Assembly: GCA_001761425.1 (NCBI GenBank)
Contig: CP012986.1
Span: 330,001-362,000, forward strand
DNA: 32,000 bases
Direction of reading: 5' to 3'
From: Candidatus Saccharimonadota bacterium
GTDB lineage: Archaea > Nanohalarchaeota > Nanosalinia > Nanosalinales > Nanosalinaceae
Part shown: one piece after another, positions 1 through 32,000 of the stretch
Numbering within the stretch: the first letter of the stretch is position 1
Layout of the letters: every line of letters starts with the position of its first letter
Position numbers and translations under genes: made by a program
The notes under the pieces: model-generated
The model's database searches: none
Seen by the model: the letters and a program-made list of their open reading frames with translations, nothing else
Told to the model about the DNA's origin: nothing

Positions 1-119
1 GGATAGCTGTCAACATCTACCCTTCCCAGAGAAAGAGACAGGAGATCAAGGCCTCGAATGTCGAAGCGGACAGGTTCCAAGATGTCACAGAGCAAATCCT
101 TAACATGACCCTCCGGTGA
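1..119 (+). CDS. C-terminal fragment of an upstream gene, product unknown
   Basis: Frame 3 is open from the window edge to TGA at 117-119 (...IAVNIYPSQRKRQEIKASNVEADRFQDVTEQILNMTLR*). It is absent from the ORF track because it has no start in the window. No family recognised. Confidence 0.3.
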   Translation, partial: IAVNIYPSQRKRQEIKASNVEADRFQDVTEQILNMTLR

Positions 120-128
120 AGAATAAAC

Positions 129-1049
129 ATGAAAGAAGAGATCATCGAAAGAGCCTCAGAACTGGCGGATCTGGCGCCGAGACAGCTCGAAAACGAAAGA
201 AAAGCAGCAGACTTGATCGAAAAAGAGGTAGAGGCCTTTGGTCCAGAGATTCAGAGATTCCAGATCCTGGTACCGGATTTCCAGGACTGGGGTCTGAAAG
301 CTGATGGCGAGGAGATCGAATGCCTTCCTTCAGGCCTTGAATCAGGGAAGATAAGGTCCAAAGCTCTTGTGAACTCTATACTGAACGGTCAGGGTTCGAT
401 GAACAGGCCTAACATCAGTTTCAATCCTTATGCGGAAGGTATCTCGGTTCCAAATTTCTACGAGGCTCCTTCCGTCGCTATTAGTCCTGAAGACGTTGAG
501 AAAGTGGTTGAGGCGAACGAGGTCGAAGGATATCTTGAGGTCGAATGGGAGAGCCACCAGTCCAGGAATATACTGGTCGGGAACTCTGAGGATCCTGACA
601 GGATAGTCATGACCCATTACGACAGTGTATGGGGAGGATTCATCGACAACGGCTTCACAGTCAGTCTTCTTATCCAGCTGCTGGATGAACTCGATCTGGA
701 AGAAAACCTGATTGTCTTTGCCGGAGCGGAGGAGATCTCACAGGAAAGCCCGTACCACTGCTACGGATACAGAAGATTCGAGGACGAATACATCAAACAG
801 ATCCAGGAAGCGGACGAAATCTTCCTCGCCGACTCGCTAGGCAGAAACACCCAGAAAGTCATAAAGCAACCAGAAATAGTGGAAAAAGCCATAGTCCTCA
901 ACAGGCCTGGCTACAGGGAAAAAGTCAGGTTCGTCGCTTCAGAGTACCACGAAGTCCTCGACATCTATCACTCACCGGAAGACACGAAACAGGCCCTAAA
1001 CAGCTACGAAGAAGCACTCGAACTCGTCAGAAAAGAACTAGGCCTCTGA
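129..1049 (+). CDS. M28-family metallo-aminopeptidase-like protein
   Basis: 306-aa ORF. Motifs occur in M28 order: MTHYDSVWGGFIDNGFTV (HxD...DNxxG), FAGAEEISQES (EE pair), and YHSPEDT near the C-terminus. Call is from motif recognition only. Confidence 0.5.
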   Translation: MKEEIIERASELADLAPRQLENERKAADLIEKEVEAFGPEIQRFQILVPDFQDWGLKADGEEIECLPSGLESGKIRSKALVNSILNGQGSMNRPNISFNPYAEGISVPNFYEAPSVAISPEDVEKVVEANEVEGYLEVEWESHQSRNILVGNSEDPDRIVMTHYDSVWGGFIDNGFTVSLLIQLLDELDLEENLIVFAGAEEISQESPYHCYGYRRFEDEYIKQIQEADEIFLADSLGRNTQKVIKQPEIVEKAIVLNRPGYREKVRFVASEYHEVLDIYHSPEDTKQALNSYEEALELVRKELGL

Positions 1050-1405
1050 ACCTCGCCCCAGAAACAGTTTTAAATTTTCTATTCCAGTTTCCTCCTATGG
1101 CTCAGAAGGGGGGATATTTTTGGAAGAATCTTTCCCGAAAAGAAAACGTTGACCGGGCAACAGGCCTCAAAGCCTGATGAAAATAATTCTTTGAGCCACA
1201 GCTTTCTCCAGATCTCTTCTGTAAGAAACGTTTCATGGCAGAGCTATCAATAAACGTTTCTACGGTTCAAGAATACTTCAATTGTTCTCAAAAGTTTTCC
1301 AGCTCCTGCTATATCGACTTGAAGGCCTGAAAGGCCCTTATGTTATTTAAAATTTTCTGACGTATATGTTGATGTGATCAAAGATGAGCACATCCGCTAA
1401 TTTGG

Positions 1406-2821
1406 GTGGACGTTTTTGGAATAGAGGACGTCCCGCAGTTGCTGGAAGGAGACGAGCTTGAACAGACTCACGAATCCTTCCAGCAACAGGTAAAAGATAT
1501 AGTTCAAAATCCTTCTAGATACGATAACCCAGAGGCCTTGAAAGCCGGTTTCGAAATGGAGTATACTCTACTCGACGGAAGCAACGGACAGGCCTCGGAA
1601 CAGGAACGTGACAGAATCAAGGAACGTGCTCCAGAAACTCTGGACTCTGAGCTTGCTGCATCAGTTATTGAGGCGAGGACAGATCCTGTGGTCCCTGAGT
1701 CTCTCGGAGATCTGGAGAAAGAGATGAGGGAGAAAGAGGCCTTGACCGCTGATTTTGCGGCTGAGGAAGGATTTGATCTACTCAGGTATGGTACAAATCC
1801 TTTTCCGACTGTCGAGGAGTTTGAGAGAAGTGGCGGAGAAGGCTCGCGTTATGACGTGTTTGCTTCCTTCCTGGATGAGAACAGGAACGACGATATGGTG
1901 ACCTCCAGCTTTGGGGAGAAAGAAAGTTTCGATCCACGTGATATCCATTACTCGGGTATGATCGCTTCTACCCAGACCAATCTCCAGGCCGGAGGCCTTC
2001 AGGATGCCGTGGACAAAGCCAATCTGGCCTACATGTTTATGCCGTACGCTGAGGCTATTGGAGGTAACGCCCGTATAATCGAGCAGAAGGATACTGGAGT
2101 CTCAGATATGAGAATCCCGCTCTGGAGGGCCTCCGCAGATTTTAGAAGTGATGAGGAATTTGAGAACGATGAAGAGCCGAGAGCAGGCAGGATAGATTCT
2201 TACTACGGTAAAGAAGAGGGAGACGACATCGAGGATTACTTTGAGCGTCTTGATCCAATTTACGTTGCCCCTGATGTTGATGAGGCTCCTGACGCTGTCG
2301 ACCAGGCGATCATGAACAACTGGAAGGATGTAAACATCAAGTTTGACCGTGAAAGAGGCAACGCAGTAGTGGAGATGAGGCCTTTCTCCATCCAGCCATC
2401 GATCAGGGAAGATCTGGCATTATCTGCGTTCATGATGGGCAGGATCGCCTACGCACAGGAAAATGGCGAAGAACTGACGGATATTGAAAAGGTGAACGAG
2501 AACAGGGAGAAAGCGATGTACAACGGTCTCGACACTGAACTATACGGTTCCTCCGGAGAGCTGGCGGACGCAACTGACGTCCTGGAGAACGAGCTGGATT
2601 ACGCACGTGAAGGCCTTGACTCTCTGAGTGTAGACTACGAAAACTTTATCGAAGATGAAGGAGATATCTTCGACGTGACTTTTGGAACACGGCTGAAGTA
2701 CGGTAAGACGCCCGGAGACAGGAGTGCAGAGGCCTACAACCAGAAAAGAAGGGAGATGGCTGATAGAGAAGCTCTCTCGGAAGTCATGAAGGATTACAGG
2801 GTCAGAGGTGAAACAGCTTGA
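1406..2821 (+). CDS. GCS2-like carboxylate-amine ligase (glutamate-cysteine ligase family 2-like)
   Basis: 471-aa ORF. GTG 1406 is the first in-frame start after TGA 1385-1387. GFEMEYTLLD near the N-terminus and VVEMRPFSIQPS later resemble conserved strands of GCS2/YbdK amidoligases, with long acidic inserts between them. The stop overlaps the next gene's start (TTGA 2818-2821). Confidence 0.45.
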   Translation: MDVFGIEDVPQLLEGDELEQTHESFQQQVKDIVQNPSRYDNPEALKAGFEMEYTLLDGSNGQASEQERDRIKERAPETLDSELAASVIEARTDPVVPESLGDLEKEMREKEALTADFAAEEGFDLLRYGTNPFPTVEEFERSGGEGSRYDVFASFLDENRNDDMVTSSFGEKESFDPRDIHYSGMIASTQTNLQAGGLQDAVDKANLAYMFMPYAEAIGGNARIIEQKDTGVSDMRIPLWRASADFRSDEEFENDEEPRAGRIDSYYGKEEGDDIEDYFERLDPIYVAPDVDEAPDAVDQAIMNNWKDVNIKFDRERGNAVVEMRPFSIQPSIREDLALSAFMMGRIAYAQENGEELTDIEKVNENREKAMYNGLDTELYGSSGELADATDVLENELDYAREGLDSLSVDYENFIEDEGDIFDVTFGTRLKYGKTPGDRSAEAYNQKRREMADREALSEVMKDYRVRGETA

Positions 2822-3588
2822 AGGTCGTAGAGAAAGGCGAAGGGAGTCCTGAAATCGCTGTAGTCGCATGTATGCATGGAGATGAAGTCTGTGGGAAGAA
2901 AGCGGTCGACCGTTTCCTTGGAAACGATTTCGAGATCCAGAGACCTGTCAAGTTGATAGTAGCGAATGAAGAAGCGATGGAGGACGAGGAAAGGTCCGTA
3001 AACACTGATCTGAACCGGTGCTTTCCAGGAAATCCGGAGAGCGACAGCCATGAGGAAAGACTGGCTGCTAAGCTGATGGAAGAGCTTGAAGGCCTGAAAA
3101 CTCTCACAATCCACTCCATGGAGGAGTTCGATGAAATGTTTTGCCTCGTCAATACAGTCGATGAAGATCTCATTTCCTCTCCGGGTGTCGAAAAAGCTGT
3201 GGATGTAGTACCACTGGACAAAGACAGTGTAGAGAAATACCTGGATGCTGTATCCGTCGAAGTCGGCGAGATCGGAACCGATCAGGCCTCAAAGAACGCT
3301 TACAAAGTTTTGTTGAACTTCCTGGCATATTTCGATGTTATAGACCGTGAGGAGTCAGAGCAAAGGCCTGAAATCTTCGAGATGTACGAAGCTGTTCCTG
3401 GGGACTACGAGTTCCTGGCTGAGAACTTCGAAAAAGTGGTGGAAGGAGAGAAGTTTGCGGAAAACGGGGAAGAGAAACTCAGAGCTAATGAGAGCTTCTA
3501 CCCGATACTGATGTCCACAGACGGCTACGATGAAATCCTCGGTTTCAAGGGGAGAAAACCTGAAAACGAATTAAAAGGTGAAAGGTGA
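2818..3588 (+). CDS. AstE/AspA-family zinc hydrolase (succinylglutamate desuccinylase/aspartoacylase-like)
   Basis: 256 aa. ACMHGDEVCG (HxxE zinc site), NTDLNRCFPG (D-x-NR-x-FPG) and a later LTIHSM His. A TTG start is needed to retain the conserved N-terminal strand. 4-nt overlap with the upstream ligase gene. Confidence 0.6.
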   Translation: MKVVEKGEGSPEIAVVACMHGDEVCGKKAVDRFLGNDFEIQRPVKLIVANEEAMEDEERSVNTDLNRCFPGNPESDSHEERLAAKLMEELEGLKTLTIHSMEEFDEMFCLVNTVDEDLISSPGVEKAVDVVPLDKDSVEKYLDAVSVEVGEIGTDQASKNAYKVLLNFLAYFDVIDREESEQRPEIFEMYEAVPGDYEFLAENFEKVVEGEKFAENGEEKLRANESFYPILMSTDGYDEILGFKGRKPENELKGER

Positions 3589-3598
3589 AATCTTCAGT

Positions 3599-4708
3599 AT
3601 GGCAGATATTGATCCATGGGGCGACGTTGAGGCCGGAAAATATGAAGAAAAGATGGAGAAGTTCGGGATAGAATCTATCGAGGAAGTTGCTGATAGACTG
3701 CCTGATCACAGATTCATCCGCAGAGGAATAATCTTCGGCCACAGAGGCCTTGACGACTTCCTGGACGCGCGAGATGAGGGAGATGAGTTCGCGATGATGA
3801 CAGGGATCATGCCGTCAGGAGTCTTCCACTTCGGCCACAAATGCGTCGTGGATCAGATCAAGATGTACAGGGAGATGGGCGCACAGGTAACAATCGCAGC
3901 AGCCGATATAGAGGCCTACAACACGCGGGATATGAGCCTGGAAGAAGCACGTAAACTTGTGATCGAGGAATACCTGAAGAACTATGTCGCGCTTGGCATC
4001 AATCTGGAGGAAGTCGATTTTTACTTCCAGTCAAAAGCTGGCAATAATCATCTGGCCAGAGCCGCGACCTTTAGCCGCTACCTAACTCAAAATGAGATGG
4101 AGGCAACGTACGGATCAGCAGATCCAGGTAAAATGTCAGCTGCCCAGGTACAGTACGCAGATATTTTGAGACCCCAGTTCCCGGAGAACGCAGGGCCTAA
4201 ACCTACCGTCGTACCTGTTGGCGTTGACCAGGACCCGCATATCCGGTTGACACGTGAAGTGGCATCGAAATACAGGGAACAGAATTTCCAGAAACCAGCT
4301 TCCACATACAACAAGTTTATGAGAGGCCTTCAGGGCGGGAAAATGTCCTCAAGTAAGCCAAAGAGCTACATCGCCTTGACAGATGACATCGAAGATGCGA
4401 AGGAAAAGATAGATCAGGCGAAGACCGGCGGTCAGGACTCGCTGGAAGAACACAGGGAGAAAGGAGCGGATATCGAGGAAGACATGGTGTTCGAGCTTCT
4501 GGCCTTCCACCTAATTGAAGACGATGACGAGCTTCAGAGGATCCGGAAGGAATACGAGTCTGGTGAGATGCTTTCCGGAGAATTAAAGCAGATCGCGAAG
4601 GACAGATTAGAGGAGTTCCTCGAGGAGCATCAGAGGAAGCGCGAAGAAGCTTCTGAAGAGGTTGAACAGTATATTGAGGAGAACTTTGAGTTCGGCATCA
4701 GTCCGTAG
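3599..4708 (+). CDS. trpS: Tryptophan--tRNA ligase, archaeal/eukaryotic type
   Basis: N-terminal DIDPWG...KFGIE, HIGH-type motif PSGVFHFGH, VPVGVDQDPHIRLTREVA, and KMSSSKP (KMSKS). ATG 3599 is preferred. The track's GTG 3578 would overlap the upstream gene and is an alternative start. Confidence 0.85.
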   Translation: MADIDPWGDVEAGKYEEKMEKFGIESIEEVADRLPDHRFIRRGIIFGHRGLDDFLDARDEGDEFAMMTGIMPSGVFHFGHKCVVDQIKMYREMGAQVTIAAADIEAYNTRDMSLEEARKLVIEEYLKNYVALGINLEEVDFYFQSKAGNNHLARAATFSRYLTQNEMEATYGSADPGKMSAAQVQYADILRPQFPENAGPKPTVVPVGVDQDPHIRLTREVASKYREQNFQKPASTYNKFMRGLQGGKMSSSKPKSYIALTDDIEDAKEKIDQAKTGGQDSLEEHREKGADIEEDMVFELLAFHLIEDDDELQRIRKEYESGEMLSGELKQIAKDRLEEFLEEHQRKREEASEEVEQYIEENFEFGISP

Positions 4709-4710
4709 GG

Positions 4711-4733
4711 AGGCCTTAAACAGTTAAAGGCCT
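4711..4733. repeat. Inverted repeat built from two AGGCCT copies (AGGCCTTAAAC-A-GTTAAAGGCCT)
   Basis: 11-nt arms with one mismatch, starting 3 nt after the trpS stop (TAG 4706-4708) and 20-42 nt upstream of ATG 4753. Confidence 0.5.
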
Positions 4734-4752
4734 CTGTAACAATTTTTTCTTT

Positions 4753-5562
4753 ATGCTTCCGGAGCTGATTTACAGGGAGGAGCAGGAAGATAATTTCTTT
4801 TTGCTGTTTGCTATGGGCCTAGTCTCTTCTGTTCTAGGTTTTGGCCTTGCTCTACTGGTCTTTCCCTCCCATGTTTCTCTGCTTTCTGTGGTTTTCGCTG
4901 CTATTCCTTTAATGTATCCTCTTACGAGGACTTTTCTGGAGGACGAGAGGGCTGGAAGGCCTCATGTCGACGAAGTACTGATCTACGGGGCTCTCTTCGC
5001 TGGGGAGGTTCTTGGTTTTTTCCTCCTGTCTTTGACCGTATCTTCTCAGGATCTGAACCAGTTCTATCTGCAGATCAGCCATTTCTCTGAAGTTTTGGAG
5101 AAGATGGGAGTGACTATGGTTGGAGGAGCCGATATTTCCGCTTTAACACGTACAGGAGCTACTGGTGCGGCTACTGGAGGCCTTCAACTCCTGGGTATAT
5201 TCTTTAATAATCTTCTTGTTTTCCTGCTGATCTTTGCGGTTTCTGTGCTTGTCAGCTCTGCAGGTGCGTTCATTCTAGTATGGAACGCTTCTGTCCTGGG
5301 AGTATTCCTTGGTATACTGACAAGCAAGCTTCCAGGAATGAAGGTATTGACAGGAACGGAGTCTATACCGAGTCCTGTGGCTTATGTTCCTCATGCAACC
5401 TTTGAGATGACAGGTTTCATCATAGCAGGCATATCAGGATCTCTGGTCTCCGCTGCGATCTACAGACAACATTTTGACAGTGAGACATGGAAAGATTATG
5501 GTAAACTTCTAGGCCTCGGACTTGTATGTATTTTCGTCGGTGCTGTGGTTGAAGGCCTTTGA
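4753..5562 (+). CDS. Polytopic membrane protein, SpoIIM/DUF95-like
   Basis: 269 aa with about 6 hydrophobic spans. The HATFEMTGFIIAG segment resembles the conserved SpoIIM-family helix. A TTAAA-type box lies about 27 nt upstream. Confidence 0.45.
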   Translation: MLPELIYREEQEDNFFLLFAMGLVSSVLGFGLALLVFPSHVSLLSVVFAAIPLMYPLTRTFLEDERAGRPHVDEVLIYGALFAGEVLGFFLLSLTVSSQDLNQFYLQISHFSEVLEKMGVTMVGGADISALTRTGATGAATGGLQLLGIFFNNLLVFLLIFAVSVLVSSAGAFILVWNASVLGVFLGILTSKLPGMKVLTGTESIPSPVAYVPHATFEMTGFIIAGISGSLVSAAIYRQHFDSETWKDYGKLLGLGLVCIFVGAVVEGL

Positions 5563-5568
5563 GTGTTT

Positions 5569-6297
5569 CTAGAAAGCTGTCTGGTTTGGATACGTCACTA
5601 TACCGTTGTTTGTAATCTTCAGTGGGTGTATGTCTGACGAGTGGTCCGTACGGCGCATCTTGAAGACTTCCAGGGTTCTTGTTCTGGAGGATTCGGTTCT
5701 TTCATTTCCCAGGAGCAGGACTCCGTCAGCCACGAACTCTACGATCTGGTACTTTGATACCTGGCGCTCTCCGCCGGTGTAGGGGATCTCGGCCAGCAGG
5801 CATGCCGTACATTCCTGTTCTCTCAAAAACTGGGCGATCTCTGAAACCTTCTCTCTTCTGAGAGGTGAGGAATCGAAGACCATCGCAAACTTGGTGATAG
5901 AGTCAAGAACAACTCTGTCAGGTTCATACTGCTCGATCTGTCTCTTGAAAGCATCGATGAACCTGTCAGGCTCGAATACATCTCCTCCAGAACCTTCACG
6001 CATCAGGTTAAGCTCCTCGTGAAACTTCACGTTGCCAGCGACTCCCTCATCGTTCTCAAAGTCCATGTCAAAGTTCTTGCTTGTCTCAACGATGTTTCTG
6101 GCCGGCTCCTCCAGTGTAAAGTATATTCCTTTATCGTCATGATTCTTCGCGCCGTTATAGAGGAACTGGGTGGTCAAAGTAGTTTTACCTGCTCCAGACG
6201 TCCCGCTGACAACTATAGTATGTTCTTCAGGGATTCCACCGTTCAAAATCTGGTCGAGGCCTTGAACACCGGTCTTACATCTTGGGACTTCTGGCAT
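5569..6297 (-). CDS. KaiC/RecA-like single-domain ATPase (COG0467-type), canonical motifs
   Basis: GVQGLDQILNGGIPEEHTIVVSGTSGAGKTTLTTQFLYNGA (Walker A GxxGxGKT), RVVLDSITKF (Walker B), FKMRRTDHSSDIHPLKITNNGIVTY tail. Confidence 0.8.
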   Translation of the reverse strand: MPEVPRCKTGVQGLDQILNGGIPEEHTIVVSGTSGAGKTTLTTQFLYNGAKNHDDKGIYFTLEEPARNIVETSKNFDMDFENDEGVAGNVKFHEELNLMREGSGGDVFEPDRFIDAFKRQIEQYEPDRVVLDSITKFAMVFDSSPLRREKVSEIAQFLREQECTACLLAEIPYTGGERQVSKYQIVEFVADGVLLLGNERTESSRTRTLEVFKMRRTDHSSDIHPLKITNNGIVTYPNQTAF

Positions 6298-6405
6298 GTA
6301 TAACCCATGTCGTGTCTAAACTATTAAAGCTGGCCTCAAGACCAGGGAGGTTAGATATTATAAACAGCTGAATATCATTAATTCACATAGAGGTAAATCA
6401 AAAAC

Positions 6406-7098
6406 ATGGCAGGCGACAGAGTAAGCACAGGAGTTGAAGGCCTTGACGGGGCCATGGAAGGAGGTTTTCCCGCAAACTCTACAGTAATTCTAATGGGTTC
6501 TGACGGCACAGGAAAGGAATCGCTTGTCAACAAGTTCGTGTATCAAGGCCTTGAGGAAGGAGAGGAATCGATGTATGTCACTCTTGACGGTTCTCCTGAT
6601 GATGTAAAGGATGATGCAGATTACTACGGATGGGATTTCACAGACCACGACGACAGAATCGTATTCGTAGACGGCTACTCCTGGCAGGCAGGGGGAAGCG
6701 ATGAACAGTTCGCACTCGACGGTCTCTCGGACCTTAACCAGATGAACATGACATTTACAGACGCTTTGAACGCGCTTGGAAATGAGTCCAAACGTGTGGC
6801 CATCCATTCGGCTTCCACACTACTTCTCTATACAGATCCGAAATCCGCTGTAAAGTTCCTTCAGGTTGTCGGTGCGAAGAGTTCAAGCTCTGGTGGTTGC
6901 CTGGTAATCACTCTGGAAGAAGGGATGCACGATGAGAAGACAGTTAACACAATAAAACACGTTGCAGATGGAGTGATCAAGACCAAGCTGGATGGAGACG
7001 ACAAAAAACTTTCAATACAGAGGATGGACAAGACAGACACCAGCAGAGACTGGAAAGACTTCGAAGTAGATGATTCAGGAGACATAACAGTTTCTTAG
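6406..7098 (+). CDS. KaiC/RecA-like domain protein with degenerate Walker A and B (probable pseudo-ATPase)
   Basis: GVEGLDGAMEGGFPANSTVILMGSDGTGKESLVNKFVYQGL has Glu in place of the Walker A Ser/Thr (GKE). RVAIHSAST has His where the Walker B Asp is expected. A KaiC-like tail is present (SIQRMDKTDTSRDWKDFEVDDSGDITV). Confidence 0.7.
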   Translation: MAGDRVSTGVEGLDGAMEGGFPANSTVILMGSDGTGKESLVNKFVYQGLEEGEESMYVTLDGSPDDVKDDADYYGWDFTDHDDRIVFVDGYSWQAGGSDEQFALDGLSDLNQMNMTFTDALNALGNESKRVAIHSASTLLLYTDPKSAVKFLQVVGAKSSSSGGCLVITLEEGMHDEKTVNTIKHVADGVIKTKLDGDDKKLSIQRMDKTDTSRDWKDFEVDDSGDITVS

Positions 7099-7203
7099 GA
7101 AAAGAAAGAAGTAAAGAATCTTCTGGACAGTTTAAGCAGCTTTTTCAGGCCTTTTACAGGCGTTACTAAGGTTAAAAATTCTTTCTGTTTGTTTTGAAGT
7201 AGA

Positions 7204-7211
7204 TTTATAAA
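7204..7211 (+). promoter_or_regulatory. TATA-like box (TTTATAAA) for the KaiC-like/GTPase fusion gene
   Basis: Centre lies about 27 nt upstream of ATG 7234 with no purine-rich SD between, consistent with a leaderless archaeal mRNA. Confidence 0.45.
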
Positions 7212-7233
7212 CCAGAGAAACTTAGTTGTGATT

Positions 7234-8397
7234 ATGTCTAAGGTTAAGCTGCCACTTGAGAGACTTAATGAGGCCCTGGATGGAGGAGTAGAGGAAGGTT
7301 CCAACGTTCTTATACTAGCAGATCTGGCTGTAGACAAGTCAAAGTTCGCTTCTGCACTTGTTAACTACAGGCTAGATGAAGATGACAACCTGGTCTACTT
7401 CGTTAACAACAGGATGCCACAGTATATCAATGAGAGGATAGATAGTGAAAGAGCTGACGGTGAGACAGCTGTAATCGATGGATTCTCTTCAACACTGAAT
7501 AAAGAGTCAGAGGAAAGATTCAAGATCGATAAGGATCTCAAGGCAGACAGATCAGAATACCTCCAAGAATCCAAGGAAACAACAAAAGAGGCCTTGGAGG
7601 AGCTGGAGGACTGGGGAACAACCTACGTAATGGATTCTCTGGACACGTTCGCAGGTCAGTGGGAAGAAGTAGAGGACTTCGTAGACGAAATAGGTCCTGT
7701 AGCAGAAGATACTCTGGCAGTAAACTACTACTTCCTTCCAAACCTCGGATTCGAGGAAGACGACGATATAGAAAGACTGAAAGAAATATTCGACTACGTA
7801 ATACATCTCAAAGGCCTTGAAAGGTCGGGAATCGTACTAAAGTATATCGATATCAGAAAACCGGATATTGAGACAAAAGTTCCTTTCGACATCACACCGG
7901 AAGGCCTTGTCATGTATGTGCCTAAGATGCTTGTAACCGGGCCTTACGATGCAGGAAAATCTACCACTGTACAGAATATGTCTGAGGAGGCAGTATCTGT
8001 GGACAGACTTGGAACCACTGTCTCTCTGGATCATGGACAGGTCGAGAGAAATGGCCTGAAAGCTGAACTGTTCGGTACACCCGGCCAGAAACGTTTCGAC
8101 TGGGCGCTTGATTTCCTCGGCAGAAGCATCTTCGGATGTTTCATTGTAGTGGATTCCAGGGATCCTAACTATGAGAGAGTCCGGAAGCTGAAAGAGGATC
8201 TGGAGGCTGAGGAGTTACCGTTCATCATACTTGCCAACTTCCAGAACAAGGATGATGCCCTGTCTCCTGATGAAATCCAGGACGAGCTGAGTATCAAAAC
8301 AGTCGGAATCGATGCCAAACACGATGAAGGCCTTGATCAGGCACTCCAGTCGCTTATGGAGGAAATCCTGAGCAGGCATTCGTGGTATTACACATAG
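7234..8397 (+). CDS. Fusion protein: degenerate KaiC-like domain plus MglA/CvnD-type (COG2229-like) small GTPase
   Basis: N-terminal ~230 aa have a KaiC-like layout (LNEALDGGVEEGSNVLILADLAVDKSKF, TYVMDSLDTF, LKYIDIRKPD...FDITPEGLVMY) but no GK[ST]. The C-terminal ~155 aa (from ATG 7927) form a GTPase with G1 GPYDAGKST, G3 FGTPGQ (Thr instead of Asp, as in MglA-type GTPases) and G4 NKDD. ATG 7234 preferred over GTG 7228. Confidence 0.7.
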   Translation: MSKVKLPLERLNEALDGGVEEGSNVLILADLAVDKSKFASALVNYRLDEDDNLVYFVNNRMPQYINERIDSERADGETAVIDGFSSTLNKESEERFKIDKDLKADRSEYLQESKETTKEALEELEDWGTTYVMDSLDTFAGQWEEVEDFVDEIGPVAEDTLAVNYYFLPNLGFEEDDDIERLKEIFDYVIHLKGLERSGIVLKYIDIRKPDIETKVPFDITPEGLVMYVPKMLVTGPYDAGKSTTVQNMSEEAVSVDRLGTTVSLDHGQVERNGLKAELFGTPGQKRFDWALDFLGRSIFGCFIVVDSRDPNYERVRKLKEDLEAEELPFIILANFQNKDDALSPDEIQDELSIKTVGIDAKHDEGLDQALQSLMEEILSRHSWYYT

Positions 8398-8451
8398 GTG
8401 GGAAAAATGAAACTCTTTAAAAAATATCAAGACCTAATACAGGTATAGAAC

Positions 8452-8817
8452 ATGTCAAGTAAAGAGGAAAAGTTAAATGAGCCGTTGGATGATCTGGACA
8501 GTGTCCAGGGGATTAAAGGAGCTGCTGTTGTCAGAAGAGATGGTTTACTGATCGCATCAAATCTTGGCCAGGACATTGATGATGATCAGGTTGGTGCGAT
8601 GACAGCATCCACGGTAGGATCAGGAGAAACCGCCAGCGAAGCATTAAGCATGGGAGATGTTGATCAGGTTACTGTAGAATCAGACAACGGCAAACTCATT
8701 GCTACAGGTGCAGGAGACGAAGGAATACTCGCAATACTAACAGAAAGCGACGTCAACATGGGCCTTATCAAGGTTGAAATGAGCGACGCAGTGGACAAAG
8801 TCAAAAAAGTCCTGTAA
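8452..8817 (+). CDS. Roadblock/LC7 (MglB-like) domain protein
   Basis: 121 aa. GIKGAAVVRRDGLLIASNL...GAMTASTVGSGE...VTVESDNGKLIATGAGDEGILAILTE fits the Roadblock/LC7 pattern. Lies directly downstream of the GTPase gene. Confidence 0.8.
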   Translation: MSSKEEKLNEPLDDLDSVQGIKGAAVVRRDGLLIASNLGQDIDDDQVGAMTASTVGSGETASEALSMGDVDQVTVESDNGKLIATGAGDEGILAILTESDVNMGLIKVEMSDAVDKVKKVL

Positions 8818-8847
8818 AGACTATCTTCTCACTTTGTTATCAATTAG

Positions 8848-8855
8848 TTATAAAA
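8848..8855 (+). promoter_or_regulatory. TATA-like box (TTATAAAA) for the divergent PaaK-like gene
   Basis: About 28 nt upstream of ATG 8879. Supports the shorter start. Confidence 0.4.
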
Positions 8856-8878
8856 TTATTTTTATCCAGGTTTTTAAC

Positions 8879-10129
8879 ATGTCTGTATTCTCTCGGCCGT
8901 ATGAATCTCTAGAAGGCCTGAGAAATGAGCTTGAAGATAGAAGTCTTCTAGACTACATGGTGGAAAATACACGGGGAGATGTAGAGGTTCCGTACAAAAA
9001 TAATAATTTGGATGAGGAGGCCTATGTTCAGGCGGTAATGGATATTCATTTTGATGAGGATTACGGTACTCCGTACTGGCTAGAGCACGCTAACAGGCTT
9101 GATTTCGATCCCAGAGAAGAGATCGATTCTTTCCAGGATCTTTCAAAGCTCGGCGTTGCAGATGAAGAGGCGCTCGTAGAGAGGCCTGTAGAGGATTTCA
9201 TGCCCCGATTATTCTCTAGAAACTTAGAAGAAGCGGACAATTACAGTGAACTTGTCCCAGATTCATCTGCTTATGATATGTCTAAGTCATCAGGTTCAAC
9301 GGGGAAGAAAAAGGTGATGCCCTGGAGAAAACATCTTTCAGATGAAGTATCGGACTGGTACAATTTCAACTTTGAATTAAGAGATATAGATGGAGGCAAC
9401 TGGCTGATCGCAGGCCCTCCAGGCCTTTACGAGAAACAGATTAGATCTGCCGCTGAGAAGAGAGGAGGATTCCCTTTATTCAGTGGGATAGAGACAAGAA
9501 GGCTTAAACCTCAGCTTAAACAGCTTGGCAGGCTAAGTGAGGAGCCTTATAGCTTCCTCAAAGACTCTGTAACGGAGCCAGGTAATATCAAAGAGGCTCT
9601 GGAAGGCCTTGTAAGGATGAAATATACTTTACGGGCGATGGAGGAGGATCTACAGTCTGAGGAGGTGGGTGTTATCGCGAGCGCGCCGGAGCCTGTTGAA
9701 CGAGTGCACGGGATGCTGGAGTCGGATGATGCCCGTTCTACGCCTGAAGATGTCAACGCATTGCTGATGAGTGGTATGGGGACGACACAGGAGACTGTAG
9801 ATAGATTGGAACAGAAATACCCTAATGCGGAAGCAATCCCGATGTATGCCACATCGTTTACGGGAGCAAACTTTGACAACCCCAAAAGTGATGACTTTGA
9901 ATATCATTCAATACATCCGTTCATCAGTTTTGATGTAGTAGAATCTGAAGGAACAGGGCTTGGAGATACTGTGGACTATGGGGAAAGAGGACAGGTCGTG
10001 CTCAACCATCTCTCTTCAGGGTTCCTCTGGCCTAACCAGACAGAAAGAGAGACAGCAGAGAGAAGGTTTCCAGCAGAACTATTTGGGGGAGGCGACGGGA
10101 TAGCTGATATAAGGCCTCTGTCTGACTAG
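8879..10129 (+). CDS. Divergent adenylate-forming enzyme, PaaK/coenzyme F390 synthetase-like
   Basis: N-terminal region parallels PaaK (YGTPYWLEHANRLDFDPREEIDSFQDLSKLGVADEEAL). P-loop-like SKSSGSTGKKKVMPW. MYATSFTG occupies the position of YGxTE. ATG 8879 preferred over the track's TTG 8834 because TTATAAAA lies 28 nt upstream. Confidence 0.5.
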   Translation: MSVFSRPYESLEGLRNELEDRSLLDYMVENTRGDVEVPYKNNNLDEEAYVQAVMDIHFDEDYGTPYWLEHANRLDFDPREEIDSFQDLSKLGVADEEALVERPVEDFMPRLFSRNLEEADNYSELVPDSSAYDMSKSSGSTGKKKVMPWRKHLSDEVSDWYNFNFELRDIDGGNWLIAGPPGLYEKQIRSAAEKRGGFPLFSGIETRRLKPQLKQLGRLSEEPYSFLKDSVTEPGNIKEALEGLVRMKYTLRAMEEDLQSEEVGVIASAPEPVERVHGMLESDDARSTPEDVNALLMSGMGTTQETVDRLEQKYPNAEAIPMYATSFTGANFDNPKSDDFEYHSIHPFISFDVVESEGTGLGDTVDYGERGQVVLNHLSSGFLWPNQTERETAERRFPAELFGGGDGIADIRPLSD

Positions 10130-10695
10130 ATGTTCTGTACACTTCGAAGCTGTTTTCTAATTGATCTGACATCAGGATGAACGTACTGAAGAATGTAGTT
10201 GTATCCCCAGACAAAACTTCTGTCGAGGTCATGTTTTAGCTCAGAGCTCTGAAGTTCCTCCCATGTTTCTTCCCCAAATTCAGATTTATCATGGTAATCT
10301 GTAGTGTGAGGTCCGTACGTAGGGTCTGCTACTATCCACTCTCCGTCAACTTTTATCTGTACAGGACCGTGGATAGAGCTTTCGGTCTCACCCTTGATCT
10401 TATTCTCCATCCTGCAGTTGATTAAAAATATTCTGGCAGGGATATCAAGAGAACGCAGGAGAGAAATCAGCAAGTTCGACTTGCTGAAACTCATAGCTTT
10501 ACTATTTTCCCTACCTAACAGGGCCTCAGAGCTCTCGATACTTCTCATATCCCAGCAGTAATTATCTCTAACCCACTCAAAAAGTTCTCTGGCAGACTTC
10601 TCCTTATCTTCTTCGTCGCTCACGATCCCTGCTGCCTTACTCCTAGTTCTCTCATTTACCGAGATCAGGTATCCAGAACCTCTGAATTCTGACAT
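10126..10695 (-). CDS. Transglutaminase-like (papain-fold) domain protein, nucleophile position Ser
   Basis: ELFEWVRDNYCWD...SKAMSFSKSNLLISLLRSLDIPARIF...SIHGPVQIKVDGEWIVADPTYG matches the transglutaminase-core order (nucleophile ... IPAR ... H ... W..DPT). ATG 10695 preferred over TTG 10701. The stop overlaps the stop of the convergent gene (CTAG 10126-10129). Confidence 0.55.
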   Translation of the reverse strand: MSEFRGSGYLISVNERTRSKAAGIVSDEEDKEKSARELFEWVRDNYCWDMRSIESSEALLGRENSKAMSFSKSNLLISLLRSLDIPARIFLINCRMENKIKGETESSIHGPVQIKVDGEWIVADPTYGPHTTDYHDKSEFGEETWEELQSSELKHDLDRSFVWGYNYILQYVHPDVRSIRKQLRSVQNI

Positions 10696-10715
10696 ATTCA
10701 AAGACTAAAACTGCA

Positions 10716-10753
10716 GAAATTAAAGTCTTCCCTGAACTCCCAAATATTATTTA
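10716..10753. promoter_or_regulatory. Divergent promoter region with two TATA-like boxes
   Basis: AATATTATTTA (10743-10753) lies about 29 nt upstream of ATG 10777 on the plus strand. CTTTAATTTC (complement of 10716-10725) lies about 26 nt upstream of ATG 10695 on the minus strand. Confidence 0.4.
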
Positions 10754-10776
10754 CTATTTGGGTACAAATCCCTGAT

Positions 10777-12219
10777 ATGCCTTTCCGGAGTACTGTAGCT
10801 TCATACTTTGAGGATCTGGCAAAAATACTTGATGGAGAAGATGAGCAACAGAGAATGGTCAGAGAAGGCCTTTCCCCAGGCATGACTGAAGAAGAGTTAA
10901 GCGAGTACCGGGACAGAAGAGTTTCTGAGCACATTAATCATGCGTATAACAATACTGATTTTTACAGAAATCTCCTTGATGAGGAAAATATAGATCCGGA
11001 GGAAATCCAGACAGTTGAGGACCTTTCCAGGATTCCTCCTACTACTGGAGAGGATCTTGAGCAGGCAGATATGGATTTCCCTGATTATCCGTTCCTAGCA
11101 ACAGGATGGGATGAAGTCGCAAGGGTCAATGAGAGTTCAGGTACCGGCGGAGGAGATCCGAAACAGCAGATGATGAGCTATGAAGATATGGAGAGGAACG
11201 GTCTTGAACAGGCGAGAATTTACGGCGGGGAGCTTGGTATCGATGAATCTGATACTGTACTACAGCTTCTGCCTTTCAGCCTTAATACCTCTGGTTTTAC
11301 AGGTTACAAGGGGGCTGAGGCTATTGACGCTACTCAGCTGACTGCTGGTGTTATGGTCCCTCCTGAGAAGCATGCTCAGCTGGTTGATGAATACCAACCT
11401 GAAGCAATCATCGCGCTTCCATCCTATGCCAATCGGTTTACAGATGTTCTTGAGCAACAAGGCATAGATCCGGCAGATTCATCTATAGAAAACGTGATCG
11501 TAGGAGGAGAGGCCTTCACAGATAAGCAACTGAGCATGATGGAGGATAAGTACGATGCCAGGGTAACACAGGCCTATGGCATGACAGAGGCAGGAGGAAT
11601 TACAGGCGGAGAAGTAGAAATAGGAAACGGCATGCATCTTCTGGAAGACAATTTTATCTTCGAGATAGTGGATCCTAAAACCTATGAGCCTGTAGAGGAT
11701 GGAGAAATCGGCGAAGTACTGTTTACACCTGTAGGGAGAGATGCAATGCCTCTGATAAGGTACGCACCTAGAGATTTCTCTCGTTTCAGGACTGATGAGG
11801 ATGTTATTAGTACTCCTTTTAGCAGGATCGATACTCCCTGGAGGAAACACAATGTAGCCGATATTGAAGGAGTTGAGATCTATCCAGGGAAAGTGGGGGA
11901 TAAGATACTGGATATAGACGAAGAGCTTAAGAGAGAACACGGCATCAACGGAGAGTTCAAGATCACCCTGGACTACGAAGAGGATGAGAGCCAGTACCAG
12001 ATGGATATAGAAGTTGAAGGAGATAGAAGAACTGAAATGGTAGAAAATGAGATGAAAGGATCTCTCTTCGAAATACTGGAGTTCAGCTCGATAGACTCAC
12101 AGACCGTGGCGGACATAAATGTAGATGTTGTGCCAAAAGGTGAACTCCAGACAAAGGGCAAGGCCGAGAGAATAGAGCTAACTGACGACTACAGAGAGTT
12201 TAAAGGAATGGAACTCTAA
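10777..12219 (+). CDS. Phenylacetate-CoA ligase/coenzyme F390 synthetase-like adenylate-forming enzyme
   Basis: NTDFYRNLLDEENIDPEEIQTVEDLSRIPPTTGEDL, NESSGTGGGDPKQQMMSY (variant of SSGTTGKPK), AYGMTEAGG (YGxTE), IRYAPRDFS (RYRTRD-like). Confidence 0.75.
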   Translation: MPFRSTVASYFEDLAKILDGEDEQQRMVREGLSPGMTEEELSEYRDRRVSEHINHAYNNTDFYRNLLDEENIDPEEIQTVEDLSRIPPTTGEDLEQADMDFPDYPFLATGWDEVARVNESSGTGGGDPKQQMMSYEDMERNGLEQARIYGGELGIDESDTVLQLLPFSLNTSGFTGYKGAEAIDATQLTAGVMVPPEKHAQLVDEYQPEAIIALPSYANRFTDVLEQQGIDPADSSIENVIVGGEAFTDKQLSMMEDKYDARVTQAYGMTEAGGITGGEVEIGNGMHLLEDNFIFEIVDPKTYEPVEDGEIGEVLFTPVGRDAMPLIRYAPRDFSRFRTDEDVISTPFSRIDTPWRKHNVADIEGVEIYPGKVGDKILDIDEELKREHGINGEFKITLDYEEDESQYQMDIEVEGDRRTEMVENEMKGSLFEILEFSSIDSQTVADINVDVVPKGELQTKGKAERIELTDDYREFKGMEL

Positions 12220-12229
12220 TTTAACTTAG

Positions 12230-12772
12230 ATGGCAAACGAGTTCTTCGGAAGACTGATGGACACCGGCGAATTCAGGTTCAATGAAAATGGGATTCTATT
12301 CTACTTCGGAGCACCAACAATGCTCTTCAACATTAATACTATGGTTTCGCTTCAGAAAGACCTAGAAGAAAAAAATGTAGCGGAGGAATCCCTCAAAAAA
12401 GTCGGAGGAAACCAATCAAGAAGAGCCCTGAAACGATACGAGGACAGATATAACTTCGATGAACTCAGCAGAAACGAGATAATGAAGTTCATAGACGATC
12501 TCACAGATGTAATCGCGCTCGGCGAATTCACAATAAGCAAGATGGACCAGAAAGAGGATATAGTATACGCCATAGAGAACAGGACCAATCCAATCGCCAG
12601 AGTCTACAGAAAAGAATATGGGGAAGCAGATTCACCAAGAGATTTCTTCCTCCAAGGCCTGATAGAGAAAGGCCTTGACGCACTTGAAAGTAAAGATCTT
12701 GAAGTAGAAGAAAAAGAATGCATGGCCAAGGGAGACGACAGATGCCTCTTTGTAGCAAGACCTAAAGACTGA
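12230..12772 (+). CDS. V4R (4-vinyl reductase-type) small-molecule-binding domain protein
   Basis: 180 aa. The C-terminal FFLQGLIEKGLDALESKDLEVEEKECMAKGDDRCLFVARPKD carries the paired-Cys V4R signature (C-x-A-x-GD-x-x-C-x-F). Starts 10 nt after the PaaK-like gene. Confidence 0.6.
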   Translation: MANEFFGRLMDTGEFRFNENGILFYFGAPTMLFNINTMVSLQKDLEEKNVAEESLKKVGGNQSRRALKRYEDRYNFDELSRNEIMKFIDDLTDVIALGEFTISKMDQKEDIVYAIENRTNPIARVYRKEYGEADSPRDFFLQGLIEKGLDALESKDLEVEEKECMAKGDDRCLFVARPKD

Positions 12773-13445
12773 GGCCTTTCTCAGGCTCCTTTACCTTAAG
12801 ACCGTTTTCATCTATCTCGACAGGATATACATCGTGCTCAAAGTTCGTCCTCCTCATCTTCTGGACTGTAAGCTTTCTGCCCATGTCTCCGCCAAAGCCG
12901 AGGCCTTTCATGATAAATACTCCGTCCACCACGTACTCTTCGACTCCATAACGAGTCAGGTTATCTTCATCAGGCTTCTCAGTAGTGAACAAAGTAGTAA
13001 CTTCTTCGCCCTTCATCTGCTTGATGATCTCGTAAAGCTCCTTTCTCACCTCTCCAGGAGCATTAGAATCCAGCCCCATACCGATCATGGAAACAGGGTC
13101 TATAACCACTCTGTCCGGGTTATGCTCGTTAATATATCCCCGCACATTGCTATCAAAGGTGAAGTCCTCTGTGAACGGATTGATGTACTCTATGGAAAAT
13201 CTTTCCTCATCCCTAAAACTCCAGCCGAACTCGTCTGCATCGCCAAGAATATCCTCCTCGTCCTCTTCCAAAGTAATGAAAAGACATCTCTCCCCTTTCT
13301 GAAGACCTTCCCACAGGAACTGACTCGAAAAAATAGTTTTACCCATTCCAGCACTACCGGAAATCAGAATAGTAGAGCCTTCAGGCACTCCTCCTTCAAT
13401 CAGTTCATCAAGGCCCTCCACGCCTGTAGAAATTCTCTCAGTCAT
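12762..13445 (-). CDS. KaiC/RecA-like single-domain ATPase, canonical motifs
   Basis: GVEGLDELIEGGVPEGSTILISGSAGMGKTIFSSQFLWEGL (Walker A), RVVIDPVSMIG (Walker B), VQKMRRTNFEHDVYPVEIDENGLKV. ATG 13445 preferred over TTG 13454. The 3' end overlaps the V4R gene's 3' end by 11 nt. Confidence 0.8.
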   Translation of the reverse strand: MTERISTGVEGLDELIEGGVPEGSTILISGSAGMGKTIFSSQFLWEGLQKGERCLFITLEEDEEDILGDADEFGWSFRDEERFSIEYINPFTEDFTFDSNVRGYINEHNPDRVVIDPVSMIGMGLDSNAPGEVRKELYEIIKQMKGEEVTTLFTTEKPDEDNLTRYGVEEYVVDGVFIMKGLGFGGDMGRKLTVQKMRRTNFEHDVYPVEIDENGLKVKEPEKGLSL

Positions 13446-13470
13446 AAGAAACAATTCCCTTTCCCTGAAT

Positions 13471-13505
13471 AAAAGATTATACCGAAGACAATCTCAATTA
13501 TTTAA
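13471..13505. promoter_or_regulatory. Divergent promoter region (KaiC-like gene and pheS)
   Basis: ATTATTTAA (13497-13505) lies 28 nt upstream of GTG 13529. TATAATCTTTT (complement of 13471-13481) lies about 32 nt upstream of ATG 13445. Confidence 0.4.
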
Positions 13506-13528
13506 GATTCCAACTCAGATAATTTTCT

Positions 13529-14941
13529 GTGAAGCTTTCAAGCCAGGCACTGGAAGTACTGAAGATTCTAAGAGAGCAGGGAGCACAGACAGTACAGGAT
13601 TTTGAGGAAAAAGGCCTTGACCAGTCAATGGTCAACCGTGCCGCACTGGAACTGGAGAAACAGGATCTAATTGAGAAGGAAGAGGACGAAAAATTAGAAT
13701 ACGTACTTACAGAGAAAGGCCTTGAGGTCAAGAAGAGAGGATCACCGGAGTACAGACTGGTACAGAAGGCCTCGGACGGTTCCGTGGAGATCGCAGAGCT
13801 GAACGAGATCCCTAAAGATGTCGCGATTGGAAAAGCCAGGGAAAGAGGCTGGATCGAGATTAGAGAAGGAAAAACACATCTGACCCCAGAAGGAGAGGAA
13901 ATCAGAGACGACCCTGTAAAACAGAGGCTTCAGGAGCAGGATTTCACGGAGGAACATGAAGACAGAGGCCTTGTAGAGATCGAAACAGATACTAAGAGAA
14001 GGCTTTCTCTTACGAGCGATGGTGAAGGCCTTGATCTGGAAGCTGTTGAGCTTGATTTTAATGTTGAAGCCCAGACTTCTACTCCGAAGACGGGAAAGAA
14101 ACATTACTACAAGAATATTCTTCAGTACGCACGTCAGACCTGGATGGAGATGGGTTTCGAGGAGATGGAGGGTGATTACGTTGTTCCGAGCTTCCTGAAC
14201 TTCGATGCCCTGTATACGCCTCAGGACCATCCGGCACGGGAGCTTCATGATACTTTCTTCGTGGAGAATCCTGAGAAGGCGGACCTGTCCGAGTACGGCG
14301 ATAAAGTCGAACACGTGAAAAAGACTCATGAGGCTGGCTGGAGTACAGGTTCTCGTGGCTACGGAGGTGACTGGAGCAAACAGGAAGCAGAGAGAAACGT
14401 ACTGAGAACACATACTACAGCGATTTCGGCGATGACTCTGCATGAAATCGATATTAATGATGAGGAACTGCCGAAGAAGTTCTTTATAGTCGGCAGAAAC
14501 TTCAGGAACGAAACCGTCGATCGTACACACCTCGCAGAGTTCTACCAGACTGACGGAATCGTGGTCGGAAAGGATCTCAACTTCGCCAATCTGAAAGGAT
14601 ACATCTCCAAGTTCTTCGAGAAAATGGGATACGAAAAATTCCGTTTGATACCCTCATACTATCCGTACACAGAAATGAGCGTAGAGGTACAGGTCTGGGA
14701 CGAGGAAGACGAGGAATGGCTCGGCATGGGAGGAGCAGGAATGTTCCGCCCAGAAGTCGTCAAACCGATGCTCGGCTTCGAAGCCAAAGTCCTTGCATGG
14801 GGCCTTGGAATCCCACGGATCGCATTCATGGCAGCAGGCCTCTCGGACATCAGAGAACTGTACAGGAACGACATCAAAATCATAAACGAGACACCGGTCT
14901 GGAGACCGGACTGGAAAACAGCAAGAGGCGAAAAGAAATGA
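13529..14941 (+). CDS. pheS: Phenylalanine--tRNA ligase alpha subunit (archaeal)
   Basis: N-terminal winged-helix repeats followed by a class II core: FDALYTPQDHPARELHDTFF, LRTHTTA, FIVGRNFRNE, FYQTDG, GAGMFRPEV, AWGLGIPRIAF. The GTG start has ATTATTTAA 28 nt upstream. Confidence 0.9.
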   Translation: MKLSSQALEVLKILREQGAQTVQDFEEKGLDQSMVNRAALELEKQDLIEKEEDEKLEYVLTEKGLEVKKRGSPEYRLVQKASDGSVEIAELNEIPKDVAIGKARERGWIEIREGKTHLTPEGEEIRDDPVKQRLQEQDFTEEHEDRGLVEIETDTKRRLSLTSDGEGLDLEAVELDFNVEAQTSTPKTGKKHYYKNILQYARQTWMEMGFEEMEGDYVVPSFLNFDALYTPQDHPARELHDTFFVENPEKADLSEYGDKVEHVKKTHEAGWSTGSRGYGGDWSKQEAERNVLRTHTTAISAMTLHEIDINDEELPKKFFIVGRNFRNETVDRTHLAEFYQTDGIVVGKDLNFANLKGYISKFFEKMGYEKFRLIPSYYPYTEMSVEVQVWDEEDEEWLGMGGAGMFRPEVVKPMLGFEAKVLAWGLGIPRIAFMAAGLSDIRELYRNDIKIINETPVWRPDWKTARGEKK

Positions 14942-14989
14942 CGAAAAAAAGTTTCCCAAATGACCGAACCACAGAGGCGATTCAGTAAA

Positions 14990-16636
14990 ATGGCAACTCT
15001 AGAGATAGATAAAAGAGAATTCGACGAACTACTGGGAAAAAACCTGGATAAAGAAAAACTTATCCAAGAAGCCTCATTCCTGGGAGCACACTGGCACAGC
15101 ATAAACGGAAACGTATGTGAAGTCGAGACATACCCGAACAGGCCCGACCTACTGAGCGTTGAAGGCCTCGCACGAGCTTACAGAGGATTTTTCGACATAA
15201 AAAACGGGCGGACAGAATACAATGTAGAGAAAGGCCATGTCCAGGTCAAAGTAGATGAAAGCGTCGAAGATGTAAGGCCTCACATCGGAGGAGCGGTAGT
15301 CCGAGGCCTTGAACTTTCAGAGAAAAAGATCAACGGCCTGATCCAGCTTCAGGAGAAGATGCACGAGACCATGGGCCGCAGGAGAGATAAACTGGCTATA
15401 GGCCTTCATGATCTTTCTACTGTCGAGGCTCCGTTCACATACAGGGCTGTGGAACCTGAAAAAGTTTCCTTTACTCCGCTGGAGTATGACAGGGATATGC
15501 AGCTGGGAGAGATTCTTGAGGAACACGGTAAAGGTCAGGACTATGCCTGGATTCTCGAAGATGAGGACAGATATCCTGTAATCGAAGATGCGGAAGGAAA
15601 AGTGCTGAGTTTCCCGCCTATCATCAACAACCAGTTGACAGAGGTAGATTCCGGGACTCAGGACGTTTTCATAGACGTGACGGGGAAAGATGAGGATACA
15701 GTTTTGAAGGCCTTGAACATCTTGACGACGGCTCTTGCTGAGAGAGGTGGCGAGATCGAGTCAGTAAATGTTGATGGCGAAAAGCTTCCCGATCTCTCCC
15801 CTGAAAAATTCAGTCTTGATCCCGAATACTTCAGAGAGGTTTCAGGCCTTGATCTGGAGAGGAAAGAGATTATGAAGCGTCTGGAGATGATGAAATACGA
15901 TGCAAAAGCGGAAGAGAATATACAGGTTGAGGTTCCGTGTTACAGGAACGACGTGATGCATCAGTACGACTTGATAGAAGATATCATCATCGCTCACAGA
16001 TACACAAATATAGAACCTGAGATACCGAACGTAGACCTGATCGGTTCTCAGAGAGACATCGAGGATACGGCAGAAGTAGTCCGGGACATATTGTCTGAAG
16101 CCGGTGCTATGGAAGCTCTGACCTATATCCACAATAGCAGAGATAACCTGACAGAAAAAATATGCAGAGAAGAAACCAACTTTGTCAAAGTCGATAACCC
16201 GCTGTCCGAAGACTACTCGGCACTGAGAGATATGATAACTCCTTCTCTGCTCGAAGTACTGAAGCAGAACAAGCACAGGGCCTATCCACAGGAATTCTTC
16301 GAAACAGGTACGGTTACAGAACTTGACGACTCCTATACAGGAGCCTCAAACCGGAAAAAAACAGCATACATCAAGTCAGGAAGCAACGTAGACTTCACAG
16401 ATGCCAGAGAAAAGCTCCAGATCCTGGAAAGAGATCTAGGCCTTGAAATAGAGGTCGAAGCGGATGAAAGGCCTTTCTTCCAGGATTCAAGGGCTGGAAA
16501 GATACTTCTGGACGGTGAAGAAATCGGTTTTATCGGCCAGTTCTCTGAAGAAGTCCTCGAGAACTGGAAGCTAGGTCATCCTACAGCAGGATTTGAACTT
16601 GATCTGGAGAAGGTTCAGGAAAAACTGAGAAAATAA
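14990..16636 (+). CDS. pheT: Phenylalanine--tRNA ligase beta subunit (archaeal)
   Basis: MATLEIDKREFDELLGK..., ETYPNRPDLLSVEGLARAY, PHIGGAVVRGL, VLSFPPIINN, RNDVMHQYDLIEDIIIAHRY; directly follows pheS. ATG 14990 preferred; in-frame ATG 14960 is possible. Confidence 0.9.
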   Translation: MATLEIDKREFDELLGKNLDKEKLIQEASFLGAHWHSINGNVCEVETYPNRPDLLSVEGLARAYRGFFDIKNGRTEYNVEKGHVQVKVDESVEDVRPHIGGAVVRGLELSEKKINGLIQLQEKMHETMGRRRDKLAIGLHDLSTVEAPFTYRAVEPEKVSFTPLEYDRDMQLGEILEEHGKGQDYAWILEDEDRYPVIEDAEGKVLSFPPIINNQLTEVDSGTQDVFIDVTGKDEDTVLKALNILTTALAERGGEIESVNVDGEKLPDLSPEKFSLDPEYFREVSGLDLERKEIMKRLEMMKYDAKAEENIQVEVPCYRNDVMHQYDLIEDIIIAHRYTNIEPEIPNVDLIGSQRDIEDTAEVVRDILSEAGAMEALTYIHNSRDNLTEKICREETNFVKVDNPLSEDYSALRDMITPSLLEVLKQNKHRAYPQEFFETGTVTELDDSYTGASNRKKTAYIKSGSNVDFTDAREKLQILERDLGLEIEVEADERPFFQDSRAGKILLDGEEIGFIGQFSEEVLENWKLGHPTAGFELDLEKVQEKLRK

Positions 16637-16699
16637 GATGTGTTTGAAGGCCTTGATGATGAACCCTGCGGGACCAAACTCATCCAGAGAGTTTGATTC

Positions 16700-16734
16700 G
16701 CACGAAGCTTGGATAAGCTCGTGCCACTCCTTTT
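16700..16734 (+). terminator. Hairpin plus T4 in the pheT/PspC convergent spacer
   Basis: GCACGAAGCTT-GGAT-AAGCTCGTGC (10 bp with one bulge, 16700-16724) followed by TTTT at 16731-16734, 64 nt after the pheT stop. Confidence 0.3.
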
Positions 16735-16773
16735 GACATGGGTTTGAATTTTGAGTGCTGAGAGGCCTTCGAA

Positions 16774-17004
16774 CTATTCTTCCTCTTTTTCTGTTTCCTG
16801 CTCCGTGTTTTCTTTGACTTCTGATTCTCTCGGGATTATCAGCCATGCGATGAGGTATGCAAGTAGGCCTGTACCTGCTCCGAGGAAGAGTGCGATTGCG
16901 AGAAGTCTTACGAGCGAAGGATCTACATCAAAGTAATCTGCGAGTCCTCCGCATACTCCTCCTATGATCCTGTCCGATTCCGATCTATACAGTCTGTCCG
17001 CCAT
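16774..17004 (-). CDS. PspC-domain membrane protein
   Basis: [39 protein letters not shown] followed by one TM helix and an acidic tail. ATG 17004 preferred over the longer track ORF. Confidence 0.7.
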
Positions 17005-17097
17005 AACGAAGTTTTTGGACGGCAAAAATTTAATTCCTGTGGTTGATACTGTTCATTCATAGCCGGATAAAAGATAGAGGAAGGAAATGAAGGATGT

Positions 17098-17138
17098 AAA
17101 AAAGATTTCAAGGCCTTTAAAGGTCTTTTTCGAGGCCT
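17098..17138 (-). terminator. Hairpin-capable AGGCCT pair followed by U6 downstream of ndk
   Basis: AGGCCT at 17133-17138 and 17111-17116 are self-complementary. 17111-17126 (AGGCCTTTAAAGGTCT) is a near-perfect 16-nt palindrome. A6 at 17098-17103 reads as U6 on the ndk strand, 19-60 nt past the stop. Confidence 0.4.
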
Positions 17139-17156
17139 CTGTACATTTTTGAAGTC

Positions 17157-17651
17157 CTACCTTGTCTCTTCTTCGTGTGCTGTCTGATAATCGTGAAGTT
17201 CTTTTTCCTCGAACCAGATCTCGATCTCTCTTTCCTGTTCCCCCGGTTCTGAAGCATGGACAAGGTTCTTGTAGAGACGACCTGCTTCATCGGCATAATC
17301 CATCGACATGTGTCCGTACTGTCCTCTGATGGTCGAAGGATGGGCATCTTTAGCAGAAGTATCTCCCACGATCTTTCTAATGTTTTCAGCCGCGTGAACT
17401 CCTTCAAGAACCATTCCAACGATAGGACCTTCCTTCATATAATCTGCAAGGCCTTCATAGAAAGGCTTATCCACATGTTCCTCGTAATGCTGTTCCAGAA
17501 GCTGATCTGTAGCCTGGACCATCTTCATACCGCAGATCTTGAAACCTGCGTCCTCAAATCTTTTGGTAATTTCACCTACAAGGCCTCTCTTAACAGCATC
17601 CGGTTTTACTGCGACAAAAGTACGTTCAACTTGTTCAACATTATTTGACAT
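17157..17651 (-). CDS. ndk: Nucleoside-diphosphate kinase
   Basis: ERTFVAVKPDAVKRGLVGEI, GPIVGMVLEG, TIRGQYG, NLVHASE (active-site His). The first track codon is TTG 17654; ATG 17651 preferred. Confidence 0.9.
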   Translation of the reverse strand: MSNNVEQVERTFVAVKPDAVKRGLVGEITKRFEDAGFKICGMKMVQATDQLLEQHYEEHVDKPFYEGLADYMKEGPIVGMVLEGVHAAENIRKIVGDTSAKDAHPSTIRGQYGHMSMDYADEAGRLYKNLVHASEPGEQEREIEIWFEEKELHDYQTAHEEETR

Positions 17652-17730
17652 CAATTTGTAACCTCTTAAAAAAGAAGTTCAGGAGCAACATTTATCAAAA
17701 AATCGGCTCACAGGGTTCTGAACAGGATAT

Positions 17731-18180
17731 CTATTTTAGAGTCCTGTAAAAAGTGCTGTCGCATGGAAGCAGTGTCACGTTCTCGTTTTCCATCCACTCT
17801 GAGCCAGTTCTGTTGTCGTAACTTGCCTCAAAGGTCCATTCCATCCCTCTTGTGTCTTCACTGCAGATGTTGTAGGCCTGGACCATGAGCTCGGCCTCGA
17901 CACGTCTGTAATAGTTTTCTGTTCCTTCCTCGGCTTCCGTATAATTTTCGTAATTGTATGTAGTATGTTCTCTTCTCTGGATTCCGAGGCAGACTCCTGT
18001 ATCAAGGCCTACGCATTCTGTCGTGACTTCTACCATGCCAACTCTGACAGGCTCATCGGCAGTTGTGTAGTTTCCAACTCCGACCACCGCTCCTACCAGA
18101 AGAAGGGTAATACCAACGAATGCGGCGTCTTTCTGAAATCCTTCCAAACCGTTCAGAGGGTTTTTCTCCCGGAAATCCAT
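17731..18180 (-). CDS. Hypothetical N-terminally anchored, Cys-containing ectoprotein
   Basis: Internal ATG 18180 (MDFREKNPL...) gives a 149-aa protein with one TM helix (AAFVGITLLLVGAVVGVG) and avoids the 144-nt overlap with the HerA-like gene. No family recognised. Confidence 0.4.
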   Translation of the reverse strand: MDFREKNPLNGLEGFQKDAAFVGITLLLVGAVVGVGNYTTADEPVRVGMVEVTTECVGLDTGVCLGIQRREHTTYNYENYTEAEEGTENYYRRVEAELMVQAYNICSEDTRGMEWTFEASYDNRTGSEWMENENVTLLPCDSTFYRTLK

Positions 18181-18276
18181 ATTACCGGGTGAGGCCTTCA
18201 GCTTCTTAAATCCATCGCGTAGAATATCGGATGTGAATTTATCAATACTCAGGCCTCTACATGAATTAGAGACCTT

Positions 18277-20145
18277 ATGCAGCTGGGAACTATTGAAGGC
18301 GAGGTCGATACCTCCTCGTTCGAATTTCGGGCCACAGAAGAAGTAAGAAAATTCGATTTCGTATCCGTCAAGAGCAGTGACAAATGGATACTCGCACAGG
18401 TAGAAGAAGTCACCAAACACCCGGATGGAGAAACTCTGGCCAGGGCCAACATCATTGGATACAGGGATAAAGGCCTGACAAAGGCTCCGAGAAGAGTCAT
18501 AGAACCAGATTCAATAGTCTATCAGGCCGACCAGGAGCTGATCTCAGAGACTCTAGGCCTACAGGATAAAGGCCTTCAGGTCGGTAATCTTGAGACTAAC
18601 GAGGATATAGATATCCATGTTAATGCTGATCAGTTCTACAAGCACTTCGCAGTTTTAGCTCAGACCGGTGCCGGTAAATCATACTTGACCGGAGTTTTGA
18701 TCGAGGAGCTTCTTGAGCAGGATATGCCTGTGATGATCTTGGATCCTCACGGCGAGTTCTCATCTCTCAGGAATCCGAACCCGGAGAAAGAGGACGGAGA
18801 GACCAGAGGATATAATCTGAAGGAGTATTCGCCCAATACAGATATTAACTCGGAGGCGATGCCTCTGCAGTTTTCCTCCAAGAATCTCGGGAAAAAGGAA
18901 CTGATGACACTGATTCCTGATTCCCTGACTAACTCACAGATGGGTGTTCTCTATAATTCGCTGAAGAGGCTGAAGGAGAAGGAAGAGGACTACAGTCTAC
19001 TTGATATCGAGGACGCGGTGTCTCAGGAGGACTCGACCGCGAAATGGAACCTTCTGAACTACCTGGAGCAGCTTGAGGAATCAGGCCTCTTTGATCCGGA
19101 TCCTGTCGATCTAACAGATCTTCTTGAGCCTGGACAGGCCACGGTCATCAATTTGAAAGCGGTTGAACCGGATGCAGCGGAGATGACTGCCTACATGCTG
19201 GCGAAAAAACTTTTCGATCTCAGAAAGAAGGATATGGTTCCGCCGTTCCTGATGGTGATGGAGGAGGCCCATAACTTTGTACCGGAGAAAGGCTTCGGAC
19301 AGGCAGTATCAAACCCGATCCTCAGAAAGATCGCATCTGAAGGAAGAAAGTTCGGTCTAGGCCTCGGCGTTATCTCTCAGAGACCTGCGAGAATCGATAA
19401 AAACGTACTCAGCCAGTGTAACACCCAGTTTATCCTGAGGGTTACAAACCCAAATGACCTGAAAGCAATTTCCAAGTCCTTCGAGGGAATAACTTCTGAA
19501 GTCGAGGACATGATTAAATCCCTGCCTCCAGGAGTCTCCTTTGTCCTTGGAAACGATTACCCTGTTATGACAGATGTGAGGCAGAGAAAGAGCCAGCACG
19601 GCGGGGAAACTCAGACTGCGGAGACATACGTCGAGAAAGAGAATATCGAGGCCTTCAAACCGCAGAGAGAGCTCAGCGAGGTCAAACATGAGATTGGAGA
19701 AGATCTCTCAGAGGCCTGGTATCCGCTGTATCTTGTCGAGAACCTGGAGAAAAAAATTCTCATCGACGGTGTGAAAGATCAGACTAAGGCGGAGAAGCCG
19801 AAGGTTGAAGGCCAGGACAGGAAAATCCTGGATCTAATCAAGGAGGGAAGATCGAAGAGCGAGATAGTGGACGAAACCGGCCTTCAGGTCTCAAAGATAG
19901 CCTCCAAAATGTCCGAACTCCAGGATAAAGGCCTTATCGATGAGAACAATGAAGTTGAGGAGACAATTTTCGATGCAGGTCTAGATGATCAGGTTGTGAA
20001 GGAAGAGACCCTGATAGAGTACGAGGTCGATAAGGAAGAGGCCGGATCTCGGCTTCCGGATTCTTCGGTTTCGAGAGTTTATTATCCATACTTCTCGGAT
20101 CAGGATACTGTATACGATCCTGTGCTGGAGAAAAAGGTAGGTTGA
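18277..20145 (+). CDS. HerA/DUF87-family (FtsK-HerA superfamily) ATPase with C-terminal HTH-like extension
   Basis: N-terminal barrel-like region (GTIEGEVDTSSFEFRATEE...VSVK), Walker A AVLAQTGAGKSY, ILDPHGEF, Walker B FLMVMEEAHNF, SEGRKFGLGLGVISQRP. The extra ~150 aa include RKILDLIKEGRSKSEIVDETGLQVSKIASKMSELQDKGLI. Confidence 0.75.
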   Translation: MQLGTIEGEVDTSSFEFRATEEVRKFDFVSVKSSDKWILAQVEEVTKHPDGETLARANIIGYRDKGLTKAPRRVIEPDSIVYQADQELISETLGLQDKGLQVGNLETNEDIDIHVNADQFYKHFAVLAQTGAGKSYLTGVLIEELLEQDMPVMILDPHGEFSSLRNPNPEKEDGETRGYNLKEYSPNTDINSEAMPLQFSSKNLGKKELMTLIPDSLTNSQMGVLYNSLKRLKEKEEDYSLLDIEDAVSQEDSTAKWNLLNYLEQLEESGLFDPDPVDLTDLLEPGQATVINLKAVEPDAAEMTAYMLAKKLFDLRKKDMVPPFLMVMEEAHNFVPEKGFGQAVSNPILRKIASEGRKFGLGLGVISQRPARIDKNVLSQCNTQFILRVTNPNDLKAISKSFEGITSEVEDMIKSLPPGVSFVLGNDYPVMTDVRQRKSQHGGETQTAETYVEKENIEAFKPQRELSEVKHEIGEDLSEAWYPLYLVENLEKKILIDGVKDQTKAEKPKVEGQDRKILDLIKEGRSKSEIVDETGLQVSKIASKMSELQDKGLIDENNEVEETIFDAGLDDQVVKEETLIEYEVDKEEAGSRLPDSSVSRVYYPYFSDQDTVYDPVLEKKVG

Positions 20146-20219
20146 GGCTTCGGAAATACGTTCTTAAAACATGGAGTTTAAAGTATTTACACACTCATTC
20201 ACTGCTGCAGAAGTTTACA

Positions 20220-20347
20220 GGGTCCGTGGTCTAGTTGGTTATGACGTCGCCCTTACAACCGCATCGTGTGCAAAGCATATCTGCTTGAATCACACGCGGA
20301 GCGAGTGAGTAAGGCGAAGATCCCCAGTTCGAATCTGGGCGGACCCA
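20220..20347 (+). tRNA. tRNA-Val (anticodon UAC) with a 54-nt intron at the canonical 37/38 position; CCA not encoded
   Basis: Hand-folded cloverleaf. Acceptor GGGTCCG (20220-20226) pairs with CGGACCC (20340-20346), discriminator A 20347. D arm GTCT/AGTTGGTTA/TGAC. Anticodon stem TCGCC (20247-20251) pairs with GGCGA (20313-20317), loop CTTACA|A with TAC at 20254-20256. T arm CCCAG-TTCGAAT-CTGGG. Intron spans 20258-20311. Confidence 0.8.
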
Positions 20348-20440
20348 TACAAGCGACATTTCAAAGGCCTTGTTGTTACCGAAAGGTATTAAATACTGGA
20401 GGTATAATTTAGTGTTGCGAGAAATCTTACATTTTAAACC

Positions 20441-20809
20441 ATGAGAACCCAAGTTATGACTGTGTCCCAACATAAACAAGCTATTGTCCTGAGAACAGAT
20501 CTAGGTATGTCTACAGGTAAACTTATATCCCAGGCCTGTCATGCGTCTCTCAAAGCCTACAGGAAGGCCTCTTCCGATGACCGGAGCAACTGGGAGTCCG
20601 GCGGTCAGAAGAAGGTTGTCCTCGATATTGGTGGTGAGGATCTGGAAGACTGTTTCAGGAAGGCTCAGAGACAGGGCTTGCCTTCGGCAATGGTGAAAGA
20701 TGCAGGTCTTACCGAGATTGAGCCTGGGACGAAGACGGCTGTGAGTGTTGGGCCGTGTGAGGAGTCCAAAATCGATAGTGTAACAGGCGATCTCAAGCTT
20801 CTGGATTAG
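20441..20809 (+). CDS. pth2: Peptidyl-tRNA hydrolase, archaeal type (Pth2)
   Basis: KQAIVLRTDLGMSTGKLISQACHASLKAY, QKKVVL, GLPSAMVKDAGLTEIEPGTKTAVSVGP. ATG 20456 is an alternative start. Confidence 0.85.
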   Translation: MRTQVMTVSQHKQAIVLRTDLGMSTGKLISQACHASLKAYRKASSDDRSNWESGGQKKVVLDIGGEDLEDCFRKAQRQGLPSAMVKDAGLTEIEPGTKTAVSVGPCEESKIDSVTGDLKLLD

Positions 20810-20820
20810 TGATAGATAAA

Positions 20821-22023
20821 ATGACAGATGATGAAATGGATGGGGAAGGTATCGAAGATGAATTTGCGGACGTAGATTTTACTGAAATGGACTGGGCCTA
20901 TTATTCGGACAAGCCCGGTATACGCGGACAGATCAAGGAACAGGTAGATGATTTTGTTGTCAAGGAACTTGCCTCACATGATACTGGAGAAGGAGATCAC
21001 CTTGTAGTAAAGCTGAGAAAGCAAAATATGACCACTCTGGATGCGATCGATAAACTGTCCAAAATGCTTCATATCTCCAAGGACAGGATAGGGTACGCAG
21101 GAAACAAGGATAAAAGAGCGATCACGGAACAGTATATTTCAGTTCAGGGAGTGGAGGAAGAAGATGTTAGACAGATTTTCACTGACGAGTTCGAACTGGA
21201 GGTAATCGGGAAGAACGATCATATAGGCCTGGGAAACCTTTCAGCTAACCGATTCGAGATAACTGTAAGAGACCTCAATCTTCCTATAGAAGATATAAGA
21301 AACAGATCCCTCGGAATAATAGATGAGCTTGACGGCAAGATGCCAAATTACTTTGGGGAACAGAGGTTCGGAAGTGCAAGGCCTATCACCCATCAGGTTG
21401 GGAGACTGATCCTCAGAGGAGAGTTCGAGGAGGCGGTATGGACCTACATCGCCAAACCTTACGAAAGCGAATACAAGTCCATAAGAAAGGTCAGGAAGGA
21501 ACTCTGGGAGACCAGGGAAGTCGAGGGAGCAGCAGAAAGATTCCCGGAAAAGTTCAGATACGAGAAAACACTGCTGTATCATTTGACAAAGAATCCTGGA
21601 GACTATCAGGGAGCTATCAAGCGTCTGCCGGAAGGCCTTCAGCAGCTTTTCGTACATGCCTATCAGTCCTGGCTCTTCAACAAGGCCCTTTCACGCCTGG
21701 TTGAGGATGGCTGGTATGACGAGGAGTATGAAATTCCGCTGGTTGGTTACAAGACTGATCTGAAGGATAACAGGCCTGAAAATATTATCGCCGAGGTCAT
21801 GGAGGAAGAAGGTGTTTCCCAGGAGGATTTCAGGTTGCAGGAGATGCCTGAACTCCGTTCTGAGGGCAGTTATCGACGTGCGTTTGCTGATTTCAGGAAC
21901 TTCGAGATCCTGGATATCGGTGAGGATGATCTGAATATGGCGAAGCACAAGATGACTGTGAAGTTTGATCTGCCTAAAGGAACTTATGCGACCACTTTCC
22001 TGCGTGAAATCCGAAAGAACTAG
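20821..22023 (+). CDS. truD: tRNA pseudouridine synthase TruD/Pus7 family
   Basis: GYAGNKDKRAITEQ (catalytic Asp context), NYFGEQRFG, AYQSWLFN, GSYRRAF. ATG 20821 preferred; the track's GTG 20809 overlaps the pth2 stop. Confidence 0.85.
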   Translation: MTDDEMDGEGIEDEFADVDFTEMDWAYYSDKPGIRGQIKEQVDDFVVKELASHDTGEGDHLVVKLRKQNMTTLDAIDKLSKMLHISKDRIGYAGNKDKRAITEQYISVQGVEEEDVRQIFTDEFELEVIGKNDHIGLGNLSANRFEITVRDLNLPIEDIRNRSLGIIDELDGKMPNYFGEQRFGSARPITHQVGRLILRGEFEEAVWTYIAKPYESEYKSIRKVRKELWETREVEGAAERFPEKFRYEKTLLYHLTKNPGDYQGAIKRLPEGLQQLFVHAYQSWLFNKALSRLVEDGWYDEEYEIPLVGYKTDLKDNRPENIIAEVMEEEGVSQEDFRLQEMPELRSEGSYRRAFADFRNFEILDIGEDDLNMAKHKMTVKFDLPKGTYATTFLREIRKN

Positions 22024-22053
22024 CTTATCGAACTTTTTAGAGTGAAATAAGTT

Positions 22054-22062
22054 CTATAAATC
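22054..22062 (+). promoter_or_regulatory. TATA-like box (TCTATAAAT) for the GT2 synthase operon
   Basis: About 27 nt upstream of ATG 22085. Confidence 0.4.
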
Positions 22063-22084
22063 TGTTTGGCCCTATTTATTATCT

Positions 22085-23317
22085 ATGTTAGTATGGCTTG
22101 CATGGATCCTCGTAGGTAGCTCGCTGTTCATGGTCACGTTTTACATGAACGTATACCGCAACATGCCTGTAGAGGAAGAATTAGCGGAGTCTGAGCTGGA
22201 AGAGGAGCCACCGGTATCCATACTGATGCCAGCGTATAACGAGGAAAATGTTGTAGAAAGGGCTATAGAAAGTGCACTGAGCGTAGACTACGATAATCTA
22301 AGTGTTGTCTTTGTAGACGACGGTTCAACAGATAAGACGCTGGAAAAAGCCAGGAAATACTCAGGCAGAGAGGAAATAAAGATAATAGAACACAGCCAGA
22401 ATCAGGGCAAAGGCAAGGCCTTGAACACGGCACTGGAAAACGCTGAATCAGAATACACTATCGTACAGGACGCTGACTCCGAGATAGAGGGCGATGTAAT
22501 CCGTAAAGGAGTCAACAAGTTGAACGCTGATAAAGATACAGGCGCGGTTATGACCTCTATAAGGCCTCTGGAGGCCGAGACTTTTGTTCAGAAGATGCAG
22601 ATAATCGAGTATACATTGACCAATTTCTACAGGAACTTGATGTCGCACATCAAGATACTGGACATGGCACCGGGAGCCTATTCGATGTACAGGACCAGCC
22701 ACATCAAGGAACTTGGAGGATTTGACGAGGAAAATCTTACAGAGGATCTTGAGCTGGCCTGGAGGATCAAGAAGGACGGAAAATCCATAGAGATGGCCTT
22801 CCACGAATCCGCGAAGACAGAGTTCCCAAGAACGTTCAAAGCACTTTACGGACAGAGAGTCAGATGGGCAAGAGGATTCATCTCCAACGCCTACGAGAAA
22901 AGAGAAATGTTCTTCAACGACGACTACGGATGGTTCGGGAAATTCCAGCTACCGTCACAGCTCATACTTCCTATATTCAGCGTGATAGGATTCTGGATGA
23001 TCGCAGCAGGCCTCTGGGAAGGCCTCAGGGCCGTACTGATTGATATCTGGGCCACAGGATTCAGTCTGCCGGGCTTTGGAGAACTGGATCTTTACAGGAC
23101 GGCTCTTAACTTCCCGGCAGTTATCTACGTACCTTTAATCGCTGGCGTAAGCTTCTCTGCTCTGGAGCTAAAGGTTGCTTACAGCGAGTCCGATACCAAG
23201 TTCAGGGATGCCCTGCCTCTCCTGATTTACTTCGGAACCTTCTTCATGGTCAAAGGGATTTTCTGGATGGCTGCGATTTTAAAAGAACTCGGCAGGAGTG
23301 AGGAAGTATGGAGCTGA
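22085..23317 (+). CDS. Membrane-embedded processive family-2 glycosyltransferase (PgaC/NodC/cellulose-synthase-like)
   Basis: N-terminal TM, SILMPAYNEE, FVDDGSTD, VQDADS, TEDLELAWR, QRVRWARG (QxxRW hallmark of processive beta-glycan synthases), several C-terminal TM helices. Confidence 0.8.
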   Translation: MLVWLAWILVGSSLFMVTFYMNVYRNMPVEEELAESELEEEPPVSILMPAYNEENVVERAIESALSVDYDNLSVVFVDDGSTDKTLEKARKYSGREEIKIIEHSQNQGKGKALNTALENAESEYTIVQDADSEIEGDVIRKGVNKLNADKDTGAVMTSIRPLEAETFVQKMQIIEYTLTNFYRNLMSHIKILDMAPGAYSMYRTSHIKELGGFDEENLTEDLELAWRIKKDGKSIEMAFHESAKTEFPRTFKALYGQRVRWARGFISNAYEKREMFFNDDYGWFGKFQLPSQLILPIFSVIGFWMIAAGLWEGLRAVLIDIWATGFSLPGFGELDLYRTALNFPAVIYVPLIAGVSFSALELKVAYSESDTKFRDALPLLIYFGTFFMVKGIFWMAAILKELGRSEEVWS

Positions 23318-24018
23318 TCAAGGAATCACTGCTGAAAGCCACCGCGGTAACTGCCGTGGTCCTGGCATTTGGCTTCCTTATAGGCCTTCAGATGGACGAT
23401 GCCAGAACTTCCTATATAGATAACAGGATATCTGATGCTGCTGTAAGCGCCCAGACCATCGTTGCCGTTGAAAACTACCTTGACTCCAGTGAAAATTACT
23501 GCAGACTTGTCAGAGAAGAGATTCCGGAACTTGGGCAGAACAACGCTGAGATAGGGACTACTTTACAGCAGTTCTCAAGCAGAGGTGTCAGCAGGGAGGG
23601 AGAGTACAAGAGTCTAAGGAGAGAGTACTATGTCAGCCAGCTCAGGCTTTACAACATGATGATGTCGTACAAAGATCGCTGTGAGACAGATATGAATGCG
23701 ATAATGTTTTTCTTCAGCAGCAACCTTGACTCAGAGAGACAGGGATCAGTACTGACAGAGTACAGAGAAGAAGTAGACAATTCCACAAGTATATTTGCAT
23801 ACAACCTAGAAGTAGATAAATCAAAGGTACTTGACGTACTGAAGACAGATTACAATATCACAGAAGGCCCGTCAATAGTAATAAACGGCAACCAGACCTA
23901 CAGAGAATACGTACCGCTTAAACAGCTCCGCCAGGTCATGAATGAAGTAAAAGAAAACAGTACAGCAACAAACCAGACCATAAACATGACAGAAAGAGGC
24001 CTTGAAGATGAAAACTGA
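23308..24018 (+). CDS. Hypothetical single-pass membrane protein (N-in, ectodomain rich in N-X-S/T sequons)
   Basis: The start overlaps the GT2 stop by 10 nt (ATGGAGCTGA). TM helix ATAVTAVVLAFGFLIGL. Sequons NST, NIT, NQT, NST, NQT, NMT. No family recognised. Confidence 0.45.
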   Translation: MELIKESLLKATAVTAVVLAFGFLIGLQMDDARTSYIDNRISDAAVSAQTIVAVENYLDSSENYCRLVREEIPELGQNNAEIGTTLQQFSSRGVSREGEYKSLRREYYVSQLRLYNMMMSYKDRCETDMNAIMFFFSSNLDSERQGSVLTEYREEVDNSTSIFAYNLEVDKSKVLDVLKTDYNITEGPSIVINGNQTYREYVPLKQLRQVMNEVKENSTATNQTINMTERGLEDEN

Positions 24019-24337
24019 ATACTTCAAAGATCTGAAGCAGAATACGACAGTTAAAAAAACAGCTACAGTTCTGTTAGTTGCAGTTCTAGGCCTTTCACTG
24101 GGATTCACGGTATCCCAGGGTATGGAGAGTCCTCAGCAAGGAGAGACATACTGCAACAGTATAGAATCAAAGGTCGTGGAAGAAAGAAATATTTCGGGAA
24201 CTCTGGCCTGCTTTGAGCCAGACCTGGTACAGGTAAATCTCTCTGAAAAGGTAGAGAACAATTCAGAGCTCAGATGTGTATGTAGACAGGAGTACAGAGG
24301 CCTGGAGCAGATAATACCGATAAGCGTAAGCAATTAG
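24002..24337 (+). CDS. Hypothetical small anchored/secreted Cys-containing protein
   Basis: 111 aa. Overlaps the upstream gene by 17 nt. TM/signal segment TATVLLVAVLGLSLGFTV, four Cys, several N-X-S/T. No family recognised. Confidence 0.35.
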   Translation: MKMKTEYFKDLKQNTTVKKTATVLLVAVLGLSLGFTVSQGMESPQQGETYCNSIESKVVEERNISGTLACFEPDLVQVNLSEKVENNSELRCVCRQEYRGLEQIIPISVSN

Positions 24338-25230
24338 TACCTGTACTTCCGGGAGATAGATATCTTGTTGCTTCTTCCTTCCTTGCTCTTTTTCACGATA
24401 CCTTTCTCCTCCAGTTCGGATATAACGCTGGAAATCTTTGCCTTCGAGTACTCTGATTCATCCACTATATCTTTCTGAAGCATAGAGTTATCATTTTCCC
24501 TCACGGTGTCCAGTACATCTGCCTCATCCTCTGAAAGCTCCTGGTAGACAAATTCAATATCCTCACGGGATCTGAACAGGACGTACAGGCCTGCGAAAAG
24601 CATAGAAACCACAAGGATAGGGAAAATCCATACGAGGCCTATGCCGTCGTCCTCACGGCTTTCCTCCTCGCCGGAGCCGTTGAATATTGCCTGGAAACTC
24701 CGCTGGCCTAGGCCTGGATCGCTGTTCCACGTTACGTGGATCCGCTGGCCGTCAGTACCTGAAACGCCGGATTCTGGGCTTATTACGGGCAGTGAGACAT
24801 TGGAGCTTTCGACGAGGCCTGAGCCCTGTGGAAGAAGAACTTTCAGGCTATAGCTATCGGTAGGCCTCTGGATTGCCTGGCTGTACCTGAATATGTTTAC
24901 GCCTTCTCTCTGGGTTACAAGGCCTTCTGTAGTATATTCCATGTTTATAGTAAGGTTTTTTCTCTCGGTGTCACAGGTAATGTATGATCCTGGTGGAAGG
25001 TCCTCTCTCTCGCATTCCAGCTGTTTTCCGTCTGCTGTGGCAGTGAAACCGCCTGTGACTGGAAAGCTGGTGGTGTAGTAGAAAGCTGAGGAACTCATCT
25101 CACTTATGTCCATTCTGACGTTTACGGTCGAGGTCTCCAGGTCTATGGCGACCTCATGGCTGTTGATGGTGGTAGCAGAAGCTGAACCAATCAGTAAAAG
25201 TGCGAAAGCCAGGAGAGACAGCTTCTTCAT
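24334..25230 (-). CDS. Membrane-tethered winged-helix protein (signal peptide, ectodomain, TM helix, cytoplasmic wHTH)
   Basis: Signal MKKLSLLAFALLLIGSASA, a ~190-aa ectodomain, TM GLVWIFPILVVSMLFAGLYVLF, then LSEDEADVLDTVRENDNSMLQKDIVDESEYSKAKISSVISELEEKGIVKKSKEGRSNKISI (wHTH pattern). Confidence 0.6.
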   Translation of the reverse strand: MKKLSLLAFALLLIGSASATTINSHEVAIDLETSTVNVRMDISEMSSSAFYYTTSFPVTGGFTATADGKQLECEREDLPPGSYITCDTERKNLTINMEYTTEGLVTQREGVNIFRYSQAIQRPTDSYSLKVLLPQGSGLVESSNVSLPVISPESGVSGTDGQRIHVTWNSDPGLGQRSFQAIFNGSGEEESREDDGIGLVWIFPILVVSMLFAGLYVLFRSREDIEFVYQELSEDEADVLDTVRENDNSMLQKDIVDESEYSKAKISSVISELEEKGIVKKSKEGRSNKISISRKYRY

Positions 25231-25244
25231 CTTCTTGGAAAGTA

Positions 25245-25649
25245 TTAGCTATTGTCCTCGGATTTTGACACCAGTATGCCTCCAAGACCCTGTCTTGCGT
25301 ACTGCTGCATTGTATTTGCGACTTTCTGAAGAGATTCCTGACTCTCCTTCAGATTCATCTCGTACTCGTCAGGGCCTTCAACCTGGACATAAGTCGGTCC
25401 ATAATGAAGCACAAGGTTGATACATTTCGTAAAGGTACCTACATCAACTTTTACCTCGGAGACCTGAGAGTATCCCTCTTCAAGATCTGGATGAGGGTTC
25501 TGAACCTTTGAGACTTCCTCAGTCTCCTGTTCAGTCATTTCAACTCCCTCTTCACTTTCCAGAGTTTCAAGATGCTCCTCTAAAGCTCCTTCAACAGCTT
25601 CTTCACTAGGTGCTACTGCCTCAAAAACCATCCAAAGTTTTACTCCCAT
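25245..25649 (-). CDS. Hypothetical acidic cytoplasmic protein
   Basis: 134-aa ORF with acidic composition like its neighbours. A TATA-like TTTAAGGATAA lies about 30 nt upstream. No family recognised. Confidence 0.4.
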   Translation of the reverse strand: MGVKLWMVFEAVAPSEEAVEGALEEHLETLESEEGVEMTEQETEEVSKVQNPHPDLEEGYSQVSEVKVDVGTFTKCINLVLHYGPTYVQVEGPDEYEMNLKESQESLQKVANTMQQYARQGLGGILVSKSEDNS

Positions 25650-25831
25650 ATCAAAGATATAGAACTCCTTATCCTTAAAGCTGTTACCTAGGCCTTAAAC
25701 TAGAAACAGATACAGACCAGGCAACAACTGAAGGCCTACTATTCTTCCATCACTCATCTACCCAGGAATCAGTGATTCACGGCTTGACAGACAACGGAAA
25801 AACAGGATTCTCCTAGTGTTACCCCGCAGAG

Positions 25832-25838
25832 TTTAAAA
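25832..25838 (+). promoter_or_regulatory. TATA-like box (TTTAAAA)
   Basis: 27 nt upstream of ATG 25862. Confidence 0.4.
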
Positions 25839-25861
25839 CAATTTGTTTCCCTTTAGTAACT

Positions 25862-26284
25862 ATGTCAAAGTTTTGGGGGGTTGTAGGCTTTCTATTTGTA
25901 ATCGGGATCGCCATGATCCTGCTCGGAAACCAGACAGCAGCGAACGGAATCAATTTTTCAGATCTTGAGACTGAATGTCGGTATAACTACGAGGAGACCA
26001 ATCGGATATCAGTGAACGCACAGAACAACAGACTGGGTTTTGAAGGCAAGTTCCCTGTAAACAATACTAGATCAGATCTAAAGTACAGCTATGAGGTTTC
26101 AGAAGGCGAGATAATCCTGAATATTATACCGGAGGATAGGGAGAGGCCTTCAACATATGTCAACACGTGCCTTGGTATTGTGAACTACAAGGCTCAGACA
26201 GACAGGATTGAAGATGGAAGGTACAGGGTAGAGATCCAGCATGATGGAAAAAGAGTGGAAGAAAGAGTTTTGGTGTTAGGTTAA
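25862..26284 (+). CDS. Hypothetical N-terminally anchored ectoprotein
   Basis: 140 aa. TM/signal segment FWGVVGFLFVIGIAMILLG, N-X-S/T sequons. TTTAAAA lies 27 nt upstream of the ATG. No family recognised. Confidence 0.4.
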   Translation: MSKFWGVVGFLFVIGIAMILLGNQTAANGINFSDLETECRYNYEETNRISVNAQNNRLGFEGKFPVNNTRSDLKYSYEVSEGEIILNIIPEDRERPSTYVNTCLGIVNYKAQTDRIEDGRYRVEIQHDGKRVEERVLVLG

Positions 26285-26285
26285 C

Positions 26286-28886
26286 CTACCTGGATTCAAG
26301 CTGGTATTTTAACTCTCCGTCCTTCTTTACCTCCACCTCTATTTTCCCTTCTTTAGCCAGCCATCCCAGGGCCTGATTCATAACCTCTTCGGAATCAACT
26401 TTCTCATCGGTATAATCTTTTAGCTTGGAGGCAGTAGCTTTCCCGTGCTTGTTCAATGTCTCATAAACTTCCCCGGCACTCCTGCCGATATCATCCACAG
26501 AAAGGGACTCGATCTGGTCCTGAACCTGATCCTGAACATCGTCGATATCCACTTCAACTTCATTCCTAGCTGATCCTTCATCCACGCTATGATCAGGTGC
26601 TCCTCTTTTTTCCTCGGCGTCCGCAACCTTCAGGATGGTCTCAAGAGCGACGTCAGGGGAAACGGAAATCGCATCGATACCCTGACCGACGAGAAACTCA
26701 GCATATCCGTCGTGAGTCGAAGGCGCATCCCCACAGATACCGACGTGTCGGTTCTTACTGTGAGCTTTCTCGATCAGAGTCCTCACAGATTCTTTAACAG
26801 CCGGATCTCTCTCATCAAATACTTCGGAAAGTTTGTCCGAGTTCCTGTCCACACCGAGAGTCAACTGGGTCAGATCGTTTGTACCAATGCTGAAACCGTC
26901 GAAGACCTCAGCAAAGTCCTCTGCACGCAGAATATTCGCAGGAATCTCCGCCATCACAAAGACATCGATATCGCCTTCATCCAGGCCGTACTCCTTCATC
27001 TTGGCACGGACCTTATTACCTTCGTCTACCGTACGGCAGAAAGGAACCATGATAGTGATATTATCAAGGTCCAGTTCATCTATCGCCTGACGCAAGGCCT
27101 TGCACTCCAGTTCGAAGGCCTTTGAGAACTCCTCATCGTAGTAACGCGAAGCTCCCCTGAAACCAAGCATGGGGTTCGCCTCATCTGGCTCGTAGTCCTC
27201 TCCGCCCTTCAGGTCAGCGTACTCATCCGACTTGAAATCGCTCAGTCGGACCACCACCTGGTCAGGGTAAAAAGCTGCTCCAATCTTGCCGATCCCACTC
27301 CTCAAGGCCTCTACGTATTCGTCTTCACGGTCTTCCTCAATCAGCTTCAATGGGTGTTCTCCGACATGGCTGGAGATTATGAACTCTTCTCTTGCGAGGC
27401 CTACTCCTTCGACAGGTAGCTGTGCGACGTGGAAAACCTCGCTTGGTTCTCCGATGTTTACCTGTACATCGGTCTCCGTATCTGGTATTTTGTCTAAGTG
27501 GTGTTCCTCGACATTGTAATCAAGCTCTCCGTTCCACACTTTTCCTGTGCTTGATGAACAGTCTACCGTCACCTTTTGACCGTCCTTCAGCTTTGAGGTC
27601 GCATTCTCCGTTCCGATCACTGCGGGTACGCCTAGTTCTCTTGATACGATGGCTGCGTGACTGGTTCTTCCGCCTTTGTTTGTGATTATTGCTCCTGCCT
27701 GTTTCATGATCGGTTCCCAGTCAGGATCGGTCATATCTGTCACCAAGACTTCTCCTTCCTCGAACTGGTCAATCTCCTTGGGCGAATCCAGCACATGTGC
27801 TGTTCCATTCCCGATCTTGGAGCCGATGGCTTCTCCTTCAAGAACTACTTCGGATTCTTCCTCCAGTTTGTGGTCTTCGATCACGTTTTCGTCTTTCTCT
27901 GCCTGTACTGTTTCAGGCCTTGCCTGGACGATGTAAAGTTCTTTTGTCTGTCCGTCCAGAACCCATTCAATATCCATGGGCTTTCCGTAATGGTCTTCTA
28001 TCCTGAGAGCGTACTTCGCTAGCTCCTGGACCTGATTATCTGTTATACAGTATTTCTCTCTTTCCGCCTTATCTACGTTGACTTCCTTGTTGTCATTTTC
28101 CTTGTCTTCGTCGTCTCTAACCAGTTTTACTTCTTTGTCTCCGAGTTTTCTCTCGATGATTCCGAGATTCTCCTTGAAGACCGTAAATTCATCTGGGTTA
28201 ACCTCTCCCAGTACAACGTACTCTCCAAGTCCATAGCTTCCGTTGATAGTTACTACGTTGTCGAACCCGGAGTCCGGATCCAGTGTGAACATCACTCCGG
28301 CAGCACCGATGTCAGAACGCCCCATCTTCTGGACCACAGCAGAAAGTTTCACGTCAAAATGGCTAAAGCCTTTGTCCTCCCTGTAGGAGATAGCTCTGTT
28401 CGTGAATAGAGATGCATAACAGTCTTTCACCCGTTTGATCAAATCCTGTTTCCCCTGAACGTTGAGATAGGTCTCCTGCTGGCCAGCGAAAGAAGCTCCA
28501 GGAAGATCCTCCGCTGTAGCCGATGAACGCACGGCAACCTCAGGGTTATCTACTCCAAGCTTTTCCTCAAGCTCCTCGTAGGCCTCCACAAAGCTTTCTC
28601 TAAGCTCTTCCGGCATCTCAGCCTCCTTGATATGAGACCGGATCTGCTCTCCTCTTCTCTGCAGATCACTGACATCATCCGTATCAAGGCCGTCCAGAAG
28701 TTTCTCGATCTTGTCTCTCAGGTCTGTATCATGTATAAACTTATCGTAGGCATCAGCTGTCGTAGCATAACCTGGTAGGACCGGCACATCCACCTCATTA
28801 CTGAGCTCTCCAAGATTAGCGCTTTTTCCTCCCACTTTTCCAGTATCGTCCGCGTTTATATTTTCAAACCAGAAAACATTATCCAT
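26286..28886 (-). CDS. ppsA: Phosphoenolpyruvate synthase (pyruvate, water dikinase) with C-terminal DUF2582-like winged-helix extension
   Basis: GGKSANLGEL (ATP-grasp N-domain), GGRTSHAAIVSRELGVPAV (phospho-His swivel domain), GTNDLTQLTLGVDR and HVGICGD (PEP-utilizer TIM barrel). A ~105-aa tail follows. ATG 28886 preferred over GTG 28904. Confidence 0.9.
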   Translation of the reverse strand: MDNVFWFENINADDTGKVGGKSANLGELSNEVDVPVLPGYATTADAYDKFIHDTDLRDKIEKLLDGLDTDDVSDLQRRGEQIRSHIKEAEMPEELRESFVEAYEELEEKLGVDNPEVAVRSSATAEDLPGASFAGQQETYLNVQGKQDLIKRVKDCYASLFTNRAISYREDKGFSHFDVKLSAVVQKMGRSDIGAAGVMFTLDPDSGFDNVVTINGSYGLGEYVVLGEVNPDEFTVFKENLGIIERKLGDKEVKLVRDDEDKENDNKEVNVDKAEREKYCITDNQVQELAKYALRIEDHYGKPMDIEWVLDGQTKELYIVQARPETVQAEKDENVIEDHKLEEESEVVLEGEAIGSKIGNGTAHVLDSPKEIDQFEEGEVLVTDMTDPDWEPIMKQAGAIITNKGGRTSHAAIVSRELGVPAVIGTENATSKLKDGQKVTVDCSSSTGKVWNGELDYNVEEHHLDKIPDTETDVQVNIGEPSEVFHVAQLPVEGVGLAREEFIISSHVGEHPLKLIEEDREDEYVEALRSGIGKIGAAFYPDQVVVRLSDFKSDEYADLKGGEDYEPDEANPMLGFRGASRYYDEEFSKAFELECKALRQAIDELDLDNITIMVPFCRTVDEGNKVRAKMKEYGLDEGDIDVFVMAEIPANILRAEDFAEVFDGFSIGTNDLTQLTLGVDRNSDKLSEVFDERDPAVKESVRTLIEKAHSKNRHVGICGDAPSTHDGYAEFLVGQGIDAISVSPDVALETILKVADAEEKRGAPDHSVDEGSARNEVEVDIDDVQDQVQDQIESLSVDDIGRSAGEVYETLNKHGKATASKLKDYTDEKVDSEEVMNQALGWLAKEGKIEVEVKKDGELKYQLESR

Positions 28887-28910
28887 AATAAAGAAAAATT
28901 TCACAGGGCT

Positions 28911-28972
28911 CCATATAAAAAGGCCGTTATCATCGAACGGTGACGAGGCCTTCCAGACCTGTCACATTTTAA
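28911..28972. promoter_or_regulatory. Divergent promoter region (ppsA and pilin-like cluster)
   Basis: ATTTTAA (28966-28972) lies 26 nt upstream of GTG 28995. TTTTATATGG (complement of 28911-28920) lies about 30 nt upstream of ATG 28886. Confidence 0.4.
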
Positions 28973-28994
28973 CCAGCTACTCCCATAATACAGT

Positions 28995-30287
28995 GTGACC
29001 CGTGAAGGCTACTCGTTTAAGGGACAGTCCTCCGTCGAATTTCTGCTTGTGGTAGGTATAGCTTTGAGTATCTCCACTCCCTTCCTATTGGCGGCCCAAC
29101 AATCAGTTATCGATTTGGAACAGACTTCAAGATCAGTCTCACTGGAGCAATCGCTTGATAAACTTGAACAAGCGGTAAAAACAGTGAGTGTTTCAGGAGA
29201 GCCGGCTAGAAGAACCTTCAACATGGATATACCGGATAACGTCTTGAAGGCACAGGTTGTACAGGGAAGAGGCGTTGTCTACACTATCAGGAACGGAGGA
29301 GGAGTATTCAACACTTCAAGGCTTTTCGAAACCAATATCTCGCTGCCCGAAGGCCTTCCGGAAGATCCTGGAAGGTCTAAAGTCTCAGTGTATGCATGGA
29401 ATGGCCAGGTGAATATCTCCAGACCAGGATTCAATTCAACTGAAAGTTCAACAGAGAGGCCTCTAAACCTAATCTTCTATTCAGGGGATAACGGAAACTT
29501 GAACTACTATAATATTGATAATGATTCCATAGAACAGGTCACAGATGAGTACGATGTGGAGGCTTTGGGGCCTCAAAGCCCTAATCTGGACGGAGATGAC
29601 CGGTATGAGATCGTATTCGGGGCAGACGGCAAGCTGTATATAACTGATTATACTGGGGAAGTACGGAACCTTGCAGAGAACAACAAGTATCAAGAGACGA
29701 AGTATGGTATCGGAGAAGACTCCTCAGATGCTATCTATTATCCAGGAGATCCCAACAACGGTTACGATGTATACAGGGTTTCAGTGGACTCAAGGGCTTC
29801 CCTTGTATCGAGGATAGGAGACGGTGTCAGCGCTCTCTCCGATGTCGACGATTTTGACGGTGATGGCAATGAGGAAATTATCTTTGTTGGAGGCTCACAA
29901 GTAATTCAGTACCTTAATGAAGACGGTTCTGTTGTCTCTACGGGAAGACAAGTAGGCTCAAATAACGGACTGGGTCTGGGAGCATCATATGACTTTAACG
30001 GTAACGGAAGGTCGAGGGTGGCGATAGTCGATAACAGCAATAATATCGCTTTGGTGAACAATCAGGGAGAGAAGGAGTTACTAACGGAGGATGGGGAAGC
30101 CAGCAAGACCAGTATCTCAGTTATAGATCTGGACGATGACGGAGACATGGAAATAGCTTACGTTCCAAAATCAGGTGATAGAGGAATTTACTATGTCGAT
30201 GACATCTTAGGTCAAAATCAGATAGCGGAGCTAAGTTCGGGGGCCAAACCGGCGACGGAAGTCGGGCTTACAGGTAGAATCCGGTAA
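28995..30287 (+). CDS. Class III signal-peptide (archaeal type IV pilin-like) protein with FG-GAP/VCBS-like beta-propeller repeats
   Basis: N-terminus MTREGYSFKGQSSVEFLLVVGIALSI (KGQ-S-x-EF plus hydrophobic helix). Repeats LDGDDRYEIVFGADGKLY, DFDGDGNEEIIFVGG, DFNGNGRSRVAIVD, DLDDDGDMEIAYV. The GTG start has ATTTTAA 26 nt upstream. Confidence 0.65.
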   Translation: MTREGYSFKGQSSVEFLLVVGIALSISTPFLLAAQQSVIDLEQTSRSVSLEQSLDKLEQAVKTVSVSGEPARRTFNMDIPDNVLKAQVVQGRGVVYTIRNGGGVFNTSRLFETNISLPEGLPEDPGRSKVSVYAWNGQVNISRPGFNSTESSTERPLNLIFYSGDNGNLNYYNIDNDSIEQVTDEYDVEALGPQSPNLDGDDRYEIVFGADGKLYITDYTGEVRNLAENNKYQETKYGIGEDSSDAIYYPGDPNNGYDVYRVSVDSRASLVSRIGDGVSALSDVDDFDGDGNEEIIFVGGSQVIQYLNEDGSVVSTGRQVGSNNGLGLGASYDFNGNGRSRVAIVDNSNNIALVNNQGEKELLTEDGEASKTSISVIDLDDDGDMEIAYVPKSGDRGIYYVDDILGQNQIAELSSGAKPATEVGLTGRIR

Positions 30288-30294
30288 AAGATTT

Positions 30295-30714
30295 ATGAGA
30301 AGGGCAAATAGTTCAGTAAAAGGTCAGACATCTATAGAATTCTTCCTGCTTTTTGGAATGGCTATGGCTATTATGACAGTCCTCTTCGCCGCTATACAAA
30401 CCAAAGAATCAGATGTGATGAGTCTTCAGAACCAGAAAACAGCAGCACAAATTGGTGAAAAAGTCGGTAAGCATGTCGAAAAAGCCTTGGCGGAGGGAAA
30501 AGGCTATTCACGGAAATTCCGCGTCCCGGACCGGATAGCCGGCAGCAAGTACAATCTGACTGTAACTAACAAGACCGTAGTTGTAAGGTGGGGCGGCGGC
30601 ATCGCTACAGCAGATACTATCTATTCAGGAGAGAAACTGAAACTTTCAACAAGGAGTACAAACCTGTACAAAGTGATACATGACGAAAAAGGTGTCAAAT
30701 TCGTTGAGAGATAA
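30295..30714 (+). CDS. Small class III signal-peptide pilin-like protein
   Basis: 139 aa. MRRANSSVKGQTSIEFFLLFGMAMAIMTVLFAAI matches the class III signal-peptide pattern. Starts 7 nt after the upstream gene. Confidence 0.6.
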   Translation: MRRANSSVKGQTSIEFFLLFGMAMAIMTVLFAAIQTKESDVMSLQNQKTAAQIGEKVGKHVEKALAEGKGYSRKFRVPDRIAGSKYNLTVTNKTVVVRWGGGIATADTIYSGEKLKLSTRSTNLYKVIHDEKGVKFVER

Positions 30715-32000
30715 AGGCCAGGCATTCCTGACTGATTTTGCTCTGAGCATGGCGATATTCGGGATAATCATCTCAGCGTTTTTCGTTCCCTGGAACATGA
30801 TGATCGAGACCGAAAACAGGTTCTCCCATTCCGACGATATGAAGGCTAAGGCAGAGAGAACGGTATCAATCATGGTCACCTCGCCAGGATATCCGGAAGA
30901 CTGGGAACAAAATCTCTCCGAGCCGGCTATCCTAGGATTATCTACGCAGAAAGAAAATGTAATCTCTATGGAAAAACTGGAGGCCTTTTCAAACCTCAGC
31001 AACGCACAAAAAACCTCCGTACTGAACTCAAGAGGATTTTCTCTCAACTTCAGATATCCTGAAAACTCGGAGGTCATAAAGTACAGTGACTCAGAAGTCC
31101 TGGGCACAGAATTTCTGGGAAAAGAGCCTATCGCATATATCGCACGAGGAGGCTCAACCTTCTCCTCGCTGGAGATGCTGGAAGAGTTAAACTCGTCCAC
31201 GAAGGAATGGTATTTCTACTTCCCTTCGGAGGAGAACCAGGATGATATAGACTCCCTGACAGCGGAGAAAACATATACTAACGAGGGATCTGGGCCCAAA
31301 ATGTTCCAGAGAATGATCAGTGACGCTGCCAACAGAGGATTCCAGAGGTTCAAGACAGGAAGTAAAATAAAGGCCTCTCTCTCGATCTCCGAAGTCTTTG
31401 AGGTTGACAACGATGGAAACAAGGGGATATTTTTCAGGGATCAGGACGGAAAACTGAAACTTCACAACCTTGAAAACAGCATGACAGAAGAGATAGATCC
31501 TGTAAACGAAGTTACCAGGATGGGAGCCGTCGAGAACTTCACCTCAGAGGAAGAAGAACTAGCTTTTATCAACGGAGACAGCAAATTAAATTTCTACAGT
31601 TTAGAAGACAACGAGGTCATAGAAACATCTATCGGGGCTGTAGACATCGGTGATTCTACCACTATTTCCGGTGACAAGGCCTTATTCTTCATAGATGACG
31701 ATAATTCTCTTTCATACTATATCAGAGGGAGAGGAAGTTTTGAGACATCTTTCAGCGGATCCAGGGTAGGAGGTGCTGGGGACATCGATGGAGACGACGT
31801 CTCCGAGATCGCGTTCCGGGATGAGGATGACAAACTCGCATTCTATGATCCCGAGACTGAGACGAAGCAGCCGACAGATCAAGGCGTTAAAGATGTAGGA
31901 TGGATCCATGAAAGATCTGTCGCAGTAGTCTCAGGCAACAACGAAAATCTGGGAGTCTGGAACTCTACGGACTCCTCATTTGAAAACTATCGGACAAAGG
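30692..32000 (+). CDS. Class III signal-peptide-like protein with propeller-type repeats (partial, runs off window)
   Basis: Not in the supplied ORF track because there is no stop in the window. By my reading the frame is open for ~1.3 kb from GTG 30692 (or TTG 30704) to the edge. N-terminus (M)SNSLRDKGQAFLTDFALSMAIFGIIISAFF. Repeats VDNDGNKGIFFRDQDGKLKL, LAFINGDSKLNFY, ALFFIDDDNSLSYY, DIDGDDVSEIAFRDEDDKLAFY. Confidence 0.55.
   Translation, partial: MSNSLRDKGQAFLTDFALSMAIFGIIISAFFVPWNMMIETENRFSHSDDMKAKAERTVSIMVTSPGYPEDWEQNLSEPAILGLSTQKENVISMEKLEAFSNLSNAQKTSVLNSRGFSLNFRYPENSEVIKYSDSEVLGTEFLGKEPIAYIARGGSTFSSLEMLEELNSSTKEWYFYFPSEENQDDIDSLTAEKTYTNEGSGPKMFQRMISDAANRGFQRFKTGSKIKASLSISEVFEVDNDGNKGIFFRDQDGKLKLHNLENSMTEEIDPVNEVTRMGAVENFTSEEEELAFINGDSKLNFYSLEDNEVIETSIGAVDIGDSTTISGDKALFFIDDDNSLSYYIRGRGSFETSFSGSRVGGAGDIDGDDVSEIAFRDEDDKLAFYDPETETKQPTDQGVKDVGWIHERSVAVVSGNNENLGVWNSTDSSFENYRTK

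Follow-up and report, generated by a model that had tools for sequence, protein, structure and literature searches.

The window, by which the whole analysed stretch of 32,000 nucleotides is meant, comes from a nanohaloarchaeon (DPANN, Nanohaloarchaeota), as expected from an earlier note made from the letters of the sequence, which had taken the DNA to be archaeal. Searches of its proteins with Pfam, PADLOC and NCBIfam returned housekeeping genes only. A Trp/Tyr-tRNA ligase gene, pheT, a convergent pspC-like gene, ndk and a gene for a conserved HerA-like ATPase lie here, and the palindrome AGGCCT is scattered over genes and spacers alike (Table 1).

Table 1. AGGCCT sites of the window and the features discussed in the text
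Feature	Position	Strand	Remarks
AGGCCT, 117 dispersed copies	1..32000	.	exact count; shuffles 8.1±2.8
AGGCCT starts	49, 232, 332, 405, 903, 1040, 1162, 1323, 1533, 1590, 1737, 1993, 2378, 2611, 2730, 3090, 3284, 3364, 3745, 3912, 4324, 4711, 4728, 4957		first lot
AGGCCT starts	5178, 5511, 5553, 6257, 6438, 6546, 7147, 7589, 7812, 7902, 8328, 8914, 9018, 9182, 9421, 9604, 10112, 10866, 11510, 11570, 12655, 12670, 12772, 12901		second lot
AGGCCT starts	13612, 13717, 13767, 13966, 14026, 14836, 15163, 15275, 15304, 15400, 15708, 15844, 16438, 16469, 16648, 16763, 16865, 17111, 17133, 17449, 17581, 17874, 18005, 18192		third lot
AGGCCT starts	18251, 18471, 18555, 18570, 19083, 19359, 19649, 19712, 19929, 20365, 20532, 20565, 21225, 21379, 21633, 21772, 22416, 22562, 23008, 23020, 23382, 23997, 24088, 24298		fourth lot
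AGGCCT starts	24587, 24635, 24710, 24815, 24862, 24920, 25690, 25732, 26144, 27095, 27116, 27305, 27397, 27915, 28580, 28946, 29351, 29457, 30981, 31371, 31677		fifth lot
Spacer just 3' of Trp/Tyr-tRNA ligase gene	4709..4752	+	AGGCCT pair 4711/4728 forms 9-bp hairpin stem, then T-run; fold -16 kcal/mol, z=-2.6
pheT (Phe-tRNA ligase beta subunit)	14960..16636	+	Pfam B3_4, B5, tRNA_synthFbeta; 8 AGGCCT sites, all three phases
Box C/D-like small non-coding element	16648..16768	+	between pheT and convergent pspC-like gene; AGGCCT pair 16648/16763 forms closing stem (12-bp, z=-2.75)
Spacer downstream of ndk	17111..17138	-	AGGCCT pair 17111/17133 can pair; 7-bp stem, z=-1.6, weak
Divergent spacer	25690..25737	.	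AGGCCT pair 25690/25732; no significant structure, z=-1.0

The machine count of 117 copies (3.66 per kb) is exactly the figure that had been reached by hand, and the sites are evenly distributed along the window (7-21 per 4 kb). The order 0 expectation is 6.65 copies, close to the earlier estimate of about 6, which gives an observed/expected ratio of 17.6; 8.0, 22.6 and 51.8 copies are expected at orders 1, 2 and 3, and a set of 100 dinucleotide-preserving shuffles gave a mean of 8.13 (sd 2.82, maximum 16). The Markov expectation of order 4 comes near to the observed number (103.9) because the pentamers AGGCC and GGCCT are nearly confined to the AGGCCT hexamer. AGGCCT is the top hexamer of the window, the runner-up among palindromic hexamers having 21 copies, and it is the only enriched palindrome of the form NGGCCN. 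The sister words are rare, as had been noted (GGGCCT 12, TGGCCT 10, CGGCCT 3, AGGCCC 9, AGGCCG 9 and AGGCCA 4 copies). The excess continues upstream (45 sites in 9.9 kb, with 2.2 expected) and downstream (28 sites in 8.3 kb, with 1.7 expected), and amounts genome-wide to approximately 15-18 times chance in genes and spacers. Thus, neither a count far below about 100 nor a lack of enrichment in the rest of the genome, the outcomes that the earlier note had regarded as fatal to its proposal, was observed.

The coding sequences contain 102 AGGCCT sites, while 500 per-gene shuffles of synonymous codons produced 16.8±3.7 and never more than 29 (z=22.8), so the third outcome regarded as fatal, a count reproduced by shuffling, was not seen either, and the earlier claim that the word is not a dipeptide or codon artefact holds. 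Among 148 synonymous opportunities 102 (69%) are realised, and 8 of 11 in pheT, where the three examples given earlier do represent phases 0, 1 and 2 from the start at 14960: AGG-CCT, encoding Arg-Pro (15275), xAG-GCC-Txx (15708) and xxA-GGC-CTx (15304). The spacers hold 16 sites with 0.26 expected (62-fold), including all eight cited earlier as intergenic (4711, 4728, 16648, 16763, 17111, 17133, 25690 and 25732), and AGGCCT is denser still there than in coding DNA, where about 70% of the opportunities are filled. AGGCCT is therefore a DNA-level word and no product of codon or peptide usage. The proteome itself is measurably shifted, with an excess of the dipeptides Gly-Leu (observed/expected 1.52 versus 1.13) and Arg-Pro (1.61 versus 1.25).

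Beyond the hexamer only a preference for R-AGGCCT-Y is seen. Within ±12 nt, base counts stand out from background only at -1 and +1, and the preferred flank varies by lineage, being A in the clade of the window and G in two other lineages (L011 and L014). The 8-mer AAGGCCTT, described earlier as about a quarter of the sites, accounts for 28 of 117 (24%), with 26 expected by an order-6 Markov model; a longer repeat unit or an 8-mer core was therefore rejected, independent flank preferences being sufficient. A dispersed repeat, MITE or REP element was likewise discarded, as no conserved sequence extends well beyond the core, and so was periodic or regular spacing, since the distances in the window are near exponential (CV 0.92, KS p=0.52). 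That the word merely follows from the usage of codons, dipeptides or amino acids, or from a mobile element or longer dispersed repeat, might be suggested by the predominance of phase 2 (X-Gly-Leu; 59 of the coding sites, against 16 and 27 in phases 0 and 1), but has practically no likelihood in view of the synonymous and codon-order shuffles, the presence of sites in all three phases, the spacer excess, the flanks lacking conservation beyond R/Y, and the occurrence of the same proteins in non-enriched relatives without the word.

The box C/D-like element is kept in relatives, its stem having another sequence in the non-enriched ones. An inversion bounded by AGGCCT, of a kind that might testify to cutting or recombination, was seen in a single case, at this small RNA element between pheT and the pspC-like gene, and is an anecdote.

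Roughly half of about 30 related nanohaloarchaeal loci are enriched in AGGCCT by 10-33 fold and the others are not, the density differing approximately 20-fold between enriched and non-enriched genomes. Two lineages (L003 and L013) with a weak, 3.5-fold enrichment look like cases of decay or of a weaker force. Lineages with and without the enrichment intermingle on the tree, which points to a dispensable, lineage-specific factor. Between the window and one enriched relative (L016), 118 of 161 sites are conserved, with 51 expected, and five other pairs gave similar values. Where the amino acid is conserved, codons are retained more often inside AGGCCT sites than outside: 86% versus 41% for GGC, 88% versus 48% for GCC, 88% versus 50% for AGG and 82% versus 60% for CCT. 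On these figures, AGGCCT is retained between genomes far better than its constituent codons elsewhere. A further lineage (L009) has only 5 GGCC where about 50 are expected. Where enriched genomes have AGGCCT, it shows 23 one-off variants, 11 of them AGACCT or AGGTCT, which is compatible with the decay of C-methylated sites. This tenfold avoidance suggests that GGCC-directed enzymes act in the phylum. It is of the classical restriction type, with which the AGGCCT enrichment shares a type II-like palindromic target (the StuI site) and variation between close relatives, which is brought about by lineage-specific enzymes in restriction avoidance, whereas the sign is opposite, AGGCCT being hugely over-represented.

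The best-known comparable element is HIP1 (GCGATCGC) of cyanobacteria, and the earlier description of AGGCCT as an archaeal HIP-like element holds for six of the seven defining features. It is a short palindrome and top hexamer with an observed/expected ratio above 15, dispersed as single copies outside any longer repeat or mobile element, more frequent than codon usage explains, in each of the three frames and in non-coding DNA alike, conserved beyond control words and constituent codons, and restricted to certain clades in a patchy manner, with related genomes lacking the enrichment. The seventh is a cognate methyltransferase; neither the window nor some 500 kb of related loci yielded one, which is one difference from HIP1. 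The excess lies in the range of HIP elements (observed/expected 15-300), among which hexamers are known as well, such as GGCGCC in Calothrix with a ratio of about 15 (Elhai 2015, PMC4390886; Xu et al. 2018, PMC5861425). Conservation of sites between genomes beyond codons has also been used as evidence for HIP1 (PMC5861425), and the same test is reproduced here. AGGCCT differs from HIP1 in its letters, in its length of six bases and in the organisms that carry it, which belong to another domain of life (DPANN archaea) and have genomes of only some 1 Mb. At 3.7 per kb it is also denser than HIP1, for which 0.3-2.7 per kb and a periodicity of 10-90 kb have been reported (PMC4390886, PMC5861425). 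A literature search, with subscription journals outside its scope, found no paper linking AGGCCT with nanohaloarchaea.

The choice of bases at fourfold-degenerate positions inside the word shows how it is favoured. In the context A|GGN|CT enriched genomes have A10 C268 G11 T25 and non-enriched ones A42 C23 G24 T39; in the context AG|GCN|T the counts are A4 C136 G1 T6 and A19 C7 G10 T17, respectively. C ousts A, G and T alike, and T, the product of deamination, is the least depleted. The one-off neighbours of AGGCCT are not specifically depleted: the transition neighbours AGGTCT/AGACCT and AGGCTT/AAGCCT stand at 0.76-0.79 of their frequency in non-enriched relatives, and the transversion neighbour AGCCCT/AGGGCT at 0.64 of the control frequency. 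As these base counts demonstrate, it is the six-base word as a whole on which the force acts, and intact AGGCCT is favoured over every one-base variant whatever the type of mutation.

These data bear directly on the drive proposed earlier, in which an AGGCCT cytosine methyltransferase and a T:G enzyme of the Vsr or Mig type convert T-containing near-sites. Such a system has its attractions, as AGGCCT is a classical type II target and transitions are the commonest of the 97 one-off differences between enriched genomes (AGACCT/AGGTCT 27, AGGCCC/GGGCCT 26, AAGCCT/AGGCTT 13). There is also an archaeal precedent, the plasmid pFV1 of Methanothermobacter, which carries the GGCC methyltransferase M.MthTI with the T/G glycosylase Mig.MthI; its target overlaps the GGCC core of AGGCCT and, like CCWGG of Dcm/Vsr in E. 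coli, is a palindromic methylation target that can be inflated by T:G repair restoring C. Both known systems, however, act on T:G mismatches only, with modest inflation and a depleted T-variant, while for AGGCCT all three other bases are displaced, A and G as strongly as T or more, so Vsr-type repair alone is insufficient. The depletion of deamination derivatives that the earlier note wished to have checked is slight, no lower than that of the transversion neighbour, and a T-to-C bias of this size cannot give a 20-fold excess, the estimated equilibrium excess being well under 2-fold. A pure drive of this type is thus very unlikely, and while the HIP-like nature of the element stands, this part of the earlier reading, as a sufficient cause, does not.

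The search for a driver covered the window and related loci amounting to about 500 kb. No m5C or N6/N4 methyltransferase motifs turned up there, nor was a Vsr/Mig-type enzyme, a nuclease or a candidate binding protein detected in these sequences. A homologue search with M.HaeIII, whose sequence had been verified against PDB 3UBT/1DCT, gave at least 120 matches, and those listed were all close bacterial relatives. The HerA-like ATPase occurs in enriched and non-enriched lineages alike and is therefore not the lineage-specific factor. No nanohaloarchaeal viruses came to light when IMG/VR was scanned at the protein level with PTH2 and the HerA-like ATPase. A three-site AGGCCT DNA pattern matched at least 120 IMG/VR sequences; the AGGCCT-dense ones among the matches listed were unrelated, comprising a 73-bp satellite containing TTAGGG (L137), tandem repeats within genes (L128, L131 and L142), and a GGCC-rich Firmicute-type prophage and another phage (L088 and L130).

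Preference for the intact word over all variants might also result from a self-recognition, uptake or recombination word that marks own-species DNA, like USS/DUS or Chi, for a system of DNA import, recombination or nuclease control. The archaeon would be a host-dependent scavenger of foreign DNA, and the word would be spread by selection or by a drive from biased uptake and recombination. USS of Pasteurellaceae and DUS of Neisseria likewise reach a density of roughly one site per kb or more, spacers as well as genes included, affect protein sequences and might accumulate by whole-word drive. They also form occasional inverted pairs behind genes; in the window, some spacer pairs may form hairpins after genes beside T-runs. 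The approximately 20-fold difference in density would be enough to discriminate kb-sized fragments, and according to recent preprints HIP1 is linked to transformation and horizontal transfer. This explanation is nevertheless unlikely: AGGCCT is a 6-bp palindrome with weak R/Y flanks, a weak discriminator per site, whereas known uptake sequences are non-palindromic words of 9-12 nt with demonstrated competence systems, and a literature search found nothing on competence or uptake specificity in nanohaloarchaea, for which we know of no comparable system. The HerA-like ATPase is of no help in separating the lineages, and the hairpin-forming pairs (4711/4728, 17111/17133 and 16648/16763; z -1.6 to -2.75) are only two or three, too few to generalise. 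A stronger version, which we offer as a speculation with little confidence, would make AGGCCT the self-DNA code of certain nanohaloarchaea, read by a lineage-specific import, recombination or nuclease-control system that spares or preferentially recombines own DNA; in function it would then be the archaeal counterpart of uptake sequences or Chi, and it would be spread by molecular drive and not by benefit per site.

Another possibility is that an abundant chromatin or nucleoid-organising protein binds AGGCCT, with density under direct selection, a role in chromosome architecture having been proposed for HIP1 on the basis of conservation beyond codon expectation (Xu et al. 2018, PMC5861425). 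AGGCCT is similarly conserved, and its dyad symmetry suits a dimeric binder. However, the spacing is random, presence and absence among close relatives would be unusual for a core nucleoid function, and about 3,700 sites per Mb under individual selection need a sizeable benefit per site, which makes this distinctly unlikely.

AGGCCT is a genome-wide, lineage-specific, HIP1-like palindrome in a subset of Nanohaloarchaeota, and the explanation we prefer, to which we give about an even chance, is that it is maintained by a dispensable system that recognises the word. It is kept by a force on the whole word, and we infer the mechanism as follows. The force would come from an AGGCCT-recognising system that is repeatedly gained and lost, the likeliest candidate being a StuI-type (AGGCCT) DNA methyltransferase coupled to repair or recombination. 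Changes destroying a modified intact site would be preferentially reversed, by loss suppression or by conversion biased to the intact allele; new sites would arise at the ordinary mutation rate, so that AGGCCT might pile up wherever protein selection permits, and T:G-only (Vsr/Mig-type) repair would be a minor contributor at most. To our knowledge, no methyl-directed repair system protecting its own recognition site locally has been documented, and against the methyltransferase-repair model stand the negative searches described above. The sole published nanohaloarchaeal methylome, that of Ca. Nanohalococcus occultus, gave GDGCHC and not AGGCCT, with m6A and m4C only being called in a genome that may or may not be AGGCCT-rich (PMC10266531). 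Selection on a functional word, moreover, would give the same sequence statistics as loss-suppressing repair.

HIP1 has been on record for some 30 years, and both its origin and its function are unsettled. The archaeal counterpart is a much easier system, because the genomes measure only some 1 Mb, a classical type II target is involved, and close lineages are strongly, weakly or not enriched or avoid GGCC. Such close relatives with and without enrichment make the cause testable, and the enzyme or binding protein responsible should emerge from simple profiles of gene presence and absence over the genomes already available. As several of these nanohaloarchaea have been brought into co-culture, tests of the methylome and of StuI protection are within reach. 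The finding also means that, in the streamlined genome of a symbiont, a word at the level of DNA can occupy about 70% of its synonymous opportunities and alter the usage of dipeptides. This saturation matters for codon-usage models, supplies metagenomic binning with a ready lineage signature, and bears on ideas of how DPANN cells that depend on a host distinguish their DNA from the host's.

The machine count over the whole 32,000-nt window (46.7% G+C) gave exactly 117 copies of AGGCCT, against expectations of 6.65 (base composition), 8.0 (first-order model), 22.6 (order 2) and 51.8 (order 3), and against 8.13±2.82 (maximum 16) in 100 dinucleotide-preserving shuffles. This is the figure that the earlier note had reached by hand (about 117, with about 6 expected), and its estimate that about a quarter of the sites extend to an 8-mer palindrome was borne out as well (28 of the 117, as AAGGCCTT). 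The order-4 expectation of 103.9 is no counter-argument, because the pentamers AGGCC and GGCCT are almost confined to the AGGCCT hexamer. AGGCCT is the top hexamer of the window, where the runner-up palindromic hexamers reach 21 copies. The sister words (GGGCCT 12, TGGCCT 10, CGGCCT 3, AGGCCC 9, AGGCCG 9 and AGGCCA 4) were found at the frequencies first estimated by eye, and the view that the signal is the full palindrome and not GGCC alone also stands: no other NGGCCN palindrome is enriched (GGGCCC and CGGCCG have one copy each). The inter-site spacing is near exponential (CV 0.92, KS p=0.52), and the flanks show a purine preceding and a pyrimidine following the word with no further conservation; AGGCCT therefore occurs as separate single words and not as part of a repeat.

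The gene map comprises 33 genes (about 94% coding), most of which were checked by Pfam. It places 102 sites inside genes (3.4 per kb), while the spacers, after addition of a tRNA and removal of one spurious ORF, contain 16 sites in 2,032 nt of 38% G+C, against 0.26 expected. All three codon phases are used: 16 coding sites read AGG-CCT (Arg-Pro), 27 xAG-GCC-Txx and 59 xxA-GGC-CTx (X-Gly-Leu), realising 62%, 54% and 82%, respectively, of the positions at which the encoded peptide permits the word by synonymous choice. In total, 102 of 148 such opportunities (69%) carry AGGCCT, and this saturation is much alike across nearly all genes, being lowest in the surface/pilin-like block at the end of the window. 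Synonymous-codon shuffling of each gene, with protein and codon usage held, gave only 16.8±3.7 copies (maximum 29 in 500 shuffles) and codon-order shuffling 8.6. The codon-preserving shuffle, named beforehand as a possible refutation, thus failed to reproduce the observed count, in agreement with the earlier claim that no codon or dipeptide artefact is involved; the three pheT phase examples and the eight spacer sites offered for that claim were all confirmed. An origin of AGGCCT as a coding or repeat artefact is hardly conceivable.

The same genome beyond the window is just as rich in the word. Flanks were taken from contigs that are 100% identical to the window at the nucleotide level (Ga0136257_100001, 1,125,078 bp; Logan, run SRR2630167), and contained 45 copies in 9.9 kb upstream (2.2 expected) and 28 in 8.3 kb downstream (1.7 expected), so that the enrichment holds in the rest of the genome as far as these flanks reach. 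Every relative of the pheT product belongs to the Nanohaloarchaeota, with the highest match (85% amino-acid identity) in a Ca. Nanohalobium MAG. Genes of the window code for aminoacyl-tRNA ligases, KaiC-like ATPases, a small GTPase with its Roadblock partner (an MglA/MglB-like pairing), a HerA-like ATPase, PTH2, TruD, a glycosyltransferase, PEP synthase and surface proteins. The HerA/FtsK-type ATPase matched the model of the DNA-translocating ATPase CedD weakly and far below threshold (87 bits; cut-off 600).

Coordinates of features in the window
Position	Strand	Feature	Remarks
5569-8817		Two KaiC/RadA-like ATPases, Ras/Arf-like small GTPase fused to DUF7504, Roadblock/LC7 protein	
12762-13454		Third KaiC/RadA-like ATPase	
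16637-16773	+	Conserved element of about 110 nt	Between pheT and convergent pspC-like gene
18277-20145	+	HerA/FtsK-type ATPase (DUF87) with C-terminal winged-helix domain	Adjoins pheST in all nanohaloarchaeal loci
20220-20347	+	tRNA, 128 nt	Rfam, 55 bits; presumably intron-containing; missed by ARAGORN
20231-20479	-	ORF	Spurious, because it overlaps the tRNA
28995-30287		Gene of the surface/pilin-like block	2 of 7 opportunities realised
28995-32000		Surface/pilin-like block: FG-GAP protein, DUF7266, 922-aa beta-propeller protein, two T2SSF platform proteins	Continues downstream in L153

About 30 syntenic loci from nanohaloarchaeal genomes and metagenomes were scored for AGGCCT. Strong enrichment (10-33 fold, with 2-5 sites per kb) was found in L016 and L002 (pheT identity 85%), L017, L018 and L027 (78-79%), L004 (75%), L020 (72%), L011 (Ca. 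Nanosalina VS9-1, 66%), L023 (65%), L008 (strain M3_22, 64%) and L014 (57%). Enrichment was weak (3.5 fold) in L003 and L013 and absent from L005 (75%), L006, L007, L010, L012, L015, L019, L021, L030 and two contigs resembling Nanohaloarchaeum antarcticus, L024 and L026. The pooled densities are 3.71 and 0.18 per kb for enriched and non-enriched loci. In a neighbour-joining tree of ten shared proteins, enriched lineages are scattered among non-enriched ones (L005, for example, is sister to the window and L002), and the trait has therefore been gained or lost several times, as would be expected if a lineage-specific factor that is dispensable and possibly mobile lay behind it. Deeply diverged enriched genomes have 35-60% of sites in common, which would fit inherited sites and an independent filling of the same permissive contexts equally well. 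One locus, L009 (JACOQA010000003.1, MAG_AT22), avoids GGCC throughout its 21.6 kb (AGGCCT 0; GGCC 5, about 50 expected), showing that GGCC-directed restriction pressure exists inside the phylum. Where enriched genomes have AGGCCT, 11 of its 23 one-off variants are AGACCT or AGGTCT, a pattern that deamination of once C-methylated sites would be expected to leave; the numbers are small. GGGCCC is near-absent from nanohaloarchaeal loci whether they are enriched or not (0-1 copies in each; observed/expected 0-0.3).

The conserved element downstream of pheT also occurs in L016, L020, L008, L013, L003 and L004 and, with the whole element flipped relative to the flanking genes, in L002, L017 and L018. 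Its ends carry box C-like (GAUGAUGA) and box D-like (CUGA) motifs (GAUGAUGAACCCUGCGGGAC...UUUUGAGUGCUGA), and Rfam gave sub-threshold matches to box C/D snoRNAs only. The closing stem consists of two AGGCCT copies in the window, L016 and L018, and is GAGGGCG/CGUCCUC-like in non-enriched relatives; in L018 two AGGCCT palindromes bound the inverted segment.

The earlier note had proposed, as one possibility, that a drive of methylation and very-short-patch (VSP) type repair might maintain the word. Cytosine deamination yields T, which is all that Vsr/Mig-type repair can act on. At fourfold-degenerate positions inside the word, A, G and T are all displaced by C, and T is the least depleted: the Gly codon in A|GGN|CT ends in A, C, G and T 10, 268, 11 and 25 times in enriched genomes (42, 23, 24 and 39 in non-enriched ones), and the Ala codon in AG|GCN|T 4, 136, 1 and 6 times (19, 7, 10 and 17). 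Nor are the one-base neighbours drained, as those at central positions still have 0.64-1.02 times the frequency seen in non-enriched genomes, and those at outer positions (NGGCCT) are up 1.7-7.7 fold. The two transition classes, the deamination derivatives for which the earlier note had suggested a test of depletion, lie within the central range (0.76-0.79). A T-to-C bias that agrees with these frequencies would, we estimate, lift the word well under twofold, so a VSP-type drive cannot be the main cause, and it is improbable that such a drive by itself makes the excess.

Comparison of the window with L016, at a third-codon-position identity of 67%, finds the site kept in 118 of 161 cases, where the rate for all hexamers in the same phases predicts 51. 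The excess is 2.3-3.8 fold in five more enriched pairs, and the sixth, L018 and L027, has too few sites to show one (6 of 12 kept, 6.0 expected). In a codon-retention control after Xu et al. 2018, limited to positions with unchanged amino acid, retention inside and outside sites was 86% and 41% for GGC, 88% and 48% for GCC, 88% and 50% for AGG, and 82% and 60% for CCT. Amino-acid composition is the same in both groups of genomes, and the dipeptides Gly-Leu (1.52 of expectation in enriched, 1.13 in non-enriched genomes) and Arg-Pro (1.61 and 1.25) show a shift. Together, the substitution, neighbour, retention and proteome results reveal a directional DNA-level pressure on the complete six-base word, which overrides codon preference and, marginally, protein sequence. 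Disfavour of all variants with high retention may be the product either of selection or of a repair, conversion or uptake bias for the intact word. Among the rival explanations, a self-recognition, uptake or recombination word ranks highest, although it is unlikely, and a nucleoid-protein binding site under selection is somewhat less likely again; the pure VSP drive and then the artefact follow.

AGGCCT is the target of StuI, and its GGCC core is a very common target of methylation and restriction. Because of this, and of the GGCC-directed pressure in L009, we infer that the agent is a dispensable system recognising AGGCCT. In the model that we prefer, a methyltransferase would mark the sites, and the destruction of marked sites would preferentially be reversed through repair or conversion, so that sites would be born at a normal rate, die rarely and build up wherever they are tolerated. 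The descriptive part of the finding is near-certain, its link to a putative methyltransferase is tentative and rather doubtful, and the combined statement of a HIP-like word with a methyltransferase-marked, loss-reversing model is, in our judgement, evenly poised. No DNA methyltransferase or nuclease gene was found among the window-encoded proteins, motif scans of about 500 kb of related loci did not reveal the driver, and a search for M.HaeIII homologues gave, among the matches listed, closest bacterial sequences only.

No virus of nanohaloarchaea turned up among the matches listed in scans of viral contigs. Two non-halophilic phage contigs were rich in GGCC-containing hexamers: L088 (IMGVR_UViG_2791354938_000002, 11.9 kb; AGGCCT 26, TGGCCA 11, AGGCCA 10), a prophage of siphovirus type with 52% identity between its terminase and those of Lactobacillus delbrueckii phages, and L130 (IMGVR_UViG_3300030392_001562), with AGGCCT as its top hexamer (22 copies). 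Thus, over-representation of the GGCC type also occurs outside archaea. The region 6700-8430 of L137 (IMGVR_UViG_2595698529_000001), a 291-kb 'viral' contig, is an unrelated 73-bp tandem satellite composed of TTAGGG telomere-like repeats and AGGCCTAGGCCT.

The closest known phenomenon is the highly iterated palindrome (HIP) class of cyanobacteria. All six of its defining features that were tested were found in AGGCCT, the seventh feature of the class being cognate methyltransferases, and this supports the proposal of an archaeal HIP-like word. AGGCCT is set apart by being another word, only six bases long, in another domain of life, and by its density, which at 3.7 per kb in the window lies above the 0.3-2.7 per kb of HIP1 (PMC4390886). 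In the nanohaloarchaeal methylome that has been published, GDGCHC is the only motif given; the SMRT data behind it were called for m6A and m4C alone (PMC10266531). SMRT sequencing does not pick up m5C. No paper linking AGGCCT and nanohaloarchaea came up in full-text literature searches, and the phenomenon is apparently unreported, with a small chance that it has been noted beyond the literature searched. What makes and maintains a HIP is an old question, for which AGGCCT offers a striking natural contrast: with enriched, weak, non-enriched and avoiding states among genomes of 1 Mb, the origin and upkeep of a HIP are directly testable by comparative genomics and methylome analysis.

What the first reader, a model, noticed from the sequence alone, without database searches (positions are those of the whole stretch)
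5569..13454. NTPase-switch island: four KaiC-like domains, an MglA/CvnD-type GTPase, Roadblock, two adenylating enzymes, a transglutaminase-like protein and V4R
Seen: nine consecutive genes with short spacers.

- KaiC-like ATPase, canonical (5569-6297, minus strand).
- KaiC-like protein with degenerate motifs (6406-7098).
- Degenerate KaiC-like domain fused to a small GTPase (7234-8397).
- Roadblock/LC7 protein (8452-8817).
- Divergent PaaK-like enzyme (8879-10129).
- Transglutaminase-like protein (10126-10695, minus strand).
- PaaK-like enzyme (10777-12219).
- V4R protein (12230-12772).
- KaiC-like ATPase, canonical (12762-13445, minus strand).

Established: Roadblock/LC7 (MglB-type) proteins regulate MglA-type small GTPases in Myxococcus polarity. 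Streptomyces 'conservons' combine a Roadblock protein (CvnB) and a COG2229 GTPase (CvnD) with a sensor kinase. KaiC-like ATPases act as autophosphorylating switches. V4R is a predicted small-molecule-binding domain. PaaK/F390-type enzymes adenylate carboxylates.

Inference: this looks like a conservon-style GTPase switch in which the sensor kinase is replaced by active and pseudo KaiC-like modules. It appears coupled to a ligand branch made of the adenylating enzymes and the V4R sensor. I do not recognise this combination as a described system. Function is unknown; candidates are polarity, surface-structure or attachment control.
Basis: partly seen in the sequence, partly recalled or inferred. 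Interest (0 to 1): 0.8.

Follow-up and report, generated by a model that had tools for sequence, protein, structure and literature searches.

The report
Archaeal KaiC–GTPase–Roadblock switch plus sensor cassette
The nine genes are real, but they are two units: an old, widespread and uncharacterised archaeal switch (a small GTPase fused to a dead KaiC ATPase, with its Roadblock partner and KaiC relatives), and next to it a movable five-gene cassette found only in some salt-loving nano-archaea.

Summary
All nine ORFs and all domain calls were confirmed. The window comes from Nanohaloarchaea archaeon SG9.

The "island" is two juxtaposed modules.

- **Module A (5569-8817).** It holds an active KaiC, an inactivated KaiC (iKaiC), an iKaiC fused to an MglA-type GTPase (G3 motif GTPGQ), and a Roadblock protein. 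It is conserved far beyond this genome. In 32 distant metagenomic loci with adequate flanks, Roadblock lies within 1 kb of the fusion gene in 31, and a KaiC-family gene within 3 kb in 31. The module also occurs in Methanothermobacter and Methanoperedens. Different lineages carry a sensor gene inside it: PAS, V4R or DUF7793.
- **Module B (8879-13454).** It holds an EhpF-like and a PaaK-like adenylating enzyme, a Ser-variant transglutaminase-like protein, V4R, and a second active KaiC. It is a separate, patchily distributed Nanohaloarchaea cassette.

Module B sits in a strain-variable slot between Roadblock and PheRS-alpha. That slot is empty in six sister genomes. It holds a different KaiC plus V4R-like cargo in relatives whose fusion protein is 94-95% identical. 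Elsewhere the same cassette lies beside type-IV-pilus genes and giant surface proteins.

The single nine-gene system is not. The likely function is an NTPase switch with ligand input that controls surface or attachment structures; this is inferred, not shown.

The parts
4753..5562 (+). SpoIIM-like polytopic membrane protein. It is syntenic with module A throughout Nanohaloarchaea. A functional link is not shown.
   Evidence: Pfam SpoIIM 1.9e-9. It lies next to KaiC1 in L001-L004, L009, L010, L012, L014-L017 and L026. It is within 4 kb of the fusion gene in only 1 of 32 distant loci.
5569..6297 (-). Module A: active-type single-domain KaiC-like ATPase (KaiC1), transcribed divergently from the iKaiC gene.
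   Evidence: PF06745 7.5e-58. Walker A, catalytic EE and Walker B are intact. Orthologues of 67-93% identity occupy the same position in sister genomes.
6406..7098 (+). Module A: stand-alone inactivated KaiC (iKaiC, DUF7504 type).
   Evidence: PF06745 3.2e-29 and DUF7504 3.6e-12. GKE, LDG and IHS replace the catalytic motifs. An iKaiC-type gene lies within 2 kb of the fusion gene in 30 of 32 distant loci.
7234..8397 (+). Module A: fusion of an inactivated KaiC domain (residues ~1-225) with an MglA-type small GTPase domain (residues ~226-387). An alternative GTG start lies at 7228.
   Evidence: In alignment A2 the Walker A site carries D before K where the K is retained (VDKSKF in the window), and LEE is replaced by VNN or a similar non-acidic triplet; no fusion protein in the locus census has a canonical Walker A there. 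G1 is GPYDAGKS, G2 LGTT, G3 FGTPGQ. G4 is N-F-Q-N here and NKQD in non-Nanohaloarchaea. The protein is 100% identical to the NCBI protein AQV86_01880 of Nanohaloarchaea archaeon SG9.
8452..8817 (+). Module A: Roadblock/LC7 (MglB-like) protein, presumed regulator of the GTPase domain.
   Evidence: PF03259 1.9e-18. The RRDGL Asp-Gly pair is conserved. A Roadblock gene lies within 1 kb of the fusion gene in 31 of 32 distant loci.
8879..10129 (+). Module B: EhpF-like single-domain ANL (adenylate-forming) protein that lacks the C-terminal subdomain.
   Evidence: A family profile hits PDB EhpF (3l2k/3hgu) at 1.8e-35. The SSGTTGKKK P-loop motif is conserved, and YATSF stands in place of YGxTE. Only 23 homologues were found, all but one of Nanohaloarchaea type.
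10126..10695 (-). Module B: transglutaminase-like protein with Ser in place of the catalytic Cys.
   Evidence: PF01841 2.9e-10. Ser69, His109 and Asp124 are invariant in three orthologues. Ser69 lies 12 residues before the Arg of LLRSxxIPAR, where the family Cys is expected (the position was inferred from the family motif, not from a printed HMM alignment).
10777..12219 (+). Module B: two-domain PaaK/F390-synthetase-like adenylating enzyme, probably active.
   Evidence: AMP-binding 1e-16. PaaK and F390 models give 5e-60 to 1e-45 but below their cut-offs. Residues at the positions I assign from memory of ANL motifs to A3, A5, A7 and A10 (SG..G.PK, TE, D, GK) are invariant in five orthologues.
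12230..12772 (+). Module B: stand-alone V4R ligand-binding protein.
   Evidence: PF02830 2.2e-9. A full-length profile hits MJ1460 (2osd) at 2.4e-12 and the phenol-sensor domains of MopR, PoxR and CapR at 2e-8 to 1e-3. The C-terminal ExxC...C.F motif is invariant.
12762..13445 (-). Module B: second active-type KaiC (KaiC4), convergent with and overlapping the V4R gene by 11 bp.
   Evidence: PF06745 7.2e-57. It is 54-59% identical to the KaiC that ends the same cassette in L023, L024 and L025. It is 43% identical to the KaiC that fills the same slot in L012.
13529..16636 (+). PheRS alpha and beta genes, the conserved right-hand boundary of the variable slot.
   Evidence: tblastn synteny shows that Roadblock is followed directly by PheRS-alpha in L002, L003, L008, L009, L010 and L026.

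Best explanation
Two units lie side by side.

**Module A (5569-8817)** is an ancient archaeal NTPase-switch module. An MglA-type small GTPase is covalently tethered to a catalytically dead KaiC domain. It is encoded with its Roadblock/MglB-type partner, a stand-alone dead KaiC and an active KaiC ATPase.

Proposed working (inferred):
- The dead KaiC domains act as assembly or docking subunits. They join or bind the ring of the active KaiC, as the KaiC-like ArlH docks on the archaellum ATPase ArlI.
- The ATP or autophosphorylation state of the active KaiC decides whether the tethered GTPase is presented.
- The Roadblock dimer acts as GAP, and possibly as exchange platform, for the GTPase.
- Lineage-specific sensor proteins slotted into the module (PAS, V4R, DUF7793) supply the input.
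- In Nanohaloarchaea the likely output is the type-IV-pilus-like surface and attachment apparatus.

**Module B (8879-13454)** is a separate, accessory Nanohaloarchaea cassette parked in a strain-variable slot between Roadblock and PheRS-alpha. Two adenylating enzymes (EhpF-like and PaaK-like) and a Ser-His-Asp transglutaminase-like protein make or modify an acyl or aromatic carboxylate. The V4R protein binds it. The cassette's own KaiC transduces the signal.

**Shown:** gene content, motifs, conservation and modularity. **Inferred:** every protein-protein contact, the ligand and the output.
For: **Domain and motif calls:**

**Core conservation**
- Of 32 metagenomic loci with the fusion gene (27-36% identity to the window protein apart from one Nanohaloarchaea locus at 71%) and at least 1.5 kb on both flanks, Roadblock is within 1 kb in 31 and an iKaiC-type gene within 2 kb in 30.
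- A KaiC-family gene is within 3 kb in 31. In 19 a KaiC-family gene with an intact Walker A is there, and in 21 one with a degenerate Walker A.
- No fusion N-domain (0 of 83) has a Walker A at the proper site.
- The same operon occurs in Methanothermobacter (Robl, fusion, KaiC-family, KaiC-family, TPR) and in Methanoperedens (iKaiC, fusion, Robl).

**Variable sensor slot**
- A multi-PAS protein lies next to the module in 14 loci; in L045 it sits between Robl and iKaiC.
- V4R lies inside or next to the module in L018, L019, L044, L086 and L012/L014.

**MglA-type signature:** GTPGQ and Thr-Thr, matched against PMC4316618.

**Modularity of block B**
- The slot is empty in six sister genomes.
- It holds a different cargo in relatives with 94-95% identical fusion proteins.
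- The cassette is intact between ribosomal-protein operons in L024. In L023 and L025 (the latter lacking the transglutaminase-like gene) it lies beside T2SSE/T2SSF pilus genes, a KaiC/iKaiC pair and a protein of more than 3,400 aa.
- The window iKaiC is 50-53% identical to the pilus-locus iKaiC.

**Ligand theme:** the V4R profile matches phenol-sensor domains, EhpF acts in phenazine-carboxylate chemistry (my knowledge of the PDB entry), and PaaK-family enzymes act on aryl acids.

**Precedents read here:** ArlH autophosphorylation controls its binding to ArlI, and the KaiC-like CirA represses motility (PMC10983859). MglA and SofG control type-IV-pilus ATPases (PMC4316618).
Against: - No experiment exists on any member, and no interaction was modelled.
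- Each spacer longer than 50 bp has its own TATA-like element, so the genes need not be co-transcribed.
- An active KaiC is within 3 kb in only 19 of 32 distant loci, so the 'active ring' step is not universal.
- The pilus link rests on two contigs from other Nanohaloarchaea, not on this genome. This window has no pilus genes.
- The Nanohaloarchaea GTPase has a remodelled base-recognition site (NFQN instead of NKQD). It may not be a GTPase in the strict sense.
- The EhpF-like protein lacks the C-terminal subdomain and has altered core motifs, so it may not adenylate anything.
- The catalytic Cys of the transglutaminase-like protein is replaced by Ser.
Confidence: 0.6

Rival explanations
1. All nine genes form one integrated system, in which the adenylating enzymes and V4R are the dedicated ligand branch of the KaiC/GTPase/Roadblock switch.
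For: - In a distant DPANN contig (L019) an EhpF-like gene (28% identity), a PaaK-like gene and a V4R gene lie 5.4 kb downstream of fusion-Robl-DUF7793-V4R-V4R.
- V4R is recurrently linked to the module.
- In relatives with 94-95% identical fusion proteins, the same slot again holds a KaiC4-type KaiC plus a V4R-like gene.
Against: - The slot is empty in six sister genomes.
- None of 32 distant loci has EhpF-like, PaaK-like or TGase-like genes within 8 kb.
- The cassette stands alone or next to pilus genes in L023-L025.
- EhpF-like homologues number 23 clusters, against about 100 Nanohaloarchaea-type fusion clusters.
- In L019 four opposite-strand genes separate the two blocks.
Confidence: 0.2
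2. Module B is not a sensor branch. It is a small tailoring or biosynthetic cluster that acylates or otherwise modifies a cell-surface component (pilin, giant adhesin or lipid). KaiC4 and V4R act as its local regulator. Its position next to module A is an accident of insertion into a permissive intergenic site.
For: - In two divergent lineages the cassette lies between pilus-machinery genes and a surface-type protein of more than 3,400 aa, which carries Laminin_G_3 and Big_3_3 hits in L023.
- It combines two ANL enzymes with a transglutaminase-fold protein, a typical ligase plus amide/ester-handling pair.
- In L024 it sits between ribosomal-protein operons with no signalling genes nearby.
- No flanking repeats or integrase were found, and the site is a hot spot with alternative cargo.
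Against: - No carrier protein, transporter or glycosyl/acyl-transferase lies in the cassette.
- V4R domains are best known as effector-binding sensors.
- The alternative cargo in the same slot again contains KaiC plus a V4R-like gene but no ANL enzymes. This points to KaiC and V4R, not the enzymes, as the constant part.
Confidence: 0.25
3. Module B, or the whole variable slot, is an anti-virus defence island. This would explain its strain-level variability and its NTPase plus protease-fold content.
For: Cargo varies at strain level at one chromosomal site. The content includes P-loop NTPases and a peptidase-fold protein.
Against: - A PADLOC scan of all nine proteins and of the L012 cargo protein gave only weak generic P-loop hits to mad8, with E values from 2e-6 to 3e-4.
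- There are no nuclease, methylase or abortive-infection domains.
- The cassette is syntenic with pilus genes in other lineages.
Confidence: 0.05

Closest known systems
MglA/MglB polarity switch (Myxococcus, Thermus) and the MglA family groups 2-5 of Wuichet & Sogaard-Andersen 2015 (PMC4316618)
   Same: - It is a Ras-like GTPase with no Asp in G3 (GTPGQ) and Thr-Thr in G2, encoded next to a Roadblock/MglB-type protein that carries the Asp-Gly pair.
- It lacks the bacterial insertion between G1 and G2, as described for archaeal members.
   Different: - The GTPase is not a single-domain protein. It is fused to an inactivated KaiC domain.
- It is always accompanied by KaiC-family genes.
- In Nanohaloarchaea the G4 motif is NFQN, not NKxD.
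- The 2015 survey considered only single-domain GTPases and reported no conserved neighbours for archaeal group 4.
- NCBIfam gives only the generic small_GTP domain for the GTPase. The Roadblock protein scores 16 bits against the MglB equivalog cut-off of 200.
Actinobacterial conservon (CvnA-D; Mfp in mycobacteria)
   Same: A Roadblock protein (CvnB-like) is paired with a GTPGQ-type GTPase (CvnD-like) in a signalling operon whose output is thought to be the GTPase itself.
   Different: There is no CvnA-type sensor histidine kinase and no CvnC/DUF742 protein in the nine genes or the flanking 32 kb. KaiC-family proteins occupy that place. The carriers are archaeal, not actinobacterial.
Archaeal KaiC-like 'signal transduction hubs' (Makarova, Galperin & Koonin 2017, mBio; ArlH and CirA as studied examples)
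   Same: The proteins are single-domain KaiC/RecA-fold ATPases together with inactivated KaiC homologues (iKaiC). They are linked to variable input domains and, in other Nanohaloarchaea, embedded in type-IV-pilus loci.
   Different: The 2017 paper is not in the held library, so I could not check whether it lists the iKaiC-GTPase fusion or the Roadblock link. No searchable paper mentions KaiC together with MglA or MglB. This is not a circadian KaiABC system: the KaiC proteins are single-domain, and no KaiA or KaiB is present in the window.
Eukaryotic TRAPP and Ragulator-type GTPase regulator platforms, and their Asgard homologues (PMC10933270; Podar et al. 2008, PMC2253512)
   Same: The same three folds occur together: a small GTPase, Roadblock (a fold related to longin) and V4R, the prokaryotic relative of Bet3/TRAPPC3.
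   Different: - Here the three are linked by gene order in several archaeal lineages. In the Asgard archaeon MK-D1, by contrast, small-GTPase genes are reported as generally not in operons with Roadblock, longin or TRAPPC3 genes.
- No longin domain was found.
- The V4R here resembles ligand-sensor V4R (MJ1460, MopR) rather than TRAPPC3.
- GEF activity is untested.
EhpF (Pantoea agglomerans, PDB 3l2k/3hgu) and PaaK/F390-synthetase-type ANL enzymes
   Same: 8879-10129 aligns over its whole length with EhpF, a truncated ANL enzyme without the C-terminal subdomain. 10777-12219 keeps invariant residues at the positions I take to be the ANL core motifs.
   Different: The archaeal context has no phenazine or phenylacetate pathway genes. 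PaaK equivalog cut-offs are not reached. In the EhpF-like protein, YATSF replaces YGxTE and RGQ stands where I expect the ribose-binding Asp motif.

Membership tests
MglA family, groups 2-5 (Wuichet & Sogaard-Andersen 2015) | G3 motif GTPGQ, lacking the Asp conserved in all other GTPases | tested here: met
   FGTPGQ in the window protein. F280, G281, P283 and G284 are invariant in 53 sequences; T282 and Q285 are nearly invariant (at least 90%), with GSPGQ and GTPGE as the variants. The definition was read in PMC4316618.
MglA family, groups 2-5 (Wuichet & Sogaard-Andersen 2015) | Thr, not the intrinsic Arg finger, next to the conserved G2 Thr | tested here: met
   LGTTV, with T261 and T262 invariant.
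MglA family, groups 2-5 (Wuichet & Sogaard-Andersen 2015) | Single-domain protein of about 160-200 aa | tested here: not met
   The protein has 387 aa, with a KaiC-fold N-terminal domain of about 225 aa. Single-domain relatives of 160-250 aa exist as the next-closest proteins.
MglA family, groups 2-5 (Wuichet & Sogaard-Andersen 2015) | Canonical guanine-specificity motif [NT]KxD (G4) | tested here: not met
   The window and all 35 Nanohaloarchaea-type sequences have N-F-Q-N. The 18 outgroup sequences have NKQD.
MglA family, groups 2-5 (Wuichet & Sogaard-Andersen 2015) | Coupled MglB/Roadblock gene with a conserved Asp-Gly pair | tested here: met
   The Robl gene starts 54 bp downstream. RRDGL is conserved, with KEGL in Methanothermobacter. 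Robl lies within 1 kb in 31 of 32 loci.
MglA family, groups 2-5 (Wuichet & Sogaard-Andersen 2015) | Roadblock partner stimulates GTP hydrolysis (GAP) | not testable with these tools
   This needs biochemistry.
Actinobacterial conservon (CvnABCD) | CvnA-type membrane sensor histidine kinase in the operon | tested here: not met
   No HisKA or HATPase_c hit appeared in any of the 29 window proteins scanned.
Actinobacterial conservon (CvnABCD) | CvnC (DUF742) protein | tested here: not met
   No DUF742 hit was found.
Actinobacterial conservon (CvnABCD) | Roadblock (CvnB) plus GTPGQ GTPase (CvnD) pair | tested here: met
Archaeal KaiC-like ATPase (PF06745, single RecA-fold domain) | Match to PF06745 above the gathering score | tested here: met
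   Scores are 196, 102 and 193 bits against a cut-off of 26.6 for 5569-6297, 6406-7098 and 12762-13445. The fusion N-domain matches only by profile (PH0284, 8e-18) and by fold.
Archaeal KaiC-like ATPase (PF06745, single RecA-fold domain) | Walker A GxxxxGK[ST], catalytic Glu pair and Walker B Asp (an active enzyme) | tested here: met
   Met for KaiC1 and KaiC4. Not met for 6406-7098 or for the N-domain of 7234-8397, which are inactivated.
Archaeal KaiC-like ATPase (PF06745, single RecA-fold domain) | Hexamer formation and autophosphorylation | not testable with these tools
   This needs biochemistry or multimer modelling.
Cyanobacterial KaiABC clock | Double-domain KaiC (CI and CII) with KaiB, with or without KaiA | tested here: not met
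   All KaiC proteins here are single-domain. Scores of 153-154 bits fall below the circadian KaiC equivalog cut-off of 408. No KaiB-like or KaiA-like gene lies in the window.
TRAPP-like GTPase exchange platform | A Bet3/V4R-fold subunit encoded with a longin/Roadblock-fold subunit and a small GTPase | tested here: inconclusive
   All three are present in the window, but V4R is in the accessory cassette. V4R lies inside or next to the GTPase module in L018, L019, L044, L086 and L012/L014. It is within 5 kb in only 2 of 32 loci of the unbiased set.
TRAPP-like GTPase exchange platform | Nucleotide-exchange activity of the complex | not testable with these tools
   This needs biochemistry.
Phenylacetate-CoA ligase PaaK / coenzyme F390 synthetase | Score above the equivalog cut-off | tested here: not met
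   203 bits against 700 (haloarchaeal PaaK), 185 against 646 (PaaK) and 156 against 459 (F390). The protein is an ANL-superfamily member only.
Transglutaminase-like cysteine peptidase (PF01841) | Cys-His-Asp catalytic triad | tested here: not met
   His109 and Asp124 are present, but Ser69 occupies the Cys position in all three orthologues. The position was inferred from the family motif.

The most novel reading that the evidence does not exclude
The recurrent gene-order linkage of an MglA-type small GTPase, a Roadblock protein and a V4R (Bet3/TRAPPC3-fold) protein was seen in several DPANN and other archaeal lineages. It may mark a prokaryotic Roadblock/V4R platform that acts as exchange factor or GAP for the GTPase. 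That would be a pre-eukaryotic relative of TRAPP/Ragulator-type regulators, wired here into a KaiC ATPase ring. In Nanohaloarchaea the GTPase would in addition have changed its nucleotide specificity (NKxD to NFxN, with an Asp appearing in G5).
Probability: 0.1. Interest if true: 0.85.

Novelty: new variant of a known kind. Interest (0 to 1): 0.55.

Why it matters
- **An untested regulatory circuit.** Archaea are thought to rely on KaiC-like ATPases for much of their signalling, yet almost none of these circuits has been worked out. This module physically joins a dead KaiC to a Ras-like GTPase and always travels with a Roadblock protein. It therefore offers a concrete, testable circuit that links two kinds of NTPase switch.
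- **Tractable and relevant carriers.** The module is present in genetically or biochemically approachable methanogens. It is also present in host-dependent nano-archaea, where control of pili and attachment is central to their way of life.
- **Ready-made partner assignments.** The operon linkage of GTPase, Roadblock and (in some lineages) V4R gives matched partner sets. Work on Asgard archaea says such sets are hard to assign from genome layout.
- **Strain-level variation.** The variable KaiC plus V4R cargo in one chromosomal slot suggests a way for closely related nano-archaeal strains to differ in what they sense.

Tried and rejected
- **The 2017 KaiC paper.** I tried to read Makarova et al. 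2017 (mBio) by DOI, PMC id and PubMed id. It is not held, so prior description of the iKaiC-GTPase fusion could not be checked.
- **Literature searches.** Searches for KaiC with Roadblock, MglA, MglB or Nanohaloarchaea, and for V4R with PaaK, F390 or EhpF, found nothing describing this module. One search was wasted on too loose a term.
- **Insertion scars.** A search for repeats or insertion scars flanking the cassette found only chance-level short matches.
- **Promoter and terminator scan.** The bacterial scan is not informative for an archaeon, with 8 hits against 13 expected. Spacers were inspected by eye instead.
- **Defence-system reading.** Rejected after the PADLOC scan.
- **MglA equivalog membership.** NCBIfam returns only the generic small_GTP domain. 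This is a lead only; the motif test against the published definition was used instead.
- **Transglutaminase-like profile.** It found no solved relative by sequence.
- **Walker A regex.** A first count seemed to show 11 active fusion N-domains. Inspection showed these were the upstream GGIPxGK motif, not the P-loop.
- **Genes downstream of Roadblock in L005 and L011.** They proved to be housekeeping genes (Nre, metallo-beta-lactamase fold).

Full report
**1. What is there**

The window is from Nanohaloarchaea archaeon SG9. The 387-aa product of 7234-8397 is 100% identical to NCBI protein AQV86_01880, which lies on a 1.125-Mb contig.

Refinements to the domain calls:
- Two KaiC proteins (5569-6297 and 12762-13445) keep Walker A, the catalytic Glu pair and Walker B.
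- Two KaiC domains are inactivated: 6406-7098 and the N-terminal half of 7234-8397.
- The N-domain of the fusion protein is recognised as KaiC-like only by profile (PH0284, 8e-18) and by fold. The AlphaFold2 model has pLDDT 85, and Foldseek places PH0284 on top with TM 0.78.
- The 'divergent PaaK-like' protein is a full-length homologue of EhpF (1.8e-35). EhpF is a truncated ANL enzyme without the C-terminal subdomain.
- The transglutaminase-like protein has Ser where the family's catalytic Cys is expected, with His and Asp retained.
- The PaaK-like enzyme keeps invariant residues at the positions I take to be the ANL core motifs, but it is not a PaaK equivalog.
- The V4R protein matches, over its full length, the phenol-sensor domains of MopR, PoxR and CapR as well as MJ1460.

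**2. The GTPase type**

Profile searches against solved structures place Arf/Arl proteins on top, at about 1e-14. NCBIfam gives only the generic small-GTPase domain.

The published definition of the MglA family is nevertheless met (PMC4316618, read). Groups 2-5, which include the conservon GTPase CvnD and the archaeal group 4, share GTPGQ in G3 and Thr instead of the Arg finger in G2. Both motifs are present in the window protein and conserved across 53 family members (FGxPG and T261/T262 invariant; two minor G3 variants). The bacterial insertion between G1 and G2 is absent. The Roadblock protein carries the Asp-Gly pair reported for the matching MglB proteins.

One thing was not foreseen. All 35 Nanohaloarchaea-type sequences have N-F-Q-N in place of NKQD in G4. 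At the same time they have Asp in G5 where the 18 outgroup sequences, which keep NKQD, have Thr, Ser or Val. This is a lineage-wide remodelling of the base-recognition site.

**3. Conservation: the island is two modules**

*Comparison within Nanohaloarchaea.* Eleven species-representative genomes, contigs carrying near-identical proteins and one metagenome contig (L026) share a conserved order:

TrpRS – SpoIIM-like – KaiC1(-) – iKaiC – fusion – Robl – [slot] – PheRS-alpha – PheRS-beta – PspC – NDK

- In L002, L003, L008, L009, L010 and L026, Robl is followed directly by PheRS-alpha.
- In L012 and L014, whose fusion proteins are 94-95% identical to SG9's, the slot holds three genes. They are a KaiC only 43% identical to KaiC4, a weak V4R (Pfam 4.9e-4) and an unknown 292-aa protein.
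- In SG9 the slot holds the five genes 8879-13454.

*The five-gene block elsewhere.* The block is itself conserved as a unit at other sites:
- In L024 it lies between ribosomal-protein operons.
- In L023 it follows T2SSF-T2SSF-KaiC-iKaiC-T2SSE and precedes a protein of more than 3,596 aa.
- In L025 it lies in the same pilus context, without the transglutaminase-like gene.
- Only 23 homologue clusters of the EhpF-like protein exist, against about a hundred Nanohaloarchaea-type fusion clusters. The cassette is therefore accessory.

**4. The core is ancient and widespread**

A scan of metagenome contigs with the family profile found at least 359 relatives, and 80 loci were fetched. The counts below are for the 32 loci that carry a full fusion gene with at least 1.5 kb on both flanks.

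| Feature near the fusion gene | Loci (of 32) |
|---|---|
| Roadblock within 1 kb | 31 |
| iKaiC-type gene within 2 kb | 30 |
| KaiC-family gene within 3 kb | 31 |
| KaiC-family gene with intact Walker A within 3 kb | 19 |
| KaiC-family gene with degenerate Walker A within 3 kb | 21 |
| V4R within 5 kb | 2 |
| EhpF-like, PaaK-like, TGase-like or T2SSE within 8 kb | 0 |

Further points:
- None of 83 fusion proteins has a Walker A at the proper site in its N-domain.
- A profile search that returned source names shows the family in Candidatus Methanoperedens, Methanobacteriales and Methanothermobacter.
- The Methanothermobacter operon is Robl – fusion – KaiC-family – KaiC-family – TPR. In Methanoperedens it is iKaiC – fusion – Robl.
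- In the 1.84-billion-protein representative library, 141 clusters score at or below 1e-30. About a hundred of them are full-length fusions. The next-closest proteins are single-domain GTPases.

**5. A variable sensor position**

- A multi-PAS protein of about 530 aa lies next to the module in 14 loci; in L045 it sits between Robl and iKaiC.
- V4R follows Robl in L018 and L086.
- V4R sits between the fusion gene and Robl in L044.
- V4R follows two DUF7793 genes and one unannotated gene after Robl in L019.
- V4R accompanies the KaiC in the SG9-type slot.

The constant part is thus GTPase-iKaiC, Robl and one or more KaiC-family proteins. The variable part looks like an input.

**6. How it probably works (inferred)**

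- By analogy with MglA/MglB, the Roadblock dimer regulates the nucleotide state of the tethered GTPase.
- The KaiC-like ArlH binds the archaellum ATPase ArlI depending on its own phosphorylation, and the KaiC-like CirA represses motility (PMC10983859). By analogy, the active KaiC supplies an ATP-dependent state change. The dead KaiC domains are docking or ring subunits that couple this state to the GTPase.
- In Nanohaloarchaea the output is most plausibly the type-IV-pilus-like apparatus. A KaiC/iKaiC pair, whose iKaiC is 50-53% identical to the window's, is embedded in pilus loci next to cassette B. MglA-family GTPases are known to position pilus ATPases in bacteria.
- Cassette B combines two adenylating enzymes of aryl-acid-type families, a transglutaminase-fold protein with a Ser-His-Asp set, a V4R of the effector-sensing kind, and its own KaiC. 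I read it as a ligand-making or ligand-modifying and sensing unit that feeds a KaiC.
- A rival reading is that cassette B tailors a surface component.
- None of these steps is shown.

**7. Comparison with what is known**

- The module works like an MglA/MglB or conservon switch. It fails single-domain membership, lacks CvnA and CvnC, and in this lineage lacks NKxD.
- It belongs to the KaiC-hub concept of Makarova et al. 2017. That paper could not be read here, and the module occurs in long-sequenced genomes, so the core is very likely catalogued in arCOGs.
- No paper in the searchable library mentions KaiC together with MglA or MglB.
- The 2015 survey of prokaryotic small GTPases excluded multidomain proteins and found no conserved neighbours for archaeal MglA.
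- The 2024 structural study of Asgard GTPase, Roadblock and TRAPPC3 proteins states that in MK-D1 such genes are generally not in operons, which makes partner assignment difficult. The operons described here supply such assignments, and in a few lineages they include V4R, the Bet3 relative.

**8. Verdict**

A KaiC-based GTPase/Roadblock switch is supported. A single nine-gene system is not.
- The finding is a new variant of known kinds: an uncharacterised, conserved iKaiC-MglA fusion module, plus a Nanohaloarchaea-specific KaiC/V4R/adenylation cassette in a strain-variable slot.
- Interest is moderate (0.55). The main uncertainty is how much of the core was already described in 2017.

Noticed in passing
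window 8236-8247 (N335-N338) and 8311-8316 (D360-A361) of gene 7234-8397: All 35 Nanohaloarchaea-type fusion proteins have G4 = N-F-Q-N instead of NKQD. They also have Asp in G5, where the 18 outgroup sequences (which keep NKQD) have Thr, Ser or Val. This co-varying, lineage-wide change of the guanine-recognition site hints at altered nucleotide specificity. The outgroup locus L028 shows NKAN.
   Followed up: partly
L001, L006, L013, L015, L016, L017, L022 (3' ends), aligned to window 8398-8510: Seven independent assemblies end within about 115 bp after the stop codon of the fusion gene. Of the four whose ends were aligned, three (L001, L006, L015) stop 28-57 nt into the Roadblock gene and one (L016) in the spacer. 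One of the contigs is 54 kb long. This suggests a repeat or strong strain variation that starts at Robl. L021 has two 100% identical Robl copies. The pattern is unexplained.
   Followed up: partly
window 13529-16636; L057, L066, L071, L075, L076, L079: PheRS-alpha lies next to the fusion/Robl module in Nanohaloarchaea. It also does so in a distant group of six loci whose ORF translations look GC-rich, where it is on the opposite strand upstream. This could be chance or a retained ancient linkage; I could not tell.
   Followed up: no
L023:10700-17222 and L025:14052-21245: Giant ORFs of more than 3,596 and more than 3,400 aa, both running off the locus, directly follow cassette B. The L023 protein has Laminin_G_3 and Big_3_3 hits. 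They are probably surface or adhesion proteins of the kind known in nano-archaea.
   Followed up: no
window 18277-20145 vs L012:18714-21170: The HerA-like DUF87 ATPase is 622 aa in SG9. The protein at the syntenic position in a closely related contig is longer than 1,139 aa and carries Intein_splicing and LAGLIDADG hits, which indicates intein presence/absence polymorphism between strains.
   Followed up: no
window 1406-2821 and 2818-3588: Two overlapping genes encode a GCS2-type carboxylate-amine ligase (weak hit, 2.4e-6) and an AstE/AspA-type deacylase (1.2e-13). This is a ligase/hydrolase pair of unknown substrate. The region differs in close relatives, where L012 has an acetyltransferase and an MR_MLE enzyme instead.
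   Followed up: no
window 26286-28904 (-): A PEP-utilising enzyme of the PPDK/PEP-synthase type (872 aa) carries a C-terminal winged-helix DUF2582 domain (1.7e-12). This is an unusual fusion of a central-metabolism enzyme with a DNA-binding-type domain.
   Followed up: no
L021:5181-10530: A distant contig (fusion protein P0119, 34% identical; P0119 carries no source name, and the neighbouring hit P0120 is labelled Micrarchaeota) has an expanded module: fusion, Robl, iKaiC, Robl (an identical copy), a 77-aa gene, a Robl-like gene and KaiC. It is followed by an IS605 OrfB/TnpB gene.
   Followed up: no
L045:4372-5964 and 13 other loci (L028, L041-L043, L047, L053, L055, L056, L062, L064, L069, L073, L081): A multi-PAS protein of about 530 aa lies within 4 kb of the fusion gene in 14 loci, and in L045 sits between Robl and iKaiC. 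It is a likely sensor component of the module in those lineages. The PAS assignment is from sequence inspection only.
   Followed up: partly
window 6298-6405, 7099-7233, 8398-8451, 8818-8878, 10696-10776, 13446-13528: Each of these intergenic spacers is AT-rich (23-35% GC) and contains a TATA-like element shortly upstream of the next start codon. The genes may each have their own promoter, possibly with leaderless transcripts, so operon status is open.
   Followed up: partly

Follow-up and report, generated by a model that had tools for sequence, protein, structure and literature searches.

An archaeal protein family that joins an inactivated KaiC domain to a small GTPase and recurs beside a Roadblock protein and a second inactivated KaiC

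A proposal holds that the main signalling hubs of archaea are KaiC-like ATPases, and pairs of MglA and Roadblock proteins are ancient GTPase switches related to the Arf, Rag and Ragulator systems of eukaryotes. In actinobacteria, the conservon is made of the histidine kinase CvnA, the Roadblock protein CvnB, CvnC, and the MglA-like GTPase CvnD. MglB is a Roadblock-fold regulator of MglA (PMC4316618, PMC10933270). In the survey of Wuichet and Sogaard-Andersen (2015, PMC4316618), whose focus is on GTPases with a single domain (about 160-180 aa) and which reports no conserved neighbours for the archaeal Group 4, the signature of MglA Groups 2-5 is a GTPGQ G3 motif together with a Thr that replaces the Arg finger of Group 1; these groups are devoid of an intrinsic Arg finger. 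Inactivated KaiC (iKaiC) domains are recognised archaeal signalling modules, defined by a KaiC fold with broken catalytic motifs that is fused or linked to signalling components, and the fusion partners described for them by Galperin et al. (2018, PMC5847659) are REC, HalOD1, PAS and similar domains. Here we describe a locus in which the partner is a small GTPase.

The window is the whole stretch of DNA analysed, 32,000 nucleotides long. The genes relevant to this study are the following:

5569..6297, minus strand: canonical, motif-intact KaiC-like ATPase, divergent (Pfam KaiC, 196 bits; GTSGAGKTT, LEE, LDS and KMRR intact)
6406..7098, plus strand: partner gene for a single-domain, probably inactivated KaiC of DUF7504 type, 230 aa (Pfam, motifs, synteny)
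7204..7211, plus strand: TATA-like box TTTATAAA, about 26 nt 5' of ATG 7234 (read from the sequence)
7234..8397, plus strand: iKaiC-GTPase fusion gene, 387 aa plus TAG (ORF, full-length homologues, AF2 model)
8452..8817, plus strand: Roadblock/LC7 (MglB-like) gene, predicted GTPase regulator (Pfam Robl_LC7, 66.4 bits)
12230..12772, plus strand: V4R-domain protein, possible accessory component (Pfam V4R, 37.7 bits)
12762..13454, minus strand: second canonical KaiC-like ATPase, at the end of the neighbourhood (Pfam KaiC, 192.8 bits; NCBIfam KaiC_arch_3)

The fusion ORF runs from ATG 7234 to the stop codon TAG at 8395-8397, with GTG 7228 as an alternative start. General knowledge of archaeal promoters suggests that the TATA-like box provides the fusion with its own promoter and a leaderless mRNA. 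The remainder of the window is mostly housekeeping. An earlier note on this DNA had proposed that a catalytically dead KaiC-like domain and a GTPase are fused in a single ORF, and the ORF itself, profile searches, an AF2 model of the full protein (pLDDT 85.8, pTM 0.81) and the homologues all agree. The strings quoted in support of that proposal, LILADLAVDKSKF (aa 26-38), MLVTGPYDAGKST, FGTPGQ and NKDD, are all found in the fusion protein.

A search for the same fusion in related genomes, recommended at that time, detected full-length homologues in more than 100 independent assemblies. At E<=1e-3 there were 153 homologues, and nearly all of the best 120 of the 153 are full length; clustering at 50% identity gave 148 representatives with E<1e-30 and about 100 full-length representatives. 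The fusion is found in Nanohaloarchaea, Aenigmatarchaeota, Woesearchaeota, Altiarchaeota, Parvarchaeota, Nanoarchaeota and Micrarchaeota, among DPANN lineages, and also in Methanocellales, Methanobacterium, Methanosarcinales, ANME-2, Methanoperedens and Archaeoglobaceae. Purifying selection acts on each of the two halves. Chance occurrence of the fusion is excluded; the gene belongs to an ancient, widespread, large and uncharacterised archaeal family, of which the copy in the window is an ordinary member with no genome-specific oddity. Motif counts given below refer to an alignment of 113 homologues, complemented with a second set of 34 family members, and synteny was examined over 34 loci.

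The N-terminal half shows these features:

7234..7908, plus strand: N-terminal inactivated KaiC/RecA-fold domain, aa 1-225 (profile against PDB, Foldseek, weak family matches)
7318..7341, plus strand: degenerate Walker A, A29-D-L-A-V-D-K-S36 in place of GxxGxGK[ST], aligned to GGPGTGKT of PH0284
7405..7410, plus strand: N58-N59 at the site of the KaiC catalytic Glu-Glu pair (YFVNNRMP aligns to YVALEEHP of PH0284)
7633..7635, plus strand: retained Walker B Asp134, invariant in one family alignment

Single-sequence searches with this domain returned DUF7504 at 22.6 bits, under the gathering threshold of 27, and a weak match to thermo_KaiC_1 (E=4.5e-5); more distant homologues of the fusion match PF06745. 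When the family profile was compared with PDB, positions 2-232 matched the Pyrococcus KaiC-like ATPases PH0284 (E=4e-18) and PH0186 (E=4e-14). Foldseek placed the AF2 model closest to PH0284 (2dr3), with TM 0.78-0.80, followed by KaiC and Sso2452. The domain is hence a RecA/KaiC alpha-beta fold of about 230 aa, sharing both fold and length with PH0284/2dr3, PH0186/2zts and Sso2452/2w0m, and the possibility that profile or structure searches would return an unrelated fold did not materialise. In the profile alignment, LILADLAVDKSKF is the exact counterpart of LLSGGPGTGKTIF in PH0284. An intact P-loop is absent from the N-domain of all 113 + 34 family members aligned. The YFVNNRMP segment also aligns to YFTLEEPA of the neighbouring canonical KaiC, and the catalytic Glu-Glu site is NN, TN, SS or similar across the family. 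An Ile stands opposite KMRG of PH0284, so the trans-acting Arg of the K-x-R-G motif is lost as well. The Walker B Asp is kept in DPANN-type members and lost from many euryarchaeal ones. With P-loop, Glu pair and Arg finger all gone, the description of the N-terminal half as KaiC-like yet catalytically dead is borne out, and the domain fits the published definition of an iKaiC (PMC5847659), both in the loss of catalytic motifs and in the fusion to a signalling domain. We also considered that the GTPase might occupy the place of the KaiC CII domain. Comparison with full-length KaiC by Foldseek gave an RMSD of about 12 A and a query TM no higher than with the single-domain PH0284; the idea is therefore without support.

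The features of the C-terminal half are as follows:

7909..8394, plus strand: C-terminal small GTPase domain, aa 226-387 (Pfam, TIGR, PDB profile, Foldseek)
7939..7962, plus strand: G1/P-loop GPYDAGKS; GxxxxGK[ST] is kept in all homologues aligned
8014..8019, plus strand: G2 Thr261-Thr262; TT is invariant (GTTV in alignments)
8074..8088, plus strand: G3 G-T-P-G-Q, with Thr for Asp; FGTPGQ in 108 of 113 homologues
8236..8247, plus strand: degenerate G4, N335-F-Q-N338, at the NKxD site; aligned to NKQD of non-nanohaloarchaeal homologues

In Pfam, the domain matches Arf (PF00025, 29.9 bits, above the gathering cutoff of 22.3), MMR_HSR1 (28.2 bits) and Ras; it also matches TIGR small_GTP, and its profile matches in PDB are Arf, Arl and Rab. 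Modelled alone (pLDDT 83.6), it adopts a generic small-GTPase fold for which Foldseek retrieved the FeoB G-domain, Asgard Arf, Arl and Rab, with Asgard Arf and Arl2/3 near the top; MglA was not among the top 50 matches. The G1, G2 and G3 motifs agree with the Ras-superfamily patterns (GxxxxGK[ST], a G2 Thr and xxxGQ).

Assignment to a class admits more than one answer. The earlier note had called the domain MglA-type, and the label holds in the sense of Groups 2-5: the fusion shares with these groups, including archaeal Group 4, the GTPGQ G3, the Thr-Thr G2 in which a Thr (GTTV) occupies the site of the Group-1 Arg, the absence of the bacterial G1-G2 insertion, and coupling to an adjacent MglB/Roadblock gene (8452-8817). 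The Asp-Gly pair in the RRDG of the Roadblock protein is conserved, and such a pair is reported for the MglB proteins that accompany MglA of Groups 2-5. The stand-alone GTPases nearest to the fusion also carry G[TS]PG[QH]. However, Groups 2-5 are single-domain proteins of about 160-200 aa, whereas the fusion has 387 aa and two domains because an iKaiC of about 225 aa is attached at the N-terminus; in addition, G4 is degenerate in the nanohaloarchaeal clade. The label does not extend to Myxococcus or Thermus MglA, as the fusion has none of the Group 1 hallmarks: TVPGQ at G3, an intrinsic Arg finger supplied by switch I, and an insertion between G1 and G2. BLASTP against M. xanthus MglA gave 20% identity with a 15-residue gap opposite the MglA insertion, and Arf1 scores better in hhalign (97.7, compared with 63.7 for MglA; 98.6% against Arf1). 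Arf/Arl proteins, including Asgard ArfR (8ouk, 8oul, 8oum), are the best sequence and structure matches, and overall the G domain is nearer to Arf than to Myxococcus MglA. It is not a typical Arf either: the G3 residue is Thr, not the Asp of DxxGQ; the N-terminal amphipathic helix is missing, since the domain is internal and no helix follows the iKaiC; and the pairing is with Roadblock, not with Arf GEFs or GAPs.

In the gene neighbourhood, 30 of 34 loci have a Roadblock/LC7 gene no more than 800 nt from the fusion, and 27 have an inactivated, DUF7504-type KaiC partner at the same distance or less; both are near the fusion in 23 of 34 loci, with variable gene order. An adjacent Roadblock is missing in four loci and the partner in seven, some of these cases being truncations at contig ends. 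In the window, the partner scores 102 bits with Pfam KaiC and 47.5 bits with DUF7504, the latter above the threshold of 27. Its motifs read GSDGTGKES, TLDG where a canonical KaiC has LEE, and IHS at the site of the Walker B LDS. The N-domain of the fusion scores higher against a profile of the partner type than against canonical KaiC, which suggests that the two iKaiCs are a paralogous pair. The previous view that neighbouring KaiC-like paralogues dock on the fusion needs a qualification: the one directly upstream is inactivated too, and only the divergent gene at 5569-6297 looks active. The proposed link of the scaffold to Roadblock is supported at the level of synteny, which across archaeal phyla ties both the Roadblock gene and the upstream KaiC-like paralogue to the fusion. 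Canonical KaiC genes are also found near the module in loci L001, L007, L009, L013 and L026, and V4R genes recur in several loci next to the module or to stand-alone GTPGQ GTPases. Other neighbours were discarded. Even in L007, a relative with 71% identity, synteny does not extend to the GH3-like, transglutaminase-like and PaaK-like genes downstream, which are therefore not counted in the module. Membership in a defence system was likewise rejected, as PADLOC matches were marginal, at the P-loop level (about 19-25 bits to mad8). Genes for type IV pili or the archaellum, a possible output, were not found in the window.

Because the fusion belongs to a large family with a recurrent second dead KaiC and a recurrent Roadblock protein, the locus is a real signalling module that is conserved, as opposed to a peculiarity of one genome. 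The reading that we favour, as somewhat more likely than not, is that the fusion is part of a conserved three-gene module (DUF7504-type iKaiC paralogue, fusion and Roadblock/LC7) with a switch-and-docking mechanism. The GTPase domain would act as a nucleotide-dependent switch. A Roadblock dimer would bind it and govern its hydrolysis or exchange in the manner of MglB with MglA; the transfer of the MglA-MglB mechanism is an analogy, since the G domain is nearer to Arf, Arl, Rab and FeoB than to Myxococcus MglA. The dead KaiC domain, predicted to be unable to hydrolyse ATP, would offer a rigid surface for docking, on which the iKaiC paralogue and perhaps also an active KaiC ring would assemble with it, and the state of the GTPase would thereby be physically coupled to KaiC-hub signalling. 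The module as proposed often has a motif-intact KaiC ATPase nearby, and sometimes a V4R protein. Each gene in the window seems, however, to have its own TATA-like element, so that co-transcription is not a given, a point against the three-gene module. The arrangement resembles the conservon in that a Group 2-5 MglA-like GTPase, a Roadblock protein and a signalling NTPase or kinase are brought together in a multi-gene module; unlike the conservon, it is archaeal, and KaiC-family proteins fill the slot of the sensor kinase, two of them dead and one of these covalently fused to the GTPase.

Several alternatives meet at the boundary between the two halves:

7915..7941, plus strand: linker-less domain junction Y-V-P-K-M-L-V-T-G, containing ATG 7927-7929 (Met232)

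One is that the fusion is an artefact, created by a lost stop codon or a frameshift between a KaiC-like gene and an adjacent stand-alone GTPase gene. We find this hardly conceivable. The same full-length architecture recurs across several phyla, in assemblies made independently; at the junction, Y[IV]PK[ILM]L[VI]TG is near-invariant, with Y-[IV]-P-K-[ILM]-L-V-T-G-P among the best-conserved segments of the family; and the AF2 model, which had been suggested as a check, runs a single continuous strand (E224-235) across it. The lost stop or frameshift that the earlier note wished to exclude is thus not supported. The only broken copy, and the sole candidate for a natural split version, is L033 (Hadarchaeota), which is split within the N-domain instead of at the domain boundary and looks like a frameshift. 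A related proposal was that the ATG at 7927-7929, in frame as codon 232 and located exactly where beta-1 of the G domain starts, could yield a free GTPase isoform. Of 113 homologues, however, just 31 have Met232, and these are all close relatives; the others have I, L or V there, so the isoform is unsupported; no TATA-like or Shine-Dalgarno-like motif was seen in the sequence 5' of this ATG, and a second in-frame ATG lies 15 nt upstream, hence ATG 7927 is not special. We regard internal initiation as very improbable. The same junction gives more weight to a third view, in which the iKaiC chiefly regulates the GTPase of its own polypeptide (as a GAP, GEF, GDI or effector lid) and is not a docking scaffold, the neighbouring iKaiC being a competitor or mimic. 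A rigid, linker-free and strongly conserved connection favours this view, as does the conservation of an N-domain that is catalytically dead, and the pTM of 0.81 is consistent with a fixed inter-domain geometry in the model. The six-chain assemblies in PH0284 crystals (2dr3 chains A-F) speak instead for a role in oligomers, and hetero-oligomerisation is the simplest explanation for the persistent co-occurrence of a paralogous iKaiC. Intramolecular regulation is accordingly considered unlikely, and docking within the three-gene module is preferred.

A different question is which nucleotide the switch would use. The NKDD string had been taken as G4; it does occur in the protein, but its K and D are variable among homologues (NKEG, NKEE, NMDD), and both the family alignment and the BLASTP alignment with M. 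xanthus MglA, where the counterpart is NKRD, put NKxD on NFQN. In place of the guanine motifs of the Ras superfamily, G4 [NT]KxD and G5 SA[KL], the window has NFQN and DAK. The change of G5 [ST]A to DA occurs in the same nanohaloarchaeal clade, and others keep [ST]A. The loss of NKxD is specific to Nanohaloarchaeota, and base specificity or affinity has therefore probably changed there. A tentative extension is that the nanohaloarchaeal C-domain is not guanine-specific, which would mean use of ATP or XTP, very fast exchange, or a pseudo-GTPase. NFQN is found in about 90 aligned sequences 51-100% identical to the window protein, those with a named source being all Nanohaloarchaea or Nanohalobium, and NK[QAH]D is kept by more distant relatives. 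Strings of the form NK[QSA]N in other family members point in the same direction, although as motif strings whose G4 position is not set by alignment. In Ras, EF-Tu and Rab proteins, replacement of the Asp of NKxD by Asn shifts the preference towards xanthine nucleotides, and YchF/OLA1, whose G4 is non-canonical, favours ATP. Against a departure from GTPase function, G1, G2 and G3 are intact and conserved, so binding and hydrolysis of NTP are probably retained, and nucleotide specificity cannot be predicted from sequence alone. Loss of guanine specificity is therefore judged rather doubtful. A bolder speculation, which we deem distinctly unlikely, is that of an archaea-specific G-protein machine. 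A hetero-oligomer of pseudo-KaiCs, perhaps forming a ring and perhaps with an active KaiC docked on it, would serve an MglA/Arf-like switch as platform, GEF or effector; in Nanohaloarchaeota, changed specificity (NKxD to NFQN, SA to DA) would make that switch ATP- or XTP-driven or fast-cycling, in an obligate symbiont.

A description of an iKaiC-GTPase fusion was not found in the full-text literature searched, outside which lies Makarova, Galperin and Koonin 2017 (mBio). As the survey of small GTPases is centred on single-domain proteins and found no conserved neighbours for archaeal MglA, the fusion family fills a gap. The three-gene module offers a defined three-protein system for biochemistry, and Nanohaloarchaeota, a clade in which NKxD has been lost, provide a natural experiment on the base specificity of GTPases. 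That a covalent link between KaiC and a GTPase is conserved from DPANN symbionts to methanogens suggests that both act in one pathway. If the reading as a G-protein machine were true, the proposed KaiC signalling hub would be wired directly to small-GTPase signalling.

The open reading frame in which an inactivated KaiC-fold (iKaiC) domain continues into a small GTPase contains every sequence string cited for it in the earlier note, and it is a typical member of a family whose fusion is real and ancient. Full-length homologues among the matches listed measure 360–425 aa and come from Ca. Nanohalobium and other Nanohaloarchaea (53–100% identity) and from Aenigmatarchaeota and Micrarchaeota (33–45%); of the top 150 representatives of 50% identity clusters, about 100 match over the full length. 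The junction between the halves, Y-[IV]-P-K-[ILM]-L-[VI]-T-G-P, is among the best-conserved segments of the family and was one of two peptide patterns used in a wider scan, in which each GTDB species was represented by a single genome. The scan detected the fusion in Woesearchaeota, Altiarchaeota, Parvarchaeota (ARMAN-4) and Nanoarchaeota; further finds were made in Methanocellales (a complete Methanocella genome among them), Methanobacterium, Methanosarcinales, ANME-2, Methanoperedens, Archaeoglobaceae and Hecatellales. The search of related genomes proposed in the earlier note was thus positive in Nanohaloarchaea, other DPANN lineages, methanogens and Archaeoglobaceae.

In the AlphaFold2 model of the fusion (pLDDT 85.8, pTM 0.81), one beta-strand (residues 224–235) spans the last KaiC strand and beta-1 of the G domain. 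A lost stop codon or a frameshift between the halves is therefore excluded by the full-length homologues in multiple lineages, the conserved junction and the continuous strand, and the chance that the fusion is an artefact is negligible. The only broken copy, found in a Hadarchaeota locus (L033, 71–1293), is made of two overlapping ORFs with the break inside the N-domain, and is probably a frameshift or pseudogene rather than a natural domain split.

Features of the fusion gene and its surroundings (window positions)
5569–6297, minus strand: canonical KaiC, all motifs intact
6406–7098, plus strand: iKaiC partner, degenerate motifs (GSDGTGKES; TLDG for LEE; IHS, with His for the Walker B Asp)
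7204–7211, plus strand: TATA-like TTTATAAA, about 26 nt 5' of ATG 7234
7234–8397, plus strand: iKaiC-GTPase fusion ORF, 387 aa, ATG 7234, TAG 8395–8397; alternative GTG 7228
8236–8247, plus strand: degenerate G4, N-F-Q-N (aa 335–338)
8311–8316, plus strand: G5, [ST]A changed to DA (aa 360–361)
8452–8817, plus strand: Roadblock/LC7, directly after the fusion
8834–10129, plus strand: weak GH3-like protein; start probably ATG 8879; own TATA-like box
10126–10701, minus strand: transglutaminase-like protein
10777–12219, plus strand: PaaK/F390-synthetase-like AMP ligase
12230–12772, plus strand: V4R-domain protein
12762–13454, minus strand: second motif-intact KaiC

Under archaeal promoter rules, a TATA-like box at such spacing is compatible with a leaderless transcript, so the box upstream of the fusion fits a transcript beginning at ATG 7234. 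The in-frame ATG 7927 (codon 232) had been considered a possible source of a free GTPase isoform. Met232 is, however, present in 31 of 113 homologues only, all of them close relatives, and is replaced by I, L or V in the others; in the window sequence, neither a TATA-like nor a Shine-Dalgarno-like element was seen upstream of ATG 7927. A separate isoform is thus very improbable.

When searched as a single sequence, the N-terminal half gave a sub-threshold DUF7504 match (22.6 bits versus a Pfam cutoff of 27) and a weak thermo_KaiC_1 match (NCBIfam). A profile built from 18 family members matched two Pyrococcus horikoshii KaiC-like ATPases, PH0284 (2dr3; E = 4e-18, profile positions 2–232) and PH0186 (2zts; E = 4e-14), and PH0284 was also the best structural match of the AlphaFold2 model (TM 0.78–0.80), with cyanobacterial KaiC and Sso2452 next. 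Profile match and superposition make the KaiC fold assignment solid. That the domain is dead, as the earlier note maintained, is borne out by its motifs: Walker A GxxGxGK[ST] is replaced by A-D-L-A-V-D-K-S, the Glu-Glu pair by Asn-Asn, and K-x-R-G lacks its Arg, leaving Walker B Asp134 as the only catalytic motif residue. The 113 full-length homologues from the databases and the 34 species-representative loci all lack an intact P-loop. The degenerate Walker A is hence common to the family and no peculiarity of the window, and the N-domain appears to have been a pseudo-ATPase over the whole history of the family. It is conserved despite the lost motifs: between the most distant members sampled, identity is still 33%, compared with 47% in the G domain.

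Residues 226–387 match Arf, MMR_HSR1 and Ras (Pfam) and small_GTP (NCBIfam), with G1 GPYDAGKS, G2 T261-T262 and G3 F-G-T-P-G-Q. MglA Groups 2–5 are defined by GTPGQ and a Thr in place of the Group-1 Arg finger, and Group 4 is archaeal and devoid of the bacterial G1-G2 insertion (Wuichet and Sogaard-Andersen, PMC4316618). The window G domain has these traits and a neighbouring Roadblock gene; in a library of 1.8 billion proteins, the single-domain relatives nearest to it likewise carry G[TS]PG[QH] and TT. The label "MglA-type" holds in this sense only, as the domain is overall unlike Myxococcus MglA (20% identity to the verified sequence) and its hhalign score is higher with human Arf1 (97.7) than with MglA (63.7). 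Structural matches of the G domain model (pLDDT 83.6) were FeoB G-domains, Asgard Arf, Arl and Rab, and MglA was absent among the top 50. In agreement with this Arf-side similarity, Wuichet and Sogaard-Andersen place archaeal Group 4 close to Arf, Sar and SR-beta (PMC4316618).

The most unusual feature of the gene is its G4. The earlier note had read NKDD as this motif; the alignments all place the NKxD position instead on N335-F-Q-N338, opposite NKQD of non-nanohaloarchaeal homologues and NKRD of MglA, and the K-D-D that follows varies (NKEG, NKEE, NMDD, NAED). NFQN is common to all aligned sequences at 51–100% identity to the window protein, those with a named source being labelled Nanohaloarchaea, and the same sequences carry the G5 change; NK[QAH]D is kept in all other lineages of the family. 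By these alignments, both substitutions appear specific to Nanohaloarchaeota. NK[QSA]N strings were also seen in other members, as string matches irrespective of the aligned G4 position. Ras, EF-Tu and Rab proteins shift to xanthine nucleotides when the Asp of NKxD is changed to Asn, and in YchF/OLA1 a non-canonical G4 goes together with the use of ATP. Given these precedents, altered base specificity or affinity in the NFQN clade is plausible; a change of nucleotide specificity proper is a tentative reading, and we consider it rather doubtful.

HMMs from the window proteins were run on all fetched loci, among them 34 non-redundant loci with the fusion; some of these end at contig edges, and gene order varies by lineage. 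A Roadblock gene lies within 800 nt of the fusion in 30 of them, a DUF7504-type iKaiC partner is present in 27, and both occur in 23. The proposed link of the fusion to a Roadblock protein and a KaiC-like paralogue is supported by this conserved synteny. Canonical KaiC genes are also nearby in several loci. Because the N-domain scores better on the partner-type than on the canonical KaiC profile, fusion and partner may be a paralogous pair. The partner itself is probably catalytically dead; orthologues elsewhere show differing degenerate states, with an intact P-loop in one (L004). Roadblock proteins of the module keep an Asp-Gly pair (RRDG in the window), reported for MglB proteins coupled to Group 2–5 MglA (Wuichet, PMC4316618).

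V4R genes, about 4 kb downstream of the module in the window (as is the second KaiC), adjoin it in L004, L013, L019, L021, L023 and L027; in Anaerolineae (L039, L040, L042, L049, L067, L075), their neighbours are stand-alone GTPGQ GTPases with Roadblock. Such groupings recall TRAPP-like sets made up of GTPase, Roadblock and V4R. Locus L021 (4285–10833, a Halobacteriota MAG) is a locally amplified form, with two tandem fusion copies interleaved with four Roadblock and several V4R genes. The GH3-like, transglutaminase-like and AMP ligase genes lie between module and V4R gene; L004 has a GH3-like homologue about 5 kb away from the module, and the closer, 71%-identical relative L007 has none. Elsewhere in the window are a HerA-type helicase gene (DUF87; 18277–20145, plus strand), overlapped or adjoined by an ORF with no Pfam match (17731–18420, minus strand), and a PEP synthase/pyruvate phosphate dikinase-type enzyme of 872 aa with an extra C-terminal winged-helix domain (DUF2582; 26286–28904, minus strand). 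The window harbors no pilus or archaellum genes, and the proteins examined carry no defence-system signature.

The known systems that come closest are MglA/MglB (Groups 2–5), Arf-like GTPases, and the archaeal single-domain KaiC-like ATPases together with the domains that Galperin et al. 2018 (PMC5847659) named 'iKaiC'; the actinobacterial conservon is close by architecture. In databases, homologues are labelled only in general terms ('small GTP-binding protein', 'ADP-ribosylation factor-like protein', 'ATPase domain-containing protein'). No published description of the iKaiC-GTPase fusion was found in a literature search that did not extend to Makarova et al. 2017; a prior arCOG description could make it less new.

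The analysis establishes what the two domains are, that the ATPase motifs are lost and G1-G3 intact, that the fusion is rigid and that the three-gene neighbourhood is conserved. One conceivable role of the N-domain is intramolecular regulation of its own GTPase domain, which we deem unlikely. In the mechanism that we favor, the G domain would act as a switch controlled by a Roadblock dimer, by analogy with MglB. The role of the inactive KaiC domain would be to dock, with the iKaiC paralogue as its pairing partner and possibly active KaiC as another, and docking would couple the state of the GTPase to KaiC-hub signalling.

Follow-up and report, generated by a model that had tools for sequence, protein, structure and literature searches.

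A probable five-gene minor-pilin-like operon with predicted beta-propeller modules in a nanohaloarchaeon

Nanohaloarchaeota and other DPANN lineages are dependent on physical contact with a host. Three genes with type IV pilin-like N-termini lie at the end of the 32,000-nucleotide stretch of DNA that was analysed (the window). The source organism is a nanohaloarchaeon (contig of 1.125 Mb), in line with the nano-sized archaeon considered in an earlier sequence-only reading of the window. The three tandem, tightly packed ORFs described in that reading were borne out by ORF calls and translations, as were the 139 aa of ORF2 and the presence, in ORF1, ORF2, and ORF3 alike, of KGQ and a hydrophobic helix after a short basic leader. 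ORF1 and ORF2 are separated by 7 nt, while ORF2 and ORF3 overlap by 35 nt. ORF3 extends 1,472 nt beyond the window end, and the complete gene was located on the parent contig (L001 10386-13178). The features are as follows.

28995-30287, + strand: ORF1, 430 aa, GTG start, pilin-like with a C-terminal propeller
28995..29024, + strand: predicted class III leader of ORF1 (MTREGYSFKG, aa 1-10), predicted cut G10/Q11
29025..29420, + strand: predicted mature pilin module of ORF1 (aa 11-142), long N-terminal helix and small beta domain
29451..30284, + strand: beta-propeller module of ORF1 (aa 153-430), ~24 strands in six blades in the AF2 model
30295-30714, + strand: ORF2, 139 aa, small pilin-like protein, putatively of DUF7266 type
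30680 to beyond 32000, + strand: ORF3, 930 aa when complete, first 440 aa inside the window
30680..31345, + strand: leader, helix, N-terminal pilin-like domain, and middle domain of ORF3
31346..32000, + strand: in-window part of the propeller insert in ORF3, with blades 1-5 and the beginning of blade 6

The genes had been taken for a three-gene cluster, but the actual unit is a five-gene minor-pilin operon together with a likely major pilin and two TadC genes. On the parent contig, ORF1-5 are followed on the opposite strand by ORF6 and two T2SSF genes (TadC/PilC-type), which score 63.5 and 67.4 bits, and the order of the locus genes is kept in three related genomes. ORF6 is a canonical small pilin with the N-terminus KRKG/QSAIEYLMTYGWMLLVVAIVGG; its gene is small, highly conserved, and duplicated in some cases, and among 324 homologues all those with an organism name are nanohaloarchaeal. 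The pilin and the T2SSF pair begin ~3.3 kb beyond the window end (3.3-5.2 kb) on the same contig. The earlier statement that the assembly machinery is absent from the window was correct, though incomplete. Genes for a T2SSE ATPase or a prepilin peptidase could not be found in the 52 kb examined (contig 319,091-369,676), and eIF6 and ribosomal protein genes, with no ATPase, lie upstream of the TadC pair in this clade. The operon is adjoined by the T2SSF pair and the pilin; the ATPase is unlinked in this genome.

A locus of the same layout is present in another, cultured member of the Nanohaloarchaeota, Ca. Nanohalobium constans LC1Nh (CP040089.1, positions 909,042-929,500), in which the order is a 360-aa protein, T2SSE, T2SSF, T2SSF, and a pilin, facing genes of 286, 150, 166, 126, and 144 aa. 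BLAST matched these five, in that order, to ORF5, 4, 3, 2, and 1 with E values from 3e-16 to 6e-8, so that the 144-aa gene is the ORF1 orthologue (E=3e-16), the 126-aa gene that of ORF2 (E=3e-9), and the 166-aa gene that of ORF3 (E=3e-10). ORF6 matched the N. constans pilin at E=1e-35, and the TadC genes share 50-52% identity. Both loci have five accessory pilin-like genes, a pilin, and two TadC genes in the same order; however, the N. constans genes are minimal, without propellers, and have the ATPase adjacent, whereas here ORF1 has 430 aa, ORF3 has 930 aa, and the ATPase is unlinked. Conserved type IV pilus loci have been reported in DPANN (Hamm et al. 2024, PMC11291902), and in Nanohaloarchaeota conserved type IV pilus-like loci have a proposed role in host interaction (PMC6642349, PMC11291902). 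A pilin set can rely on ATPase/TadC modules from another locus, and euryarchaeal systems typically have their tadC genes in pairs (PMC4858521). The arrangement resembles those euryarchaeal clade 2 systems that possess a pilin set of their own (Haloferax volcanii PilB4-type, Makarova et al. 2016, PMC4858521), in which several FlaFind-type pilins and two tadC-like genes share one operon. We consider it probable that a five-gene minor-pilin-like operon, for a type IV pilus-like filament of a nanohaloarchaeon, begins with ORF1-3.

In the AF2 model of the ORF1 pilin module, aa 13-44 and 50-63 are helical and strands run through aa 71-142, with pLDDT mostly <60. A standalone orthologue of 158 aa aligns to ORF1 aa 9-142 only (48% identity, E=2e-40) and stops at the pilin module's end, while the orthologues with a propeller have 436-449 aa. 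The remainder of ORF1 reaches Pfam FG-GAP_3 with 35.1 bits as an isolated module and 31.8 bits in the full protein (cut-off 26.9), and its model has pLDDT 70-90 over aa 250-420. Foldseek analysis of aa 153-430 returned 200 PDB matches at E<=1e-3, the top 50 of which were all propellers; six-bladed YWTD propellers (1ijq, E=3e-8), LRP6, the Keap1 Kelch domain, and TolB were at the top, with an alignment of ~285 columns and an rmsd of 4.3. Loops of the form D-x-D-x-D-G-x-x-E occur at aa 286-294, with D290 and E294 invariant in orthologues, and at aa 378-386, with D378/D380/D382/E386 invariant. The two ORF1 repeats quoted previously could be located at aa 286-299 (DFDGDGNEEIIFVG) and aa 378-390 (DLDDDGDMEIAYV).

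ORF3 is organised differently. An N-terminal pilin-like domain reaches to ~aa 120, after which a middle domain that is also conserved (EWYFYFPS..) runs as far as ~aa 222. The complete insert consists of 12 mutually alignable repeats of ~43 aa at aa 223-742 (~520 aa), among which the repeat quoted previously, DIDGDDVSEIAFRDEDDKLAFY, was found at aa 368-389. The AF2 model of a protein 98% identical to ORF3 (P0001) has pLDDT ~90 and ~48 strands over aa 212-735, while the N- and C-terminal parts have pLDDT <50. The top Foldseek matches of the insert were tandem double propellers (3ott and 4a2l, E 1e-15 to 1e-14; Utp21; Gemin5; Aip1); the 12-repeat insert is probably a tandem propeller. Nine full-length homologues of 922-944 aa were found. 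In profile searches (hmmsearch), proteins of 165 aa matched ORF3 positions 1-120 and 892-935, and proteins of 385 aa matched 1-215 and 745-935, the propeller insert being missing from both. The N-terminal domain is common to hundreds of ~165-aa proteins beginning [KR][GAS]Q..D[FL], and Pfam DUF7287 was matched by 10 of 60 of them (best E=2.7e-7). The propeller repeats had been described as a continuation in both proteins, but in ORF3 the propeller is inserted in a conserved pilin-like scaffold. Because the N. constans counterparts are small and without propellers, ORF1 is a pilin module extended C-terminally by a six-bladed propeller, and in ORF3 a 12-repeat propeller interrupts a pilin-like scaffold, a nested architecture. 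The models of the pilin modules are of low confidence (pLDDT <60), and the pilin fold is therefore only predicted.

The AF2 models together with Foldseek predict a beta-propeller fold for the ORF1 module and the ORF3 insert, in agreement with the propeller assignment made from the repeats. The label of integrin-like FG-GAP held in part: ORF1 reaches FG-GAP_3 but is modelled with six blades, and ORF3 remained under the Pfam thresholds (FG-GAP_3 13.7 bits, cut-off 26.9; FG-GAP 9.8 bits). Like the FG-GAP/VCBS propellers of the integrin alpha type, both proteins have acidic D-x-D-x-D-G-x-x-E loops before a hydrophobic strand. In ORF3, D-x-D-x-D-G-x-x-[DE] has four strict matches besides related ones, with invariant residues at D368/D370/D372/E376 and D540/D542/G545/E548, among others. 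A seven-bladed integrin-alpha propeller was nevertheless rejected, since ORF1 models as six blades nearest to YWTD/Kelch/TolB propellers and ORF3 has 12 repeats of ~43 aa in a tandem-like arrangement.

The absence of an ATPase gene linked to the locus in this clade also bears on a different reading, in which the class III-signal proteins would build a short pseudopilus embedded in the membrane, or a surface raft, comparable to the Sulfolobus bindosome or the pseudopili of type II secretion, and the propellers would be kept on the cell surface, where they capture nutrients or glycans, or at a fixed contact site. The ORF3 insert has among its best structural matches the tandem propellers with which Bacteroides hybrid two-component sensors detect glycans (3ott, 4a2l), which speaks for such a raft, and so does the accessory, not filament-forming nature of five among the six pilin-like genes. 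On the other hand, a conserved small pilin, sometimes duplicated, adjoins the TadC pair, and N. constans, for which filaments were seen in electron microscopy (bioRxiv 10.1101/794461), has a complete orthologous locus that includes the ATPase. Short and long filaments are not separable by sequence; we consider the short pseudopilus unlikely.

It is more unlikely still that the propellers are enzymes or sensors (polysaccharide-processing or quinoprotein-like) instead of adhesins. Beta-propellers carry many activities, PQQ-type and lectin propellers were among the Foldseek matches, and nanohaloarchaea in culture belong to consortia that degrade polysaccharides (bioRxiv 10.1101/794461). However, Pfam/NCBIfam searches with E as high as 10 gave no catalytic family, conservation falls on structural residues or the D-x-D-x-D-G loops, and the corresponding gene positions in related loci are occupied by classic binding modules (vWA and H-type lectin).

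The modularity of the proteins supports the minor-pilin-like reading. The same gene positions in related loci carry a vWA domain, a lectin/Reelin-type domain, an unassigned 450-aa domain, or no module. ORF4 measures 174 aa in this genome; relatives have a 630-aa version, and in the related locus L009 it has 578 aa and includes a vWA domain. One protein (P0022) has an ORF1-type propeller on an ORF3-type scaffold. For the propeller-bearing versions of two of the five genes, a set of 5.8 billion proteins contains no more than 9 and 4 homologues.

Evidence for the class III signal was drawn from a FlaFind-style pattern, [KRDE][GA][ALIFQMVED][ILMVTAS]x3 within the first 45 aa and followed by a hydrophobic stretch. 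It was matched by 2 of the 69 window ORFs of >=80 aa, namely ORF1 (KGQSSV; N-terminus MTREGYSFKG/QSSVEFLLVVGIAL) and ORF2 (KGQTSI; MRRANSSVKG/QTSIEFFLLFGMAM), which is more than chance. ORF3 (KGQAFL; ...SLRDKG/QAFLTDFALSMAIFGII, with the leader region ..LRDKG/QAFLTDF) misses the strict pattern at one position, the F at +3. Its motif, [KR][GAS]-Q-x(2-5)-[DE]-[FL...] with a hydrophobic stretch, was present in 88 of 117 distant homologues, and most of the remaining 29 look like gene calls from an internal Met; the form [KR][GA]-QAF-x-[TS]-DF is kept throughout the ORF3 family, in all orthologues. In the ORF1 alignment K9, Q11, S12, S13, E15, and F16 are invariant, and the QxSxEF/Y motif with its acidic residue at +5 matches the core of the class III model. 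In all five operon proteins a short basic leader terminates in [KR]-[GA] and leads into a hydrophobic helix, and the six gene families of the locus keep [KR][GA] in four genomes, with Q, F, or M next and then a hydrophobic stretch. It counts against the pilin-like reading that ORF4 and ORF5 have F and M at +1 and aromatic residues shortly after. The class III prediction was accordingly upheld for ORF1 and ORF2 by the FlaFind-style pattern, but the threshold of PF04021 (Class_IIIsignal; 23.7 bits) was missed by all three proteins, with 13.9 bits for ORF1, 13.7 bits for ORF2, and no match for ORF3. This model has 27 positions only, and syntenic relatives score 22.4 and 19.4 bits; the low score counts against formal membership of the Pfam family and leaves the evidence from the motif as it was. 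ORF2 also scores 26.9 bits (E=4.4e-6) against DUF7266 (PF23928), for which the gathering score is 27.6, and its syntenic orthologue in L009 reaches 37.8 bits. That ORF1-3 are type IV pilin-like proteins is supported by these sequence features.

Ordinary Sec signals or uncleaved anchors on generic propeller proteins that lie near pilus genes by chance can be regarded as highly improbable. In their favour, the PF04021 scores are below the cut-off, the conserved [LVI]-[AS]-A-Q behind the hydrophobic stretch of ORF1 is an A-x-A-like site ([LV][AS]A/Q) at which signal peptidase I could cut in principle, and many acidic archaeal proteins whose N-termini are plain and Sec-like have the same type of repeat. 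Against them, a basic residue, G/A, and Q right before the hydrophobic stretch are kept in all families and distant homologues, QxSxEF/Y with an acidic +5 matches the class III core, the pilin set has one-to-one orthologues in a complete pilus locus, and the propeller-less orthologues are pilin-sized (126-166 aa).

The minor-pilin-like operon has a link to a haloarchaeal family through ORF2 (DUF7266, just under its cut-off), and the N-terminal domain family of ORF3 matches DUF7287. The survey of archaeal pili (PMC4858521) describes no propeller-bearing pilins, its predicted adhesins being separate large DUF2341 proteins. [quoted passage not shown] Streptococcus sanguinis PilB combines a pilin with a vWA domain by C-terminal grafting, as in ORF1, and its PilC combines a pilin with a lectin, while GspK of type II secretion has a domain within the pilin beta-sheet, comparable to the ORF3 insertion before the last scaffold strands (PMC8179133). 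Tip display is to be expected for steric reasons, and a related archaeal locus also has a vWA module. The proteins described here differ from them in the archaeal class III K-G/Q, in lacking the N-methylation motif IPR012902, in the beta-propeller module, and in the nested insertion; there is no detectable sequence homology, and the relation is therefore one of analogy, not membership. The type IVa tip adhesins PilY1/PilC likewise place a calcium-binding propeller at the tip together with four or five priming minor pilins (PMC7541494, PMC8179133). However, PilY1 itself is no pilin and has its own propeller family (IPR008707), whereas here the propeller is fused in a pilin-like polypeptide. Membership among the PilY1/PilC tip adhesins was rejected, as ORF1-3 had no Pfam match to the PilY1-type propeller family even at E up to 10 and ORF1 and ORF3 have pilin-type N-termini; the likeness is a functional analogy only.

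Function beyond the sequence and the predicted folds is what we infer. A prepilin peptidase encoded elsewhere would cut after G/A, and the N-terminal helices would bring the five proteins together as a complex that primes assembly or forms the tip, and ORF6, the likely major pilin, could polymerise on it. The adjacent TadC pair may serve as the platform, with power from an ATPase encoded elsewhere. The propellers would then be shown at the filament tip as ligand-binding heads, whose acidic D-x-D-x-D-G loops probably bind calcium, and these heads may recognise the surface of the host haloarchaeon or a polysaccharide.

Type IV pilus loci were already known in the phylum Nanohaloarchaeota. For new MAGs of the nanohaloarchaeal order Nucleotidisoterales, one genome study reports that annotation yielded no pilins (PMC9563170). 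The nested insertion of a domain into a pilin-like scaffold is seen in ORF3, and the modular-pilin principle, documented so far in bacteria, would be carried to archaea. A more tentative extension, which is possible but doubtful, is that the five-gene set is a conserved tip-complex chassis whose positions take interchangeable modules deciding host or glycan range, so that module swapping and nested insertion would record a still-running host-range arms race among DPANN episymbionts. If this were true, the six-bladed propeller, the 12-repeat tandem propeller, and the vWA or lectin modules would set which haloarchaeal host or surface glycan each nanohaloarchaeal lineage can attach to. The locus offers testable candidates for host recognition, consisting of a likely major pilin that is widely conserved, a fixed five-gene accessory set, and lineage-restricted propeller versions.

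The three tandem pilin-like genes described by the sequence-only reading were all found at the same positions at the end of the window, and the acidic repeats quoted from them were found in the proteins.

28995-30287, + strand: ORF1, 430 aa, GTG start, N-terminus MTREGYSFKG-QSSVEFLLVVGIAL
30295-30714, + strand: ORF2, 139 aa, N-terminus MRRANSSVKG-QTSIEFFLLFGMAM
30680 (start), + strand: ORF3, 35-nt overlap with ORF2, 440 codons before it leaves the window, N-terminus ..SLRDKG-QAFLTDFALSMAIFGII

The N-termini were compared with a FlaFind-style expression, which requires within the first 45 residues a charged residue, G/A, one of the residues allowed at +1, three residues that are small or aliphatic, and a hydrophobic stretch. 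As a test against chance, only two of the 69 window ORFs of at least 80 aa matched it, namely ORF1 and ORF2; ORF3 was off at one position (F at +3). The locus proteins did not reach the threshold of the short Pfam class III model, and NCBIfam gave zero matches for ORF1, ORF2 and ORF3. ORF2 scored 26.9 bits against DUF7266, slightly below the cut-off of 27.6, and its syntenic orthologue scored 37.8 bits; a literature search on DUF7266 found nothing. Judged by motif and gene context, these predicted proteins are nevertheless members of the type IV pilin-like class of archaea. Upstream of ORF1, inspection of the sequence revealed an A/T-rich ATTTTAA (window 28966-28972, + strand), centred about 26 nt from the GTG start, a spacing that would fit an archaeal TATA box of a leaderless transcript. 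A scan for sigma-70 promoters and intrinsic terminators, which is not applicable to archaea, returned sites no commoner than in shuffled sequence.

The window contained archaeal housekeeping genes with acidic products, at approximately 46% GC. An identical ORF2 was encoded on the 1,125,078-bp JGI metagenome contig Ga0136257_100001 of 3300010222, from which the sequence past the window end (L001) was taken. ORF3 and the downstream pilin had relatives in Candidatus Nanohaloarchaea MAGs, in Ca. Nanohalobium and in Ca. Haloredivivus. The following genes could be placed on L001:

10386-13178: ORF3, 930 aa in full
After ORF3: ORF4, 174 aa, ~10-nt overlap with the preceding gene, pilin-like N-terminus MEMRKG-FYFSMDAVVALVIM
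After ORF4: ORF5, 408 aa, ~10-nt overlap with the preceding gene, pilin-like N-terminus KNKG-MVYTTFAIVATNLLLLL
Opposite strand, converging: ORF6, 157 aa, textbook N-terminus KRKG-QSAIEYLMTYGWMLLVVAIVGG
Opposite strand, converging: two T2SSF (TadC/PilC-type platform) genes, 63.5 and 67.4 bits
Opposite strand, beyond the T2SSF pair: eIF6 and ribosomal protein genes

Full-length ORF3, ORF4 and ORF5 were all without a Pfam match at E values up to 1. The N-terminal motifs of all six proteins were kept in three more genomes with identical gene order. The sequence-only reading saw no assembly machinery genes in the window; ORF6 and the two TadC-like genes occupied L001 14996-17448 (- strand), 3.3-5.7 kb past the window end, and neither a T2SSE ATPase nor a prepilin peptidase gene was present in the 52 kb read, which included 10 kb ahead of the window start and 8.7 kb past its downstream end. 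Divergent from the pilin operon lies a PEP synthase gene (window 26286-28904, - strand) whose product ends in a winged-helix DUF2582 domain (~60 aa); both the fusion and its divergent placement beside the operon were kept in all related loci examined.

An ORF6 family member was also encoded by Ca. Nanohalobium constans, a cultured organism with a complete genome, on which filaments have been reported (bioRxiv 10.1101/794461). Its locus comprises genes for a 360-aa protein, a T2SSE ATPase (501 aa), two T2SSF proteins and a pilin (152 aa), facing genes for proteins of 286, 150, 166, 126 and 144 aa. BLAST paired ORF1 with the 144-aa protein (3e-16), ORF2 with the 126-aa (3e-9), ORF3 with the 166-aa (3e-10), ORF4 with the 150-aa (6e-8), ORF5 with the 286-aa (3e-11) and ORF6 with the 152-aa pilin (1e-35), and the two TadC genes with the two T2SSF genes at 50-52% identity. 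Because of this pairing, ORF1-3 can be regarded as part of a conserved five-gene accessory pilin set, which by sequence comparison is assigned to a nanohaloarchaeal type IV pilus-like system; the three genes are indeed adjacent, but the unit is larger than the cluster originally described. All five accessory proteins of N. constans are pilin-sized and without propellers. In L001, the same-strand genes immediately preceding the TadC pair encode eIF6, L31e, a dsDNA-binding protein and S19e (17507-19178), and the same block occurs in the equivalent regions of the related loci L003, L004 and L006. N. constans holds the T2SSE ATPase and 360-aa protein genes where this clade has the eIF6/L31e/S19e block. 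Since translation-type genes occupy the T2SSE position, the pilus ATPase is unlinked in the L001 clade, where the genes for TadC and the pilin may share a transcript with those related to translation.

The ORF6 family, the putative major pilin, had 324 members, and every organism-named homologue among the matches listed was nanohaloarchaeal; one homologue bears the label 'UPF0333 family'. Mature residues 1 to ~30 (QSAIEYLMTYGWMLLVVAIVGGAIFATVQ) were near-identical across genomes with only ~44% ORF3 identity, and the gene was duplicated in some relatives. A sequence search of the PDB revealed no solved pilin relative; its only matches were spurious ones to cyanovirin repeats of low complexity.

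A standalone 158-aa orthologue in relatives matched only aa 9-142 of ORF1 (48% identity, E=2e-40) and stopped at the end of that segment, while the remainder was carried by only four database proteins and one syntenic orthologue. In the AF2 model (from a 5-sequence alignment; mean pLDDT 62.7), aa 13-44 and 50-63 were helical, aa 71-142 formed a small beta domain of low confidence, and approximately 24 strands covered aa 159-430, with pLDDT 70-90 over aa 250-420. The best 50 Foldseek matches against the PDB were all propellers, led by the six-bladed YWTD domains of LDL receptor and LRP6 (E=3e-8; ~285 columns, rmsd 4.3) and followed by Keap1 Kelch and TolB. ORF1 scored 31.8 bits at full length and 35.1 as the module alone against Pfam FG-GAP_3 (cut-off 26.9), and contained two D-x-D-x-D-G-x-x-E loops in which most acidic positions were invariant in orthologues. 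From the limits of the standalone orthologue and the AF2, Foldseek and Pfam results, ORF1 is modelled as a two-module protein, a pilin module joined to a six-bladed FG-GAP-like propeller. ORF1 had no similarity to the 630-aa ORF4 of relatives, which speaks against a simple move of the extra module from ORF4 to ORF1.

Only nine full-length homologues of ORF3 were found among 5.8 billion proteins (922-944 aa, 40-45% identical), while its family profile matched 1,201 of 1.84 billion representatives. Local hmmsearch revealed a nested architecture: proteins of ~165 aa matched profile positions 1-120 and 892-935, those of ~385 aa 1-215 and 745-935, P0014 (649 aa) 4-441 and 709-935, and the ORF3 family (~930 aa) all 935. 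Because the members of ~165 and ~385 aa match only the flanking positions, positions 215-745 represent an insertion. Within the insert, 12 repeats of ~43 aa could be aligned with one another, and their consensus was G-x-x-x-D-h-D-G-D-x-x-x-E-h-h-h-x-D-x-x-x-x-L-x-h-Y-D. AF2 prediction on the 98%-identical P0001 gave pLDDT ~90 over the insert and <50 in the flanks, and the best Foldseek matches of the insert were tandem double propellers, the sensor ectodomains of Bacteroides BT4673 and BT4663 (E 1e-15 to 1e-14), with Utp21, Gemin5 and Aip1 next in line. Both ORF1 and ORF3 thus model as propellers as initially proposed, but the integrin-like label is only partly right: Pfam supports FG-GAP for ORF1 and not for the ORF3 insert, which reached only 13.7 bits against FG-GAP_3. 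In the N-terminal domain family of ORF3, 88 of 117 members carried [KR][GAS]-Q-x-x-x-x-D-[FL] ahead of a hydrophobic helix, and DUF7287 was matched by 10 of 60. Outside the propeller, strictly conserved EWYFY[FY]PS (aa 176-183, middle domain) and C-x-A-C (aa 849-852, C-terminal domain), then G-x-G-x-x-YYL, could also be observed.

Lengths (aa) and modules of the accessory proteins in related loci
L001 (window organism): ORF1 430, propeller; ORF2 139; ORF3 930, 12 repeats; ORF4 174; ORF5 408
L003: ORF1 441, propeller; ORF2 139; ORF3 934; ORF4 630; ORF5 424
L004: ORF1 158; ORF2 135; ORF3 938; ORF4 630; ORF5 411
L006: ORF1 123 as called (start cut short); ORF2 135; ORF3 941; ORF4 630; ORF5 411
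L009: ORF1 135; ORF2 135; ORF3 385; ORF4 578, vWA; ORF5 426
L011 (N. constans): ORF1 144; ORF2 126; ORF3 166; ORF4 150; ORF5 286

In L009 (GCA_034190535.1), the region 3859-8558 held the vWA-bearing ORF4 and, before ORF5, a gene for an extra 1022-aa protein that matched Reelin-subrepeat-B, H-type lectin and vWA; this indicates that the same operon takes different binding modules in other lineages.

Elsewhere in the window, Rfam detected a tRNA (20220-20347, + strand; 55.2 bits). Its length of 128 nt, compared with 71 positions in the model, implies an archaeal tRNA with an intron; run with default settings, ARAGORN detected no tRNA anywhere in the window. Three KaiC-like ATPase genes were present, a pair at 5569-7098 and a third at 12762-13454. 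After the pair (region 5569-10129) come genes for a 389-aa fusion of DUF7504 with a small Ras/Arf-like GTPase, for a 121-aa Roadblock/LC7 protein and for a further product of 431 aa, an arrangement resembling an MglA/MglB-type GTPase-Roadblock module. These genes lie 19 kb from the pilin operon; some nanohaloarchaeal pilus-type clusters contain kaiC pairs (PMC9563170).

What is established for type IV filaments (PMC4858521, PMC8179133, PMC7541494) suggests that the proteins would be cut behind the G/A by a prepilin peptidase and that the hydrophobic N-terminal helices of ORF1-5 would form a priming or tip complex. ORF6 would polymerise below it on the TadC platform, powered by an ATPase encoded elsewhere; action of the ATPase and TadC in trans on pilins is documented in Halobacteria (PMC4858521). 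As they are too bulky for the filament body, the propellers would be shown at the tip as binding heads, probably calcium-dependent. Alternatively, the same genes may serve surface display on a short pseudopilus or bindosome-like structure rather than a long pilus. Ordinary Sec signals at the N-termini are unlikely, since the motif is conserved and the genes have their orthologues in a pilus locus that is complete. Family searches lent no support to an enzymatic propeller.

Type IV pilus loci of Nanohaloarchaeota were already known. In the searchable literature, no description was found of the five-gene accessory set, of a propeller grafted onto one member or of one nested inside another. The locus is alike in function to bacterial modular pilins and to PilY1 with its minor-pilin tip complex; ORF1 is comparable to S. 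sanguinis PilB, and ORF3 is similar to GspK in insertion topology, but the locus belongs to none of these families. In P0022, a propeller of the ORF1 type sits on a scaffold of the ORF3 type, and many acidic archaeal proteins whose N-termini look like plain Sec signals contain this repeat type as well; sequence comparison therefore points to the propeller as a general surface module, which this lineage recruited onto pilin scaffolds. Type IV pilus-like filaments have already been proposed as host-interaction devices in Nanohaloarchaeota (PMC6642349, PMC11291902). We infer that the binding target could be the surface of a host haloarchaeon or a glycan, the latter being hinted at by the structural matches to glycan sensors.
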